DNA of 64,000 bases from an uncultured Pseudomonadota bacterium (lineage in GTDB: Bacteria; Oederibacteriota; Muellerivitia; Muellerivitales; Muellerivitaceae), in assembly GCA_963836235.1 (NCBI GenBank), contig CAWIIP010000002.1, positions 1,312,001 through 1,376,000 on the forward strand. The letters run 5' to 3'. Of this stretch, positions 1 to 64,000 are shown piece after piece. Both the position numbers and the translations under genes were made by a program. Each line of letters begins with the position of its first letter. Position 1 is the first letter of the stretch. The notes below the pieces were generated by a model. It saw nothing but the letters and a program-made list of their open reading frames with translations, was not told the origin of the DNA and did not search any database.

Positions 1-568
1 TCGCGAGCGAAAGTTTGACCAGGTTTTGAAAATAATTGTAGGTGGCCACGCAAGGAATGGCGATGAGGAGTCCGACAGCAGTCGCCACCAGCGCCTCGGA
101 CACGCCCCGCATGACCACGGTCGGCCCGGAGGTGCCGGCCAAAGCCAGATCGTTGAAGGCCTTGATGATGCCCAAGACGGTTCCGAACAAGCCGATGAAA
201 GGAGCGTTACTGCCGAGGGTGCCCAGCACCAGCAGGTTTTTCTCCATCACCATTTTTTCATGAATTCTTTGGCTTTCCAGGATTTGCCCCAGGGCGGCCG
301 GCCCCGCCAAAAGATTGGCCAAGCCTACCTTCAGGATGGCACCCGCCGGGGAGTCCGTATTCTCCACGAGTTTTTGGACTTCCTTGATATTTCCCTTCGA
401 AAGCAGGTCGGGAACCTTCTCTTCTAATAATTCCGTATCCTTGACTTTCTTTTTAAAGAGGAAAAACCGGTCCCAAATGACCGCGATACTCCAGACGGAC
501 AGCCCTAACAGAAGGTAAAGAATCCATTCGCCCCCTAAAAGAGCGAATGCCTTGATGGCTTGAAGCAT
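1..568 (-). CDS. MotA/TolQ/ExbB proton channel family protein (runs off window start)
   Basis: Manual translation from ATG 568: MLQAIKAF...EKNLLVLGTLGSNAPFIGLFGTVLGIIKAF...GVSEALVATAVGLLIAIP, the ExbB/TolQ TM signature; absent from ORF track. Confidence 0.9.
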   Translation of the reverse strand, partial: MLQAIKAFALLGGEWILYLLLGLSVWSIAVIWDRFFLFKKKVKDTELLEEKVPDLLSKGNIKEVQKLVENTDSPAGAILKVGLANLLAGPAALGQILESQRIHEKMVMEKNLLVLGTLGSNAPFIGLFGTVLGIIKAFNDLALAGTSGPTVVMRGVSEALVATAVGLLIAIPCVATYNYFQNLVKLSLA

Positions 569-683
569 GGACTTTCTCCTATCCGATTTTGTTCAAAGCC
601 AAAAGGCTTTTTTCGATATCCGTCTTTAGACGTTGCTTCCCAGGCGACCCAGCCTCCCGCAATCAATCCCATTCGCTTTAATT

Positions 684-3600
684 CTACTTTGCCCTTGCGG
701 CCTTGGGTTTTCCGTTCGGCCCGGACTTCGGCTTGGGCTTGTCGTCATCCAAGCGGAAAAGGCCCCTGGTCCAAAGCCTGAAGTCGTCCATGTAGCCATA
801 AACCGAGGGGACAACGATCAGCGTCAAGAAGAGCGAACTGATCAGTCCCCCGATGACCGCAACCCCCATGGACTGGCGGAATTTGCCCACTTCCGTCAGG
901 GCCAGGGCCACCGGCATCATCCCCATGATGAGGGCCATGGTGGTCATGAGGATGGGACGCAGACGGATGACCCCCGCCTTCTTGATAGCCTCGTCCCGGG
1001 GCAACCCGGTACCTTCCATGCGCACCACGTAATCCACCAGCAGGATGGCGTTTTTCGTCACCAGCCCCATGAGCATGATGAGGGAGATCATGGTGAAAAT
1101 ATTCAGGCTCTGGCCCGACACCAGCAAGGCCACAAAGGCGCCCACGATGGCCAGGGGGATGGAGATCATGATGGAAAAGGGAATGATAGGCGAATCGTAA
1201 AGGCTGGTCAGGATCATATAGGTGAAAAGCAGGGCCAAAACCATGGCCACCAGCATGCTGATGGAGAGGTCCTGCAGATCCTTGCCCTGTCCCACGAAAC
1301 TATAAGTAACGCCCGGCGGAAGGGTTTCTTTCGCTAGGATGACCTTGGCCTGGTTGATGATGGTGCCCAAAGCCCCCTTAGCGCCCAACTGCCCGGTGAT
1401 TTCGATATAGCGCTGGCGGTTGAGGCGGTTGATCTTGGAGGGCCCTTCGGTGGTGACCGGTTGGGCGATATCCAGGAGCCTCACCATGCGGTTGTTGGTG
1501 TTGGGCACGTAAACGTCGTTGAAATCCTTCTGGAGGTTGCGCTGGTCTTCCTGCATGCGCACACGGATGTCATATTCCAACCCGTTCTCCCGGAACTTGG
1601 CGGGAACCGTCCCCTCGATCTGGGTGCGAAGCTCGTCACCCGCCTGGATGCCGAGGACGCCCAACTGGCGGCATTTGGCTGGATCCAGGACCGCTTGGAA
1701 TTCTTCCTTCCCCCCGTCGTAATTGGTTTCAACGTCTTCCAGTCCGGGAATGGCCTTGATTTTCTCTTTGATGCTGTAGACCACGGGTTCCAGCACTTTA
1801 TAGTCGATTCCCACGATGTCGAGGCTGAAGGGAGCCTGGTTGCCCAAGGCGTCCCGGTCCCCGACTGAAGGCTGCATTAACTGCCGGTAGGGTTCCAATT
1901 GCTTCCGGATGGCCACCTTCAAATCGGCGGCCGTCAGTTTGCGAAGGCGGTAATTGATCAACTTGGCGTAAATCAGGGCCACATTCTCGTTGCCTTGGGT
2001 ATCCCCTACGACTTCGGAAGTGACATCGACCTCCGAATGGGCCCGGACGATCGCGGCGATCTTCATGGCCCATTCCCTGGTAGTGTCCAGGGCCATGTCG
2101 GGCGGGCCCTTTAAGGTCACTTGGAATTCCGGATTGTCCGCGTTGGGCACGAAGGTGAAAGGAATGAACTTGCCCAGGAACAGGCTGCCCAAAAAGATAA
2201 CGAAAGCCGTCAGGACGACCCAGAGGCGGTGGTGGATGCTCCATCCGATGACCTTCTCGTAGCCCTTCTCCATCCTGGTTTGGAGGTCATCGAACCATTG
2301 GAAAAAGGCCAGCTTATGTTCGGCTTTTCCTCGCTTCCCCGCCCAATAGGCCGAAAGCATGGGACCCATGGTGAGGGCCTCGAAGAGCGAGATGACCATG
2401 GCAAAACAGACCGTCATCCCGAATTGCTTGAAGAACTGGCCCACCGTACCTTTCAAAAAGGCGATGGGAAGAAAAACGGCGATGATGACGCCGGTGGTGG
2501 CCACGACCGCCAAGGCCACTTCCATGGTGCCCTCAACGGCGGCCTTCTTCGGCTCCTCCCCCTCCTCCATGTGCCGCCAGATGTTTTCCCGAACCACGAT
2601 AGCGTCGTCGATCAAGAGCCCCACCGCCAGGGAAAGGGCCAGGATGGTCATGAAATTCAGGGTAAAGCCCATCCAGTTCATCAGGATGAAGGCTCCCAAA
2701 AGCGAAGTGGGAAGCGCGGTGATGGTGATCAAGGTAGAGCGGAAGCTCCCCAGGAAAAGCAACACGACCAGGACGGTCAGCACGATGCCCATTAAGATGG
2801 TTTGCTTGACGTCATCCAGGTTCAAGCGGATGCCCCAGGCATCCTCCCGCACCATGGAAAGTTGGGCGCCCCCCGGCCGGGTTTTCAATAGTTCGTTCAA
2901 GGAACCGATGGCGTCCTTGACCTCATCCACCACCGCTACCGTGTTGGCCTTGGTTTGCTTGTGCAGCTGCAAGAACAAGGAAGGCTCGCCCTTGAAAGAG
3001 CTGTAATTTTGGGCGTCCTCGACGGTGTCGACCACTGTCCCCACCTTATCCACGGTAATCGGAACGTCCGAGCCAACGAAACTGATGACCGTGTGCCTCA
3101 GTCGGTCCAAGTCGTTGTACTCTCCCACGGAGCGGAAGAGGATGTTGTTGCCGTTCACCTCGAATTTGCCCACGGGAATGTTCTGGCCGTTCAAGCCGAT
3201 GTTATCGGCCACCGAGCTGGCGCTGAGGTGGTAGGCGTTGAGCTTATTCCGGTCCAGCTCCACCCTTATCTCACGTTTGGAACTTCCAAAAATGTCCACC
3301 ACGCCGACCCCGTTCAATTGGGCCAGTTGGGGTTTGATGAATTGGTCGGCCAGGTCGTAGGCCTGGGGGGAAGTGAGGGAGGATTTCAGCGCCAGGATCA
3401 TGATGGGCTGGTCCGAGGGATCCAGCCGTTGGATGACGGGCTCCTCCACGTCCTTGGGCAGTTGGGGGCGCACCAGCGACAGGCGGTCCCTGACCCTTTG
3501 CTCCGCTTCCTTGCTGTCCGTTTCCAGGGTGAACTGGACGGTCACCACCGAATATCCCTCTTGGTTGGTGGAATTGATTTGTTTGACGCCCTGGAGGGTG

Positions 3601-3815
3601 GAAAACTGTTCTTCCATGGGCTTGGAAATTTGCGTCTCGATTTCTTCCGGCGCCGCCCCCTTATAGTTGGTGGTGACCGAAACCACGGGGAAGCTGACGT
3701 CGGGAAATAGGTCAATGCCCAGGGACCGATAGGCCATCACCCCCAGGATCATGATGAGGATGGCCACACAGGTGATGAAGGCGGGGCGGTCTATGGCGAG
3801 TTTAGGTAGGTTCAC
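684..3815 (-). CDS. RND efflux transporter permease (AcrB/AcrD/AcrF family)
   Basis: 1043 aa; GLLIDDAIVVREN and RLRPILMTT motifs, 12-TM layout. Confidence 0.95.
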   Translation of the reverse strand: MNLPKLAIDRPAFITCVAILIMILGVMAYRSLGIDLFPDVSFPVVSVTTNYKGAAPEEIETQISKPMEEQFSTLQGVKQINSTNQEGYSVVTVQFTLETDSKEAEQRVRDRLSLVRPQLPKDVEEPVIQRLDPSDQPIMILALKSSLTSPQAYDLADQFIKPQLAQLNGVGVVDIFGSSKREIRVELDRNKLNAYHLSASSVADNIGLNGQNIPVGKFEVNGNNILFRSVGEYNDLDRLRHTVISFVGSDVPITVDKVGTVVDTVEDAQNYSSFKGEPSLFLQLHKQTKANTVAVVDEVKDAIGSLNELLKTRPGGAQLSMVREDAWGIRLNLDDVKQTILMGIVLTVLVVLLFLGSFRSTLITITALPTSLLGAFILMNWMGFTLNFMTILALSLAVGLLIDDAIVVRENIWRHMEEGEEPKKAAVEGTMEVALAVVATTGVIIAVFLPIAFLKGTVGQFFKQFGMTVCFAMVISLFEALTMGPMLSAYWAGKRGKAEHKLAFFQWFDDLQTRMEKGYEKVIGWSIHHRLWVVLTAFVIFLGSLFLGKFIPFTFVPNADNPEFQVTLKGPPDMALDTTREWAMKIAAIVRAHSEVDVTSEVVGDTQGNENVALIYAKLINYRLRKLTAADLKVAIRKQLEPYRQLMQPSVGDRDALGNQAPFSLDIVGIDYKVLEPVVYSIKEKIKAIPGLEDVETNYDGGKEEFQAVLDPAKCRQLGVLGIQAGDELRTQIEGTVPAKFRENGLEYDIRVRMQEDQRNLQKDFNDVYVPNTNNRMVRLLDIAQPVTTEGPSKINRLNRQRYIEITGQLGAKGALGTIINQAKVILAKETLPPGVTYSFVGQGKDLQDLSISMLVAMVLALLFTYMILTSLYDSPIIPFSIMISIPLAIVGAFVALLVSGQSLNIFTMISLIMLMGLVTKNAILLVDYVVRMEGTGLPRDEAIKKAGVIRLRPILMTTMALIMGMMPVALALTEVGKFRQSMGVAVIGGLISSLFLTLIVVPSVYGYMDDFRLWTRGLFRLDDDKPKPKSGPNGKPKAARAK

Positions 3816-5278
3816 TTGGATTCTCCTTTTTCATCCGCAAGCCACCATTGGGCCTGGGCCAACAGGTTCAGTTTTTCCGCGATGACCGCCAAGCGGCTCA
3901 GGCGCGCCGCGTTATAGTCGTTCTCAAAGGATAAAAGCTGGAACTCGGTGGTGCGGCCGAACTCCAGCCGCTTGCGTTCCTGGTCCGCCTTGTTCTTTTG
4001 GATTTCCTCGATTTCGGTGGTCATGGCGAGGCGCTTGTCCACGTCGGCCATGCGGTTGCGCCAGTCCTGCCAGTCCTGGCCGACCTCCAACTGCTTGTCC
4101 TTCAAACTGAGAACCGCGCTTTCGTAGGTCCGCTTATAGCCCTCGGCTACCCGGGAGGCGGTAAAGACATCCAGGGGCAGGTTGAACTCGGCGCCGATGT
4201 TCCAGGTGGGATAATTGAAGGCCCAAGCCGTCTGGTCGGCGGGCTCGAAGGTCGGGTCCAGGCCGTTGCCCCGCCAGGAAGCGTTGAGGGTGATATCGGG
4301 ATAAATATTTTGGGCGGCCTCGTCGTAAGCAGCCTTTTGGCTGTCCGCCGTCTTTTGCGTGGCTTTCAAGTCCAATCGGTCGGGTAAAGTGGCGGGGATT
4401 TCCACTTTCAAACCGGCAAGGGAATCGTCCAGGCTTTCCAACTGTTCGGGTACATCGCCCTCTTGGGTTCCCCGATAGCGGTTGAATTGGAGTTGGGCGG
4501 ACATTTCACTTTCGGTGGACTGTTCCAAATCCAATCCGGCCAAGCGAACCGAGGCCTCCGCCTGCAGGGCGTCGGGCGGGTCGGCCAGGTTGCGGGCCAC
4601 CCGCCTTTTGGTCCAGTCCCAGATCTGCTGGCTGCGGTCCAGGGTGTCCTGGAAGATTTGGATCTGGGTCCGGGCCAGGGCCAGGTTCCAATAGGCCACC
4701 TTGGCGTTATAAAGGGCCTGGGCGTTTTGATAGGCGGCGTTGTTGGCCGACGATTCAAACTGGTATCGGATTTGGTGGACGCCCGCGCTGGTCTGGGCGC
4801 CTCCGAAATCCTTGAAGAGGGGCATCGAAAGTGAGATCACCGGCGCGATTTGGTAATAAGAACTCAAAGGCAAGCTCCCATTAAAAAAGGCTTCGGTCTG
4901 GGGCGAGAAATAAAAAGAGGGCAAGGTTAAATTGGTGTTCGTAAAGGCATAGCCGATGGAAAGGGAGGGTCCGAAGGGCAGTTTGTCCGTGATCGAAACT
5001 CCCGCCGTGTCCGTCAGGGTGTGGGGATTGACGAAAGGGTTGGAGGGTTGTTCCAGGTCGTCCAGGTGGTTGTAACCCGCCACCAACTGGGGCGAATAGG
5101 TCAGGTCTTGTTGATGGGACTGTTTCTCATAGCCTTCCACAGCCGCATGGGAGGATTGGTATCCCGGGCCTTTAGTTTCGACCTGTCCCAGGTAATCCTC
5201 CAGCAACAGTTTTTGCTGGGCGAAAGCCGCTCCCGCCGCCAGCCACAACGCCATTCCCAGACCGAATCGCTTTCCCAT
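3812..5278 (-). CDS. TolC-family outer membrane efflux protein
   Basis: Signal peptide, helical repeats, YPDITL and RLEFGRTTEFQLL segments; 4-nt overlap with RND gene. Confidence 0.85.
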   Translation of the reverse strand: MGKRFGLGMALWLAAGAAFAQQKLLLEDYLGQVETKGPGYQSSHAAVEGYEKQSHQQDLTYSPQLVAGYNHLDDLEQPSNPFVNPHTLTDTAGVSITDKLPFGPSLSIGYAFTNTNLTLPSFYFSPQTEAFFNGSLPLSSYYQIAPVISLSMPLFKDFGGAQTSAGVHQIRYQFESSANNAAYQNAQALYNAKVAYWNLALARTQIQIFQDTLDRSQQIWDWTKRRVARNLADPPDALQAEASVRLAGLDLEQSTESEMSAQLQFNRYRGTQEGDVPEQLESLDDSLAGLKVEIPATLPDRLDLKATQKTADSQKAAYDEAAQNIYPDITLNASWRGNGLDPTFEPADQTAWAFNYPTWNIGAEFNLPLDVFTASRVAEGYKRTYESAVLSLKDKQLEVGQDWQDWRNRMADVDKRLAMTTEIEEIQKNKADQERKRLEFGRTTEFQLLSFENDYNAARLSRLAVIAEKLNLLAQAQWWLADEKGESK

Positions 5279-5433
5279 GTTTCTTAATCCACCTTGTTCA
5301 ATTTAAAAACCGAAAAACATGCCACATCACTTCCAGTCAATATAAAACCGGGCAAGGCCTTTTGCTTTTCAGCCTTGTTTCGGTTTGTAACCAAATGTAA
5401 CCGACCCTCAAGCCAAGGGCTGGAACCTTAGGA

Positions 5434-5886
5434 TTATTTTCCTTTGTACTTGGCTTTCATCTTTTCGCCCCAAGTTTTCCAATCCTGTAGGGTCCAATTG
5501 GCATAATCGGGTTCGGACCAATCAGCAGCGGATTCATCGCCGCCGTCCGCCCAATCCCTCCAATCCTTTTCAGTCCAGTTTTTCCGCTCCATGCCCCAGC
5601 GGATCCAGTCGTCGATCTGGCCCGGCCCGCCGCCCCCCACTTCCCGGGGCATGACCAGCCCGAGAACCGCCGAGGCTGCGGCCACCGTGCCACCGATTAG
5701 GAGGCCCGCCAGCACGAAAATCACCAAAAGCGTCGTATTCATTCCCTGGCCGTGCGCCAGCACAATCCAGGAAAACCCCAAGGCCAGGACCACTCCCCCG
5801 ATGATTCCCGTCACCGCGATAAAGTTTCCTTCCCCAAACGAAACGTTGGCGTGGATCTTTTGCGTGTTCTTTAATTCCTCATTCAT
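5434..5886 (-). CDS. 2-TM membrane protein with Trp-rich C-terminal tail (candidate anti-sigma factor)
   Basis: Two hydrophobic helices then repeated W-T/S-x-x-D-W/Y units; overlaps sigma gene stop by 8 nt. Confidence 0.6.
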   Translation of the reverse strand: MNEELKNTQKIHANVSFGEGNFIAVTGIIGGVVLALGFSWIVLAHGQGMNTTLLVIFVLAGLLIGGTVAAASAVLGLVMPREVGGGGPGQIDDWIRWGMERKNWTEKDWRDWADGGDESAADWSEPDYANWTLQDWKTWGEKMKAKYKGK

Positions 5887-6430
5887 CTTTCGCTCCTCTT
5901 GTACCGGGGCGGCCTTTCGGCTTTTCCGGTGGATGGCGATGGGCTCCCAGGGCGGCCCTCAAGGCCCCCAGGGCATAACGGCAACGGCTGCCCGCCGTGT
6001 TCAAGGAAATCTCCAAAGCCTCGCCGATTTCCTTAAAGGACAGTCCCATGTAATATTTCATCCTCAGGACCGCCTTCTGAGCATCCGGTAGTTTCTCCAC
6101 GGCCCTTTCCAGGACTTTGGAATCCACCGGTGGAAGAAAAATTTCTTCTGCCTCTTCCATACCCGCCGACTCGGCCATCTCCAGCGGGAGATGGTGCTTA
6201 TGCCTTGCCCTTCGCTTGAGCGCGTTCAGCCAAACCGCCCGGGCCGTATAGGCTCCCGGGGTCTCGACCTTCAAACTTTCACGGCGTTCCCAAAGGAGGG
6301 CCAGAGTTTCCTGGACCACATCTTCCGCTTCCTCGCGGTTTCCCAGGACGCGGCGCGCCAATCGCACCCACATTGCCCGGTTTTCCGCGGCGAAAGCCTG
6401 GAAATCCTCCCCTTGTTGAAAGTCGTTCAT
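5879..6430 (-). CDS. ECF RNA polymerase sigma-70 factor
   Basis: AEDVVQET region 2 and LP...GLSFKEIGEALEISLNTAGSR region 4. Confidence 0.9.
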   Translation of the reverse strand: MNDFQQGEDFQAFAAENRAMWVRLARRVLGNREEAEDVVQETLALLWERRESLKVETPGAYTARAVWLNALKRRARHKHHLPLEMAESAGMEEAEEIFLPPVDSKVLERAVEKLPDAQKAVLRMKYYMGLSFKEIGEALEISLNTAGSRCRYALGALRAALGAHRHPPEKPKGRPGTRGAKDE

Positions 6431-6549
6431 GGCCTGGCCTCAAACCTCGCTCACTTGGATAGACCCGCCCCAGGCCCCTTTTGTCTATCCAAAATGGAAT
6501 TTTCCCTTCCGACGCTTCCGGCCCGCCCGCCGGTCCATCGGCAAAATTT

Positions 6550-7161
6550 TTACGCGCTCATGAACTGGTTCGCGTAAACCCGGGCCAAAAGCCGTATGTA
6601 AGACTCGTCGTCTCCGATAATGTCGGAAAGCCCGCCCACCATCTTCACCTGCCAGGTGTAATGGGACAGCGCTCCCACGAATTGGAAATAGGTCCGCCTA
6701 ATCTCGGTCTCGCTCAACTTTCCCTTCACGAAGGGCGCCAGGATGTCCCGGGCCACGGTCGTGAGGGATTCCTTGATGAAGCCCAGGTAGAATTTTTTCA
6801 CTCCCGGATTGGTCATGGCCTCGTTCACGAGGATCTTGAGAAATTCCAGGTTCTCGGGACGACCCATTCTTTCCAAGTGGTTGTGAGCGATGGCATAAAA
6901 GACTTGCTCCAGGTTTTGGGCGTGGGTTAGTTCCCCCTTGAGGGATTCCATTTCATCCTCGTGGCATCCCAAGATCGCCAACAGGATCGCTTCTTTACTT
7001 TTGAAATAATGATAGAGCGTCGCCTTGGTCACCTTGCAGGCCTTGGCGATCTGGGCCATGCTGGTTTCTTTGAAGCCCTGGTTGGCGATCAACCGCCGCG
7101 CGTGCGACAAAAGCCGCATGCGTTGGTCCGAATGTTTTTGTTCATTAAGAAGCTTGGCCAT
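6550..7161 (-). CDS. TetR/AcrR family regulator
   Basis: GFKETSMAQIAKACKVTKATLYHYFKSKE HTH. Confidence 0.92.
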   Translation of the reverse strand: MAKLLNEQKHSDQRMRLLSHARRLIANQGFKETSMAQIAKACKVTKATLYHYFKSKEAILLAILGCHEDEMESLKGELTHAQNLEQVFYAIAHNHLERMGRPENLEFLKILVNEAMTNPGVKKFYLGFIKESLTTVARDILAPFVKGKLSETEIRRTYFQFVGALSHYTWQVKMVGGLSDIIGDDESYIRLLARVYANQFMSA

Positions 7162-7170
7162 AGGGGCATA

Positions 7171-7199
7171 AACCTACCAACCGGTCGGTTGAATGTCAA
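7171..7199 (-). promoter_or_regulatory. sigma70 promoter with TetR-type operator in the spacer
   Basis: Minus strand TTGACA-17 bp-TAGGTT; near-palindrome ACCAACCGGTCGGT (7176-7189) between the boxes. Confidence 0.65.
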
Positions 7200-7373
7200 C
7201 GGAGTGTTCAAAAATCTACTTTTAACTGGAAAATAGGAAAACAAAGGTCCGTTATTTCGAGTAAAAATCGTGAAACTTTTTTTCCTTATATTCCGTCTAA
7301 TTTTCATAAGGCAGCAAAATAAGCTTTTAAACCCATTAATTAACCCACTGACTAAACTTAAGGAGATTAAGAA

Positions 7374-7556
7374 ATGAAAAAAGTAATGACATTGGCTTTG
7401 GCCTTGTTCTTCGTGACGGCAACTTCCGGCTTGGTTTTGGCCCAAGGGACCACCACTGCCGCACCAGCGACTAAAACCATGAAGAAAGCCCATAAAAAGC
7501 ACCACACCAAGAAAAAGGGCTCTGCCGCTTCCGCGACAGCGGCTCCAGCCAAGTAA
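7374..7556 (+). CDS. Small secreted Lys/His/Ala-rich protein (Asr-like)
   Basis: AGGAG RBS, signal peptide, KKAHKKHHTKKK tract, followed by terminator. Confidence 0.7.
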   Translation: MKKVMTLALALFFVTATSGLVLAQGTTTAAPATKTMKKAHKKHHTKKKGSAASATAAPAK

Positions 7557-7600
7557 TCTTGGCCCAAAGTAGTGCTTCAAGGCTTTAAAAGTCGCAGTAA

Positions 7601-7631
7601 AGCGGTCCGGCCAAAATCGGACCGCTTTTTT
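7601..7631 (+). terminator. Intrinsic terminator
   Basis: AGCGGTCCG..CGGACCGCT stem followed by T-tract. Confidence 0.8.
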
Positions 7632-7736
7632 ATTTTCAAAACAACCCGAATTCCAAGTAAATTAGGGTGTCAACGGAACTTTCTTAAAACCAGGACGTCT
7701 ATATAGAAGAGTAAAAAGATTGAAGAGGAGGATTTT

Positions 7737-8123
7737 ATGAAGCGTTTCATTTCTTTCGCGGCTTTATTGTTGTTGAGTACAACCGGTTTGGCCTTGGCTC
7801 AAAACACGACACCTGTCGCCCAACCCGTCATGAAGTGGGACAATCCCCGCTTTACCGAAATTCATACCCGAATGAAAAATCAGAGGACTCGCATCGCGCA
7901 GGGACTGAAGAGTGGCAAACTCACCCAAGATGAGGCGAAAACCCTGCAAAACAAGATTGAAGCTGTTCGGGGACAAATGCGTAGCGATTTTCAACAAAAC
8001 AAGCAAAGCGGCCAAAAAGGGCTGACGGACCAACAATTCCAACAACTGAATCAAATGTTGGATGACAGCTCCCTGGCTATTTTCGGCGATAAACACGGAG
8101 ACGCAACCCCAGCCAACCCCTAA
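7737..8123 (+). CDS. Secreted helical hypothetical protein
   Basis: GGAGG RBS, signal peptide, RIAQGLKSGKLTQDEA motif. Confidence 0.75.
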   Translation: MKRFISFAALLLLSTTGLALAQNTTPVAQPVMKWDNPRFTEIHTRMKNQRTRIAQGLKSGKLTQDEAKTLQNKIEAVRGQMRSDFQQNKQSGQKGLTDQQFQQLNQMLDDSSLAIFGDKHGDATPANP

Positions 8124-8166
8124 AAAGGTCTTCACTACCTTTCACCGTTCTTTTCAAAATCATAAG

Positions 8167-8200
8167 AGCCGGACAGCGCCCCAAAGCTGACCGGCTTTTT
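8167..8200 (+). terminator. Probable intrinsic terminator
   Basis: AGCCGG..CCGGCT stem plus T-run. Confidence 0.55.
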
Positions 8201-8389
8201 CATTACCGCTTTTAACTCCTTATTTCTTTCTAAAAAAACGCAAATCCGAGAGAGGAAATCTTTTTAGAATTAAAAAGCCCTTTAATCTCAAGGTTTTACG
8301 GGTTTCCGGGGCATTGACACCCATGATTACTGGCGGTAAAACAAAGCCCCTGTTTTAGGCAGAGGTCTCACGTCTCGCTGGAGGAAAAC

Positions 8390-9331
8390 TTGCGGTTCTC
8401 ACAACCTTTCCATCGGGTGAAATTCACCCCCTTCTTTTTTTTGTTTTTGTTGGCGCTATCGCCTTTTTTGAACGGTTGTTTCGTCAAGGATGTGGCTGTC
8501 AACTCCATGGCCGACAGTTTCGCCGCGTCCGGGGACACTTTTTCGGCCGACAATGATCCGGAATTGATCCGCCAATCCGTTCCCTTCAGCTTGAAGCTCA
8601 TGGAAAGCATCCTCTCCGCCACACCCCATCACGTGGGTCTCCTAACGGCCCTCTGTAAGGGTTTCACCGAATATGGCTACGCCTTCGTGCAATCCGACAG
8701 CGAATATATCGCCGACACAGATTACGAGAAATCCCGCGCTATGAAACTGCGAGCCAAAAAACTTTACGTGAGGGCCCGGGACTACGGCTTGCGGGGCCTG
8801 GACGTTCGTTATAATCATTTCAGCGACCTCATCCTCAAGGATCCCAAAACAGCCGTGGCCAAGGCGAGGAAACAAGATGTCGAACTGCTTTACTGGACCG
8901 GCGCTTCCTGGCTGGCCGCCATTTCCATCGGCAAGGACGATCCCGATTTGGTATCCGACGTTCCCCAGGCCGAGTCCCTGATTTACCGGGCCTATGAGTT
9001 GGAGCCCGATTACGATGACGGCTCGCTTCATGATTTCTTAATCACTTACGAGGGAAGCAAGCCGGTCCTCATGGGTGGGTCCCTGAAAAAAGCCAAGGAA
9101 CATTTTGAGGCGTCCCTAAAACTGAACAAGGGCTTGAGCGCCTCGACTTACGTGAATTACGCCGAAGCGGTGGATGAAAAAGAGCAGAACCGTGAAGAGT
9201 TTGAGGAAATGCTCCATAAGGCCCTGGAGATCGATGTCGATAAAAAACCCAGCTGGCGTCTGGTAAACTTGATCATGCAGGAAAGGGCTAATTGGCTGCT
9301 TTCAAAGGTTGATACTTTATTCGTGAAATAA
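8390..9331 (+). CDS. TRAP-associated TatT lipoprotein
   Basis: Lipobox LNGC, DNDPELIRQSVPFSLKLME, TPR-like helices, directly upstream of dctP. Confidence 0.85.
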   Translation: MRFSQPFHRVKFTPFFFLFLLALSPFLNGCFVKDVAVNSMADSFAASGDTFSADNDPELIRQSVPFSLKLMESILSATPHHVGLLTALCKGFTEYGYAFVQSDSEYIADTDYEKSRAMKLRAKKLYVRARDYGLRGLDVRYNHFSDLILKDPKTAVAKARKQDVELLYWTGASWLAAISIGKDDPDLVSDVPQAESLIYRAYELEPDYDDGSLHDFLITYEGSKPVLMGGSLKKAKEHFEASLKLNKGLSASTYVNYAEAVDEKEQNREEFEEMLHKALEIDVDKKPSWRLVNLIMQERANWLLSKVDTLFVK

Positions 9332-9363
9332 CCGCCGGAATAGAACAACAAAAGGAGACCACC

Positions 9364-10383
9364 TTGTTCTCATCTTTAAGGAAAATAATGATCGCGGCGA
9401 TGCTTTTTTCGCTGACGGGAACCCTGGCTTACGCGCAGGACGCGGCCGTCACCCTCAAACTGGGAACCTTGGCCCCCGAAGGATCCGTTTGGGACAACAT
9501 CATGCGGGATATGGGCGAGCAGTGGAAAACATCGGGCGTCAAACTGCAGATCTACCCCGGCGGTGTGTTGGGGGATGAGCCGGACATGGTCAGTAAAATG
9601 CGCATCGGCCAAATCCAGCTGGGAGTCCTAACCGTGGTGGGCCTAGCGCAAATCGACAAAGGTGTCCAAGCCCTTTCCATTCCCATGCTCTACAAAAGCT
9701 ACGCCGAAAGCGACTATGTAAGAACAAAAATGCAGCCCCTGTTGGAAGAACGCCTGCTGAAAAAAGGGTTCAAGGTTTTGAACTGGGGTGAGGCGGGTTG
9801 GGTCATGTTTTTCGGCAAGGACCCCATCTTGACTCCGGACGATTTAAAGAAGGCCAAATTTTTCGTCTGGGGCGACGATACCGACACGCTGAACATTTGG
9901 AAATCCGCTGGGTTTTCCCCCATTCCCCTGGCCGCCACCGACATTCTTCCCAACCTCCAGACGGGCCTCATCAACTCTTTTGATACCTCTCCTATTTCAG
10001 CTCTGTCCTTCCAATGGTTTGCCTTAGCCCCCCACATGACCAAGCTCCGCTGGGCGCCCTTGGTGGGAGCCACTATCATCACCACCAAAGCCTGGAACAA
10101 GATACCGGTGGACGCCCAACCCGCCATCCTGAAAGCCGCCGCCGACGCAGGTGTCCGCTTTAAGGACGAGATTCGGGCGGGGGAGGAGAAAGCCATTGAC
10201 GCCATGGTCAAGCACGGCCTGACCGTTCACGATGTGACGCCCGAGCAATATGACGCGTGGGAAAAGCTCTTTACCGGCATCTATCCCCAGATTTCCGGAA
10301 CCGTGGTGCCCGCGGACATGATGGATATGGCTATTAAATACCGCGATGAATACCGCGCCGATCACAAGGCGGCCGCGGAGTAA
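9364..10383 (+). CDS. dctP: TRAP substrate-binding protein (DctP/TatP)
   Basis: LGTLAPEGS, YPGGVLGDE motifs. Confidence 0.9.
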   Translation: MFSSLRKIMIAAMLFSLTGTLAYAQDAAVTLKLGTLAPEGSVWDNIMRDMGEQWKTSGVKLQIYPGGVLGDEPDMVSKMRIGQIQLGVLTVVGLAQIDKGVQALSIPMLYKSYAESDYVRTKMQPLLEERLLKKGFKVLNWGEAGWVMFFGKDPILTPDDLKKAKFFVWGDDTDTLNIWKSAGFSPIPLAATDILPNLQTGLINSFDTSPISALSFQWFALAPHMTKLRWAPLVGATIITTKAWNKIPVDAQPAILKAAADAGVRFKDEIRAGEEKAIDAMVKHGLTVHDVTPEQYDAWEKLFTGIYPQISGTVVPADMMDMAIKYRDEYRADHKAAAE

Positions 10384-12641
10384 TGACGCCTCGAAAACGG
10401 TCCGCCGGGGGCCCAGCCAAAGGACCGAAACCGGGGAAAAAAACTTCGTGGAAAATCACCAAGTTTCCCCCTTCAACCCTTGCACCGGTAGAAAGGCCAG
10501 CCTCCGGGCCTCAATCGATGGCTATTGAAAGCCATCCCGGCGGGGTATCCACCCAGCCCGCCTTTTGGCACGTTCCCGAAAACCTTCTTTTAACCTTCTT
10601 TTTCGCCGTCATGATGTTCCTGCCCCTGTTGGACATCCTGGCGCGCAAGCTTCACGGCCTTTTCAACTGGTTTCCCGCCGTCTTGGTCTCAGGTTCGCTT
10701 AACCTGGTCCAGCACGCCGTTTTAGCCATCATGATGTTTGGCGGCGCCATCGCGGCGCGCGAAGGTAAGCTCCTCCAGCTGGCCACCACCGCCAACATGA
10801 TTCCCCAGCGCTTCAAGGCCGCCGCCCACATTTTGACCGCGGGAATCGGCGCGGCCATCACCCTTTACCTGGTCAAGGCGGGCTTCTCCTTCGCCATGAT
10901 CGAACGAGACGTGGATTCGATCATCGCCTTGGGAATCCCCAAGTGGATTGTCCTCATGTTCCTACCGATCGGCTTTTCCATGATCCTGGTTCGGATGATC
11001 TGGCGCTCGTCCGACAAGTGGAATGAGCGGCTCATGACCCTCATGGTAGCCGGATGGCTGGCCTATCTGGCCCCCTTTATCCATAACCCCTCGGAAACTT
11101 TCATCTATATATGCTTTGGTTTGCTGATGGTGGCGGTCGTTTTTGGGATGCCCGTCTTTTTGGTCTTGGGTGGCGCGGCGCTTATCTTTTTATGGAACTC
11201 CGACACTCCCATTGATTCCATCCCCGCGGAAACTTACCGCATGGTGGTTTCGCCCACCATTCCCACCATTCCCCTCTTCACTTTGACCGGCTATTTCCTG
11301 GCCGAGGGAGGCGCTTCCGCAAGATTGTTGAGGGTTTTCCAGGCTTTCTTTGGATTGCTTCGGGGCGGCCCCGCCATCGTGACCGCTTGCGTCTGCGCTT
11401 TCTTCACCGCCTTCACGGGAGGTTCGGGGGTGACCATCCTGGCCTTGGGCGGCCTTCTGATGCCGATCCTGCTGGCGGAAAAATATAAGGAAAGGGACGC
11501 GTTGGGGCTTTTGACGTCCGCCGGCTCCCTGGGCATGCTTTTCCCCCCTAGCCTGCCCGTGATTCTTTACGGTGTGGTTTCGGGAACTTCCATCAAGGAT
11601 CTTTTCCTGGGGGGTTTTATGCCTGGGATGATTCTTTTATTTCTGACGGCCCTGTGGGGGATCATGAAGGCCTCCAGCGAAAACAGTTCCAAATATTCCC
11701 TTTTGCGCGCCTTTAAATTGTGGTTGTGTATCGGGTCCTTGGCCTTATTTTTTTCTCTCGTGGCTTTTTACGCTTGGAAACTTTTTTGGCATTTGGCCTG
11801 GATGATTTTGGCGGCCATCGGGGGCATTCAACCCGAAACCGCGACGGTAGGGCCCATCACTTTCGTCCATCTTTCCGCGATCGGCAGCACCCTGGTTTTG
11901 GTCAGCGTCCTTTATCCCCTGATCCAGAAACATGTTTTGGATCCCCTGAGTGCCAAATTGGAAATCCAAAAAGAAACTTCCGAGGCCCTGATTTCGGCCT
12001 GGGAAACCAAGTGGGAACTGGCTCTTCCCCTGGTGGTTTTTTTCTTTCTCTTCGTCATCAAGGTGACCCTGGTGGAATCGGCGGCCCTGACGGCCCTCTA
12101 TGCTTTCCTGGTGGAAGTCTTTTTTTACCGTGAGATGAAGCTGAAGGACGTTCCTAAGGTCATCACCGAATGCGGCATCCTGGTGGGAGGCGTACTTTTG
12201 ATTCTGGGGGTCTCGCTGGGGTTCACCAACGACATGGTCGACGCCCAAATTCCCTCGCAATTGGCCGCCTGGGTCCACGACACGGTCCATTCCCAATGGG
12301 TTTTCCTGCTGATGGTCAACCTCATGTTGATCGTCGTGGGAAGTCTCTTGGAAATCTTCGCCGCCATCGTGGTGGTGGTGCCGCTTCTGATGCCCATGTC
12401 CGACGCTTTCGGGGTGGACCGGGTGCATATGGGGATCATCTTCCTAGCCAACATGGAATTGGGGTTCATCGCCCCACCCTTGGGGCTTAATCTCTTTTTA
12501 TCCTCCTATCGCTTTAAGAAGCCCATGACAGAGGTCTATATGGCGGTCCTTCCCATGTATCTCATTCTTCACGGTATGGTTCTCTTGATTACCTTTTGGC
12601 CTTTTCTGACCACATGGTTGCCCAGGTTATTTTCCCAATAG
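10383..12641 (+). CDS. TRAP fused small/large permease (DctQ-M)
   Basis: DctQ N-terminus, then FTGGSGVTI, GSLGMLFPPS, PPLGLNLF DctM motifs. Confidence 0.9.
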   Translation: MTPRKRSAGGPAKGPKPGKKTSWKITKFPPSTLAPVERPASGPQSMAIESHPGGVSTQPAFWHVPENLLLTFFFAVMMFLPLLDILARKLHGLFNWFPAVLVSGSLNLVQHAVLAIMMFGGAIAAREGKLLQLATTANMIPQRFKAAAHILTAGIGAAITLYLVKAGFSFAMIERDVDSIIALGIPKWIVLMFLPIGFSMILVRMIWRSSDKWNERLMTLMVAGWLAYLAPFIHNPSETFIYICFGLLMVAVVFGMPVFLVLGGAALIFLWNSDTPIDSIPAETYRMVVSPTIPTIPLFTLTGYFLAEGGASARLLRVFQAFFGLLRGGPAIVTACVCAFFTAFTGGSGVTILALGGLLMPILLAEKYKERDALGLLTSAGSLGMLFPPSLPVILYGVVSGTSIKDLFLGGFMPGMILLFLTALWGIMKASSENSSKYSLLRAFKLWLCIGSLALFFSLVAFYAWKLFWHLAWMILAAIGGIQPETATVGPITFVHLSAIGSTLVLVSVLYPLIQKHVLDPLSAKLEIQKETSEALISAWETKWELALPLVVFFFLFVIKVTLVESAALTALYAFLVEVFFYREMKLKDVPKVITECGILVGGVLLILGVSLGFTNDMVDAQIPSQLAAWVHDTVHSQWVFLLMVNLMLIVVGSLLEIFAAIVVVVPLLMPMSDAFGVDRVHMGIIFLANMELGFIAPPLGLNLFLSSYRFKKPMTEVYMAVLPMYLILHGMVLLITFWPFLTTWLPRLFSQ

Positions 12642-12671
12642 CCAAATTTTAAAATTCAAACTTCGCCTATA

Positions 12672-14093
12672 ATGCCTTTCATGGCATCCCTCATACCCCG
12701 GCACACCGGCCTTTATACGGACTTTTACGAACTCACCATGGCGCAAGGCTATGTTCTCGCGGGCAAAGCCGAAACTCCCGCCTGCTTCGATTATTTTTTT
12801 CGGGACAGCCCTTTCCAAGGCGGCTATGTGGTTTTCGCCGGGCTCAACAGTTTTCTAGAAACCCTTGAAAGCTTCGCGTTCGGTAAGGAAGAACTGGATT
12901 ACCTGGGAGAACAGGGGTTCCAAAAGCCCTTCCTGGATTACCTAAAGACCTTCCGTTTCAAAGGGAAAATTTATTCGGTGCGGGAGGGGGAAGTGGTCTT
13001 CCCCTTGGAACCGCTGATGCGGGTGGAAGGCACCTTCCTGGAAACCCAAATTATTGAAACCCTTTTGTTGAACTTCATCAATTTCGAATCCCTGATTGCC
13101 ACTAAAGCTTCCCGGATGGTTCAGGCCGCCCGGGGCCGCAAGGTCGTGGATTTTGGCCTTCGCCGCGCCCAGGGACTGGCGGGCATCCAGGCTTCCCGTG
13201 CGGCGGCCATCGGCGGGGCGGACGCCACCTCCAATGTTTATTCCTCCTTTGTGTACGGCCTCTCTCCTTCGGGTACCCAGGCCCATTCCTGGATTCAAAG
13301 CTTTCCCGATGAGCTCACGGCTTTTCGGAAGTTCGTGGAAATTTATCCCGAACGCAGCACTCTATTAGTGGATACCTACAACACGATGAAAAGCGGCATC
13401 CCCAACGCCATGATTGTGGCCAAAGAGATGGAAGAAAAGGGCCACCGCCTGGCGGGCATTCGCTTGGATTCGGGCGACCTGGCCTACCTGAGCAAGAAGG
13501 CCCGGGAAATGCTGGATCTGGCGGACCTCCATTACGTGAAGATCGTGGCCTCCAACCAGTTGGACGAGAAAATCGTCAAGAGCCTTTTGGACCAGGGCGC
13601 GCCCATCAATGTTTTTGGCATCGGCACTAGCCTGCTGACCGGCCAGGACAATCCAGCCCTGGATGGAGTTTATAAACTTTCCACCTTTGATGGAGAACCC
13701 TGCCTCAAGATCTCGGAAAATCTGGCGAAGTCTTCCCTGCCGGGGGTAAAAAAAATCGTCCGCTATACCGACCCCGACGGGTTCTTTTACGCCGATGGCA
13801 TCTTATTGGAAGAAGAAAAAGCCGCTGAATTCATCTTTCACCCCCTTTTTCCCGAACAAAAAAGCCGGGTCGCCCACTGTTTTCCAGAAGGGATTCTTTT
13901 TAAAGTGATGGATGGTGGAAAACCGCTGATAAACCAGACCGTGAAGGAAGCGGCGGCCTACGCGAAGGAACGTCTGGCCAAGCTTTCTCCGGAACGAAAA
14001 CGGTTTGAGAATCCCCATACCTATAAAGTTGGAACCAGTCAAAAGCTGATGGATTTGCGAACCAAGCTGATTCATCGGCACGACCAGCCATAA
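12672..14093 (+). CDS. pncB: Nicotinate phosphoribosyltransferase
   Basis: TDFYELTM, DFGLRRAQG, GTQAHSW, LVDTY, IRLDSGD. Confidence 0.95.
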   Translation: MPFMASLIPRHTGLYTDFYELTMAQGYVLAGKAETPACFDYFFRDSPFQGGYVVFAGLNSFLETLESFAFGKEELDYLGEQGFQKPFLDYLKTFRFKGKIYSVREGEVVFPLEPLMRVEGTFLETQIIETLLLNFINFESLIATKASRMVQAARGRKVVDFGLRRAQGLAGIQASRAAAIGGADATSNVYSSFVYGLSPSGTQAHSWIQSFPDELTAFRKFVEIYPERSTLLVDTYNTMKSGIPNAMIVAKEMEEKGHRLAGIRLDSGDLAYLSKKAREMLDLADLHYVKIVASNQLDEKIVKSLLDQGAPINVFGIGTSLLTGQDNPALDGVYKLSTFDGEPCLKISENLAKSSLPGVKKIVRYTDPDGFFYADGILLEEEKAAEFIFHPLFPEQKSRVAHCFPEGILFKVMDGGKPLINQTVKEAAAYAKERLAKLSPERKRFENPHTYKVGTSQKLMDLRTKLIHRHDQP

Positions 14094-14216
14094 AACTCTA
14101 GTCCATAAACCTTGACTTGAAACAGCTTAAAATTCCGGCCAATGGCCGGTTTAACCGTCTGAGCCGTAAAATAGGATAAGCCTACTAGTGGCATAATGAT
14201 GAAAGAGGTGGAATTC

Positions 14217-14765
14217 ATGAAGGCTTTATTGATCGTTGACGTCCAAAATGATTTTTGTCCCGGTGGAACCTTGGCTGTGCCCGAGGGAGACACGGTTATT
14301 CCCGTGATTAATGCCCTCATGGGCGCCTTCCCTTTGGTCATCGCCTCGAAAGACTGGCACCCGAAAGATTCGGTCCACTTCAAAAAATGGCCGCCCCACT
14401 GTGTGCAAAACACTCCGGGCGCGGATTTTCATCCCAACCTGAATACCTCGAAGATCAACAAGATTTTCCTTAAGGGAACCCTCAACAAGGACGACGGCTA
14501 TTCAGCCTTTGAGGCCACCAGCGGCAATTTGGGCCAATTTCTAAAAAAGGAAAAAGTGGAGGATCTTTATATCGTGGGGTTGGCCACCGACTACTGCGTG
14601 AAGGCCACCGCCCTGGACGCGGATAAAAACGGCTTGGAGACCTTCGTAGTGGAGGACGCCGTGGCGGCCGTCAACGTGAAACCCGGCGACGGGGAAAAAG
14701 CGTTAAAGGCCATGGCCCACGCGGGCATCACCCTGATCAACTCCTCGGAAATACTCCCCCAATAA
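14217..14765 (+). CDS. pncA: Nicotinamidase/pyrazinamidase
   Basis: VDVQNDFCPGG, DWHP, WPPHC, GLATDYCV. Confidence 0.93.
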   Translation: MKALLIVDVQNDFCPGGTLAVPEGDTVIPVINALMGAFPLVIASKDWHPKDSVHFKKWPPHCVQNTPGADFHPNLNTSKINKIFLKGTLNKDDGYSAFEATSGNLGQFLKKEKVEDLYIVGLATDYCVKATALDADKNGLETFVVEDAVAAVNVKPGDGEKALKAMAHAGITLINSSEILPQ

Positions 14766-14819
14766 AAAGCCCCCCGGATATGATCGCGGGAGGCTTCTCG
14801 GTTTTTAAAAACTAAAGTG

Positions 14820-15209
14820 TTATTGGGCAGCTTTTGGCTGGTCGGCTAAAACCAAATAATTCAATCCACCCTTGCTGATAGTCGTTCCCGTGACGGTCAC
14901 CATCGCACCACCCTGGGAAGCGAACTGGTCGCGAACCGAATGATAGTTGGAGTCGACCGGGATATAGAGTTTACCCTTATACATAAGGGCCAATTCACCA
15001 CCGCCGCTGATACACTTGGCGGCGCAGGCTTGGTGTTTTTCACCGGTGGCTTTCATGCCGTCCTTCATATAGCAACCCACGTCCACGACCTCGCATTTCA
15101 TGGCTTTACCCATGTCTTTTGGAGCCGCCGCCATATCCATGTCGGCAAACGCTTGGCCGACCAGGAAACTCAGAACCATCACCGGAACCAGAAACATCCA
15201 TTTTTTCAT
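14820..15209 (-). CDS. Secreted Cys-containing hypothetical protein
   Basis: GGAGG RBS, signal peptide, VVDVGCY and HQACAAKC motifs. Confidence 0.7.
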   Translation of the reverse strand: MKKWMFLVPVMVLSFLVGQAFADMDMAAAPKDMGKAMKCEVVDVGCYMKDGMKATGEKHQACAAKCISGGGELALMYKGKLYIPVDSNYHSVRDQFASQGGAMVTVTGTTISKGGLNYLVLADQPKAAQ

Positions 15210-15366
15210 AACAACCTCCAAAATAAATTCCCATCTCCAATCCCCAAAGGGACATGGGTAAATACGATCAGGGGACAGCTAGAGTTACATTCCCAAGCTT
15301 TTTTTGCAAGTACCCCCTTTTAAAAATGAACTGAAAGGAAAGCCTTCAAACCGCTTCGATTGGGCT

Positions 15367-15621
15367 TTATTTATCCTTTAAATCCAAAGTGACATCACTG
15401 TTACCAATACCAGTTTCCAGCTTGGCTTCACTTTTATCGCCGCCCTTGGAGCCTTTCTTTTTCTTGCCTTTTTTCTTTTTGGAGTGTTTTTTACCGGAAT
15501 GATGTTTGGAGGAGGAACCGGCAGCATCGGATGATTCACGAGCGGCCCAGGCCGTCCCACCGGCTAAAAAAAGTAGCGCCATGGTAATGGAAATAAGCTT
15601 TTTCAAGCCCAACCTCCTCAT
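15367..15621 (-). CDS. Small secreted Lys-rich protein
   Basis: Signal peptide (AWA), poly-Lys tract. Confidence 0.55.
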   Translation of the reverse strand: MRRLGLKKLISITMALLFLAGGTAWAARESSDAAGSSSKHHSGKKHSKKKKGKKKKGSKGGDKSEAKLETGIGNSDVTLDLKDK

Positions 15622-15684
15622 TTGACGATCGATGGGCTATTGTACAATTCCCGGCAGGACTTCGTCTACAGTGGGACCCGGCCG

Positions 15685-16002
15685 TTACTTTTCCTCGTAA
15701 GTCCACTGCCAGAAATCGTCGCCCCTTGGATGTTTTTTCCGGGCGAGGGTTCTCACCTCGGACTTAAAGGATTGGACGACCCGGCGCAGGTCCTCGTCCA
15801 GGTGTTGAAAGTCCAGTGTCATTTCCACCCGATCGGGATGGATTTCATGGGCGACGATATGAAGGCCCGGATAGCGATAGGGAAGGTTTCGTAAGGCCAC
15901 TTGGGCGAACCCCCGCGCCTCTCCCTCCAGCAGGGGCTGGCGATGGGTGGTGTAAAGAACGACATCGTGCAACGCGTCGGGGTCTCCGGGAAGTCTTTCC
16001 AT
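15685..16002 (-). CDS. Degenerate Y1/REP-associated transposase-like small protein
   Basis: VVLYTTHRQPLL, IHPDRVEM at the MPDHVH position, VQSFKS, FWQ. Confidence 0.5.
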   Translation of the reverse strand: MERLPGDPDALHDVVLYTTHRQPLLEGEARGFAQVALRNLPYRYPGLHIVAHEIHPDRVEMTLDFQHLDEDLRRVVQSFKSEVRTLARKKHPRGDDFWQWTYEEK

Positions 16003-16006
16003 GCTT

Positions 16007-16957
16007 TCAGCGGACCCCGACTTTTTGGGCGTAGCTGTCGTCGAAGAGCTCCTGAATGTCGAAATCCTTCCGGATCACGCGGTTGGCCAGCAAAAAGTTC
16101 TTAATGTCCCCCATGGCCTTTTCATCGCCCGCCGTCAGCCGGAGGGACCAATCGAAACCCTTCAGACTCTCAGCCAGGACGGAGGCTGGAAACTGGCTGT
16201 CCTTCGACAGAAGCGCGAGGATTTCCTTCGGGTGCCGCTTCATGTAGTCATTGGTCTTTTGGGTGGCTCTCAGGAAGCTTTCCACCAGGGCCGGGTTCTC
16301 CTGGGCGAACCCGGTTCGCACCGCGTAAAGGCTCAAGCTCCCGGACACGTGGGAGGAGTCGGCGACCACCCGGGCCTTGCCAGCCTGTTCCAGCTGCGTG
16401 CGGTAAGGCATCCAAAGGATAATGGCGTCCACCGCCCCGCTTTCCAGCGCCGGACCCTGGTCCGGCCCCGCTAGGTTGACCAGTTGGACGTCCTTGAGGG
16501 AAAGTCCAGCTTGGGCCAAAAGCTGCCCCAAAAAGAAATGCACGCTCGACCCCACCTGGGCGGCCACTTTCTTCCCCTTCAGATCCGCGATCGAATGAAT
16601 GGGCGAATCGGGACGCACCAAAAGCGCGTTGGTGGCGGGGTTGAAGGCCGCCTTGGCGATGACTTTCAGGTCGATTCCCCCGGCTTTTGCCACCAAGGGC
16701 GGCATATTGCCGACGGCTAGAATATCCACCCGGTCCCCCGCGGCGGCCTCAATCATGACCGGCCCTGAAAGGAAGGATTGCCACTCCACCTTGGCCCCTT
16801 CTTTGAGGAATTCCTTGTCGTAAAAACCCTTGGCTTTCCCCACCCAAAGCACGCTGCTGGAAGGCTGATAACCAATTCGTACGGTTTTTTCCTCCTGGGC
16901 CCGAAGCTGGGAAAAAACGAGTATGAGGGTGAAAGCCGTTAGTAACCTATTTTTCAT
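16007..16957 (-). CDS. Aliphatic sulfonate-type ABC substrate-binding protein (SsuA-like)
   Basis: VRIGYQ, DLKGKKVA, NMT1/SsuA pattern. Confidence 0.85.
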   Translation of the reverse strand: MKNRLLTAFTLILVFSQLRAQEEKTVRIGYQPSSSVLWVGKAKGFYDKEFLKEGAKVEWQSFLSGPVMIEAAAGDRVDILAVGNMPPLVAKAGGIDLKVIAKAAFNPATNALLVRPDSPIHSIADLKGKKVAAQVGSSVHFFLGQLLAQAGLSLKDVQLVNLAGPDQGPALESGAVDAIILWMPYRTQLEQAGKARVVADSSHVSGSLSLYAVRTGFAQENPALVESFLRATQKTNDYMKRHPKEILALLSKDSQFPASVLAESLKGFDWSLRLTAGDEKAMGDIKNFLLANRVIRKDFDIQELFDDSYAQKVGVR

Positions 16958-16980
16958 TTCGGTTTCCTTTTCGAATTTTT

Positions 16981-17736
16981 CTACCGCTTATGGAAAAACT
17001 CATTGTAGATTTTCCGGCGGATTTTAACAAAGGGGGTGACGCTTCGGTCCCGGGGACGGGTCAGGGGAACGGGAATGATTTTTTTGATCGTGCCAGGCCG
17101 GGGGGACATCACCGCTACCCGGTCCCCTAGGTACACCGCTTCCTCCATATCATGGGTTACCAGGATCACGGTAGTCTTTTGGGCCCGCCAAATCCTCAGA
17201 ATTTCCTCCTGCATTTGGATGCGGGTCAGGGCGTCCAACGCCCCGAAGGGCTCGTCCAAAAGAAGCACCCGGGGCTGTCCCACCAGGGCCCGCGCGATGG
17301 CCGCCCGCTGCTGCATCCCGCCGGATAATTGCCGGGGATATGCCTTCTCAAAACCCGACAGGCCCACCAGCCGCAGGTGGCTTTCCACGGTTTCGCGGAT
17401 TTCTGCGAGCGAAAAATTCCGGGGACAGCCGAAAGCCACATTTTCTTCCGCCGTCATCCAGGGAAAAAGCCTCGATTCCTGGAAAACCATCCCCCGGTCC
17501 AAGCCGGGCTTTTCAACAGGCTTTCCATCTAAAAGGATTTCTCCGCCGTCGGCTTTTTCTAATCCGCCGATCAACCGGAGCAGGGTGGATTTGCCACAAC
17601 CGCTGGCTCCCACCAAAGTTACGAATTCCCCCGGCTTCACCTTCAGTTGAATGTCGGATAAAACAGGCAGTTCGCCCGTGGAAAGGTTGTAGCCTTTATA
17701 AATGTTTCGGATGATGAGGGAGGCGCCTGGGGTCAT
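16981..17736 (-). CDS. ABC ATPase (SsuB/TauB-like)
   Basis: GASGCGKST, LSGGMQQR, LLLDEPFGALD. Confidence 0.92.
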   Translation of the reverse strand: MTPGASLIIRNIYKGYNLSTGELPVLSDIQLKVKPGEFVTLVGASGCGKSTLLRLIGGLEKADGGEILLDGKPVEKPGLDRGMVFQESRLFPWMTAEENVAFGCPRNFSLAEIRETVESHLRLVGLSGFEKAYPRQLSGGMQQRAAIARALVGQPRVLLLDEPFGALDALTRIQMQEEILRIWRAQKTTVILVTHDMEEAVYLGDRVAVMSPRPGTIKKIIPVPLTRPRDRSVTPFVKIRRKIYNEFFHKR

Positions 17737-17743
17737 GGGCCGC

Positions 17744-18526
17744 TTACCTCTCGTTCCATTTCAAAAGGCGGCGCTCCGCCCAAAGAATGAGAAAGTCGAT
17801 CAGGAGGCCGGTCAGTCCGATGGCCGCCACCCCCACCAGCATCACGTCGGGTTGGGATACTTCCCGGGCGTACATGATCATGTAGCCGATGCCGGAAGAG
17901 GCCGCGATCAGCTCCGCCCCCACCACCGAGGCCCAGGCGATCCCCATGCCCACGCGAAGCCCGGTGAAGAGCGACGGCAGGGCCGAGGGCAGGATGACCC
18001 GGGTTAAGAGTGTCCACCGGTCCTTCTCCAATACCTGGGCCACTTCTAGGTAACGGGGGTCGGTGCCGCGAACGCCTTGGATCACGTTCAAAAGCACTGG
18101 CCAAAAGCTTCCGACCGCGATCACAACCACTTTGGAGCCTTCCCCGATTCCCAGCCAAAGGATGAGCGCGGGAATCCAGGCGATAGTGGGAATAGGCCGG
18201 AGCAGGCCCGTTAAAAGGGAGAGCGCCCGTTCCATCCTGGGCGAAAGCCCCATGGCCAGGCCCAGGACAATCCCCAGCCCCGCGCCCAGCGCAAACCCCT
18301 CCAAGACCCGCAAAAAACTGATTTTCAAGTTGCCCCATAGCTCACCCGAAGCCGTCAGTTCGATCAGTGTTTTCCCAATGACCAGTGGCGAAGGCAGGTA
18401 AGAGGACTTAAAGTCCCCCCGTTCGCTCAAAATTTGCCAAAGAAAGAGGCCGGCAACCGGCACCACGAGGGGCAGAATGAGCCTGTTGAGAAATAATTTT
18501 TTCGGGGGTTTTTCGGGAAAGGTCAT
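17744..18526 (-). CDS. ABC permease (SsuC-like)
   Basis: LPSP, RPIPTIAWIP, AELIAASSGIGY. Confidence 0.9.
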   Translation of the reverse strand: MTFPEKPPKKLFLNRLILPLVVPVAGLFLWQILSERGDFKSSYLPSPLVIGKTLIELTASGELWGNLKISFLRVLEGFALGAGLGIVLGLAMGLSPRMERALSLLTGLLRPIPTIAWIPALILWLGIGEGSKVVVIAVGSFWPVLLNVIQGVRGTDPRYLEVAQVLEKDRWTLLTRVILPSALPSLFTGLRVGMGIAWASVVGAELIAASSGIGYMIMYAREVSQPDVMLVGVAAIGLTGLLIDFLILWAERRLLKWNER

Positions 18527-18567
18527 GGGCTATTGTTCAATGGCATGGACGCTAGGTCAAGAAGGAC

Positions 18568-20703
18568 TTAAATTTCATCCGATTCAGGGATTTTATTTGT
18601 TCCATGCGGTGTTGAACCATCCCGAACTTTGTAAACCACTTCATCATCGGTTAAGAATACCGGTTCCAGGTCAGTTTGAATGAATTCTTCGAGAATCTTC
18701 CACTCTTTAGGGGTTAACTTTTCCTCCGGGGGCAGCCAGGATTCACTTTCCACCGGGCCATTCCGGGGGGCCACCACGTAATCCACTCCCCATTGCTTGA
18801 GCCGCTTCGCGATGCCCCCTGGATTGCCGTACTGGCGGACGAACTCGTGAAACGGATAAGGATCGAAAGCCATGTTCGAGCAAAAGGGGCGTTCCATGTA
18901 ATAACCCCTCGCGTCGGAGGTTAATAATATTTTGGAATCCGCTTCCGTGTTAGCCCTGATCCAAGAAGCCCATTTAAAATTATCAGCTGAAATCATACGG
19001 CCTAGGTATTCCGTCCGGGTTTCCTGGCCCCCCCAAATTCCCCCACAGGAAAAATAATGGGAACTAATGCCACATAGAAATGGCAGGGAAAGAAGCGCCG
19101 ACATCACCCCGAACAAAGCCAAGGCCTTCCCACCTAGTCCTTGATGAAGCGGCTGCCAACCACAAGCCAAAACCAGGCAAAGCCCCACAAAAAGCGGAAT
19201 GTGAAACCGGGGGATTTGAATGAGGAAAAACCCAATTAAAGAATAGGCCGCCAGGATCTTGAGTAAGATTTTTAAAGATAGATTTGCCGGACGGGCCGCA
19301 ATGAGAAGCGGTAGGGTGGCCAAAAAACAGGGGCCCAAAAAGTTGAAGAAACTGACGGGAGGCATGGTTAGGTTCCAAGGCACTTTCCACCAAGTTCCCA
19401 AGGCGTAAGGATAGTCCTTACTGAACTCGACCATTTCTTTGGCATGAAACTGGGAAACCAAACGTTGTCCGAACCATTCGTTCAGGCAGGGATAAACCGG
19501 ATTACCGGTCCAGCAGATGTTCCTGATCATCCAGGGACCCAATACTGCCAGGACAAGCGGAATTGCAATGGATACCAGTTTGAAGAATGGGATTTTCCGC
19601 CATCCGGAAACCATCCCTTGCCATACAAACCCCAATCCCAGCGCCAAGAGAATAATAAGACCGGTGTATTTAATGGAGAGTATCATTCCTCCAAAGATGG
19701 CGCTGGGGACTATCCATCGGATGGACGATTCCGCCATTTCCGATTCCCCAAGCCGCAGAGAACCATAAAGCGTCAACAAGGTGTAAAAAGCCAATAGACC
19801 TTCTACTTGAGTGGTCCACACATTAATCACGAGCATAGGGAAGGTGGAAACAAGCCCCATGGCAAGCCAAGCGGCCTCTTGTCCCGCAATCTCCAGGGCC
19901 CAGCCTCCGGAAAAGAGGATGATCATCAGGAAAACCCACGCGTGCAGCAGTTTGGAAACTTCGCCGCTTTTAAGAATGACGCCGTTCAGGAAATAAAGTT
20001 CCCCGGCGAACGGAAAAGTAATGAAGGAATTGGTTGGCATATCGGCGATCCCATGCCGGGCCATCCAATTGGCCAGGAAGCCCAGATGGTAGACCAAGGA
20101 ATCGGTCCATATTTCCGGGGCCAACCCATGACCGAATGAAAATAGAATGAAAAGAACGGCCAAAACCGCCAGACAACGGCAGAAAAACCCACTGGGTGGG
20201 GGAATGTCAGCATGAAGCCGTTGAATTATTTTTCTCCGGTCTTTTAACAGGTCCACCAAGGCCCAAAGAGCCAAAAGCACGAGCAGGGACACCAGCAGAA
20301 GCCGGACCCACAGGTTCAAAAACCCCAGCGCCAACCATACTTGACCGATCCCCACGACACCTAGGCCGAATTCCATGGGAGTTTTTATAAGTATGTTTCC
20401 GCTCACCAGTCCTATCAATTTCCCCATCCATCGCCCGGCTCTCCAAAAGGAGAGAACCAATAAAAAGGAAGCGAAAAAAGCCACGAGGGATTCAGACCAA
20501 ATGCCAAAGGCAAGGCCCGGTTGCCAAGGATGAGTGGAACCTGTTTTAAAAGCGGAAAGAGCGAGCCAAATCGGATTTTTTATTTTTCTTGAATATTCCA
20601 AGAGAACGAACAAAGCCCAGATTCCAGAAAGCGCCAACAGCCATTTTTCGTGGAATTTTTTTAAAAAACGCTCGAGCATTTTGATTCCTAACCACGAGCC
20701 CAT
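18568..20703 (-). CDS. Polytopic membrane protein, probable GT-C (ArnT/PMT-like) glycosyltransferase
   Basis: DSLVYH, KYTG, PW..RN...TGNPVYP motifs; many TMs. Confidence 0.7.
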   Translation of the reverse strand: MGSWLGIKMLERFLKKFHEKWLLALSGIWALFVLLEYSRKIKNPIWLALSAFKTGSTHPWQPGLAFGIWSESLVAFFASFLLVLSFWRAGRWMGKLIGLVSGNILIKTPMEFGLGVVGIGQVWLALGFLNLWVRLLLVSLLVLLALWALVDLLKDRRKIIQRLHADIPPPSGFFCRCLAVLAVLFILFSFGHGLAPEIWTDSLVYHLGFLANWMARHGIADMPTNSFITFPFAGELYFLNGVILKSGEVSKLLHAWVFLMIILFSGGWALEIAGQEAAWLAMGLVSTFPMLVINVWTTQVEGLLAFYTLLTLYGSLRLGESEMAESSIRWIVPSAIFGGMILSIKYTGLIILLALGLGFVWQGMVSGWRKIPFFKLVSIAIPLVLAVLGPWMIRNICWTGNPVYPCLNEWFGQRLVSQFHAKEMVEFSKDYPYALGTWWKVPWNLTMPPVSFFNFLGPCFLATLPLLIAARPANLSLKILLKILAAYSLIGFFLIQIPRFHIPLFVGLCLVLACGWQPLHQGLGGKALALFGVMSALLSLPFLCGISSHYFSCGGIWGGQETRTEYLGRMISADNFKWASWIRANTEADSKILLTSDARGYYMERPFCSNMAFDPYPFHEFVRQYGNPGGIAKRLKQWGVDYVVAPRNGPVESESWLPPEEKLTPKEWKILEEFIQTDLEPVFLTDDEVVYKVRDGSTPHGTNKIPESDEI

Positions 20704-20734
20704 GACAGCGACTTAAAGAGAAGCCTTTCCCTGT

Positions 20735-21616
20735 TCAAGTGGGATTGGACAACTGGTCGGCCAAATAGCTGGAGCGGGTCAAGGGGGAAGCTTGCACCGA
20801 AAGTCCTAGTTTCCGACCCGTCTCGGTCCAATGTTGATAACGTTCCAGGGGCACATACTCCATCACTTCCAAGGTGGAACCAGGGGGTTTCAAGTATTGG
20901 CCGATGGTGAAGACTCTCACTCCCGCCTGGACCGCCTCGGAAAGCACTTCAGAAACTTCCGATTCAGTTTCCCCGAAACCCACCATCAGGCCCGCCTTCA
21001 ACATCACCTTGGCGGGATCGGCGTTTTTCCGGAACCAACGGAAAAGATTCAGCGACCTTTCATATTCGGCGCCGGGCCTGATGGGACCGTAAAGCCGGGG
21101 AATCGTCTGCAGGTCATGGGCGAGAACGTCCGGCGGGTTTCGAAGGAGAACCTCGTAGGATTTTTCCTTGCCCTGGAAGTCGGGCACGAGGACTTCGATT
21201 TTTAGCGCTGGGTTGAAGTCTCGCAAGGCTTCCACGATCCTCACAAACTGGCCCGCTCCCCCATCCTCCAATTCGTCCCGGTTGGGCGAAGTCATGACCA
21301 GATACCGAACCTTCAGAGCCCTGGCGATCTCGACCACCTTTTGGGGTTCGCTGGGGTCAAGCGGCAGAGGCTTTCCCGTCGTCACCGCGCAAAAAGGGCA
21401 TCCCCTTGTGCAGATGGAGCCCATGACCATAATGGAAATCGTGCCATGGTGGGGCAGGCATTCCCCCCGGTTGGGGCACTTAGCTTCCTCGCAAATGGTA
21501 TGGATGCCGTTCATCGGAAGCTTAGCGATCGCCTCTCGGAAGACATGCTTTGGATGGGGGTTAATGAGGAAGGAAGGCGTCGGAAGATGGGGATGGTTTA
21601 AAGTGGAATGGGTCAT
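20735..21616 (-). CDS. lipA: Lipoyl synthase
   Basis: CEEAKCPNRGEC, radical-SAM CTRGCPFC, C-terminal RSSY. Confidence 0.93.
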   Translation of the reverse strand: MTHSTLNHPHLPTPSFLINPHPKHVFREAIAKLPMNGIHTICEEAKCPNRGECLPHHGTISIMVMGSICTRGCPFCAVTTGKPLPLDPSEPQKVVEIARALKVRYLVMTSPNRDELEDGGAGQFVRIVEALRDFNPALKIEVLVPDFQGKEKSYEVLLRNPPDVLAHDLQTIPRLYGPIRPGAEYERSLNLFRWFRKNADPAKVMLKAGLMVGFGETESEVSEVLSEAVQAGVRVFTIGQYLKPPGSTLEVMEYVPLERYQHWTETGRKLGLSVQASPLTRSSYLADQLSNPT

Positions 21617-21724
21617 AAGCGGGTACAGGATAATCTAAAAAGAGGGGTTTTATCCACTTTCCCAAAAAACAAAAAGCCAGCCAAAAGGCTGGCCCCAGAA
21701 TTTTTAATTAACCGTCAAACCCTT

Positions 21725-21958
21725 TTAAATTCCCTCTAACTTTTCCCTATGGCAAAAGGATCTCTCGCTTTCGGGAAGGTCTTCGGTCACCCTGATGGAG
21801 GTGTCCCACCGCCCGCAGTGAGGACAGATAGTCTCGAATTCCACATAAATGTTTCCCTGGCGGCGCCATCGCAATACATGGGCGTGTAAAAGCCTTACCT
21901 TCCCCTCGCAGTCACAGCAATAGATGCTTTGGGCGTATGTTCCGGCTCCAAGGGCCAT
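21725..21958 (-). CDS. Small putative zinc-ribbon protein
   Basis: CCDC and CPHC pairs, AAGGA RBS. Confidence 0.5.
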   Translation of the reverse strand: MALGAGTYAQSIYCCDCEGKVRLLHAHVLRWRRQGNIYVEFETICPHCGRWDTSIRVTEDLPESERSFCHREKLEGI

Positions 21959-22065
21959 GGGTTCATCCTTAGAAAAAATAGGAAGCCTTGGAAAGTAATT
22001 TTAAGGGAAAGAATGGATAATCTTTATGATCCAAATCAGACTGGGGAACTAAGAATTAAGGAATC

Positions 22066-22881
22066 TTAAAAATCCTCCGCGACGATCTTCACGCTAATGG
22101 TGGGTTCGGTTTTCTTGCGGGTGTAAACCACCTCTTCCATGTCTTCTAATACCGAGATAATGGCGCTCCCGGTGCCAATCAGGCTTAAATGGGCCGACTT
22201 GAGGGTGCCGGGATAACTATGAAGCCCCGCGAAGTGCTTGGGGGACTGGTGGATATAGGTGTAGCCCTGGGGATCATAGCGGCAGGCGGACTCAATAACC
22301 GGTTTCTGGTCGTCCTTATTGAGGGCCTTAGTGAGCATGAGTTCCAGGCTGTCTTCATCAAGTTTCCGGTCGGGAATATCGAAAAAAACCGCCGACACGC
22401 AATAATTGGAGTCGGGGGCGAAGCGCAGTTTGCTGGAAGCTTTCTTGACCGAGTGGAAAAGCTTATCCGGTTCTTCCTTCAAAGCCATTTCCTTGCCGAC
22501 GATTTCATTCAAGGTGACCGTCTTCGCGGGCTTCTTAATAAGCTTGTTGGTTTTCTCGAACATCAACCGCCCGTCTTTTTCCGGGCTGCAGGTATAAAGT
22601 TCGTCGATCAGGCGTTTGCTCTTTGGGTCGTAAATCAGAACCCGGTGGGATTCAGAAAGAATCCAGGAATATTTCAAAACTTCATCCGGCCCCACATTCC
22701 CAAGGCCTGGATAGGGCACGAAATCCAGAATGTTGAAATCATTGGCTAAAAGGCTGTCATTCCCCAAGTCCAGCAGGGCCAGACAGCGTTTCTTGGGCTC
22801 GGCCGGGAGTTCCACCTTCTCATAAATGGAGAAGATGCCGGTTCCTTTGGCGTATTTGGAGTCATCCAGCGGTTCGTTCAT
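22066..22881 (-). CDS. S-adenosylmethionine decarboxylase-like protein, tandem domains
   Basis: ILSESH cleavage motif and ELYTC in N-half; YDPQGYT..LHSYP in C-half. Confidence 0.55.
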   Translation of the reverse strand: MNEPLDDSKYAKGTGIFSIYEKVELPAEPKKRCLALLDLGNDSLLANDFNILDFVPYPGLGNVGPDEVLKYSWILSESHRVLIYDPKSKRLIDELYTCSPEKDGRLMFEKTNKLIKKPAKTVTLNEIVGKEMALKEEPDKLFHSVKKASSKLRFAPDSNYCVSAVFFDIPDRKLDEDSLELMLTKALNKDDQKPVIESACRYDPQGYTYIHQSPKHFAGLHSYPGTLKSAHLSLIGTGSAIISVLEDMEEVVYTRKKTEPTISVKIVAEDF

Positions 22882-23032
22882 TTTTTTCTTTATATTTTAT
22901 TTTGAAGCCCGTTCATTTTATGAAAAACTTAGGAAAATGGATGAAAAATATTGAGATGGGGACTATTTTTTACCTGCCGTTATTATCCGTTCAAGAGCAT
23001 CATCTTTCGTGGATCAGGGATAAGCGATTCAA

Positions 23033-24541
23033 ATGACCAGCGAACTAAAGGATAATCTTAAAGAAGTCTTGCCTCCCGCCTATTTTTCAAGCCGCTGGGT
23101 TTTTCTCAAGGTTTTAGCGCTTTGTTACTTGGCTGCTTTTGGGTCCCTTTGGATGCAGGTGGATGGTTTGATCGGGGAGAAAGGGATTCTTCCGGTCCGG
23201 ATTTTTCTCAGCCAGGCCCAGGTGGAATTGGGCTCCAAGGCCCTTTGGGAAATTCCCACCCTCTGCTGGCTCAACGACAGTAATGCCTTCCTCCATTTGC
23301 TTTGCGGCGCGGGAGTCGTTTTTTCAATTCTTCTTCTTTTGGATTTAGCGCCTCTCTTGTGCCTGGCACTGCTTTGGTTTCTTTACCTTTCGTTGGTCAT
23401 GGCAGGCCAGGAATTCCTGAGCTTTCAATGGGACAACCTGCTTTTAGAAGCGGGCTTTCTCGCTGTTTTCTTGGTTCCCCTCGCCTTAAGAGTGGGCCCA
23501 TCCGATAAAAACCCGCCGCTAAGGATGATTCTTTTTCTTTTCCAATGGCTCCTGTTTCGCCTAATGTTTTCCTCAGGCTTGGTCAAACTGACCAGCGGGG
23601 ATTCCGCCTGGCGGCACTTGACCGCCCTTCAATTCCACTATGAAACCCAGCCCCTCCCTACGCCCCTAGCCTGGTACTTCAACCGGTTTCCCGGATGGTT
23701 CCAGCAACTGTCCTGTCTTTACATGTTCGGAATCGAGTTGATCGTTCCCTTCTTCATCTTCGGCCCCCGGCGCTTTCGTCCATGGGCCTTTGGTCTTTTG
23801 GCCTCCCTCCAACTGTTGATCGCCATAACGGGAAACTATTGCTTCTTCAACCTATTGGCTTTGGGGCTATGCCTTTTCACCCTGGAAGACGAAGCCTATC
23901 CCCGGTGGTGGAAAAATCGGTGGTCGGCCCCGCGGGAAAAACCAAAAAGATTCTCGAGGACTTGGCCCCGCTGGATCACGGCGCCCCTGGCAACTTTGGT
24001 AATCTACCTTTCCCTTATCCAAATGCTCTATACCCTCGGTAGACGGTTCCAATTGCCTGATCTTTTAAGCCTGCCCGCGGAGTTGGCGGAACCCTTCCGG
24101 TCCGTCAATTCCTATGGGCTTTTCGCGGTCATGACGACAACCCGCCCCGAGATTTTGGTGGAAGGAAGTCGTGACGGAGTTCACTGGCTACCCTATGACT
24201 TTAAATGGAAAGCCGGGGACCTGGGCCGGGCCCCCTCTTACGTGGCACCTTACCAACCCCGCCTGGACTGGCAAATGTGGTTCGCCGCCCTGGGGGATTA
24301 CCGAAATAATCCCTGGTTCGTGAATTTCCTCATCCGGCTTCTCCAGGGTTCGCCGGACGTGGTGAATCTTTTAAGGGCGAATCCCTTTCCGAACAACCCT
24401 CCCCAATTCATCCGGGCGAAGCTGGAGCAATATCATTTCACGAATTTTTCGGAGAAAGCCCGGACGGGCCAATGGTGGAAGAAGGAAGAAAACGGCTTTT
24501 ATATCCCGGCTTTTTCCCTCAAGAATCTCCAAAACCATTAA
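23033..24541 (+). CDS. Lipase maturation factor family protein
   Basis: FQWDNLLLEAGF, HYETQPLP, NSYGLFAVMT, QPRLDWQMWFAAL. Confidence 0.92.
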   Translation: MTSELKDNLKEVLPPAYFSSRWVFLKVLALCYLAAFGSLWMQVDGLIGEKGILPVRIFLSQAQVELGSKALWEIPTLCWLNDSNAFLHLLCGAGVVFSILLLLDLAPLLCLALLWFLYLSLVMAGQEFLSFQWDNLLLEAGFLAVFLVPLALRVGPSDKNPPLRMILFLFQWLLFRLMFSSGLVKLTSGDSAWRHLTALQFHYETQPLPTPLAWYFNRFPGWFQQLSCLYMFGIELIVPFFIFGPRRFRPWAFGLLASLQLLIAITGNYCFFNLLALGLCLFTLEDEAYPRWWKNRWSAPREKPKRFSRTWPRWITAPLATLVIYLSLIQMLYTLGRRFQLPDLLSLPAELAEPFRSVNSYGLFAVMTTTRPEILVEGSRDGVHWLPYDFKWKAGDLGRAPSYVAPYQPRLDWQMWFAALGDYRNNPWFVNFLIRLLQGSPDVVNLLRANPFPNNPPQFIRAKLEQYHFTNFSEKARTGQWWKKEENGFYIPAFSLKNLQNH

Positions 24542-24567
24542 AAGATATGAAGGTTTTCTTCTTAACT

Positions 24568-25509
24568 TTATTTCGTCAAATAAAGATTGAAATCATAGGT
24601 GCAGGGAAGGTAACCCGGAAACCGCAATAAATTTTCTTCGCCGTGTTTCCAAAGGTAATAAAGCTTGGGATAGGAGCGGCCCTCCGTCACGGCCTTCTCC
24701 ACGCTGCTCTCACCGGACTCCCGCCCCTGATAGGCCCGCTCCCAATCCCGCTTACGGGGCCAATATCCCAAAACACGCAGGGCCCGCTTGAGACCGCAAC
24801 TGTAGAATTTCTCGATTCGAAGTCCGGCTTTTTGGGCCAAGAGGGTCAGCGACGGGGGGCTGAAAAAATAAAGGTGCCCATCCATGCTCGTCGCCCGGGC
24901 GCCCAATCGGAGGTGGTAATCCTTGTAACCGAAACGGTCCACCCCGCCGTTGGGAACGGCCAAATAGAGACGCCCCCCCGGTTTCAGGATGCGGCCTACC
25001 TCGGCCATGACCAACGCGGGATCGGGAACATGTTCCAAAACATTATTGAGGTGGATGAAATCAAAAAAATTCTTTGGGTAATGGGCTTTCTCCAAGGGAA
25101 CGTCCTTGACTCGCAATCCCATTTTTTCACGGGCATAGGACGCCGCCGCTTTCCCCATTTCCTGGCCATAGACTTCCCAGGCGCAATTTTGGCGGATCCC
25201 GCTCAGGAAAAAACCCGTCGCGCATCCGATATCCAGGAAGCGGCCTTTTTCGGCGATGCGCCTCAAGTGGCGGGCATAGTAATAGCCTTTCCCCTCCTCG
25301 ACCGCCCGGTTGAAATTGTAGTATCCCTGGTTATAGAAAGCGTTGATTTCCCTGCCCTTGGGCAATGGCGAAAGCACCGACAGGCGGCAGTGACCGCATT
25401 CCCTGATCCAACGTTCGTCGCCCTTCAGAAAAGAGGCGGGACAATAGTCCGTGAACCCGTCCTTTCCGCCGCAAGCGGGACAGGGAATCATCCGGCTTTT
25501 TCCTGGCAT
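24568..25509 (-). CDS. Class I SAM-dependent methyltransferase with N-terminal Zn site
   Basis: CPAC..CGHC, LDIGCATG, VLEHVPDP. Confidence 0.88.
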   Translation of the reverse strand: MPGKSRMIPCPACGGKDGFTDYCPASFLKGDERWIRECGHCRLSVLSPLPKGREINAFYNQGYYNFNRAVEEGKGYYYARHLRRIAEKGRFLDIGCATGFFLSGIRQNCAWEVYGQEMGKAAASYAREKMGLRVKDVPLEKAHYPKNFFDFIHLNNVLEHVPDPALVMAEVGRILKPGGRLYLAVPNGGVDRFGYKDYHLRLGARATSMDGHLYFFSPPSLTLLAQKAGLRIEKFYSCGLKRALRVLGYWPRKRDWERAYQGRESGESSVEKAVTEGRSYPKLYYLWKHGEENLLRFPGYLPCTYDFNLYLTK

Positions 25510-25620
25510 GGCTTTCCTTCCCAAGAGGGTTTTAATCTGTTCCTCGCCTTATTATTGCAGATCCTAAAAGAAACACTGGTTTGAGCCCTACTTCCTTTTT
25601 CCGGAACGGCCGGCTACGGG

Positions 25621-26622
25621 TCACAAGTTATAGGTGAGTCCGATGGAATAACCCGAAAAATTCACGGTGGTGGGCACCGCAAAATTGACCGTCTCTTTGA
25701 GAATGGGGCTGTAATTGATCCCCGCGGGGAAATATTCCCGCCCTTCCTGGATCGACAAGGCCAGAACGAAATCCGTCAAAAAAGTCAAGTCGCAAGCCAG
25801 GGTGACCGAAGGAATCCGCTCCGTTTCATTTAAATCGTGTTGGGCGGTGTGCAGGATATTTTGCCACTGGTAAGTCCTGGAATAACTCTCTTCCCCGGTC
25901 AGGGAGAATTCCAGGAAATCCCAAGGCGTGACCGTGGCCACCAACCCCGCGATCCAGTCGACACTGTCGATCTCATTGATCTTGTCCGAGGTGCCTCTCA
26001 AAACTTCGGAAAGGGGGCCCTGGTGGCTTTCCGGGTTTCCCTCCAACATCGGCCCCACTTCCAACGCTTTAAGCAGTTCAAAATTCAAGCTCAAGGTGGC
26101 GTCATAAGAATTTAAGGCCTGGGCCCCCTGTTGGAAGGCCAAGACTAAGGAGGGTTTGAAAACCCCCAAACCCAGGCCGCCTTCCCCCGAAAAAGTCCCA
26201 TAACTGGTGGGTGATCCTTCCAGCATTTCCTGGCCCCCGCCCGATACGACGGAAAAGTAATGGCCGCTTTCGCTGAAGTTGTAGGTCCCGGTCAAAGAGA
26301 TTTCCTGGTTGATTTCCGCCTGTCCCAGGGAGGACTGGCTGGAAAAGGTATATCCCACTTGGCCCGTCCAATTGGGCTTGAAGGGTTCATTTTTGTTGTC
26401 TTCCTGGTCTTCGTCTTTTTCACCGGAGGCGCTTTCGGTTACAGATTCGGAATCACTTTCGGAATTTTGCAAATCCGCCAATTGGACTTCCAACGGAGCT
26501 GTGAAACCCGTAGGTATGGGGGAGGTGCCGTTAATGCCCACCGAAGGGCTCGCGGCTATTAACTGGGAAGCAACGGTCCCCCAAAGTACCAGCGCGAGAA
26601 GGCGGGATGGCTTTTGATTCAT
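25621..26622 (-). CDS. Putative outer-membrane beta-barrel protein
   Basis: Signal peptide from Met 26622, amphipathic strands, C-terminal GLTYNL. Confidence 0.55.
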   Translation of the reverse strand: MNQKPSRLLALVLWGTVASQLIAASPSVGINGTSPIPTGFTAPLEVQLADLQNSESDSESVTESASGEKDEDQEDNKNEPFKPNWTGQVGYTFSSQSSLGQAEINQEISLTGTYNFSESGHYFSVVSGGGQEMLEGSPTSYGTFSGEGGLGLGVFKPSLVLAFQQGAQALNSYDATLSLNFELLKALEVGPMLEGNPESHQGPLSEVLRGTSDKINEIDSVDWIAGLVATVTPWDFLEFSLTGEESYSRTYQWQNILHTAQHDLNETERIPSVTLACDLTFLTDFVLALSIQEGREYFPAGINYSPILKETVNFAVPTTVNFSGYSIGLTYNL

Positions 26623-26695
26623 TTTGAAATTCCTGAAGATTTTTTCCACCGGGTCTTTAACCCACCAGTTCTTTTCCCTTGAATCGGTTCCATTT

Positions 26696-28153
26696 TCATA
26701 AGTAAAACGTCCCCTGAATTTCCGCGTCCAATGAAAGGCTTTTATAAATCGATCCATCCAACCCCGTCTCCGGGCCCAGGATGAATTTGCCGTCGAGCTT
26801 CATTCCCTTGTCTTCGTACCCCAGGCCCGTTGTTAATAAAGTCTGGAGGACATCCAGATTGACGCTTTGGCTATAGATATCCTCTTCTATCACCATTCCC
26901 CCCCGGAGGGCGACATGGGATGAAAGCCACTTTTCCCCGCCCAAAGCCAGTTGATAAAGGACATAGTCCGTAGCCGTCAAATTGTTGGTAGAAATAACCT
27001 GGTCGTCGTGAACGTAACCTTGGGTAATGAATTGAAGTCCCCAGCTGTAGTCACCGGGGGATTCCAGGCCGACACCCAGGGCACCGTTGAATTGCTGGCG
27101 GTTTTGATTGCTCGTGACGTTCTCGCCCGTTCCGAGAAAATCGGAATTGGTTAGGATGGCTTGGAAGCTGCCGGTGAGTTTGAGGTTTTCCTTATCGGAC
27201 AGGGGAAGGGTGAGGCGAAAAGTCCCAAAATTATTCATGGATTGGAACTGAAGATTGACATAGGTGGAACTGTTCAAAAAACCGGCGGAGGTCGGGTTAA
27301 CGCTTTGGCTGAAAGTGTTGTAATTATTGGTGACGAAAGAATAAAACTTCAACAGGAGCCGGCCGGGGATGTCGTAATAGACCTCCGGGCCAAAATAATA
27401 ATATTGGGTCAAGGAAGAAGTCTGCTGGAGATTGACGACCGGGGAGCCCAGGTAAAAACGGTCCAAATCGGAGTCGGTGTTGTCGGCCCCTATCGATGTC
27501 TCAAAAACCCCGCCCACTTCCCAACGGGGGCTGTCCCGATCCTCGTTTTCCGGGAAGATGGAAATCACCCCGGCCCGAACGCGGGTGAAGTTATTACTGT
27601 TGGAACCCTCGGACTGGCCTATGTATGGGGTGAAAAGGCCCGGATCGATGGTATCGTCCGATTCCGTGTTGCTCACTTCCAAGCCGAAGGCGAAAGGCCC
27701 GCTGTTATAGGCGGCCCGTAGGAGCGACCGGTATTGATGGGTGCTATAGGTATCGGCCAGATAATTACCCTCCACCTGGCCCTGGGGATAGAGGAAATCC
27801 CCCGCTACCTGGAAGGCCCAATGGGGATCGGGAAAAACCATGAGCCCCTCGTATTTAATGACTCCATCATTGTTCAAGCGGGGGATGGTGCTGAAGCTTT
27901 GTTGAAGGGCGCCCGGGGCGGCGGGCTGGGAATTCAAGTAAGTCCATTGTCCCGCCAGGTCGAAACGGTCATGGGTGGCCAAAAGAACCAATCCGGCGGG
28001 GTTTCCGTCCAGGAAAAGATCCCCGTTATTAGTTTCGTCGTCGATCACGGTCGTAAGCCCACCCGCCGAATCCACCCTGCTTTCCGAAGCGAAGAGCGGA
28101 CCGAAACCGGCCACCATAAAGAGGACTAGCGATATCCAAGTTTTTGTTTTCAT
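26696..28153 (-). CDS. Putative outer-membrane beta-barrel protein
   Basis: Signal peptide, NPAGL motif as in FadL-like barrels, aromatic C-terminus. Confidence 0.6.
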   Translation of the reverse strand: MKTKTWISLVLFMVAGFGPLFASESRVDSAGGLTTVIDDETNNGDLFLDGNPAGLVLLATHDRFDLAGQWTYLNSQPAAPGALQQSFSTIPRLNNDGVIKYEGLMVFPDPHWAFQVAGDFLYPQGQVEGNYLADTYSTHQYRSLLRAAYNSGPFAFGLEVSNTESDDTIDPGLFTPYIGQSEGSNSNNFTRVRAGVISIFPENEDRDSPRWEVGGVFETSIGADNTDSDLDRFYLGSPVVNLQQTSSLTQYYYFGPEVYYDIPGRLLLKFYSFVTNNYNTFSQSVNPTSAGFLNSSTYVNLQFQSMNNFGTFRLTLPLSDKENLKLTGSFQAILTNSDFLGTGENVTSNQNRQQFNGALGVGLESPGDYSWGLQFITQGYVHDDQVISTNNLTATDYVLYQLALGGEKWLSSHVALRGGMVIEEDIYSQSVNLDVLQTLLTTGLGYEDKGMKLDGKFILGPETGLDGSIYKSLSLDAEIQGTFYL

Positions 28154-28291
28154 TCCCAATTTCCGGCCGAATTTAAACGAGGCAAGGATAACATGCCGGG
28201 CGGGTCCCTTTAATCGCAAATTCCGCCAGTAACCATTCTATTTTCCGGGAACAAATGGAATAAACACATGGTCGGTTGAAAGACTTCCGTT

Positions 28292-29710
28292 TTACCAATT
28301 CACATCCACCGCCGCGTCCCCGTCCAGGGCAACACGGCCCTCCAGACCATAGTCACTGACGAAAGCTTCTTCCATTTTTAACGAGGTGATGGTGGTGTGA
28401 AGTTTAGCGAATCTTCCCAAGGGCCTGTTCAGGACGGGGATTAGTTTGGCCCTTAAATCCTCCAGGCTCTTACCCACCGGTATGACGGCTTGTTTTCGCA
28501 ATTGCTCCCGGATGCCGGAACCAGCGATGAAATCGGCCATTTGAACGAGGAAGTCGCTGGTCTTGATGTCGAAATCCAAATCCGGAAAATCGATGACCTG
28601 TTCTTTCTCGTGGTAGGTGGGAGTGCCCAAAAGGTAGATGGTCAACTTGGCGGGTTGGGATGAAAGATTGAGCACCGGCTGGTAATTCACTTGCGCCTCC
28701 ACCACTAACTTTCCCCCCGAACCATAGACCCGGATGCCGGTGATCTCGAGATGATGGTCGCCGCTTCCCGGAAGGGCCTTGTTCAGGATTCCGGTTTTGG
28801 GATCGATAAGGAGCTTGTTGACCTCGTTGAAATGAATCTTCAAGTTGGTTTCAATATGGAAGCCCTCCGGGCCGGGCTGATAATCCTTGATAGGCGGTAG
28901 TTCGGATACTACCGGACGTGGCTTTTCCCCAATGTAAACGTTGGGCTGGGCGATCACCTCGAAAACCGTCTCCAACCGTGGCGAAAGGGGGTCAGGAATC
29001 AAATGGTAGGAACCCACACTCACCCGATCCGTCTTTATTTGGAGCCAAGTATCTTCAGCCATTTGGATGGGTTCCTGGATTTTTTCCCACATTTGTTTGG
29101 CTTTTTCCTTGAGGTCAGTGGCTTTTTTCAACGCCTCGTGGAATTTGGACGTCCCCTTGCGAAGAAGCTTGGTTCCTTTGGATTTATCCGTTTCTTCTTC
29201 CGGGGTGGCGGCTGTTTCAGTATCCGCTTTAGCCTCGGGTTCGGCAAAGTCGGGGGCCTCCAGGTGCCAGTCTTTGTTCCATTGAAGGACTGAGGCCAAA
29301 TCCACTTGGGCGTCTTTTTCGATTTTTTGGATGAGTGAGGCGTCCTTATCCGTGGGTTGGGAGCCGGTGGAATTTTTATAGTGGAGATGCATATGGGCGG
29401 TCAGGCTGTTGCCGTTGAATTCCCAACTCAGCGGGTCCCACCAAACAGTGGCGCCGAGGCTTTTCGTCAGGGATTTTTCCGCTTTGGCGAAGTCCGCCTT
29501 CACGAATTCGGCCAGGTGCTTTTCCACGGATGAAAGCTTGGGCAGGGAAACCACCACGGGAATGCGAAGCCGGGCGGGCGGAGGAGAGTTGAGGGTATGA
29601 AGAGGCGCGGGCCTCACCGGAACCATGAGCGACGATGTCGTGGCGCAGCCGGAGGCCAGGAAAGCCAGGGGAATAAGGAGAAAACCGACGAATCTCTTTC
29701 GCTTGTTCAT
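28292..29710 (-). CDS. DUF4403-like lipoprotein
   Basis: Lipobox ASGC, WEKIQEPI..WLQI, IYLLGTP..DLDFDIKT. Confidence 0.65.
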   Translation of the reverse strand: MNKRKRFVGFLLIPLAFLASGCATTSSLMVPVRPAPLHTLNSPPPARLRIPVVVSLPKLSSVEKHLAEFVKADFAKAEKSLTKSLGATVWWDPLSWEFNGNSLTAHMHLHYKNSTGSQPTDKDASLIQKIEKDAQVDLASVLQWNKDWHLEAPDFAEPEAKADTETAATPEEETDKSKGTKLLRKGTSKFHEALKKATDLKEKAKQMWEKIQEPIQMAEDTWLQIKTDRVSVGSYHLIPDPLSPRLETVFEVIAQPNVYIGEKPRPVVSELPPIKDYQPGPEGFHIETNLKIHFNEVNKLLIDPKTGILNKALPGSGDHHLEITGIRVYGSGGKLVVEAQVNYQPVLNLSSQPAKLTIYLLGTPTYHEKEQVIDFPDLDFDIKTSDFLVQMADFIAGSGIREQLRKQAVIPVGKSLEDLRAKLIPVLNRPLGRFAKLHTTITSLKMEEAFVSDYGLEGRVALDGDAAVDVNW

Positions 29711-29749
29711 GGACCCATCTTACTTTTGAAAGGAACTTATTTTCAAAAT

Positions 29750-30535
29750 CTATTTCTGAAGTTTTGATAATAATTGAAGGTCTAAGGGATCAAGTTTGAA
29801 ATCAAAAATCCCGATATTTTCCTTCAAATGTTTCACTCCCGACGCCTTGGGGATAGCCGCCACCCCTTTTTGCTGGACCAGCCATCGAAGGGCAACCTGG
29901 GCCGGGGTTTTCCCATATTTTTGAGAAACCTCCAATAGTTCCGGGCGGTTCAGGAAGACACCTTTCCCCAAGGGGGTATAGGCGCAAACGGAAACGCCTT
30001 GGGACCGGGCATAAGCCAGGAAGTCTTTCTTATTTTCCATGATGCTATAGGGAACTTGGTCACAGGCGATGGGAACCGTCGCCAGGGAAACCGCCTCTTT
30101 CAAAAGGGCCGCGGAAAAGTTACTGACGCCGATCGACAGGGTTTTTCCTTCCTGGGCCAATTGGCAGAGGACCTTCAAGGTTTCTTCCAGCGGCACGGCG
30201 GGGTTCGGCCAATGGATCAGCAGAAGGTCGACGGCGGAAAGCCCCAGGCGGCCCAGGGAAGCCTCCGCCGCCTTTTTAAAATCGGCGGCGCGGTGATGGT
30301 TGGTCCAAACCTTCGTGGTAATGAAAAGTTCCCTTCGGGGAACACCCGAAGCTTTGAGGGCCCCGCCGATTTCCGCCTCGTTTCCATACATCTCGGCGGT
30401 ATCGATGTGGCGGTAGCCCAAGTGAAGCGCTTCCTGGACGGCGGAGACGCAATCACTTCCCCGCAGGTCCCAGGTACCCAGGCCCAGTGCCGGCATCGTA
30501 CGGCCATTGGGAAGTTGGATTTGGATCATTTTCAT
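29750..30535 (-). CDS. Aldo/keto reductase
   Basis: LGLGTW, GYRHIDTAEMYGNE, LLIHWP, IGVSNF, IPK. Confidence 0.95.
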   Translation of the reverse strand: MKMIQIQLPNGRTMPALGLGTWDLRGSDCVSAVQEALHLGYRHIDTAEMYGNEAEIGGALKASGVPRRELFITTKVWTNHHRAADFKKAAEASLGRLGLSAVDLLLIHWPNPAVPLEETLKVLCQLAQEGKTLSIGVSNFSAALLKEAVSLATVPIACDQVPYSIMENKKDFLAYARSQGVSVCAYTPLGKGVFLNRPELLEVSQKYGKTPAQVALRWLVQQKGVAAIPKASGVKHLKENIGIFDFKLDPLDLQLLSKLQK

Positions 30536-30751
30536 TTCCCCAGTTCCTTGAATTTAATGTAAGGGAGACAGGGATATTAACTTGGGGTCGGATGAAAATG
30601 CACCTCCCCAATAGGAGAGGCGCCCACTTTCCCGTGAAAGTCTTGGTTATTTCCTGGGAAAAACGCGACAAGGATAAAACTTTCGCTTTCATTGATTTGT
30701 CTTAAAATATCGTCGGCTGGAATCTTTGAAATTCGCTATGGGGGTCAGAAT

Positions 30752-31315
30752 ATGAAACGTCTTCTTCTTTTGTTGGGTCTCTTGTCTTTATTCAGCGCGG
30801 GTTGCGCGGGCTTAAGCCGCCAGTTGGAATTCACCGATACTTCCAGCCATGCCCTGGTATTCGGCTAACTGGATACCGAAAAATCCCCCTGTAATTTGAA
30901 CTATATCGAGTACAAGCAATTATCCCCCGCCATCGAAAAACCCTTTTATTACATGCGTATCGACGGCAAGGCCTTTTACCGGGAGGATTTTGTGACGCCC
31001 GGTTCTTTCCAATTGAATGAATACGGGGGAAGCCCCCGGTCCCTTTTCACCAACGTCTCCCAATATGACATGAAATTTCCTGATCAGGGCTACACCTTCA
31101 CCCTCAACCAAGCCGGGCGGATTTATTATATCGGTTCCTATAAGGTCATCCAAAAGGGGGATTTCTTCGCTTCAGACAGCTACCTGGAAAGATTGGATCA
31201 TCCCAACCAGTTGGAAGTACTGCAGATGATTCTTCCGGACGCTAAAGGGTCGCCATGGGAGCCGATTATTGAAAACGCGATTCGGATCCTTAGTACACGT
31301 CCTTCCGCTCCCTAA
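30752..31315 (+). pseudogene. Lipoprotein gene interrupted by in-frame TAA
   Basis: ATG 30752 MKRLLLLLG..SAGC lipobox; TAA at 30866-30868 (LVFG*LD); same frame resumes as ORF 30896-31315. Confidence 0.75.
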
Positions 31316-31324
31316 ACGCCCATA

Positions 31325-32377
31325 TCACATCGGTAAAGTAAATCCGGCTTCGACGGGAACATAAGACAAGCTTCCCCCCGTGGTCGTGGTTTGGTTCGTG
31401 CCCGTATAGGGATTATAAGTGGTGCTGCTGTTGATGCCGCCGAAGACCAAGGATATTTTGGCCTGAATAAAAAAGGCGGCTTCCTCGCCCAAGGGAATGC
31501 TGACTCCTCCCCCGAACGCGAGCATGGGATCGAAGCCGAAAGAGCTGCCTGAAGAATAGCCGCTCCCACCCGTCGTCAGACCGATGAGGGCGTTTAAGCC
31601 GCCTCCCCCGAACAGGTAAGGCCGGATTCCCTTTTGGCCGAAGGAATATTTTCCAAGTAAAAGCCCTTCCGTGAAAAACTGCAGATTCGTGATATTGCCA
31701 TAAAGCGTTGGGTAGCTGGAACTAAAGAAATAAACGTTTGAACCCAGACCAATGGAAAAATTCCGACTGACGGGGAAATAATAAGTGGAACCCAGGCCGA
31801 AGCCAGTTTCTCCCCCATAAAAAGCGACTCCCAAATTGACATCCACCAAGTTGCGGTCATGGCTGTGACCGGCGGTCCAGGAATTGGATTCGGCGGGATT
31901 ATTGGGGTCGTTGGGAGCCGGAGCCGCCGTCTGGGTGTCGCCCGCTGTATAGGCGTTATTCGGGCTGGATAAAACATCCTGGGCGATGCCGGAAGCGTTG
32001 CCGGAGGAATTAGGGGAATTCGAAGGCGGTGGAGGGGCGCTTCCCAATTGGGCCCGGAGAGCCTGGTCGAAACTTACGAGCTGGGGGTTTTGGGGGTTCA
32101 AGGCTAGGGATTTATCGTAGGAAGCCAAAGCATCCGGCTTTTGTCCCATCGCGTATTGGCAGTTGCCGAGGCCCTGATAGGCCGCCGCGTTGTTGGGATC
32201 GATCTGAATGGCCGCCTTGTAATAGGAAATCGCCTTGTTGTAGTCCTTCGTGATATAGATCTGGTTGGCATAGCTTAGATATTGGCCGGAAGTGGCTTGG
32301 GCATGGACCCGTTGAACAGACAGGGAGGATGAAAAAAGAATAAAAAATAAAATCGTTTTTTAAAACCCACGCTTCAT
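31325..32377 (-). pseudogene. TPR plus outer-membrane beta-barrel protein with in-frame TAA at codon 6
   Basis: GGAGG RBS, ATG 32377 MKRGF*KTILFF..signal peptide..TPR, in frame with ORF 31325-32149. Confidence 0.75.
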
Positions 32378-32529
32378 ACAAGCCTCCATAAATCCAATGG
32401 ATAGAATGCCTAAAAGAAATACCATCTCTCGCAAGGCAGTATATCGATTTGCAATAAAACGACAACTCTTGTGCTGAAAGGCTCTTTAAGGAACGGACAA
32501 AGTGATAAAGCTTTGTTTTAAAGCCTTTT

Positions 32530-33189
32530 TCACCGTCGCAAATAGAGGGTCAGGTCCAAATGGTGGTAATGGTCTATCAGGTGGACATGGGGCACTCCCA
32601 GTTTCCGTCCCAAAGCCACCAATTGCTTGGGGTCCGCCGTGAACCGGTTGGTTTCCTGGATTCCTGCCTCCGCGTTTAACACGTTGAAGGCAACGGCCTT
32701 ACGGGTTTGCCGCAGGACATTGGATAGGATGGCTTTCATATACTTCCAATTATCCCGAACCCTCACATTGAAAACCCCCGATAAGAAGGCGTAATCAAAG
32801 GACCCAGGCCTAAAAGGTCGGCCGATCAAAACCCGGTCCTCAAAATGGGCTTCCGGATAAAGCTTGCGGGCCTCCGCAATGACATTCGGGAATAAATCGA
32901 CACCCGTGTATTCGGTTTTTATTTTATTCTTTTTTAAATAATCCCAAAAAGCCCCTAACCCGCAGCCCACATCGAGGATTTTCGCGCCGTTCAGTTTTCC
33001 TACTCCCGCCAGGGCTTCAAACCGCACCCTCTGGCTATGGGCGCTATTCCATCCCACCCTTTTTTCCGGGGCCTGGTGTCCGTCCAACTGGTCCCGGTAA
33101 TAACGCTCAAGGGCGGAAAGATCGTTCCGGGAGAAACCCGGAAAGTCTTTCAAGTAAAAATGAAGGGATGGGGATCCGGGCTTTTTCAT
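32530..33189 (-). CDS. Class I SAM-dependent methyltransferase
   Basis: VGW...QRVRF, ILDVGCGLG, SGVFN. Confidence 0.88.
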   Translation of the reverse strand: MKKPGSPSLHFYLKDFPGFSRNDLSALERYYRDQLDGHQAPEKRVGWNSAHSQRVRFEALAGVGKLNGAKILDVGCGLGAFWDYLKKNKIKTEYTGVDLFPNVIAEARKLYPEAHFEDRVLIGRPFRPGSFDYAFLSGVFNVRVRDNWKYMKAILSNVLRQTRKAVAFNVLNAEAGIQETNRFTADPKQLVALGRKLGVPHVHLIDHYHHLDLTLYLRR

Positions 33190-33210
33190 GAGGCTGCCAT
33201 TCTAACGCCT

Positions 33211-34044
33211 TCAGCTTTTGAGTCCCTGGTAAAACTCAAGGGTCTTTTGGGCCGCTTCCACCAGGACCGCTGGCGGGCGGGTGAAAGGATGAGAGGCGTT
33301 GAACTTGTGGTTGGCCCCGGCCAGGATGGCCAACTGGGCTTGGGGATGCACCGCCGCCAAGCTTTCCGATTCTTCCGGAAGCACGCTGGTATCTTCCGAA
33401 CCATGGACTAGAAGCACTGGTACTTTTAGGTGATACAGATAGGTCGGAACGTCCCCTTCCTTTCCCCACTTCTCCACGTCCTCCAGAAAATGGGTGGAAT
33501 ACTTCAATAACTGTCCGGTTCGGGAGCTTTCAACGGGCGAGAAACCCTGTTTTCGCCAGGCTTGTTTGACGTCGTAGAGGTAGCGGTTCACCCGAGCGAT
33601 GGAGGCCCAGGTGGCGATGCCCCGAACCGAGGGATGATGAGCGGCGGCCAAAAAACAAACGGCCCCGCCCCGGGAATGGCCCCAAAGAAGAACTTCCTTT
33701 TGCGCGGGCAGGTCGGGTTCCATCTTTCCGGCGGTCACGCAGTCAACCACCGAGCGGAGGTCTTCCACCTGTTGGGTGATGGAGTCCTTTTCGAAGGCTT
33801 CCAGGTCCTCGAATGGCCCGTCGGTTTGGGGCCCCATGCCCGAGCCTGAAAAATTGAATCGGACCGCCGGGAATCCCGCTTCCGCTAGAAAACCAGCGAG
33901 CCATGGAAAAAAGGCCCAATCCTTAAAGCCCAAAAAACCGTGGATCATGATCACCGGCGGACCTTGGATTTTTTCAGGGACTGTCAAAGTCCCCCAAATT
34001 TCCAGTTTTTGGGCGCTCTCAAGGCAAAAATCAATGGTCCGCAA
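33211..34044 (-). CDS. Alpha/beta hydrolase
   Basis: HGFLGFKDW, GHSRGG nucleophile, HGSED, H. Confidence 0.9.
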   Translation of the reverse strand: MRTIDFCLESAQKLEIWGTLTVPEKIQGPPVIMIHGFLGFKDWAFFPWLAGFLAEAGFPAVRFNFSGSGMGPQTDGPFEDLEAFEKDSITQQVEDLRSVVDCVTAGKMEPDLPAQKEVLLWGHSRGGAVCFLAAAHHPSVRGIATWASIARVNRYLYDVKQAWRKQGFSPVESSRTGQLLKYSTHFLEDVEKWGKEGDVPTYLYHLKVPVLLVHGSEDTSVLPEESESLAAVHPQAQLAILAGANHKFNASHPFTRPPAVLVEAAQKTLEFYQGLKS

Positions 34045-34052
34045 AGGAATCT

Positions 34053-34469
34053 CTATTTCTTTTTCAGCAGGTCCCTAATTTCCGTCAGAAGCTCTTCTTC
34101 TTTTGTCGGAGGGGGCGGAGCGGCAGGGGCGGCCTCCGCTTTGCGATGCATGCTATTGATGGCTTTCACCATAAGGAATACCGCGAAGGCAACGATGGTG
34201 AAATCCACTAGGGACTGCATGAAGTTGCCGATGTTGATGGTCACTTCTTGGGCCGCCTTACCCGCCAAATCAATCGCCGGAGCCTTCAGATGGATCTTAA
34301 TGTCGGTGAAATTGATTCCACCGATTAAATATCCCAAAGGCGGCATCAAAACATCCGATACGATGGACGAAACCACTTTCCCGAAGGCCCCCCCGATGAT
34401 GATACCGACCGCCAGGTCAACCATATTTCCCTTCACGGCGAATTCCTTAAACTCTTGCATCATGCCCAT
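34053..34469 (-). CDS. mscL: Large-conductance mechanosensitive channel
   Basis: [32 protein letters not shown]. Confidence 0.97.
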
Positions 34470-34499
34470 GACGAACTCCTTTCGAAAGAATCTTTTGTC

Positions 34500-35396
34500 T
34501 TACAAAAGCGAATAGGCGAATCCCAATCCCAGGGTTTCCTTGATTTGAATCCCGTTATAAACCCTGGAGTCGTAACGGAAATCATCTTCCATGTTTAAGC
34601 TGATGATCTTGTTCAGCTTGAAACTCAACAGATTGTCCCATTCCGCCACCGTCAGGCTCAAAGAGCCTCCCGGCCAGAAGGTATCCAACTTGGAATCCAA
34701 ATTGCTGTCGGTAAAAAGCTTGATGTTCAGCTCCGAAACCCAATCCAGTCCCAATTGGGTCAGCTCGCTGGAAGCGAGGCCCGTGCCGGCGTTCACTGAG
34801 TAGGGGATTTCAAACTGGCTGGCCACGGTTTCCTTCACTCCCAAACCGGCCCGGGTATAGAAAAAGGTCGCGGGAGCGTATTTCAAGCCCGCGCTCTCGG
34901 TGAAATAACCGGGGTCCAGGAAGTTCGATATCTCGACCGATGGGGTGGACGAATAGTTGTAACCGGGTCCAAACTGGCTCTGGGCGGAAAAGGAAAGGTA
35001 AGGATTCAATTCCTTCCAGATCTTCCAGGAATAAAGGCTTTCCAAATCAATCGTGTCCGCCGAAATTTGGGTTCCTTGGTTGGCCAAATAGGTCAGCCCG
35101 TATTGAAGCTTGAGGGTGTTGAGCCAGTTGATTCCCGGAGTGTCATTTTCAAACCGGGCGTTTAACCCTGCCTGCCAGGAAATCATGTCGGTTCCTCCCT
35201 GGGCCCAGTTGTTGAAGGAAGCCTGGTTCAGGTTCACGCTGGCGATCACCTGCTTCTTCCAGGTATCGGTGGGCGTGGCCACGGGGCTGGGAGTTAACCC
35301 CGGCGTCGCGGAATCGTCCGCTGTCTTGGCTTCGTCGGCCCAGGCAAAAGACCCGAGTAAAAGCAGCCCTATCAGGGCGAAAAATTGAACTTTCAT
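34500..35396 (-). CDS. DUF3078-like outer-membrane beta-barrel
   Basis: GGAG RBS, NQASFNNWAQGG, SQFGPGY, QIKETLGLGFAY. Confidence 0.75.
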   Translation of the reverse strand: MKVQFFALIGLLLLGSFAWADEAKTADDSATPGLTPSPVATPTDTWKKQVIASVNLNQASFNNWAQGGTDMISWQAGLNARFENDTPGINWLNTLKLQYGLTYLANQGTQISADTIDLESLYSWKIWKELNPYLSFSAQSQFGPGYNYSSTPSVEISNFLDPGYFTESAGLKYAPATFFYTRAGLGVKETVASQFEIPYSVNAGTGLASSELTQLGLDWVSELNIKLFTDSNLDSKLDTFWPGGSLSLTVAEWDNLLSFKLNKIISLNMEDDFRYDSRVYNGIQIKETLGLGFAYSLL

Positions 35397-35488
35397 TTCC
35401 TCTCCTTGAATCAAAAGTGTTTTCCCCGAAAACGGGAAGGGACATAGTAGTGTCAAAGCCTATCGGCTCAAAGAATATTTTTTAATGA

Positions 35489-37627
35489 TTACTGGGAAGT
35501 AAGTTGTTTTAAGGCCGTCCCGGCATCAGTCGTCGGCAATTGGCACTGGAAATTCCTACAGACGTAAACCGTCGGCTGGCCTTTTTGGCTGGGACGCCCC
35601 TGGGTCCAGGGAACAAGAGAACCGAGGGCGTTTCCCAGGCTGTCTTGGGCGAAGACCATGACCTTGTTGGGCAGGTAGGTTTTCCATAGGAGTTGGATCA
35701 TCTTTTGGGAATCCTCCCGAGGTCCCACCACGAAGATTTCCGCCGGGCCGTAGAAGTCGAATTGGAAAGCCTGCAGCATCTTGCTGAAGTTGGACGCCCC
35801 CCGGGCCAAGAGGCCGGAGAAGGCCTTTAGGATGGCGTCGGCGCGGTCCCGGTATTCCTTTTGCCCAGTGAATTCCGCCAGGCGGTAATCGTTCAGGGCC
35901 GCCACCGAGTTGCCCGAGGGGATGACCCCGTCATAGGCTTCCTTGGTGCGGGTCAAAAGCCGGTGGGCGTCCCTCTGGTCGTTTCCCGTAAAGAAGTATC
36001 CTCCCGCTTGATCGTCCCAAAACAACCTCACCATATCCTTTTCCAATTCGATGGCTTTCTTTAAATAAGCGGGATTGAAGGTGCTTTCATACAAATTTAA
36101 CTGGGCTTCCTGAAAGAAAGCGTAATCGTCGATGTAGCCTTGGACGCTGGAAGGTCCCAGCCGGTAGGAAGCCAAGAGACGCCCGTCCATAAAGAGATTG
36201 CGGCTGATGAAATCCGAAGCTTTCTCGGCGGCCTCCAAATATTGTGGGTCCCCCAAAACCTGATAACCATAAGCCAGGGAGGAGATCATAAGGCTGTTCC
36301 AGGCGGTTAAAATTTTATCATCCAAGTGGGGCCGGATTCGCTTTGAGCGTTCCGCCAAGACCTTCTCCCGAGTGGCTTCCCACCACTTCTCGTCCTTCCC
36401 CAGGGCCTTCAAGGATTTCGGTAGGCTTCCTTTTAAGTGAAGAATATTATGCCTCTCGAAATTGCCCCCTTCCGTCACCCCATAGAGCTTGCAAAAATCA
36501 ACGCCGTCATTCTCGCCCAATATTTTTTTCAGTTCAGCCGGGGTCCAAACGTAAAACTTCCCTTCCACCCCCTCGCTGTCGGCGTCCTCGGCGCTGTAAA
36601 AACCGCCTTCCTTGTCCGTCATGTCCCGGAAAAGGTAGGTGAAAATCTCCCGGGCGATCCGCGCGTATTCCTCTTGGCCCGTCACCTGGTAGGCCTCCAG
36701 GTAGGCCCGGGACAGGAGGGCGTTATCGTAGAGCATCTTCTCGAAATGCGGCACCAACCATTCGTCGTCGGTGGAATAGCGGGAAAAACCCCCGCCCACC
36801 TGGTCGTAGATACCGCCCTGGCCCATCTTGTCCAAGGTCAGTTCCACCATGGGCAAGAGGCTCTTATTTCCTGTTTTCTGGTAAACCCGCAGGAGGAACT
36901 GCAGGGCCATCGAAGGAGGAAATTTGGGCGCGCCCCGAAAACCGCCTTCGCGGGAATCGAACCCTTGTTCCAGATTTTGCAGGGCTTCTTTTAAAACCAC
37001 TTCCGTCAGCGGCCCACCCGAGGTGTCTTTATTAGGGTTATTCAGCATCTCCGCCAGTTGCTTTCCCGCCTTTTCCACCTGGTCGGGCTGGGTTTTCCAG
37101 ACCCGGGCGATATCCTCGAGAACCACAGGGAATCCGGGCCTTCCGTAACGGGCGTCAGGCGCGAAATAGGTGCCGCCGTAAAAGGGTTTCAACTCGGGAG
37201 TCAAAAAGACGTTCAGGGGCCAGCCGCCCTGGCCGGTCAGGGCCATGACCGCATTCATGTAGATCTGGTCCACGTCGGGCCGCTCCTCCCGGTCCACCTT
37301 GATGCAGACGAAATTGGCGTTCATGATTTTAGCGATGGCCTCGTTTTCAAAGCTCTCGTGCTCCATCACGTGGCACCAGTGGCAGGTGGAATAGCCGATG
37401 GAAAGGAAGATGGGCTTGTTTTCTTTCTTGGATTTCTCGAAAGCTTCCTCGCCCCAGGGGTACCAATCCACCGGGTTATGGGCATGTTGGAGGAGGTAAG
37501 GGCTTTTCTCGTGGATCAGCCGGTTGGTGTATTCAAAAGAACCGGCGTTATTTTTGGAATCCATCCACCACCCCGTGCCTAGAATTAGAAGTAGGAAAGT
37601 TAATAAGAAGAGAGACTTGTGCTTCAT
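35489..37627 (-). CDS. Thioredoxin-domain/six-hairpin protein (YyaL/DUF255)
   Basis: [32 protein letters not shown]. Confidence 0.93.
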
Positions 37628-37725
37628 GAGCCGTCAGCTTGCCGGAAAAACGATTTCGAATCAATGGGGAATAGGAGAAGAAAACAAGCGTGCCTTTTTG
37701 CCGAATAGAGGTATCTTAATGGCCT

Positions 37726-38055
37726 ATGGATTTACTTAATTCCGATAAAGTCCTTATTTCACATTTTCTGGATAAGGGTTGTTTTGACCGGGGATTCCAC
37801 GCCCTGGAAAGGGCCGCGGAACGCGGCATTTCCCTTGATGTTGTGATTGAAGTACTGCACCAGTGGGATGTGCTGGAGCATGAATATGATCGAAGGCCTT
37901 TTCCAACCGTTCTGATCATGGGATGGAACGGTCCACAGCCGATTCATGTCGTGGTGGCCGTGGATGAGGACAGGGACTGGGTCTACATTGTTACCGTATA
38001 TGAGCCGGATTTGGACCACTTCGAACCGGGCTTCCGGGTGAGGAAAAAGCCCTGA
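37726..38055 (+). CDS. DUF4258 domain protein
   Basis: HALERAAERGI, PIHVV, IVTVYEPD. Confidence 0.75.
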   Translation: MDLLNSDKVLISHFLDKGCFDRGFHALERAAERGISLDVVIEVLHQWDVLEHEYDRRPFPTVLIMGWNGPQPIHVVVAVDEDRDWVYIVTVYEPDLDHFEPGFRVRKKP

Positions 38056-38089
38056 AAACAAACGGTATCGGAAAAATTTCTTCCCTTTT

Positions 38090-38440
38090 TTAGTCTGCCA
38101 CCACGTTGGTATCAGCCAACTTATCGTGCCAGGTTTGGGCTTGGGAGTCCCAGAGCATCCAGAGGAAGCCCAGGAAGAAGACCGCGAAAGAAAGCACTTT
38201 GCTGATCGCCCGGATAAAGGCCTTTTGGGCGTCCAAGGGCGACCCGGAAACCGTCACCACACGAAGGCCCATGATCTTTTTCCCCACCGTGTATCCGCCC
38301 CACTGGGAAACCAGGAAGGTTTCATAGGCCACCAGCACCAGCATGAATCCGGGGTGCAATAGAAAGAAGCCCAAGGCCCCAAAAACAACAAAATCGATCA
38401 GCTCAGCCAGGAACCTTTGGGAAAAAGTGGCTTTTTTCAT
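38090..38440 (-). CDS. RDD family membrane protein
   Basis: RFLAELID, TVGKKIMGLRVV, WHDKLADT. Confidence 0.9.
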   Translation of the reverse strand: MKKATFSQRFLAELIDFVVFGALGFFLLHPGFMLVLVAYETFLVSQWGGYTVGKKIMGLRVVTVSGSPLDAQKAFIRAISKVLSFAVFFLGFLWMLWDSQAQTWHDKLADTNVVAD

Positions 38441-38991
38441 TTTGTGCTCCTAGATATTTGCCGCAGGGCTTCATATAAAACAATCCCCACCGAAGTAGAG
38501 AGATTGAGGCTTCGGATCGAATCGTCTTTCTGCGGAATACGATACAACTTTTCCTTATACACTTCGTAGAACTTTTTGGGCAGCCCCGCGGTTTCTTTTC
38601 CAAAAATCAGATAGGCGTCTTTAGGAAAGGCGGCGTCCCATAAGGTTTTGGTTCCCTTCGTCGAGAAGAAGAAAAGTGAAACCCTGGGCGGCCCGCTTTT
38701 CATTGAACCACTCTTGGAAATGGAAGCGGGCCATGCCCCACCTTCCTTATGATCGGAGTTTAAATTGGATAGGTGGGGCGATAGGCTTTCCAGGAATTTT
38801 TCCCAGCTGTCATGCCGGTGGAGCTTGACCTTTTCCCAATAATCCAGGCCCGCCCTCTGGACCTGTTGGTTGTCCAGGTGGAACCCCAACCGGCCTACCA
38901 GGTGCAGTTCGGCCCCCGCGCCCAGGCAGGTCCGCCCGATGTTGCCGGTATTCCAGGGTATCTCAGGTTCGATCAGAACGACATGAAACAT
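38437..38991 (-). CDS. trmL: tRNA (cytidine/uridine-34 2'-O)-methyltransferase
   Basis: PEIPWNTGNIGR, RAGLDYW, FGKETAGLP, RSLNLS. Confidence 0.92.
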   Translation of the reverse strand: MFHVVLIEPEIPWNTGNIGRTCLGAGAELHLVGRLGFHLDNQQVQRAGLDYWEKVKLHRHDSWEKFLESLSPHLSNLNSDHKEGGAWPASISKSGSMKSGPPRVSLFFFSTKGTKTLWDAAFPKDAYLIFGKETAGLPKKFYEVYKEKLYRIPQKDDSIRSLNLSTSVGIVLYEALRQISRSTK

Positions 38992-39001
38992 AAAACTCCT
39001 C

Positions 39002-39057
39002 AGCGAATGGTAGTTAGTCCTTGGCCGTTAGCTTATCGCCAAAAGCTATCGGCTGTT
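39002..39057. repeat. Degenerate heptamer tandem repeat (8 units)
   Basis: AGCGAAT GGTAGTT AGTCCTT GGCCGTT AGCTTAT CGCCAAA AGCTATC GGCTGTT. Confidence 0.55.
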
Positions 39058-39647
39058 TATTGTGGCGGGCCATAGGCCGCGTAAAAGGTGTCGCGGGCGT
39101 GGATCTTGTGGCCCGTGGCCGGGTCCGTGGCGACGGTTTCATTGTGGTCATTCCCGAAAAAGCTGAACGTGCGCCGGTGGAGGCGGGGCGGTTTGCGGCC
39201 CTCGGAGGCGTCGATATAAGTCACGACCATGTCGTGAAAACTCTCTACCACCCCCGTGTGGGTGAAAACATCCTTATCGTCGATGTGCCCGTCATGGTTG
39301 ATGTCGTAGGTCTTGTTGAAGATCAGGATATCCCCCGGCTGGATGTCAGCGGCGCGGGCCCGGCGGGTTTTCTGCTGGGTCAGGTAATAATTCAGGTCAT
39401 AGACCAGGTTGTGGTGGTACCGACGGCGGTTCAAGAAGGCATTCATTGAGGGGGAATGGTAGCAGGCCAACACAAAATGGGAGCAGTCGATTTTCCAGTT
39501 GGAGCGGCTGTGGAGGTATTCCTCCGCGTTGTGGATAGCCTCATCCGGGCTGGCCGCTTGGCCCTTTTCCCCCAGCTCATACCGCCCCGGCGCACACCCG
39601 GCAAAAAAACCAGCCACAATTAAAAAAATAAAAATACTATGAATCAT
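39057..39647 (-). CDS. NlpC/P60-CHAP-like lipoprotein
   Basis: Lipobox FAGC, DCSHFV, PGDILIF, HTGVV. Confidence 0.8.
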   Translation of the reverse strand: MIHSIFIFLIVAGFFAGCAPGRYELGEKGQAASPDEAIHNAEEYLHSRSNWKIDCSHFVLACYHSPSMNAFLNRRRYHHNLVYDLNYYLTQQKTRRARAADIQPGDILIFNKTYDINHDGHIDDKDVFTHTGVVESFHDMVVTYIDASEGRKPPRLHRRTFSFFGNDHNETVATDPATGHKIHARDTFYAAYGPPQ

Positions 39648-42214
39648 TTCTTGAATGAACCCCGGTTGCCCTTGGCGATCAGGGCCTGGATGTTAGTGAA
39701 GGCCACGGTCAGGGGCAGGTTGGCCGCAGCCGCCAGGTAGCGCGTGTTCCACTCGGGGCCGAACCTTTCCTTCTCCTTGCGGATATCGGGCAGTTTGGAG
39801 AAATGGGCGTAAGGGGTGAGGATCTCGGCGACCTTGTCCTTGAAAGGCGCCAGGGGGCTCCCCTCCACGTCCAGAGGCGGCGCCGTGCCCAGGTTGAACC
39901 ACTTGAAGCCCTTACCGCTGGCCCAGTCGAAGAGTTCCAATAAAAGATAATCCTCCAGGGCCGCCGGAGCCTCGTGGGAGGACCGCAACAGGTCCACCCC
40001 GATTTCCTCTCCCGAACCACCCTGCATCAGGTTGGCGAAGGCTTCGATTTTTCCTTCCTTGCGCACAATGGCCAGGGGGAAATAGCCCAGATACCTTTCC
40101 TGGAAAAACCCGGCGGAAAATCCCTTCTCGCGGGTTTTGTTCTTGCTCAGCCAGTCCTCGGAAACCTTCTTCAATTCGGGCAGGAGCGGGCCCCAGGATT
40201 TTTCGGGATGAATCTCGAAGGTGTAGTCTTCCTGGTCTTTGAACCGCTGGTAGATGTTTTTTAAGTCCGCCGAGGTTAGGTTTTCCAGGTGAAATCCCTT
40301 CAGCGCCACCCGGGCCTCCTCCCCCGCCTTCATCACCGTCAAACCCATGTCCAGGTAAAGCTGGAAATGCTGCTGGTCCACCAGGTAAAAAAGGGCCCAG
40401 GCGTTTTTGCGGTGGCACATATCCTTGAAACGGATAGCCAGGTCTTCCCTTTCCTTTTCCTCGCCCACCGGGTCGCCCAGCGCGACCCAGCACCTGCCCT
40501 CGATGGCATACATGAGGAAAGCGTCCTCTTTCTTGTTGAAAAGCAAGGCCTTATCCCCCGCCAGAGCCAGGGCCGCCGAGGCCCGCCGTGATTTTTGGAT
40601 GACTTCCAGGGCCCGCCCCAATTCGGCCCCGCCCGGGGTTTCGGTTTCCGGCTGGCTGGGCGACAGGAGATTCAGGATGGAAAAGACCAGCAAAGTGAGG
40701 GTGGCGCCCAAGGTCGAGCGGAGAAACCGGGCCGCGTCTTCCACAATGTCGAAAGTGGTCCAAAGGTCGGAGGAGTAATCCTCATAGCGGTAGTTAAAGA
40801 CCCCCGTCCAAATGGAGCCCAACAGGACGAACAAAACCGCGGTCACCCAGAGGGGCGGATAACGCTGTTGGAAGACGGAATTTCTCCGCGGAAAATACCG
40901 CCCGAAGGGCAAAAGCATGCCGATTACCACCAGGAGGGTGACGGCTTCCTGATAGTCGAAACCCTTGAAGAGGCACCCCAATAGGCCAAACCCCAAAAAG
41001 ATGAGGGTGAAGACATAAGCCGATTGCAGGCGCTGTTGCAGCCCCCGAGCCAGGACCAGCAATCCCGCCGCGACCAACCCCACCAGGAAGTGCGAACTTT
41101 CGATGAAACCCAAAGGCATGAATTCGTTGAGCCAGGTCATCCTCCGGCTGACTTCCGGCATGGCGTTGGAAAAAAGAAGCAGGCTGCCGCTGGCGAAAAT
41201 CAAATAAGAAAAGAAATGGGGCGCGAAGTCGGGCGCGAATCGGTCCAGGATTTGGAGGGCCCGCTTGAAACCTTCCTTGTTCCGGTTGATCTCGTAAAGG
41301 GCGAAGGACGCCATTCCCAGGACGAAGGGGATTAGGTAATAAACCATCCGGAAGGCCAGCATGGCCCCCAGCACGTCGGAAGCCGGCAGGATCGGCGAAA
41401 GCAGTAGCACGACCACCGTCTCTAAGACGCCCAGCCCGCCCGGAACCTGGCTGAGGAACCCAACCATCTGGGCGAGGAGGTAAATGGCAAGAAAAGACGG
41501 AAAGGAAAGGGAATTTTGGGGAAGCAAAAGATAAAGCGCCCCGCCCGAACAGGTCCAATCCAGGCATCCCGCCGCCATCTGGAACAAAGCCAGGCCTACC
41601 GAAGGCGTGGGGAATTGCCACCGGACGATCTTGATGGTTTTCTTGACGAAGACCGCGCTCAGGAGATAGGCCGTGACCACCAGGATGCAAAACAATCCAA
41701 TCGATGCCACCGAGTTGAAGGGCACATGGACCGAAGCTGGAAGCTCGGGGGGTTGGAGGAAGAAAAATATCCCGCCCATGGTGAGGTAACCCACCCAGAA
41801 GGACATACCGCAGATGACCAGCACGTTGGCGGATTCGCCCGCCGTCAGCCCCCAGGCGGAGTAAAGCCGGTAACGGATGCCGCCGCCGGTCAGGAGCGCC
41901 GCCCCGATATTGTGGCTGAAGCTGTAAGCGATGAAGGACGTGAAAGCGATCTTGTAATAGGGAAGGGATTTTTTAATGTGCCTTACCCCGAGCACATCGT
42001 AAAAACCCAGGGCCATGTAACTAAGCAGGGTCATCCCGAAAGCCATGAAAAAATGGCTGAGGGGAATCTGTTTTAGATAGAGAAGGACATCATCGTAGTG
42101 GCTGGCCCGGATTTCCCGGCGCAGCACCCACAAGGCGGCATAGAACAACACCAGCACCGCCAGGATGCTGGCGGTCTGCATAACTTTTTTCCGCGTTTGT
42201 TCAACCTGCTCCAC
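39644..42214 (-). CDS. mprF: Bifunctional aminoacyl-phosphatidylglycerol flippase/synthase
   Basis: GGGIRYRLY, VPGGLGVLE, ALGDPVG, EKGFS, KERFGPEW. Confidence 0.9.
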   Translation of the reverse strand: MEQVEQTRKKVMQTASILAVLVLFYAALWVLRREIRASHYDDVLLYLKQIPLSHFFMAFGMTLLSYMALGFYDVLGVRHIKKSLPYYKIAFTSFIAYSFSHNIGAALLTGGGIRYRLYSAWGLTAGESANVLVICGMSFWVGYLTMGGIFFFLQPPELPASVHVPFNSVASIGLFCILVVTAYLLSAVFVKKTIKIVRWQFPTPSVGLALFQMAAGCLDWTCSGGALYLLLPQNSLSFPSFLAIYLLAQMVGFLSQVPGGLGVLETVVVLLLSPILPASDVLGAMLAFRMVYYLIPFVLGMASFALYEINRNKEGFKRALQILDRFAPDFAPHFFSYLIFASGSLLLFSNAMPEVSRRMTWLNEFMPLGFIESSHFLVGLVAAGLLVLARGLQQRLQSAYVFTLIFLGFGLLGCLFKGFDYQEAVTLLVVIGMLLPFGRYFPRRNSVFQQRYPPLWVTAVLFVLLGSIWTGVFNYRYEDYSSDLWTTFDIVEDAARFLRSTLGATLTLLVFSILNLLSPSQPETETPGGAELGRALEVIQKSRRASAALALAGDKALLFNKKEDAFLMYAIEGRCWVALGDPVGEEKEREDLAIRFKDMCHRKNAWALFYLVDQQHFQLYLDMGLTVMKAGEEARVALKGFHLENLTSADLKNIYQRFKDQEDYTFEIHPEKSWGPLLPELKKVSEDWLSKNKTREKGFSAGFFQERYLGYFPLAIVRKEGKIEAFANLMQGGSGEEIGVDLLRSSHEAPAALEDYLLLELFDWASGKGFKWFNLGTAPPLDVEGSPLAPFKDKVAEILTPYAHFSKLPDIRKEKERFGPEWNTRYLAAAANLPLTVAFTNIQALIAKGNRGSFKK

Positions 42215-42233
42215 AGAATTTCCTTAATGACTT

Positions 42234-42268
42234 AGCTAATAGCCATCAGCTGCCAGCTAATGGCCGAT
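42234..42268. repeat. Degenerate heptamer tandem repeat (5 units)
   Basis: AGCTAAT AGCCATC AGCTGCC AGCTAAT GGCCGAT. Confidence 0.55.
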
Positions 42269-42270
42269 TT

Positions 42271-42918
42271 TCAAGGCGCTAATCTTTCCCTCTTCCAAGC
42301 CGCTTTTCCTTTTCGCCGGTAAACCAGCCGGTCATGCAGGCGGTTGGGCCTTCCCTTCCAAAACTCGATGCTTTCCGGTGTCACCCGGTACCCTCCCCAA
42401 TGGGCTGGCCGGGGAATCAATTGGCCTTCATATTTCTTTTCAAGGGCTTTCATCTTTTTTTCCAAGAGTTCGCGGTTTCCAATGGCCCGGCTTTGGTCCG
42501 AGGCCCAGGCGCCCAACTGGCTTCCCCGGGGCCGGGTTTGAAAATACTCATCCGATTCCCAATCGGGTACCTTCTTGACCGGCCCGTCAATGCGGATTTG
42601 GCGGCTCAATTGCGGCCAGAAAAACAAAAGGCTGGCTACCGGCCTCGCGGCCAAGTCCCTGCCCTTATGGCTTTGGTAATTGGTGTAAAAGATGAAACCA
42701 TGGAGGTCATAACCCTTTAAAAGCACGGTCCTTATCGAGGGTTTTCCAGCGGAGGATACGGTGGCCAAGGCCATGGCGTTGGCGTCCAGGGCCTTTACCT
42801 TGAGGGCTTCCTGGAACCACTTCTCGAAAAGAAGATAAGGATTGGCGGGTGCGCCCATCTCAAGGAGCCCGCGGTTTCGGTATTCACGGCGCAGGTGGGC
42901 GATGGACTGGCTTTTCAT
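42271..42918 (-). CDS. pdxH: Pyridoxamine 5'-phosphate oxidase
   Basis: RTVLLK, FYTNYQS, EFWKGRPNRLHDR, RLAP. Confidence 0.95.
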   Translation of the reverse strand: MKSQSIAHLRREYRNRGLLEMGAPANPYLLFEKWFQEALKVKALDANAMALATVSSAGKPSIRTVLLKGYDLHGFIFYTNYQSHKGRDLAARPVASLLFFWPQLSRQIRIDGPVKKVPDWESDEYFQTRPRGSQLGAWASDQSRAIGNRELLEKKMKALEKKYEGQLIPRPAHWGGYRVTPESIEFWKGRPNRLHDRLVYRRKGKAAWKRERLAP

Positions 42919-43084
42919 GCTCTTAATTTCTCATAAATACAGTTGAATTTAAATATATTCGGCTAACGAGTCCTGCTTGTGGTGAATATGTTATATCTTC
43001 TACAATACGACTCCTTTTGATAGGGAGATTATCGCTGTTTTACAATTCATAGCCGCCCTTTTGCGGCAAATAGGTCTTCGATCC

Positions 43085-43125
43085 GGAGAGATGGCAGAGT
43101 GGTCGAATGCGTCTGACTCGAAATC
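43085..43125 (+). repeat. attL: 5' half of tRNA-Ser (truncated host copy)
   Basis: 40/41 nt identical to 62991-63031; identity ends just after the anticodon loop. Confidence 0.92.
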
Positions 43126-43321
43126 TTTCCAGATGATTTTTTTGTTTTTGAAGTCGTAAGTCGTAAAAATTTATTGTCCCCATCAGCATTAAATTGGCCT
43201 TTGCCTGTAATGGTTTTAACACCAAAACGGGCCGAGGCCTTTTTTTTGAATTACCGGACAATACCGGTTAGTGGCCGTCAAAACCGGTAAAAACCGAATT
43301 CGAATGACACGTATATGACAC
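43120..43321 (+). repeat. Island left-end arm, copy 1
   Basis: Homologous to 56587-56788; 85 bp identical (43173-43257 = 56640-56724). Confidence 0.92.
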
Positions 43322-43436
43322 CAAATGACATAGGAAGGGTCACCAGATTTTGAGCCAAAGAAAGCCTAATGATCTTTTTAATTATTATCTGACTCTAAAA
43401 TAAGCCATTTCCTCCTTCGCGAAATTTTGACAAAGC

Positions 43437-43450
43437 GTGAGATAAGTCAC
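43437..43450. promoter_or_regulatory. Crp/Fnr (HcpR-like) box
   Basis: GTGA-GATAAG-TCAC upstream of 43505 gene. Confidence 0.7.
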
Positions 43451-43504
43451 ATCGATAAATCGCTAATTGAAGCATTCTAAAACTACAAAAGTTTAGGAGT
43501 TTAA

Positions 43505-44575
43505 ATGGGTCAAATTTCCAAGCGAATTCCCCTCGCCGTCTCGGCCTTAATAACCCTTTTTCTCGCCGTTTGGGGCGGGCTGTTGCGGTTGCAATGGCAT
43601 CTCCCAATACCCGAGGCCAATTGGATCTCTTTTCATGGCCCCTTAATGGTGAGCGGATTCTTTGGGACGATCATCGGACTTGCGCGGGCAAGCGTTCTTA
43701 AATCCAAAGTTGGTCTGTTAGTCCCTCTGGCGACCGCTCTAGGTGCCTGGACCCTTCTTTTAGGTGGCCCGGAAAACTGGGGAGCCCTTTTGTTCCTCGC
43801 CGCCAGCCTGGGTTATCTTTTGGTTTCTATCGCTTTTTTCTGGAAACAACCGGCTTATGCCGCCGCCTTGGCGCTAGCGGGTGGATGTGGATGGGCTTGG
43901 GCCAATTTCTTTTGGTGGCATGGGGAACCTATTCCCCACGTGATGAACGGTTGGCAAATTCTATTTGTCCTGACCATCGCTTCTGAAAGATTGGAAGCCG
44001 TCCATTGGAAATCAACGATTGGTCGGACACTGGCCCTTATGACGGCCTCTGGTTTACTGATGGCCGGTGTGGGCTTGCAACCCTTTCAGCCACCCCTAGG
44101 GGTCCGAATGGTTGCGGCGGGGTTCCTTCTTCTGGCCACGTGTTTATTGGTTTTCGACAGAGGGTGGAACAGCGAAAAAACAGAAGGTTGGAAAGGCTTC
44201 ACCAAGGCTTGCCTGATCTCGGCCTATGCCTGGCTTCTTGTAGGTGGATTAGTCGGGTTTATAACCGCCCCGGTGGATTCGGGTTTCGCTTACGACGCCT
44301 TCCTGCATTGCATTTTCCTGGGGTTGGTATTTTCCATGGTCTTCAGCCATGCCCCTCTTCTATTGCCCCGTGTCTTGAGAACACCAGTTCCTTTCCATTC
44401 GTTCTTTTATGCCCACTGGCTACTTTTACAGATTTCCCTCGTGGCAAGGGTAGGTGGTGACGCATTTGAATCCACCCCTTGGCGCCGATGGGGTGCGTTG
44501 CTAAACGCCTTGGCTCTTTTACTGTTTATCCTCAATACCGCGATTGCCGTGTACCGGGGCAAACGTTCAAATTAA
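43505..44575 (+). CDS. NnrS-like multi-TM protein of NO-stress clusters
   Basis: HGPLMVSGFFGTII, LTIASERLE, YDAFLH, MVFSHAP; context. Confidence 0.65.
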   Translation: MGQISKRIPLAVSALITLFLAVWGGLLRLQWHLPIPEANWISFHGPLMVSGFFGTIIGLARASVLKSKVGLLVPLATALGAWTLLLGGPENWGALLFLAASLGYLLVSIAFFWKQPAYAAALALAGGCGWAWANFFWWHGEPIPHVMNGWQILFVLTIASERLEAVHWKSTIGRTLALMTASGLLMAGVGLQPFQPPLGVRMVAAGFLLLATCLLVFDRGWNSEKTEGWKGFTKACLISAYAWLLVGGLVGFITAPVDSGFAYDAFLHCIFLGLVFSMVFSHAPLLLPRVLRTPVPFHSFFYAHWLLLQISLVARVGGDAFESTPWRRWGALLNALALLLFILNTAIAVYRGKRSN

Positions 44576-44922
44576 GCCTGATTTGACTTTAAATATTTTT
44601 GAAGGACCACAGCGTTGTTGTGATCGGCATCCTTGGCGGCAAATAAAAGTGTCAATGTGCCTCTCTTGGCAGCCTCGAAAAGGGGTTTGAGCGCCTCCCG
44701 CTGGGCAGCCAGTTCCCGGCCATACCTTTTTTGGAATTCCTTCCATTTCTTAGGATCATGATTGAACCATTTCCTTAACCTTGCGCTAGGAGTGACGTCC
44801 CTGGTCCAACCCGACAATCCAGCTTTTTTCTTTTTTATTCCCCTGGGCCAAAGCCGGTCCACTAAATAGCGTTTTCCATCTTTGATTTGAGGCTTCAAAT
44901 AAATCCGTTTGATTTGAATCAT
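44572..44922 (-). CDS. DUF488/YeaO family protein
   Basis: IQIKRIY, LVDRLWPRG, LRKWFNHDP, HNNAVVL. Confidence 0.9.
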   Translation of the reverse strand: MIQIKRIYLKPQIKDGKRYLVDRLWPRGIKKKKAGLSGWTRDVTPSARLRKWFNHDPKKWKEFQKRYGRELAAQREALKPLFEAAKRGTLTLLFAAKDADHNNAVVLQKYLKSNQA

Positions 44923-44987
44923 GTCCGAATTCCCTACTTGATTGATTCCATTCAAAATTCGTCCAGCGGGTAACTTTATTTGGCCCG

Positions 44988-45653
44988 TCACGCTTTGGCC
45001 GGTATAGATGCTTTAGGGGATTGCTGGATACCATAAAGATGACCGCAAGAAGGGCACCGGATGGCCTTCATTTCGGAAGGAATATGCAGACTGTAAACTC
45101 CGGAGCAGGCCGGACAGACGGCCTTTAATCCAATAGGCCTGGCTGTTGAATCGTCGAAAAAAGCGAACCCCGTGGAGGGATCAAAGAATGATCCTTCTTC
45201 TGTCGGAGTCAGCGGTTTTAATAAGGCCTCGGGCAAGACGGGCCCAGCAGCTTTTGGTTTTTCGTAAGTTTCGGCAAACTTCGTGACGTAATCGCACCAG
45301 GCATTGGTAATGTAATAAGCTACATAATGCCCAAGGTTGGGGATCAAAACAGGGACGCGTTTCAAATCCTCGCAATGCTCAAAAACCCAAATATCTTTCT
45401 CTTTAGCAAGGGTGGTAGCCCAAGGGAACCAGTTCTTGGCTTGCGAGGAAACTTCCTCATCCTTACTGAGGACGAAAAACAAGGCGTCCGACTCTAGAAT
45501 TTCCCTTTGGATTCTATCCTTTGAGGCAGGCCCTCCCACGAGGTCCTTATAGGTTACCCAAACCGTTTTAACCGCCACCGCACGGAATACCTTGGAGAAA
45601 AACACTTCAAAGCGCTCATCCATAGAACCATGAACAATGAGTATTTGACGCAT
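44988..45653 (-). CDS. TIR-like domain plus C-terminal zinc ribbon
   Basis: ILIVH..IQREILESDALFFVLS alpha/beta pattern; CPAC..CPSC. Confidence 0.5.
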   Translation of the reverse strand: MRQILIVHGSMDERFEVFFSKVFRAVAVKTVWVTYKDLVGGPASKDRIQREILESDALFFVLSKDEEVSSQAKNWFPWATTLAKEKDIWVFEHCEDLKRVPVLIPNLGHYVAYYITNAWCDYVTKFAETYEKPKAAGPVLPEALLKPLTPTEEGSFFDPSTGFAFFDDSTARPIGLKAVCPACSGVYSLHIPSEMKAIRCPSCGHLYGIQQSPKASIPAKA

Positions 45654-45677
45654 GACCCTACCTTTCTTGGTTAAGGC

Positions 45678-46025
45678 TTAAGACCGAATCATTGTGAGAA
45701 TCATTTTGAACCGCTTCAACGCCTTAAGGGCGTGCGGCTGTTTCGCTGGCATCAGAATTATCTCGCCGGAATGCAGGTGATAAGGCTTGCCCGCAATGCT
45801 TATTTCCACCTCGCCTTCCAATGCCTGTACGAGCGCGTCGAATGGGGCTGTGTGTTCACTCAACCCTTGTCCCTCATCGAATGCAAAAATCGTTACGGTT
45901 CCAGTCGTTTTCTTGACAATTTCCCGGCTGACAACGGAACCTTCCTGGTAGTTCACTAACTCGGCGGCCTTCGCGACTTCAGCGCCTGGAAGGCCTTTTG
46001 TTTTAGGCGGGATTTCCGGTTGCAT
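45678..46025 (-). CDS. Cupin domain protein
   Basis: FAFDEGQGLSEHTAPFDA, MPAKQPHAL. Confidence 0.9.
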   Translation of the reverse strand: MQPEIPPKTKGLPGAEVAKAAELVNYQEGSVVSREIVKKTTGTVTIFAFDEGQGLSEHTAPFDALVQALEGEVEISIAGKPYHLHSGEIILMPAKQPHALKALKRFKMILTMIRS

Positions 46026-46035
46026 GATGCCTTCC

Positions 46036-46494
46036 TTAATTTTTAAACGCGGGAATTTTGGGCCAATCATGGATGTTGAATTGAATTTCAGTCTCCACCC
46101 ACTCTTTTTCTGCCTGTGTGAATTGGTCCTCGATTTCCTTGAACAACTTATCTTCCTCGAAATAAATGTGTTGGATGAGTTTTTCAGCGAACAATTTTAA
46201 CGATTTCAAATTTCTCGTTTTTAACAGTTGGTTTAACTCCTTATGCTCCCGCCGGGACCGGGCCAATAATGGATCATCAGAACCCTTATGGAAAGCGAGT
46301 TGATCTAACATCTTCTCTTCCACACCGATATGCGCTTCCAAGTCCGACTTGAAGAATCTTTCAGCTTTTCGCTTCAATTCCTCCAGTTCCTTCTTCGAAG
46401 GTTTTTTTTCCAACATCCTTTGAAGCGTTTTGGCCGTCATCAATCCGAAATGGTGGGCATGGGTTATAGGCCACAGGAATTTTTCACGTTTCAT
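46036..46494 (-). CDS. Hemerythrin/HHE domain protein
   Basis: HH, HIGVEE, EH, HIYFEE. Confidence 0.8.
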   Translation of the reverse strand: MKREKFLWPITHAHHFGLMTAKTLQRMLEKKPSKKELEELKRKAERFFKSDLEAHIGVEEKMLDQLAFHKGSDDPLLARSRREHKELNQLLKTRNLKSLKLFAEKLIQHIYFEEDKLFKEIEDQFTQAEKEWVETEIQFNIHDWPKIPAFKN

Positions 46495-46544
46495 GTCTTC
46501 CTCCTTGATTTAGTTTTTCAGTATTCTCGTTTATCTTCAAAATT

Positions 46545-47291
46545 TCAATCCAACCAGCCGTTATGAATGGACTTCTGGAAAAGAACATTGTTTTCCTTGT
46601 GGACGTGTTGATGCAAATCGTCCTCCAAATCCTTCAATCCTAAGTAAAGTGCTTTGTAAGACCGGCAGGCGTCGGCAGGAGCGGTGAGATCGTTTGTGAT
46701 CTTATGGATCTCAATCCATTCCTCTCCCGTCATGCCGTGTTCCCACATCAGGATTTTTAAAGGATGATTCTCCAAAGGCCCCCCTTCGAAAGGATTGGGA
46801 ATACCTTCTTTTTTGCCGTTTGCCTCTTCCAGGGCCTTCAGATAGGGGAAAACTTGCTCTTCTTCCTTCGCCATGTGTCCTTCCATCTCCTCGGACATTT
46901 CATTGATGATCTCCTCCAATCGGCAAAGTTCGGAATGGTTGCCGCCATGAACTCCCTCGACCTTTTGCGAAAGAGCCTTTAGGCGGCTTAGTTGGGTTCG
47001 TGTAAAAGCATGATGCTTTCCCAGGATATGGTCGATCAATTCGGCCATAGTTTGGGTCTTCCAATCGGGTAATACCTCCTCCTGATTCGATTCGGCCTCA
47101 AGCCTCTCTAAATCCGAAACAACCTTCTCTACCGGAACGCCCACTAACGAACAGGCCTCCCTCAATGACCGGGCTCCCCCACAGCAGTAATCGATTTTCA
47201 AACCCTCAAAAAGTGGTATAGTCCTCGGAAATTCGGAAGCGATATCCCCCACCGTTTTGTCGGCCTCGAATTTTTTGGTTTCTGTTTTCAT
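46545..47291 (-). CDS. ric: Iron-sulfur cluster repair di-iron protein (Ric/YtfE/ScdA)
   Basis: IDYCCGG, HH, HMAKEE, EH, HVHKENN. Confidence 0.93.
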   Translation of the reverse strand: MKTETKKFEADKTVGDIASEFPRTIPLFEGLKIDYCCGGARSLREACSLVGVPVEKVVSDLERLEAESNQEEVLPDWKTQTMAELIDHILGKHHAFTRTQLSRLKALSQKVEGVHGGNHSELCRLEEIINEMSEEMEGHMAKEEEQVFPYLKALEEANGKKEGIPNPFEGGPLENHPLKILMWEHGMTGEEWIEIHKITNDLTAPADACRSYKALYLGLKDLEDDLHQHVHKENNVLFQKSIHNGWLD

Positions 47292-47351
47292 TTTGAATCT
47301 CCTTGTGTCCTTCTTACGGTTTCAATTTAAGCCCCAAGGGTTCTTGACGCC

Positions 47352-47365
47352 GTGACTCAAGTCAC
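47352..47365. promoter_or_regulatory. Crp/Fnr (HcpR-like) box
   Basis: GTGA-CTCAAG-TCAC between divergent ric and regulator. Confidence 0.75.
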
Positions 47366-47415
47366 TAAAAGACCCTATTCTTGAGGAAACCCTTCTCCAA
47401 CGATATGATGGGCAA

Positions 47416-48084
47416 ATGGATAAGATTGCTTCCTTGAAAAAAACGGAAATGTTTGGCTCTCTCGGGCCGGATGAACTGGGCGTTATTGCTGGTGTTTGTG
47501 TGGAAAAGAGGCTGAAAAAAGGGGAGGTTCTCTTCATATCCGGGGATAAGGCCAGAGGCCTTTATGTCATCGCCAAGGGTTCCTTAAGGGCCTATCGGGA
47601 TAACACTGAAGGGCGGGAGCAAATCATCCACTTGGAAAAGGCCGGAACCACCATCGCCGAAGTACCTACCTTTGATGATGAACCTTATCCCTCTTCAGTC
47701 CGTGCCGAGGAAGAAAGCGAAGTGCTTTTCATCTCCAGGGAGGATGTCAAAAGGCTTTGCTTGAGACACCCCGCTATCGCCCTTTCCGCCTTGAAGCTGA
47801 TGGCTTCCCGTCTTCGTAAAACAGCGGCCCTTGTTGAATCCCTTTCCCTAAAGGAAGTCGATCAACGTTTAGCAGCCTTTTTGTTGCAGGAATTCAGGGA
47901 TAAAAAATTAAAAAAACTAAAATTGCCGCCCATTTCCGTCATTGCCGCGCGGCTGGGGTCGGTTCGGGAAGTCGTTTCAAGGGCTTTAGCCAAGCTTGAA
48001 AAGGGAGGGTTCATTTCGATTGATAAACAACGAAACGCAAGCCTAACCAATGTTAAAGGTTTGGAAGTTTTTTTAAAAAAATAA
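47416..48084 (+). CDS. Crp/Fnr family regulator (DNR/HcpR-like, no FNR Cys cluster)
   Basis: cNMP domain plus HTH IAARLGSVREVVSR. Confidence 0.92.
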   Translation: MDKIASLKKTEMFGSLGPDELGVIAGVCVEKRLKKGEVLFISGDKARGLYVIAKGSLRAYRDNTEGREQIIHLEKAGTTIAEVPTFDDEPYPSSVRAEEESEVLFISREDVKRLCLRHPAIALSALKLMASRLRKTAALVESLSLKEVDQRLAAFLLQEFRDKKLKKLKLPPISVIAARLGSVREVVSRALAKLEKGGFISIDKQRNASLTNVKGLEVFLKK

Positions 48085-48101
48085 AATGGGAAGACTCCAA
48101 T

Positions 48102-48587
48102 TTATTTATCGGTTGGTTTTTCGGTCAAGCGGTGGGGGACATGAGTCTCGGCAGGTTTGTAAGGAAGTAACTTTTTCGTCTCACGGTCTTTTTCTTCCTC
48201 AGTCAGGGTTTTTTCCACTCTGGGGAAAAAAACATCCTCCTCAAAACGGATATGGGCGGTAAGAGTATCGGCAAAGAGTTGAAGATCTTTTTGGGTCACT
48301 GACGTTGATAAGGCTCGGATGGTTTGATGGTCTTGCAATATTTTTTTAATGTCCGAATCATCCGATCCTACATGATTTTCAAAAACCTTTAGGAGTTCTT
48401 CCTCTTCCCCGCGAAAATGCGGTTCTAAATCTCTAGCAAAAAGGCCCGAGATTTCTTGGCTCAAGACAACTAGGGTATTTTTTTCACCTTCGTTCAGCTT
48501 GGAAAGGCGGTCTCGGATATTCCGGGCCGCCACCAGCGCCCCATGGTGTCCTTGGGTCAACGGCCAAAGAAATTTTTCACGTTTCAA
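48102..48587 (-). CDS. Hemerythrin/HHE domain protein
   Basis: HH, HFRGEE, DH, HIRFEE. Confidence 0.82.
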   Translation of the reverse strand: MKREKFLWPLTQGHHGALVAARNIRDRLSKLNEGEKNTLVVLSQEISGLFARDLEPHFRGEEEELLKVFENHVGSDDSDIKKILQDHQTIRALSTSVTQKDLQLFADTLTAHIRFEEDVFFPRVEKTLTEEEKDRETKKLLPYKPAETHVPHRLTEKPTDK

Positions 48588-48621
48588 GATTCAGGACCCT
48601 TTTTCCCCTAACGTTTCTTCG

Positions 48622-50883
48622 TCATTCCGGATTGGCGTCCGGTTTTCTCAAATAAAACATCGATCTAACCGTGAAGTAGAGAAGAGGCAAAACTCCGCCA
48701 ACGACGAAAGTTAGGTCGCCTGCCATCCTGGCCCAAGTAAGTTTTTGGACGATGGGTTGGCTCCAGAAATCCACGCTTCGGGCAAACCAGTAGCCTCGCG
48801 TGTAACTCTGGACCATCTCCAAAATCCCCACCGGGAAAATATCCAGTAATAGCATCATCATCAGGCCGATTTGCAGGGACCAAAAGGAGATTTTTAATAA
48901 ACGGTTGGACCAGTGCTCAGGCTTGACCAGGAACCGCAGGACGAACACTAAGGCAGCGATGGCCAGGTTGCCGTAAACCCCCATCAAGGCCGCATGGGCG
49001 TGATTTGGCGTTAAGTAGGTGGCGTGTTCGTAGTAGCTGACAATAGGCAGGTTGATAAGGAAACCAAATATTCCGGCTCCTACGAAGTTCCAAAAGCCGA
49101 CCGCAATCAGGAACATAATCGCCCAGTAATGGGCGAAAAATCCGTCCGATTCCTTCGTGCCTGCCTCCCCTCTCCTGAGCTTGGCGAAGTCATAAGCCTC
49201 AAGGGTCAAGAGCAATAAAGGAACCACTTCCATGGCCGAGAAGAAGGCTCCCAAGGCCAGATTGATGGCTGGTTGGGCAGTCCAGTAATAATGATGGCCC
49301 GTACCGATGAGTCCCGATCCCAAATAAAGGATTATATCCAAGTAAACCACCCGGACAGCGGTTTTGGTTGTCACTAAACCAAGGATAACGAAGAAGTACG
49401 CCACTACGATGGTAGTGAATAGTTCAAAGAAATTTTCCACCCACAAATGAACCACCCACCAACGCCAAAAATCGGCGATAGCGAAATTAGTTCTCGGGGT
49501 GTAAAGCAAACCCGCCGAGAACATCAAGGGAATAGCCAGGATGCCGTAAACGAGAAGGTAAGGCAAACTGCCCCAATCCTGCCCCTTAAGCCTTCCCCAA
49601 ACCGTTCGAAGCACCAACACTGCCCAAATACCCATGCCAGCGGTCAAAAGGATTTGCCAGAAGCGACCCAGTTCCAAATATTCCCAACCTTGATGCCCGA
49701 ACCAGAACCAATACTGTCCAAGCTTGGCCTTGATGCCCAAATATTCACCAACGATGGAACCAACCGCCACCAATACCACCGCGCCAAAGAGGACGTTCAC
49801 CCAGAAGGCTTGGTATTTAGGTTCTCTTTGGCCAATGAAGGGAGCGATGAATAATCCAGCCGCCAGCCAAGCAGTGGCGATCCAAAATATGGAAAGCTGT
49901 AAATGCCAGGTGCGGGTGATAGTGGTGGGCAGGATATCCCGGATATCTAATCCATAAAATCCCGTGGCTTCTACGAAATAGTGAGCCGTGAACACACCCA
50001 TGAGGGTTTGGAAAGAAAAAAGCAACGCCACAATGAGGAAATATTTATAAGTCGCCACCTGGCTGGGAGTGATTTTGAAATCTTTTAACGGAATGCTTTT
50101 CTTTATCGCGGGCTCATCCCCACCCCACCCTAAGTAATCGAAACGGCCAAAAAACAACAGGACCAAAGCGCATCCCCCCAACAAAGAGATCAATGAAAGG
50201 ACACTCCAAAGGAATACGGCTCTGGTAGGCCGGTTCCCGACAGCATCCTCAGGCGGCCAATTGTTGGTGTAACTGTAATTTTTTCCGGGTCTTTGGGTCG
50301 ATGCCGTCCAAGCGGTCCAGGCGAAGAAATCGGTGAGTTTTTGGACTTCATCCGTGGTTTTGATGTAATTTTTTGGAAGGCTGTGGTCTTCCCCACTGTT
50401 CATGAAAACATCAACGTAATGGGTAACCAGGGGAGGCCATGCTTGAGCCTGTTCTTGAGTAAGGGTTAAAGTCTGTGTGTTTTCATCGTATCGGTTGGTT
50501 TTCGCGTCCGAAATCACCATCTGACCGATTTTCGCTTTTTCACTTTCCGAAAGATTTCCATAAGGCTGTTTGAATTCCTCTTCGGCCTTCTCGTCGCGCT
50601 GAATCCAGGCCGAGCGGTGCATGTAGTCGTCCGTAAAATCGGGCCCACGATAGGCACCATGACCAAAGATAGAACCGTAATCCATAAGGCCGTATTGCTG
50701 GAAAACGGCTTGGCCTGTCAAGATATCCTCTCCGGTGAAAAGGACTTTTCCAGAAGCCTCAACCACCTTGGCGGGTATAGGAGGAGCGTTTTCGTAAACT
50801 TTTTTCCCCATGAACATCAAAACTGAAAATCCAATAATGACAACCAATACCGCCGCATGCCGCCAAGCTTTGGAAATTTCCAC
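48622..50883 (-). CDS. norB: Quinol-dependent nitric oxide reductase (qNor)
   Basis: GHGAYRGPD, RTWHLQ, HLWVE, GTGHHYYW, EVVP, HAHAALMGVYG. Confidence 0.93.
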   Translation of the reverse strand: MEISKAWRHAAVLVVIIGFSVLMFMGKKVYENAPPIPAKVVEASGKVLFTGEDILTGQAVFQQYGLMDYGSIFGHGAYRGPDFTDDYMHRSAWIQRDEKAEEEFKQPYGNLSESEKAKIGQMVISDAKTNRYDENTQTLTLTQEQAQAWPPLVTHYVDVFMNSGEDHSLPKNYIKTTDEVQKLTDFFAWTAWTASTQRPGKNYSYTNNWPPEDAVGNRPTRAVFLWSVLSLISLLGGCALVLLFFGRFDYLGWGGDEPAIKKSIPLKDFKITPSQVATYKYFLIVALLFSFQTLMGVFTAHYFVEATGFYGLDIRDILPTTITRTWHLQLSIFWIATAWLAAGLFIAPFIGQREPKYQAFWVNVLFGAVVLVAVGSIVGEYLGIKAKLGQYWFWFGHQGWEYLELGRFWQILLTAGMGIWAVLVLRTVWGRLKGQDWGSLPYLLVYGILAIPLMFSAGLLYTPRTNFAIADFWRWWVVHLWVENFFELFTTIVVAYFFVILGLVTTKTAVRVVYLDIILYLGSGLIGTGHHYYWTAQPAINLALGAFFSAMEVVPLLLLTLEAYDFAKLRRGEAGTKESDGFFAHYWAIMFLIAVGFWNFVGAGIFGFLINLPIVSYYEHATYLTPNHAHAALMGVYGNLAIAALVFVLRFLVKPEHWSNRLLKISFWSLQIGLMMMLLLDIFPVGILEMVQSYTRGYWFARSVDFWSQPIVQKLTWARMAGDLTFVVGGVLPLLYFTVRSMFYLRKPDANPE

Positions 50884-50947
50884 CAGCCGCCTCCCGCCAA
50901 GATATTAAAATTCGTATTCTTTTTAAGACATAATTCTCAACAATACT

Positions 50948-50961
50948 GTGACTTAAGTCAC
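50948..50961. promoter_or_regulatory. Crp/Fnr (HcpR-like) box
   Basis: Perfect palindrome GTGACTTAAGTCAC upstream of qNor. Confidence 0.78.
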
Positions 50962-51125
50962 CTTTAAATCCTATTGAAACCAATAATTAACTCAAAGGCT
51001 TTCAAAAATCCGCCGGGTTGATAAAGTTATGACGCCATACCTAGAGACGATCCAAGGTAATTAAGCCAAACGGAGTTTGTGAGGGCCCCTTTTAGACCCA
51101 ATCGGCTGATTTCTAGGTATAATTT

Positions 51126-51158
51126 ATCGGCAGTTTAACGGCAGTTCATCGGCGGAGG
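51126..51158 (+). repeat. Three 11-bp direct repeats (AWCGGC core) downstream of TATAAT
   Basis: ATCGGCAGTTT AACGGCAGTTC ATCGGCGGAGG; TATAAT at 51118-51123. Confidence 0.75.
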
Positions 51159-51163
51159 AAATT

Positions 51164-52258
51164 GTGGCTTATAAACCTTTATTCCAGGTAACGCCCCCCA
51201 TGCTGAAGCTCATCGGAAAAATGGAGGTGGCGCGGGAGGTTGTGGAAAGCCTGGAAATGCCCATCGACCTAGAAAACGAATTCCGACAGGAAGCCTCGGC
51301 GAGGATGACCCACTACTCCACGAAGATCGAGGGGAACCGCCTCACCCTGAAACAAACGAAGGAATTGCTGGCGGGCCAAACGGTTATTGCCCGTGAGATC
51401 GACAAGCGCGAGGCGATGAACTATTACGATTGCCTCGACCTGGTCCACCGGCATTCCAAGACCAAAAAACCGGTGACGGAAGCCCTAATCAAAGAGATCC
51501 ATTCGGTTGTCCAGAAAGGGATCGTGAAAGGGAAACTCCGGGGGGAATACCGGGAGGCCCAAAACGCCATATTTGATTCGGTGACCAGGAAACCGGTCTA
51601 TTTTCCACCTGATTCCAAAGAGGTTCCCCCCCTCATGAAGGCTTTCGTTGGCTGGCTCAACCACGACCTGGAAACCCACCCAATCCTCAAGGCGGGCATA
51701 GCCCATTACCAATTCGTCACAGTCCACCCTTTCATGGATGGCAACGGACGGACCGCTAGGGCGGTTGCCACCCTCCTCCTTTACCGGGAGGGATACAGCT
51801 TGAAGCGGTTCTATTCTCTGGAGGAATATTACGCCGAAGATTTAAAGGGCTATTACAACACGCTCCACCAATGCCAAGGAGTCCATTACCACAATAATCC
51901 CAACCCGGACATCAGCCCGTGGCTGGAATACTTCCTCAATGGTGCTGCCATTGTGTTCGAGCGCGTCAAGGAAAAGGCCCTGGCCGCATCTAAAAAACAG
52001 CCGTCCCCCCAAAGCAAACAGGATATTGAACGCATGCAGAAGATCGGGCCAAGGGAAAGGCGTGTGCTCGTTTACTTCGGAAAGAATTTACAGCTTCGGA
52101 CGAAAAACCTTTGTTCCCTTTTCAACATCAAGGAACGTGCCGCCAGGGATTTGCTGACCAAGTGGATAGAAATGGGATTAATTGAAAAACAGGGTTCGGG
52201 AAAGCGGGATGCCTATTACGTTTTATCGGCGGAATATCGGCGTCTTATCGGCAGTTAA
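51164..52258 (+). CDS. Fic family protein with C-terminal wHTH
   Basis: STKIEGN inhibitory motif, HPFMDGNGRTAR. Confidence 0.93.
   Translation: MAYKPLFQVTPPMLKLIGKMEVAREVVESLEMPIDLENEFRQEASARMTHYSTKIEGNRLTLKQTKELLAGQTVIAREIDKREAMNYYDCLDLVHRHSKTKKPVTEALIKEIHSVVQKGIVKGKLRGEYREAQNAIFDSVTRKPVYFPPDSKEVPPLMKAFVGWLNHDLETHPILKAGIAHYQFVTVHPFMDGNGRTARAVATLLLYREGYSLKRFYSLEEYYAEDLKGYYNTLHQCQGVHYHNNPNPDISPWLEYFLNGAAIVFERVKEKALAASKKQPSPQSKQDIERMQKIGPRERRVLVYFGKNLQLRTKNLCSLFNIKERAARDLLTKWIEMGLIEKQGSGKRDAYYVLSAEYRRLIGS
52225..52257 (+). repeat. Three 11-bp direct repeats (ATCGGC core) in fic 3' end
   Basis: ATCGGCGGAAT ATCGGCGTCTT ATCGGCAGTTA. Confidence 0.75.
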
Positions 52259-52405
52259 AGAATTAACAATTTTAGAGAAGAAAGCCTTCCCCTTGGCCTC
52301 TCTTAGCCGCTTATTATTAAATCAAAAGGAGAGGGGATTTCCCGACCCTATTGGACGAGCCGGAAAATCCCTTGAGAAATTAAAAGATATCAAATCCAGA
52401 AAAAC

Positions 52406-53128
52406 TTAAAACCGGTACCAACTGGAAACCATGACACGGTGGTCAATGGCATCGGAACCTGAACCGGTTCCCACAGCGCCGGTGACGTAATGGGTGTCAA
52501 ACCGGTCATATTCCACCCCGGCACGGATATTGGCATTGAAATCGTGCATCAAATTGGCGAACATAACGCTGTCGTCATTATAAAGTTTGCTCGCTGTTGC
52601 CCCGCCTCCAGTTAAACCACCTATGTTGTCCGAAAAGACTTCCCCATAACCCACCGTCAAATAAGTTCCCAAATTTTTTGGTAGATGAAATTGCACCTGG
52701 CCGTTATAGCTTTTTATGTCCACCAAAGTGAAATTACCGGCTCCATTAAAGCCACCAACCCCCGAATCCAGGTTGATGCCGTTTGTAGTCGTGGAGAGCG
52801 CGGGAAGACCGCCGCTATACAAAAACATTTCATCCCCATCGCCTTTTCCAACCGTCCACTCGCCCGTCAGGACGAGGCTAGGACCATCCCCGGTATCGCT
52901 TGGAATAACCGGAATAAGGGCATCCAGGGCCATTGCCTGGCCTTCGGCGCTTTGATTTAAATTCACATTGGTACCAACCGTGCCGTAAGTATAGTTCCGC
53001 AAAGTGCCAGACAAGCCCAGGCTAAAAGGCATCGAATTGACGGCCCCAGTCGGTAGGGCAAAGCGGCCCTTCCAATCCCCGAAGATAAACCTGAGACCAC
53101 CGTCAAAGTTTGGAACTTCAGAAGCATC
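52406..53128 (-). pseudogene. 5'-truncated porin-like beta-barrel gene
   Basis: Frame stays open upstream of 53032 to the junction near 53128; no signal peptide; C-terminal SWYRF. Confidence 0.65.
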
Positions 53129-53653
53129 CTGTTGAATTTAGAGGTGAAAGCAGAAGTAGCGAACAAGGAAAAAAGTTGGAATGCGATGAGAGACGAAATA
53201 AAGATTGCGTGTTTTAGTGAACGCTGGGATTAACTGCCAATGTGGGCGCATTACGCCGATAATCACCAAGGCTTTTGCATTGAATACGATCTTTCTAACG
53301 AATCCGAAGGAAGAACAGCGCCCCTGTTCCCGGTTATTTACAGTGAATCAATGGTTCCCTTGGACATTACCAACGAATTATTGAATCTGCCGGGTAATAG
53401 TGGACACTTGGCGATCAAAGCTGCCATTTTCAAAAATTAAGATTGGAGTTATGAGCGCGAATGGAGATTCGTTTTTTACCGGTTTATTGATCCCCTCGAT
53501 ATAAAGGGCTATCCCATAAAGGCGGTTTACTTGGGGACTAAAATCAACGACGAACACAAAATGCAATTAATAGAGCTGTCCAAAAAGGGAGAGTTTAAGA
53601 TTTTTCAAATGAAGATTTTGGCCAATGAATTCAAAAGAGAAAAAATAAACTAA
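53129..53653 (+). pseudogene. Degraded partial paralog of the DUF2971 gene
   Basis: Aligns to 59233-59760; in-frame TAA at 53231 and 53438; 5' part missing. Confidence 0.88.
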
Positions 53654-53678
53654 ACCATTAAACCGTTTACACCTCTAA

Positions 53679-53733
53679 GGGGGGAAAGCCTTCCCCCTGG
53701 CCTCGGCTTCCTTCGGTGATCCTCGGCACACCC
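53679..53733. repeat. Palindromic repeat A
   Basis: GGGGG(A)AAGCCTTCCCCCTGGCCTCGGCTWCCTTCGGTGATCCTCGGCACACCC, also at 58610-58663; partial at 52281-52300. Confidence 0.85.
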
Positions 53734-53860
53734 TCTTAGGCGTAATAATCTTGAAACTTATTGGAATGCCGATACGTCCTAATTGGCTTTGCACAAAACC
53801 CTTAATCATTGAGGGGTTTGTGTGATTTGATCAATTCATAATGAACAAGGATGAAAGATT

Positions 53861-54601
53861 ATGCGTAGCGACATGAGCAAAGTTATTGTGGAACGTCCAA
53901 GGCGGGGCGGAGGACGTGATCGGAAAAGGCGGCCAGCCAGAGAATTCGACGATATGCCCTCCAAACAGTCCATGAAACGGGGGCATACCGACCTCAAGGA
54001 CCTCAACGAGAATTTGGCGCCCCTCAAACGGTATCTCCATAAAAACGTTGGACGTCCCTGGGATAAGGTCTTCAGTGAAATTTGCGAGAACATTCGCGTG
54101 GATAATACAGTTCAAAAGCACGTCCGAAATCATGTTTTTGATTACGTCCACTTGCATGTAATCGTGGAAGGTAAAGCAGTTTACACCCGGCGTATCTGGG
54201 GAGTTTATGAACTATGGTATGGCGACTTCTATGTCTGTCCCAAGTCAGGGCTGCTCAAGGATTATCGTCGTCGATATAAACCTCGCTGGCGGAGCGTGAG
54301 ATCGCTGGAAGAAGGCCTAAAAGGAATTTCCTCAGAAAAATCCAGGACGGTCGTGGAGGGAACCGAGGTATTCAAGCTGTACCGAAATCCCGACACAGGG
54401 GAGTTTAACCTTCGGAATCCGGCCCGAACGGTTCACGCCAAGATCGACTTCAACGAAACCCTTCTCCATTGTGGGCTCAAACCTCTTGATTCATTTTTCA
54501 AGGAATTCTCCAAATCCGTTCCAATGAATCATCCCTATTGGGTTACCTATAGCCGCTTGTATCACGAGCATAAAGCAAAGCTTGCCAACCTTAAAACTTG
54601 A
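53861..54601 (+). CDS. Conserved basic hypothetical protein
   Basis: MRSDMSKVIVERPR..LNENLAPLKRYL..VGRPWDKVFSEI motif block; AAGGA RBS. Confidence 0.75.
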   Translation: MRSDMSKVIVERPRRGGGRDRKRRPAREFDDMPSKQSMKRGHTDLKDLNENLAPLKRYLHKNVGRPWDKVFSEICENIRVDNTVQKHVRNHVFDYVHLHVIVEGKAVYTRRIWGVYELWYGDFYVCPKSGLLKDYRRRYKPRWRSVRSLEEGLKGISSEKSRTVVEGTEVFKLYRNPDTGEFNLRNPARTVHAKIDFNETLLHCGLKPLDSFFKEFSKSVPMNHPYWVTYSRLYHEHKAKLANLKT

Positions 54602-54887
54602 TCCTGCCCAACGGATTGGTTTATCGGCAGTTAGCGGAATTAGAGTTGTTTCGGGTTTATTTAATGGTATCAGGAAAAGTTTTCGTGATCCTATTAATGA
54701 ATACTCTTCCAACACAAACAATTTGTTCAGGTGCCTGAACAAAACGTAAATGCCTAAACCCGTTTTTGATCCATGAGGAAGTCCTCGAAATACTCACTGT
54801 TGAGTAAAAATACTCAATGACTGAGTAATCGGGGGATCCGCATTAAAGGATGTTTTTGTGGCCGTCCCAAAGCCAGCGGGTCTCTTG

Positions 54888-54929
54888 AATTAGGTAATAT
54901 CGAATTAATTAGGTAATGAATTAGGTAAT
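54888..54929 (+). repeat. Three AATTAGGTAAT direct repeats upstream of second fic
   Basis: Copies at 54888, 54907, 54919. Confidence 0.8.
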
Positions 54930-54985
54930 GTGTTAAACTTTGCCCCTGGCCATCCCGGCTATAACCAAAACTTTTAGGAAACCCC

Positions 54986-56035
54986 ATGCTGACATTAAGC
55001 CGTTTTTCATCCAAAACCTTTTCTATCCCAACCATGACTTCATGGTACTTGTCCGATTTGGGCGAGGCAAAGGGGCGGCAGGAGCTTTTCACCAAACAAT
55101 CACCCCAAAAGTTAAAGGCCCTTCGTGAACATGCCATCATCGAAAGCGCGGTTTCTTCCAATCGCATCGAGGGCGTCCAGATCGACCAAAAGCGGGTTGC
55201 GACCGTTGTATTCGGGAAGTCCCACTTGAAAGACAGGGACGAGGAGGAAGTCCGGGGCTATCGGCAGGCGTTGAAGTGGATACACGAAGAGGGGAAGGAT
55301 ATCCCTGTTTCTGAAAAGACGATTTTAACCCTCCATCGCATGACTCGTGGCCAAATTTGGGACGCGGGGAAATACAAGGAAAAGGACGGGGATATCATCG
55401 AGAAATCCCCCGATGGCCGCCATCGGGTAAGGTTCAAGACGGTTTCGGCCAAGAAAACACCTACCGAGATGAAGGAACTTATTCAACTCAACGACGAATG
55501 TTTCAAGGAGAAGTGGGTTCAACCCCTCATCGCCACAGCCCTATTCAACCTGGACTTCCTGTGTGTTCACCCTTTTCGGGATGGCAATGGCCGTGTTTCC
55601 CGTCTTCTTTTTCTTCTCCAATGCCATCGGTTGGGGTATGAAGTGGGAAGGTTCATCAGCTTGGAACGGCTTATTGAGGAAAACAAAGAGCGGTACTACG
55701 AAACCTTGGAGCAAAGTTCTCAAGGGTGGCATGAGGGAAAACAAGATCCTTGGCCCTTCGTTAATTACTTGCTTTTCATTCTCAAAGCCGCCTACCAGGA
55801 ATTTGAAAGCAGGTTGGAGGCAACTTCCGGGTCAAAGGGTGATAAGACCGAATTGGTATTATCCGCCATGACCCGATATTCCGGCCCTTTCCGGGTATCA
55901 GAGTTACAGAAGGATTGCCCAGGGGTCGGGGTGGACATGATCCGAAAGGTATTGAAGGATTTAAAAGCTCAGGGCCGGGTGGATTGTTTAAGCCGTGGAA
56001 AAAACGCCCAATGGAAACGCACCAAGAAATGGTGA
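54986..56035 (+). CDS. Fic family protein with C-terminal HTH
   Basis: SSNRIEG, HPFRDGNGRVSR. Confidence 0.93.
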   Translation: MLTLSRFSSKTFSIPTMTSWYLSDLGEAKGRQELFTKQSPQKLKALREHAIIESAVSSNRIEGVQIDQKRVATVVFGKSHLKDRDEEEVRGYRQALKWIHEEGKDIPVSEKTILTLHRMTRGQIWDAGKYKEKDGDIIEKSPDGRHRVRFKTVSAKKTPTEMKELIQLNDECFKEKWVQPLIATALFNLDFLCVHPFRDGNGRVSRLLFLLQCHRLGYEVGRFISLERLIEENKERYYETLEQSSQGWHEGKQDPWPFVNYLLFILKAAYQEFESRLEATSGSKGDKTELVLSAMTRYSGPFRVSELQKDCPGVGVDMIRKVLKDLKAQGRVDCLSRGKNAQWKRTKKW

Positions 56036-56050
56036 GGGGTTAAAGAACCC

Positions 56051-56431
56051 ATGCACATCAACCGAAACGCGGTGGTCCTTAAGGCCAAACAACCTTTTGT
56101 GGATTGGATCAACACGACCCCCAGGGAACCAGGGGATGAATTGCCACGCTTTACCCTGGAACAGTTCAACCAGGAATGTATGGTCCTGTTGATCCCTGAA
56201 TTCGATTCCATCCAGGAAGCCAGGGAGCAGGTTCGCCAGTTGAAGATGGACTTGTTTGAAGAGTCGTTGGAAGACTGGTATACGGACGAGGAAGATTGGC
56301 CCCAAAACCGCACCGAGAAAATGTTCGATGAGTGGTTTAGCCTGGAAATCCATTCCGAAGTGATTGATACCGTGGATGGACCCATTGAGAAAGAAGACTT
56401 AGGGAATGAATCGTTTCCGGCCTTGGAATAA
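56051..56431 (+). CDS. Conserved acidic hypothetical protein
   Basis: INRNAVVLKAKQPFVDWIN..WYTDEEDWPQNRT..FDEWF. Confidence 0.75.
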   Translation: MHINRNAVVLKAKQPFVDWINTTPREPGDELPRFTLEQFNQECMVLLIPEFDSIQEAREQVRQLKMDLFEESLEDWYTDEEDWPQNRTEKMFDEWFSLEIHSEVIDTVDGPIEKEDLGNESFPALE

Positions 56432-56433
56432 AA

Positions 56434-56466
56434 CCCCTTCTCCTGGGGCTTTGCCCCAAACCCCTT
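56434..56466. repeat. Palindromic repeat B
   Basis: CCCCTTC..CTGGGGCTTTGCCCCAARCCCCTT, also at 58662-58694. Confidence 0.8.
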
Positions 56467-56586
56467 AAAACCCCATGGAAGAAATGGCTGAAACTTGTGC
56501 ATTGCTCAATTAAAATTAGATCATTAATTTTCCTCAAGGAGAAAAAATGACCCCTGATCTCTCTTCAATCGTATTACACCCCAAAG

Positions 56587-56788
56587 GAAATCTTTCCGGA
56601 TAGATTTTTTATTTTTGAAAACGTAAGCCGTAAAAATTCATTGTCCCCATCAGCATTAAATTGGCCTTTGCCTGTAATGGTTTTAACACCAAAACGGGCC
56701 GAGGCCTTTTTTTTGAATTACCGGTCAGTACCGGTTAGAAACGGTCAAACCCGGTAAAACCCGACTTCAAATGACACGTATATGACAC
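56587..56788 (+). repeat. Island left-end arm, copy 2 (internal)
   Basis: Begins at GAAATCTTTCC like copy 1 and ends in the TGACAC pair. Confidence 0.92.
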
Positions 56789-56866
56789 GGGGTAAGAAGT
56801 GGACTTGAATGGAAATCCCACCCTCAGAACACATTGCAAGTTCAAAGACTGGTTTAGAAAACAATT

Positions 56867-57274
56867 TTAACGAATTTTAAGTCTGGCTTTATTAGCGAGG
56901 AGATTTGCGAAGTTCACTTGTTGTTGGCGTTCCGTTTTAGGCGGCCAACCGGCAATATTTATATGCCTGTTGGCAGGCGATGGTTCTAAGACTAAATTAG
57001 TGCTGGTTACCTCTTCCGCAGAAATATCGCCTCGGGCTTTTAGATTTGCTTTCTTCTTCGGCGCAAATCTAGCCGTTTGAACAATGTCCCACACTCCAGA
57101 TTCAGATAAACCATCGATACCAAAAACAGACGTTTTGTTATCAATAGGAGAAGGCATAAAAACTGCGTAATTTATTTTTTCCGGGATCTTTGAATAATGT
57201 TCCGTATTGAAAATGTATCTTGTTAGTTCTTTCATCGGCGGAAGGGATGGCGGGGTTTCTTGAGATGCTTCCAT
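56867..57274 (-). CDS. Hypothetical protein, possible ART/RES-like toxin
   Basis: ELTRYI, AVF, TSVF, RHINIAGWP spacing (R-S-H). Confidence 0.55.
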   Translation of the reverse strand: MEASQETPPSLPPMKELTRYIFNTEHYSKIPEKINYAVFMPSPIDNKTSVFGIDGLSESGVWDIVQTARFAPKKKANLKARGDISAEEVTSTNLVLEPSPANRHINIAGWPPKTERQQQVNFANLLANKARLKIR

Positions 57275-57279
57275 TTTGA

Positions 57280-57771
57280 TTAGACTAAACTAAAGTTCTT
57301 ATTTAGTTTTTCTACAATTATTTTCGGTAAACGAGTTAGATCATTGGCGGGCCTTTTACCGAAATTATTTTCTGGCCCATCAATTTCCGAAAAGATTAGA
57401 AAATCATTATCAAAAGCAAGAACTAATCTTTTATCGCCCTTTACCCATTCAAAACCTATATTGCCTGAAGGTTCTGGCACTACTCGGGGAATAATAATAT
57501 TGGCATTAAGTAAGGATGCCAATTTTTCCGCACGTTCCTTTTCCAGTTTTGTTATAGGTATTGCGCCATAGCCATCCCAATCTTTTTCATTACAGTTTTC
57601 CATTATTTCCATTAGTTTTCCATCAATGATTTCTTTTGTTAATCCAAAAACTGATTTCGATTCTTCTTCTTGTTTAACTTCGTCGTAAGAAGAAGAATCA
57701 TTACTTCCATTGGAGAAAGAAAGAAACTGGGGGTAAGTATGAAAAGTTCTAATTGTGTTGGTATTGCTCAT
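57280..57771 (-). CDS. Hypothetical protein with low-complexity N-terminus and WDGYGA motif
   Basis: DWDGYGAIPI, PEPSGNIGFEW; ATGA overlap with upstream gene. Confidence 0.7.
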   Translation of the reverse strand: MSNTNTIRTFHTYPQFLSFSNGSNDSSSYDEVKQEEESKSVFGLTKEIIDGKLMEIMENCNEKDWDGYGAIPITKLEKERAEKLASLLNANIIIPRVVPEPSGNIGFEWVKGDKRLVLAFDNDFLIFSEIDGPENNFGKRPANDLTRLPKIIVEKLNKNFSLV

Positions 57772-58493
57772 TTAAAAAGCTCTCCTGTTTTTTCTGTTAA
57801 AGATTCAAAAAATACATCATCAGCATATTTGTTTAATAAATCCAGGTTATCCCATATTTTATCATCTGACTCTGTAGTTAATTTAAAAACATCTATATCG
57901 AAAATAAAGGTTGATTCGGGTTTTTCATCTGTTTTTGGGATGGTCGATAAACCTAAATTTGCTTTAAACCCATTCCTATCAAGAGAATACCGAAACATAA
58001 AATTTTCAAGAACGCCCAATTTCTCTGAGTTTACTTGAGGTAGGTTCAAAAAATAATCGTTTAGAGTGAAAACGGTTTCGGGGATGGTAATTTTGTTTAT
58101 GTATTTTGTTGCGACACGAAAAATCGAAGGCTTAAATGCTTCAGAATATAGATTCCAAAAAGAGTGTGATTCATTTTTTAAAATATCCCACTTTTCATAA
58201 AAGTTCAACAAACTGAAAGTAAATCCATTAGTGCGATATTGAACAGCCCTACTTTCATCTTTTGATTTTGCAATAAAACCATTTTTAAGTTCAGATGTTT
58301 CTGCTTTTAGTTGTTTGCCTATCGGCCCAAATTTTATTTGATGTTGGCTCAGGATATTCTTTTGAGGAAAATCAGACTTTATTTTATCAAATAAGGATTC
58401 GAGCGCTTCGAAAGTTACGTTGCTATTTTGCGCTATTTGGATATCGACCAGGGATTCTATTATAGGCGGTTTGGAAAAATGCCTGTATTTCAT
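57768..58493 (-). CDS. TIGR04255-like protein
   Basis: PPIIESLVDI, YEKW, RVATKYINKI, FIFDID, FFESLT. Confidence 0.8.
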   Translation of the reverse strand: MKYRHFSKPPIIESLVDIQIAQNSNVTFEALESLFDKIKSDFPQKNILSQHQIKFGPIGKQLKAETSELKNGFIAKSKDESRAVQYRTNGFTFSLLNFYEKWDILKNESHSFWNLYSEAFKPSIFRVATKYINKITIPETVFTLNDYFLNLPQVNSEKLGVLENFMFRYSLDRNGFKANLGLSTIPKTDEKPESTFIFDIDVFKLTTESDDKIWDNLDLLNKYADDVFFESLTEKTGELFK

Positions 58494-58609
58494 GCTAAAG
58501 GTATACCAGAAAAGATGCCTGAAAAAAATGTTCGTTTTTCAATAACCAAACTTAATGGGTGCTTGCCAGAATAAAGGTTTTCAAACTATGACTTTCGTGT
58601 AATCCTTTT

Positions 58610-58694
58610 GGGGGGAAGCCTTCCCCCTGGCCTCGGCTACCTTCGGTGATCCTCGGCACACCCCCTTCGCCTGGGGCTTTGCCCCAAGCCCCTT
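58610..58694. repeat. Composite palindromic repeat A+B
   Basis: Repeat A immediately followed by repeat B. Confidence 0.85.
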
Positions 58695-58842
58695 TCATCA
58701 TCATCTTCTTGAGGTATGCATGGATAGAAGGGCATATACTTTTTAAAAAGTATTTGCGTTTTTATCCGCTATTAAAAATGACTGCCAAAATCAAAAAACA
58801 CAAGCCCCTTAAAAAATAAGGGGTTTGTGAAATTGGACATTT

Positions 58843-59760
58843 ATGAATTGGAAAATCGAGTTTTGTAATGTTTTGTTTTTCCAAAACAAAGACCCTGAAA
58901 ATTTCGACAAAGCCAATCGATTAAAGTTTTCTAAACTTCCAAAATCTCTTTTTAGGTTCAGAGCTTGGAAAGACTACAGCTTAAAAGAAATTAGCGAAAA
59001 CAAAATTTGGCTTTCGAACCCAAGAACATTTAACGATCCTTATGATTGCTCTGTCTCAGCAGATTATAAAAAGGTCGTCCTTTCGCTGTTTCGAAAATTG
59101 CCACAAACAACAAATATTTCGGATAAAACTTGGAAGGAAGTAGAGGAGAGCGATGACCCAGTCCTGTATCTTTCCCGTTACCTTGCTCAGAGGGTTGTCC
59201 CCCCCGATTTGCAATATGTTGAAAACGCAAGACTGTTGAATTTAGAAGTAAAATCAGCAGTAGCAAACAAGGAAAAAAGCTGGAACGCGATGAAAGACGA
59301 AACAAAAGTTGCGTGCTTTAGCCAGCGGTGGGATTCATTACCAATGTGGGCGCATTACGCCGATCAACACCAGGGGTTTTGTATTGAATATGATCTTTCC
59401 AATGAATCCGAAGGACGAACTGCTCCCCTTTTTCCAGTCATTTACTCTAAAGCACTAGTGCCCTTGGACATCACCAACGAATTAATGAATCTGCCAGGCA
59501 ATAGTGGCCATTTGGCAATCAAAGCCGCCATTTACAAAAATATGGATTGGAGTTATGAACGCGAGTGGCGGCTTGTTTTTTACACAGGAGATGATCAGAA
59601 AATCGAAATAAAAGGATATCCCATCAAGGCAATTTACTTGGGCACCAAAATCAACGATGAACACAAGAGGCAGTTAATAGAGCTGTCCAAAAAGGTTAAA
59701 TTTAAGATTTTTCAAATGAGGGTTTCGGCCAATAAATTCAAAAAAGAAAAAATCGACTGA
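58843..59760 (+). CDS. DUF2971 domain protein
   Basis: LFRFR, FNDPYD, CFS, MWAHYA.QHQGFCIEY, WSYEREWR. Confidence 0.88.
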   Translation: MNWKIEFCNVLFFQNKDPENFDKANRLKFSKLPKSLFRFRAWKDYSLKEISENKIWLSNPRTFNDPYDCSVSADYKKVVLSLFRKLPQTTNISDKTWKEVEESDDPVLYLSRYLAQRVVPPDLQYVENARLLNLEVKSAVANKEKSWNAMKDETKVACFSQRWDSLPMWAHYADQHQGFCIEYDLSNESEGRTAPLFPVIYSKALVPLDITNELMNLPGNSGHLAIKAAIYKNMDWSYEREWRLVFYTGDDQKIEIKGYPIKAIYLGTKINDEHKRQLIELSKKVKFKIFQMRVSANKFKKEKID

Positions 59761-59764
59761 AGAT

Positions 59765-60352
59765 TTGAAAGCCATTAGCGAGTTCTACAATCTGGCCTAT
59801 CCCAAGTTCATCGACTTCATCAACAAGTGCCGGGAAGCCCAGGTGAACCTCTTTTTGGCCCACCAGTCCATGGGGGATTTGAGGGGCGTTTCGGAGGAAT
59901 TTCTGGAACAGGTGATGAACACTGCCAGCAACAAGATCATTTTGCGGGTGAACGACCCGGACACGGCGGAGGGCTTCGCCCGGCAATTCGGAACCGAACG
60001 CGACCAGGACTACCGGGTGGAGAGTTTTGGGAAGGATGGACAGATGATGGGTTATTCCAAGCCCCCGGTTGAGAAGTTCCGTTTCCACCCCAACCGCATC
60101 AAGGAATTGAAGGTCGGCCAAGCCATCGTCAAGGTCGTGGGTGAATCGGGGGTCAAGGTCTTCCAAACTGCCTTGCGGCCGGCGGATAACCCATGGGATG
60201 GCTTTAACACCCAAAACGGCGTGGCCCACCGGACCCGCCGTGATGCAATCAATGAAAGCTCCCTCCCCGAGCTGGTAGGCGAAAACAATGGCGGCCCGGA
60301 GCCAGGCCCCAAAAACCCTGGAAGCCCCATGGGGGATGAAGATGCGGCCTGA
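59765..60352 (+). pseudogene. C-terminal remnant of type IV coupling protein (TraD/VirD4)
   Basis: (D)EF at the Walker B position, LAHQSMGDL, NKIILRVNDPDTA; N-terminal part absent. Confidence 0.8.
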
Positions 60353-61205
60353 GAGCGCCCTCGAACCGAGGGACCTGGACATCCTGGCTTACATCCATTC
60401 CAACAAATTCATCACCACCCGGCTCTTTCACCGGAAGTTCCATCCGGCCCAATGCTATACGACCGCCTGTGTCCACCTTAGGAGCCTGGTCAGCCGGGGA
60501 TGGCTCCTCAAAACCCAAAACCTCCCGAACGACGACACCTTTCATTACCTGTCCCGCCCCGCCCTGAAGAACCTTTCGGATCTTGCCCGAATCCTTACCT
60601 CCAAGGAAATCCGCTCCCCCCATATCAATCCCTTTGAGAGGGAGCACGACAAGCGGGTTATTCAAATGCGCGTCCATTGGGAGATGGACAAGGCTTTGGA
60701 GGGGTTGGTTTGGCTGTCCGACTACGAGATGCGGTGCGGCCTCAAGATGTCCTGGAAGAAGGCCTTGGAGGAAGGGCGAGGGTGGGACTTGGCCGGGACC
60801 AAGCTTCAAAGGCTGAACCGCCGGACCCCGGACGGGTACTTTGAGGCCGCCTTGGAAGGCAGGCCCCAAGCCTTCGTCTTGGAGTACGAGCACTCCCCCT
60901 ACAACCGGGACCAGATGACGGCTTTGGTCCTGAACCTCAACAAGGACTTCCCGGAGGCCTGCCGGTTGATCGTCAGCCAAAACAAGACCCAGGCCGTAAG
61001 GCTGGTGCAGGGGCTTTCCACCTTCCTGAAACACGACCTCCGGAACCGGAACCTTTGGGCTTTTTCCTTTTTCGAAAAGGCGGCGAACCTGCCCTTTAGG
61101 CGGGTGCCTTGGGTGAACCTGGAATGGGAATACCTTCCCTTCGTGAAGGACCCCATCCTGAAGACGGCCCCAGCGGAGGAAAAGACAAAGGAGGTGGCGT
61201 CATGA
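60336..61205 (+). CDS. Replication-relaxation family protein (wHTH plus PD-(D/E)xK)
   Basis: RDLDIL wHTH, EHD, TPDGYF..LEYE; follows T4CP remnant. Confidence 0.72.
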   Translation: MKMRPESALEPRDLDILAYIHSNKFITTRLFHRKFHPAQCYTTACVHLRSLVSRGWLLKTQNLPNDDTFHYLSRPALKNLSDLARILTSKEIRSPHINPFEREHDKRVIQMRVHWEMDKALEGLVWLSDYEMRCGLKMSWKKALEEGRGWDLAGTKLQRLNRRTPDGYFEAALEGRPQAFVLEYEHSPYNRDQMTALVLNLNKDFPEACRLIVSQNKTQAVRLVQGLSTFLKHDLRNRNLWAFSFFEKAANLPFRRVPWVNLEWEYLPFVKDPILKTAPAEEKTKEVAS

Positions 61206-61587
61206 ACTGTAAGCGGACCCATAAACAGCTTATGGCGAAAATCCACGGAAACGCCCGCGAAAACCAGGGGTTCGCCTGTCTTGCGACGCCAGACCCCACT
61301 CCCCCTGGATCAAGTTCAGATCGCAGGAAAGCGGTAGTGGGGTCTGGCCTCTTAGACAGACTCACCCCTAAAAGCGCGGGCGCGAAGGATGAAGAAGAAT
61401 TAAAGAATTTAAGGATTAAGACGAAAGACAAAGTCAAAGGCAACGGCAAAACCAACACCGTGGAAAACCCCCCGAACAACCTGTTGGTAATGAAACAGGT
61501 TATGGACGCGGGGTTTTCCACACCTTTCCCCGAAGGTGGCCCCTTTGGGGCCTGTTATTTTTTAAACCTTATAAGCGGAGGTAAACC

Positions 61588-61845
61588 TTGGTAGATCGTA
61601 GGAAGAATGTAGAACGGCGGAATTATTTAATGTCGGATAAGGATATCGCTGAATGGGCCGGGGTTTCTCCCAATACGGTCCGTTACTGGCGGCAAACGGG
61701 TGTCTTGCCTTTCGAGAAGGTCGGCAAATACCCTAGGGTTTGGTATTCCGTGCTCCTTCAAATTTTTCAAAAAGCCAGTCCACATTTAGCGGGTGCCGCT
61801 GATACAATACCTCTTGCTGATGGGGACATTAGGAGGCAGTCATGA
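61588..61845 (+). CDS. Excisionase-like HTH protein
   Basis: IAEWAGVSPNTVRYWRQTGVLP..KVG; ATGA overlap with integrase. Confidence 0.8.
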   Translation: MVDRRKNVERRNYLMSDKDIAEWAGVSPNTVRYWRQTGVLPFEKVGKYPRVWYSVLLQIFQKASPHLAGAADTIPLADGDIRRQS

Positions 61846-62942
61846 GTAAACCTAATGTCTATGGATTGCCCCAACATCTCCGCAAGGACGACAAGGGGTA
61901 TTTTTTGGATTATTTCATCCGGGAAGGAGGATTGCGGAAGCGCAAAAGGGTCCGGTTGGGCCAGATTCCGGCGGTCCAAGCTAAAAGGGTTCTAGCCCAA
62001 AAAATGCAGGCTATCGTTGAGCAAAAGTATTTTGACAGCGACAAGCCCCAAACCACCTTCCTGGAAGCGGCGGATTCCTTCCTGGCCTATTCCAAGGCCC
62101 GGAAAAAAACTTTTAGGAACGACGCCCAGATAGTGGAAAGGCTGAAAGTCTACTTTGGAACCCGGCCCTTGGAGAGCTTAACGGTGGACTTGGTGGACGC
62201 CTACCTGATTCAAAGGCGGCAACAAGGAAGCCAAGTTAAGCCGGGCAAGACCTTAAAGAACGCGACCCTCAACCGGGACGTTGCCTGCCTGAAAACCATC
62301 GTGAGCCGGGCGGTTTTGAACAGGCAGTTGGACCGTGACCCGATTGTGGGGCTTCAACGCTTTAAGGAACAATCCAGGGACAGGACTTTGACCCCCGAGG
62401 AGTACCAGGCTTTGCTGGCCTGCTGCCCTCCCCACTTGCATAGGATCGTGGAACTGGCTTATTGGACCGCGATGAGGCGGGGGGAAATCTTGGGTTTACG
62501 TTGGGATCAGGTGGATTTTAAAAACGGGGTCATCACCCTGGAAGCCACCGACACCAAAACCCAGGAAAAGCGGGAAATACCGTTGAACGAAAGGCTAGTT
62601 GCCCTATTTCAACGGATACCCAGGACTCTTGGAAGCCCTTACGTGTTTTTCTACCAAGGAAAGCGTGTAAAAGACCCCAGGAATGGTTTTGCGACCGCGT
62701 GCCGGAAAGCGGGAATCGAGAATTTCAGGTTCCACGATCTGAGGCATTGCGCGGTGACGAACTTCCGCAAGGCCGGGGTCAGCGATACGGTAATCATGTC
62801 CATATCGGGCCATAAGACCTACGCGGTCTTTAAGCGTTATGACCGGGTGGATCGTGAGGACCGGAAAGCCGCTTTGAACCGGGTAGCCGGTTTGAATGAC
62901 ACGGTTATGACACGGACCACGAAACAGGAAGTCCAAGCTTAA
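61842..62942 (+). CDS. Tyrosine recombinase / phage-type integrase
   Basis: AMRRGEILGL, K, FHDLRH, SGHKT..Y. Confidence 0.95.
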   Translation: MSKPNVYGLPQHLRKDDKGYFLDYFIREGGLRKRKRVRLGQIPAVQAKRVLAQKMQAIVEQKYFDSDKPQTTFLEAADSFLAYSKARKKTFRNDAQIVERLKVYFGTRPLESLTVDLVDAYLIQRRQQGSQVKPGKTLKNATLNRDVACLKTIVSRAVLNRQLDRDPIVGLQRFKEQSRDRTLTPEEYQALLACCPPHLHRIVELAYWTAMRRGEILGLRWDQVDFKNGVITLEATDTKTQEKREIPLNERLVALFQRIPRTLGSPYVFFYQGKRVKDPRNGFATACRKAGIENFRFHDLRHCAVTNFRKAGVSDTVIMSISGHKTYAVFKRYDRVDREDRKAALNRVAGLNDTVMTRTTKQEVQA

Positions 62943-62990
62943 AGAGAAAAGTTGTAATCCCCTTTTCAACAAAGGGGTTTGGCATGACCC

Positions 62991-63080
62991 GGAGAGGTGG
63001 CAGAGTGGTCGAATGCGTCTGACTCGAAATCAGATTTACGAGCAATCGTAACGGGGGTTCGAATCCCTCTCTCTCCGCCA
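62991..63080 (+). tRNA. tRNA-Ser(CGA)
   Basis: 90-nt cloverleaf, anticodon CGA 63025-63027, long variable arm, TTCGAAT loop, encoded CCA. Confidence 0.96.
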
Positions 63081-64000
63081 TATTTTATTTTCCGCCTCTA
63101 ACCGCGACTTTTTCCTTATGCCAGTAGGGATTTGCGAGTTCGAGAGCGCAATAAGGCTAAATGGACTTTCGAACTCTATTGTTAGGGTTCTGTGTTTCCA
63201 ATGCGCTTTGGCCCATATCAGTCTCAAGAACTTTTGGCGTTCAAAACCTTCCAACTTCAGAAATATCTCCTTCGCATTCGATGCCACTTCCAACAATCGC
63301 ACTCCCGATTCAAGGTAGTTCTGGTTCGCGTTCCCAAGGCGTTTAATATCCCCGGCGATCCTTTGCTGTCTTTCCCGCAACTCCTTTGTCTTCCTTTCAT
63401 ATTGGAACACGTCTATGTGCCCACTTAGCCTGTCCTCGTAAACCGTGTCGATCTTGGTCTGCACTTCCTTAAACTCCCCATTTAAACGGTCTAAGGCTAC
63501 ATTGTGGAACTCCTTCTCGTCCTGATGGGATTCCAGAAGGGCTTTTGTCATTGTCTTCAACTGTTCCGGCTTGATGTATAGCTGTTCCAGTTCCTTTGCG
63601 ATCATCTGGGTTAAATCTTCCTGCTTTACATAGGGCTCGTAGCAATAACCCCTTGAGTTCGTGCAATGATAATAAATGTATCTGCCCTTCTTCTTCGCCT
63701 CTGCCACAATCGCACAACCGCAATGACCGCATTTAATAATCCCACTTGAATAGGGGAACCTATACCTGGCTTGGGCCTTATTGATTCTCCTCCCATCCAG
63801 AATTTTCTGAACCCGTTCCCATATCTCAAATGGAACAAGGCCTTCATGCGTCCCCTTAAAGGTCTTCCCCGCATAGTCGAAGTCACCGGTATATATTCGG
63901 TTACGAAGCATTTTGTGAATTGATGCAGTAAGCAGCGATTTCCCACTCTTTCGGAAAACCAACCCAGAATCGTTGAACTTCTTGGCAATCATCTTTACCG
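63036..64000 (-). CDS. Large serine recombinase (5' end outside window)
   Basis: LRNRIYTG recombinase domain, CGHCG..YYHC..C zinc ribbon, coiled coil; frame open to window end. Confidence 0.88.
   Translation of the reverse strand, partial: VKMIAKKFNDSGLVFRKSGKSLLTASIHKMLRNRIYTGDFDYAGKTFKGTHEGLVPFEIWERVQKILDGRRINKAQARYRFPYSSGIIKCGHCGCAIVAEAKKKGRYIYYHCTNSRGYCYEPYVKQEDLTQMIAKELEQLYIKPEQLKTMTKALLESHQDEKEFHNVALDRLNGEFKEVQTKIDTVYEDRLSGHIDVFQYERKTKELRERQQRIAGDIKRLGNANQNYLESGVRLLEVASNAKEIFLKLEGFERQKFLRLIWAKAHWKHRTLTIEFESPFSLIALSNSQIPTGIRKKSRLEAENKIWRRERDSNPRYDCS

Follow-up and report, generated by a model that had tools for sequence, protein, structure and literature searches.

Why does a tyrosine-integrase island lie upstream of an intact tRNA gene, and what becomes of a gene whose 5′ half is furnished by such an element? 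These questions are raised by the DNA analysed here, a stretch of 64,000 nt (the window), in which ARAGORN identifies one tRNA gene, encoding tRNA-Ser(CGA). A repeat search revealed a 46-nt direct repeat (family D7; 43080-43125 and 62986-63031), whose copies are 96% identical, with 2 mismatches, and start 19906 nt apart, thereby bracketing an island of 19.9 kb.

A tRNA gene duplicated in its 5′ half

The landmarks of the integration site are the following:

42271..42918, − strand: pdxH (pyridoxamine 5′-phosphate oxidase; Pfam PNPOx_N, PNP_phzG_C), conserved host gene of the left flank
43080..43125, + strand: left att repeat (attL core side), 5 leader bases and the putatively displaced host tRNA nt 1-41, with A7
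62986..63031, + strand: right att repeat, putatively island-borne leader and tRNA nt 1-41, with G7
62991-63080, + strand: working tRNA-Ser(CGA) gene (ARAGORN), single copy in the genome

Each repeat copy comprises 5 leader bases followed by nt 1-41 of tRNA-Ser(CGA), with the tRNA fragment of the left copy located at 43085-43125 on the + strand, and identity ends after ..CTCGAAATC, which corresponds to the 7-nt anticodon loop plus 2 nt. ARAGORN and the repeat search thus agree with an earlier note on this DNA, which had described the att repeat as tRNA nt 1-41 and had placed the island upstream of the intact gene. Its statement that the copies differ only at position 7 holds for the tRNA part (A at 43091 versus G at 62997), but not for the whole 46-nt repeat, which contains a second mismatch at leader position -3 (T at 43082 versus C at 62988). 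The 5′ part of the tRNA is found at only two sites in the whole genome, namely in these two copies, and their presence in the same orientation around an integrase gene is far beyond chance. The locus also shows the hallmarks used in Islander-type searches: the candidate is delimited by a complete tRNA gene and, in the same orientation, an end-fragment of that tRNA, the 5′ fragment lies upstream of the tDNA and the length falls within 2-200 kb, a tyrosine integrase gene is located inside, and the uninterrupted site is present in relatives. In 12 of the 24 relatives' loci, 121-392 nt separate a full-length, divergent pdxH gene from a tRNA-Ser(CGA) gene that is not interrupted, the arrangement that the earlier note had anticipated for island-free genomes; in the window, pdxH is 166 nt away from the left tRNA fragment.

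A probable island/host chimera

The acceptor stem provides an internal record of this event. Its 3′ strand reads TCTCTCC, giving a G7-T66 pair in the intact gene, whereas the left fragment would give A7-T66, a difference already pointed out in the earlier note and readily confirmed from the sequence. Positions 7 and 66 are Watson-Crick paired in all 23 relatives (A7-T66 in 15, G7-C66 in 8), and G7 is combined with T66 only in this window, which argues that the working tRNA is an island/host chimera. Since the 3′ half in the window carries T66, the host allele would be A7/T66, the combination found in G001, a genome of the same genus, and matched by the left fragment. These comparisons support the proposal that the left fragment represents the original host 5′ end and that the working gene consists of an island 5′ part and a host 3′ part. 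A G at position 7, viewed in the earlier note as a potential refutation if carried by relatives lacking the island, does occur among relatives, yet always together with C66, whereas T66 goes with A7.

According to our proposal, a tyrosine integrase recombined an integrative island (43126-63031) into the tRNA-Ser(CGA) gene, with the crossover at the anticodon loop. The attachment site of the element would depart from the usual arrangement in that the tRNA leader and nt 1-41 are carried on that side of the crossover where the integrase lies. With the tRNA-derived segment on this side of the core, integration would replace the 5′ half of the gene and disconnect its native promoter. The host promoter and the original 5′ half (A7) would then be stranded 19.9 kb upstream, beside pdxH, and the working gene would arise from the island 5′ half (G7) joined to the host 3′ half; excision via the outer att sites may restore the host gene. 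Taken as a whole, a reversed-layout integrative island with a chimeric tRNA and a tandem composite structure is very probably the best explanation of this locus.

The same layout could also be reconciled with a G7 that arose by point mutation in the working copy after integration instead of being imported from a G7-C66 donor. One base differs in the tRNA part, the change from A to G is a transition, and the closest integrase relative, in G074 (94% identical), has A7 beside its integrase. However, the mismatch at -3 makes the right leader match the ..GACCC of many relatives, G7 lineages included, and G7 is a common natural allele that is always accompanied by C66 (8 of 23 relatives); under both readings, the crossover leaves the right copy on the island side. 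We consider a mutational origin improbable and the arrival of G7 with the island the likelier course.

The integrase and its attachment sites

The chimeric gene adjoins an integrase module, and a conserved arm follows the left att repeat at the opposite end of the island:

43126..43331, + strand: int-distal arm, conserved (93% identical to the G001 arm; also in G012)
43304-43310 and 43315-43321, + strand: ATGACAC pair of the int-distal arm (motif count)
60288..61845, + strand: conserved core module of ORF305, ORF161 and a small HTH protein, kept in the G001 and G012 islands
61588-61845, + strand: small HTH_17/MerR-like protein, candidate excisionase (weak Pfam/PHROG HTH matches, below curated cut-offs)
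61842..62942, + strand: tyrosine integrase, 366 aa (Pfam Phage_integrase, above cut-off, and SAM-like domain)

The integrase gene ends 48 nt before the intact tRNA gene, and its product matches PF00589 (3.8e-27) and phrog_1 (1.8e-67) and contains the catalytic motifs R..HxxR..H..Y. Lambda Int (1z1b, 5j0n) aligns to residues 10-333 (E about 5e-5), and the protein is a lambda-like enzyme with a putative arm-binding N-terminal region. ATGACAC occurs 9 times versus 2.85 expected, with six occurrences arranged in three pairs at a spacing of 11 nt, one of them in the last codons of the integrase gene (62896-62902, 62907-62913). The paired motifs in both arms are likely arm-type sites of the integrase, with the anticodon stem-loop as its core. 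In relatives with the 3′-type layout, a homologue of the int-distal arm stands after the restored tRNA. ORF305, for its part, resembles Atlas clusters in which 12-17% of the members carry Replic_Relax, a lead that makes it a possible Replic_Relax-type protein.

Two other FCPU426 MAGs, G001 (island of 6.6 kb) and G012 (11.3 kb), also have a block ending at nt 41 together with the arm and the core module, and in a third one, G074 (= L041), the integrase directly precedes the tRNA, with the same integrase-to-tRNA junction as in the window. The G012 integrase is recovered in two tblastn pieces and probably frameshifted, so that not all copies would be active. These recurrences also bear on the notion that a local duplication, or an older event since decayed, left the 5′ fragment behind, with the intervening DNA accumulated in some other way and the repeats forming no functional att pair. 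Short fossil 5′ fragments do occur upstream of this tRNA gene in several relatives (nt 1-18 in L016, nt 1-22 in L019, nt 1-71 in L020), another one lies upstream of the fragment in G012, and the distal part of the present island has no integrase. Nevertheless, a fragment that ends exactly at nt 41 in three genomes, is followed by a conserved arm with paired ATGACAC sites and has its counterpart abutted by the integrase in all three makes such an origin very unlikely. That a MAG contig misjoins the island to the tRNA locus via the shared 46 nt, as might happen in a metagenome assembly and as the breaks of the short-read contigs of run X1 at the repeat edges could suggest (over the compared interval 61500-63600, the integrase-tRNA junction is not bridged by any of the 8 contig pieces listed for this best-matching run), is scarcely credible, since both junctions lie in one 2.05-Mb contig, the two-junction layout recurs in G001 and G012 with their own cargo each, the integrase-tRNA junction recurs in G074, and the region from integrase to tRNA is covered, at about 91% identity, by a 1321-nt contig from an unrelated run.

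Homologous integrases located 5′ of tRNA genes, whose existence the earlier note had left to be checked, are thus present in other genomes and, as it turns out, elsewhere in this genome. Five further islands of the integrase family are found there, and all their block edges lie at the anticodon loop. Two of them rebuild the 5′ half of their target, tRNA-Ser(TGA) (24.3 kb) and tRNA-Arg(TCG) (37.4 kb), with verified repeats, and the remaining three rebuild the 3′ half; 5′-half repeats were verified in G021 and L037 as well. Blocks of the 5′ type end 2 nt past the loop in the three Ser(CGA) islands (G000, G001, G012) and 1-6 nt past the anticodon loop for Ser(TGA) and Arg(TCG). Those of the 3′ type start at the first base of the anticodon loop; they belong to members with integrases 57-66% identical (L038 Asn, L039 Asp, G000 Thr and Asp). 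The block edge thus lies at the loop, flanked by the dyad symmetry of the stem, as in the anticodon-loop sublocation (Williams class A). Overall, paralogues that are 57-71% identical, some of them in the same genome, combine 5′-half, 3′-half and inverted layouts with one core.

A probable tandem composite of two related elements

The earlier note was correct in treating the island as real, but its account needs a correction: judged by its sequence, the island is a tandem composite of two related elements, only one of which has kept its integrase. The interior is organised as follows:

43332..56586, unstranded: part A, putative integrase-less remnant of a related element (Pfam, PADLOC)
43332..56586, unstranded: genes of part A, DUF488, TIR-like/Zn-ribbon protein, cupin, Crp/Fnr regulator (Pfam, PADLOC)
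43332..56586, unstranded: three hemerythrin-domain proteins of part A, including ScdA-type (Pfam)
48622-50883, − strand: qNOR-type NorB of part A (Pfam)
43332..56586, unstranded: two SoFic-like Fic proteins and a DUF2971 pseudogene of part A (Pfam, PADLOC)
56587..56788, + strand: second copy of the int-distal arm (D2), start of part B, 91% identical to 43120-43321
56789..60287, unstranded: part B cargo (Pfam, PHROG, PADLOC)
56867-58493, − strand: three ORFs of part B without matches, in a stretch of 35-40% GC
58843-59760: DUF2971/PDC-S31 gene of part B
59765-60352: TraD/TraG coupling protein fragment of part B, C-terminal domain, 195 aa

The repeats D1, D3 and D5, obtained in the repeat search, tie part A to part B. 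Ahead of the second arm copy, no more of the core than GAAATC is present, and tblastn detected no second integrase in the island, leaving part A without one. The A/B junction thus lacks the integrase and the 5′ half predicted by the tandem model, so that a deletion must be assumed. Accordingly organised, part A (distal) would have lost its integrase module and now carry NO-stress and Fic-type defence genes, and part B (proximal) would have retained the relaxase-like protein, the HTH protein and the integrase module. As to a possible integrative mobilizable or conjugative element, the island contains the TraD/TraG fragment and ORF305 with its Replic_Relax lead, and no mating-pair genes were seen. 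We also considered a prophage and rejected this reading, as no virion, packaging or lysis genes were found among the 14 island ORFs scanned against PHROGs. Clear matches in this set were limited to the integrase, the HTH protein and an uncharacterised family (the DUF2971-type gene), other matches were weak (a holin at E 2e-4 and a small terminase at E 4e-5 on the HTH protein), and the remaining island ORFs have metabolic or defence Pfam domains.

Relation to known elements

The novelty implied by the earlier note was overstated: the 5′-half layout is rare yet already documented, and this island adds one more case. Of the 3919 islands in Table 1 of the Islander study (Hudson, Lau & Williams 2015, PMC4383910), 159 have a 5′ fragment and 3760 a 3′ fragment, and an element with 'reversed target orientation' was described by Zhao & Williams 2002 (J Bacteriol 184:859), as cited in PMC6563490. 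As far as these descriptions go, the present island resembles both in that an intact tRNA gene and a co-oriented upstream 5′ fragment bracket a tyrosine-integrase island, with attP centred on the anticodon. It differs in its candidate-phylum host (FCPU426), in the targets of the family, tRNA-Ser(CGA), tRNA-Ser(TGA) and tRNA-Arg(TCG), and in the close paralogues that use the ordinary 3′ layout in the same genome. Integrase kind, core and arm organisation are those of classical anticodon-loop elements (class 'A' of Williams 2002, as rendered in citing passages); however, these restore the 3′ half, whereas here the tRNA segment and the integrase are on one side of the core, and it is the 5′ half that the element replaces.

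Plasmids and proviruses of Thermococcales with pTN3-like integrases (Cossu et al. 2017; Krupovic & Bamford 2008) likewise use the 5′ half of a tRNA gene as attB; according to a review (PMC8371274), the integrase promoter drives expression of the tRNA that they rebuild, and the layout is 'seldomly encountered in bacteria'. This likeness is one of published description; those elements are archaeal, whereas the integrase studied here is bacterial and lambda-like, with a putative arm-binding N-terminal region. Klebsiella pneumoniae clade I.d islands, described as integrating upstream of arg2 as an exception among downstream islands (bioRxiv 10.1101/2020.11.02.365908), are likewise bacterial islands upstream of their tRNA target; compared by description, they occupy the D-loop in another host, unlike the anticodon loop used here.

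With the phenomenon already documented, the gain is incremental. The locus nevertheless represents a clean, internally controlled case of rare reversed tRNA-site integration, in which an acceptor-stem G-U pair reveals the foreign 5′ half. Close paralogues with 5′-half, 3′-half and inverted layouts bear on the evolution of att sites and on island-finding software that assumes 3′ fragments, and they may matter for re-targeting such integrases.

Proposed transcription of the chimeric tRNA

The separation of a tRNA from its own promoter raises a testable question, the expression of the single-copy tRNA Ser(UGA). The relevant signals at the Ser(CGA) locus are:

43017..43046, + strand: sigma-70-like promoter TTGATA-18-TACAAT (promoter scan, 10/12 matches)
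43196-43247, + strand: distal-arm hairpin and U8 run (fold -28.4 kcal/mol, z -5.4)
61779..61808, + strand: candidate integrase promoter, extended -10 (TG-n-TACAAT; promoter scan)
62959..62977, + strand: weak hairpin between integrase gene and tRNA (-11.1 kcal/mol, z -0.3), followed by UUUGG only

The promoter at 43017..43046 is presumed to be the native tRNA promoter, now feeding only the orphan fragment, in line with the earlier claim that the tRNA is cut off from it. In island-free relatives, an ACAAYTTA box lies 20-30 nt upstream of the tRNA. Transcripts from the orphaned host promoter may be halted by the distal-arm hairpin and its U8 run. Element DNA would drive transcription of the chimeric tRNA, with read-through from the conserved integrase promoter and its extended -10 as the likeliest route, and RNase P would trim the leader. 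TGATACAAT or TGATAAAAT (or a close variant) precedes the int ATG in 14 of 14 family members read, and a TG-n-TAnAAT box lies upstream of int in all 14 elements. Since the promoter scan found no sigma-70-like site in the 48-nt gap that separates the integrase gene from the tRNA, and since a small hairpin is located there, read-through is an assumption; variants of this hairpin are found in other family members of both the 5′ and the 3′ type.

It is tempting to speculate that this lambda-like integrase family, expanded in FCPU426, has repeatedly moved the attP tRNA segment across the anticodon-loop core, flipped it or carried a whole tRNA, such that three tRNAs here are transcribed under an integrase promoter, although we regard this joint proposition as possible at best and on balance doubtful. 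If true, three tRNAs, including the only tRNA-Ser(UGA), would be transcribed from mobile-element DNA, UCN and CGN decoding would be tied to the elements' regulatory state, and the orphaned host promoters would yield terminated 5′-half RNAs. The single-copy tRNA-Ser(TGA) gene shows the 5′-half layout in 5 genomes, which argues that upstream DNA supplied by an element is sufficient for expression.

A displaced tRNA 5' half bounds the island

The only tRNA gene in the window, identified with ARAGORN, is that of tRNA-Ser(CGA) (62991-63080, plus strand), in a genome (G000) of 3.97 Mb on 5 contigs, of which the window is C2:1312001-1376000. A repeat search of the window revealed a 46-nt direct repeat (43080-43125 and 62986-63031; 96% identity), which, as judged by reading its sequence, comprises five leader bases followed by tRNA nt 1-41 and ends just past CTCGAAATC, which takes in the 7-nt anticodon loop (nt 33-39) and two further bases. 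These results confirm the earlier note's view that the att repeat corresponds to tRNA nt 1-41 and that the island lies upstream of the intact gene, a layout in which the element rebuilds the tRNA 5' half (5'-type) and not, as in the ordinary layout, the 3' half (3'-type). The note had also reported a single mismatch at position 7, which is correct for the tRNA part (A in the left copy, G in the right copy) but not overall, because the repeat extends 5 nt into the leader and contains a second mismatch there, at leader position -3. The flanking features are as follows:

42271-42918, minus strand: pdxH, 166 nt left of the left tRNA fragment
Directly ahead of the integrase gene: small HTH_17/MerR-like ORF
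61842-62942, plus strand: gene for a tyrosine integrase of 366 aa, with its stop 48 nt ahead of the intact tRNA gene

Origin of the two 5' halves

Searching 40 relatives, we found tRNA-Ser(CGA) in 24 of them (E <= 1e-20). Twelve of these 24 loci represent the empty site, with a full-length divergent pdxH gene 121-392 nt upstream of an uninterrupted tRNA gene, the island-free neighborhood that the note had suggested looking for. In the tRNA alignment, covariation links position 7 to position 66, its partner in the acceptor stem, and the two form a Watson-Crick pair in all 23 relatives counted (A7 with T66 in 15, G7 with C66 in 8; L025, a locus whose 5' end is missing, was omitted). G7 is combined with T66 in the window alone. 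Since this combination is unique and all relatives are paired, the 3' half of the window gene belongs to the A7/T66 type, which is also that of the left fragment and of the two copies in G001, a genome of the same genus; the integrase-side 5' half represents the other type. A G7-T66 combination would be expected if an element with a G7 5' half had recombined with a host A7/T66 gene at a point to the right of position 7. The proposal that the left fragment is the host's original 5' end and the functional tRNA an island/host chimera is supported by the empty sites and the unique G7-T66 combination. Alternatively, G7 could have arisen by an A-to-G transition in the working copy after integration. 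We consider this improbable. Through its second mismatch, the right-hand leader comes closer to the ..GACCC leader found in many relatives, in keeping with an imported 5' half.

Additional copies of the tRNA-Ser(CGA) 5' end are found upstream of the gene in the relatives' loci L016 (1340-1357, nt 1-18), L019 (1721-1742, nt 1-22) and L020 (551-621, nt 1-71), and upstream of the tRNA fragment of genome G012 in locus L032 (about nt 1-20). These short copies probably represent scars left here by previous 5'-type insertions.

The same layout in other genomes

G001 shows the order pdxH, tRNA nt 1-41 fragment, 6.6-kb island, integrase (85.5% identical) and intact tRNA. The same layout, with an island of 11.3 kb, exists in G012, whose integrase is recovered in two tblastn pieces, probably reflecting a frameshift. 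In G000, G001 and G012, the block of identity ends at nt 41 and is followed by a conserved arm of ~200 nt; the three islands also have their final ~2.5 kb (ORF305, ORF161, the HTH protein and the integrase) in common, with variable cargo. A fourth genome, G074 (locus L041), carries a 94%-identical integrase directly ahead of the tRNA; its 10-kb flank contains no 5' repeat, and its layout class was left unassigned. Given that G001 and G012 share the layout and G074 the integrase-tRNA junction, a misassembly of the window locus appears very unlikely.

Public sequencing runs were compared as Logan contigs over 61500-63600, an interval in which attB and attP joints cannot appear. The best-matching run contained 0.47 of the words, and its contigs stop at the edges of the repeat; the integrase and the tRNA are not bridged by any of the eight contig pieces listed for it, a result with no bearing on excision or expression. 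Contigs from RNA libraries match integrase-like sequence with 90-95% identity; none crosses the integrase-tRNA junction, and they likewise have no bearing on expression.

Integrase, arm sites and recombination core

The window integrase matches the Pfam Phage_integrase and SAM-like domains and aligns with lambda Int, which covers its residues 10-333; its translation contains the R, HxxR, H and Y motifs. The heptamer ATGACAC occurs nine times in the window, compared to 2.85 expected occurrences, and six of these form three pairs with 11-nt spacing:

43304 and 43315, plus strand: pair in the distal arm
56771 and 56782, plus strand: pair in the internal copy of the arm
62896 and 62907, plus strand: pair within the final integrase codons

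By analogy with lambda, these pairs are candidate arm-type sites. One edge of the identity block coincides with the anticodon loop in 5'-type and 3'-type layouts alike, which puts the putative recombination core in the anticodon stem-loop (the classical 'A' sublocation). The other edge lies at the mature 5' end in G001 and G012 but five bases earlier in G000, suggesting that tRNA function, and not recombination, may be what maintains the long stretch of identity. In the distal arm, a strong hairpin (-28.4 kcal/mol, z -5.4) precedes a U8 run. In the 3'-type locus L039, the homologous arm stands after the 3' end of the restored tRNA, where it likely terminates the tRNA transcript.

Transcription of the chimeric tRNA

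A promoter scan detected a sigma-70-like site (TTGATA-18-TACAAT, 43017-43046) upstream of the left fragment and no such site in the interval that separates the intact tRNA from the integrase gene. Transcripts begun at this orphaned host promoter would be halted by the distal-arm hairpin. The sequence TGTAAT (62953-62958), picked out by eye, resembles a -10 element; accompanied by neither a -35 element nor a TG, it is a guess at a promoter. A weak hairpin (-11.1 kcal/mol, z -0.3), followed by UUUGG, lies between integrase and tRNA. An extended -10 box (TGATACAAT, TGATAAAAT or a close variant) precedes the integrase ATG in 14 of 14 family members read, and that of the window corresponds to a promoter-scan match at 61779-61808. 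Our best guess is that the chimeric tRNA would be produced by read-through from the integrase promoter, with RNase P trimming the transcript. For archaeal pTN3-like integrases, a review likewise states that attB is the 5' half and that the rebuilt tRNA is expressed from the integrase promoter (PMC8371274). Indirect backing for the read-through model comes from the single-copy tRNA-Ser(TGA), which shows the same layout in five genomes, with a spacer of only 37-39 nt in four of them. A loss of a post-integrase terminator specifically from 5'-type elements was ruled out, as hairpins follow the integrase gene in some elements of either type.

Upstream of the integrase gene, the TG-n-TAnAAT box is followed in 14 elements (window 61797-61841) by a near-invariant GGGGACATTAGGAGG just ahead of the start codon, a degree of conservation that is unusually strong for a 5' leader.

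Distribution and layouts of the integrase family

A phylum-wide search (E <= 1e-50) identified integrase homologs in 31 of 99 genomes, including G000, and in 25 of the 30 genomes from the window's own family, often in several copies each. Mapping of their repeats assigned the six family copies of G000 to three 5'-type and three 3'-type elements; the five islands other than that of the window amount to ~185 kb.

Table. Layouts of elements of the integrase family
G000, window island: 5'-type, tRNA-Ser(CGA)
G000, C2:1162414-1186838: 5'-type, tRNA-Ser(TGA) (1186752-1186838); integrase C2:1185612-1186682; repeat of nt 1-40, 24.3 kb upstream
G000, C5:236069-273522: 5'-type, tRNA-Arg(TCG); integrase C5:272301-273377; repeat of nt 1-45, 37.4 kb upstream
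G000, C4:131762-245966: 3'-type, tandem array of two islands (65.4 and 48.7 kb) after tRNA-Thr(TGT); integrase adjoins displaced 3' fragment
G000, C2:500986-509751: 3'-type, 8.7 kb, after tRNA-Asp(GTC); integrase convergent on intact gene
L037 (labelled uncultured proteobacterium MAG): 5'-type, tRNA-Arg(TCG), 8.7 kb; perfect 43-nt repeat
G021: 5'-type, tRNA-Ser(TGA), 25.2 kb
G073:C10 (L091 and L090): identical complete tRNA-Phe(GAA) copies (80 nt) at 6089-6168 and 26989-27068; span 20.9 kb; integrase 58% identical
L038 (Asn), L039 (Asp), L040: 3'-type; blocks begin at first anticodon-loop base

Having a whole tRNA-Phe gene at both ends, the G073 element carries a complete tRNA gene instead of a half. 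Homologous integrases also sit 5' of tRNAs, a point raised by the earlier note: among 38 distinct elements, an intact co-oriented tRNA lies within 70 nt of the integrase stop in 14 (the distance for G012 being taken from its broken reading frame) and at 162 nt in one; in four, the tRNA is convergent and 16 nt away, and 19 have no intact tRNA there. A 5' repeat was verified in 7 of the 14 elements with a near co-oriented tRNA; for co-oriented tRNA-Pro (G029) and tRNA-Lys (G033), none was found within 40 kb, and their classes were left unassigned.

In a maximum-likelihood tree of 34 full-length integrases (excluding the partial or frameshifted L060 and L083-L085 and the duplicates L036, L038 and L041), the 5'-type rows form two groups among 3'-type clades, one for Arg(TCG) and Ser(CGA) (88/74) and one for Ser(TGA) (100/100). 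The deep nodes lack resolution, and the starred branches are compatible with a single origin of the 5'-type, so that we make no claim on the number of layout switches. Integrases with 57-71% identity span 5'-type, 3'-type, inverted and whole-tRNA layouts, three of which occur in one genome. These mixed layouts among close integrases, and the rebuilding of two serine isoacceptors of one genome via the 5' half, may be of further interest.

In a subgroup (L040/L048, G041:C4:254250-254289 and 276244-276283; L072; L077), the last 40 nt of the target gene resemble a T-arm plus acceptor end (..CCCCACCA). Neither ARAGORN nor Rfam detected an intact tRNA or tmRNA at the far end, and Rfam assigned no family to the target of the L040-type elements.

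Relation to known systems

The Islander paper counts 159 islands with a 5' tDNA fragment versus 3760 with a 3' fragment, and its configuration filter explicitly permits 5' fragments upstream (PMC4383910). Such layouts are also described by Krupovic et al., who cite Zhao & Williams 2002 among others (PMC6563490), by the archaeal review, which calls a 5'-half attB 'seldomly encountered in bacteria' (PMC8371274), and by a Klebsiella preprint, in which one integrase clade integrates upstream of arg2 (bioRxiv 10.1101/2020.11.02.365908). The window island is therefore a further, well-documented case of a rare, already known layout.

Composite structure and cargo

The stretch 43120-43321 is repeated at 56587-56788 (91% identity), and the repeat search also revealed a decayed copy of the DUF2971 gene of part B in part A. 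From these repeats, we interpret the island as a tandem of two related elements:

43126-56586: part A; nitric oxide-stress cargo (qNOR-type NorB, ScdA-type and other hemerythrin proteins, Crp/Fnr regulator), two SoFic-like proteins, a DUF488 protein and a TIR-like protein
56587-62990: part B; core module retained

No second integrase that could belong to part A was detected in the island by tblastn at E values up to 10. On the assumption of a deletion, part A would have lost its integrase module and its own 5'-half copy, with only GAAATC left. The 14 island ORFs scanned against PHROGs showed no clear match to genes for virions, packaging or lysis; the element may be mobilizable, as hinted by a TraD/TraG fragment and a Replic_Relax-like lead.

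PADLOC matched the two SoFic-like Fic proteins (51164-52258, 2.4e-56; 54986-56035, 6.6e-34) and the DUF2971/PDC-S31 protein (58843-59760, 1.2e-56), which are candidate anti-phage defence cargo. Three minus-strand ORFs at 56867-58493 (135, 163 and 241 aa), in a stretch of 35-40% GC, look like foreign cargo; they have no Pfam or PHROG match, and their sole PADLOC match, to PDC-M32A, is weak (E 2e-4). Short GC-rich repeats of 21-58 nt (90-95% identical) occur in both island parts (52280-52300, 53680-53737, 56434-56466, 58610-58694).

Downstream side of the tRNA gene

The intact tRNA is abutted by a full-length gene for a large serine recombinase of 515 aa (63036-64000 and on to G000:C2:1376583; L033:37-1584, minus strand) with Resolvase, Recombinase and Zn-ribbon domains, whose final 14 codons are the antisense of the tRNA 3' half. 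In relatives, an F420-type oxidoreductase or LysR gene lies downstream of the tRNA and the recombinase is absent, except in genome G020 (L026), where the corresponding place holds a C-terminal match of 58% identity. The recombinase gene looks like a lone insertion of ~1.6 kb at the tRNA 3' end.

In five island-free loci (L015, L016, L008, L013 and L017; about 1591-1800 in tRNA orientation), a terminator hairpin and then a conserved ~190-nt module come after tRNA-Ser(CGA); the module terminates in a repeat of the last 11-13 nt of the tRNA (..TCTCTCCGCCA). This module, to which no Rfam family matched in the relatives' loci, may be the scar of an old insertion at the 3' end, or else an RNA not yet described.
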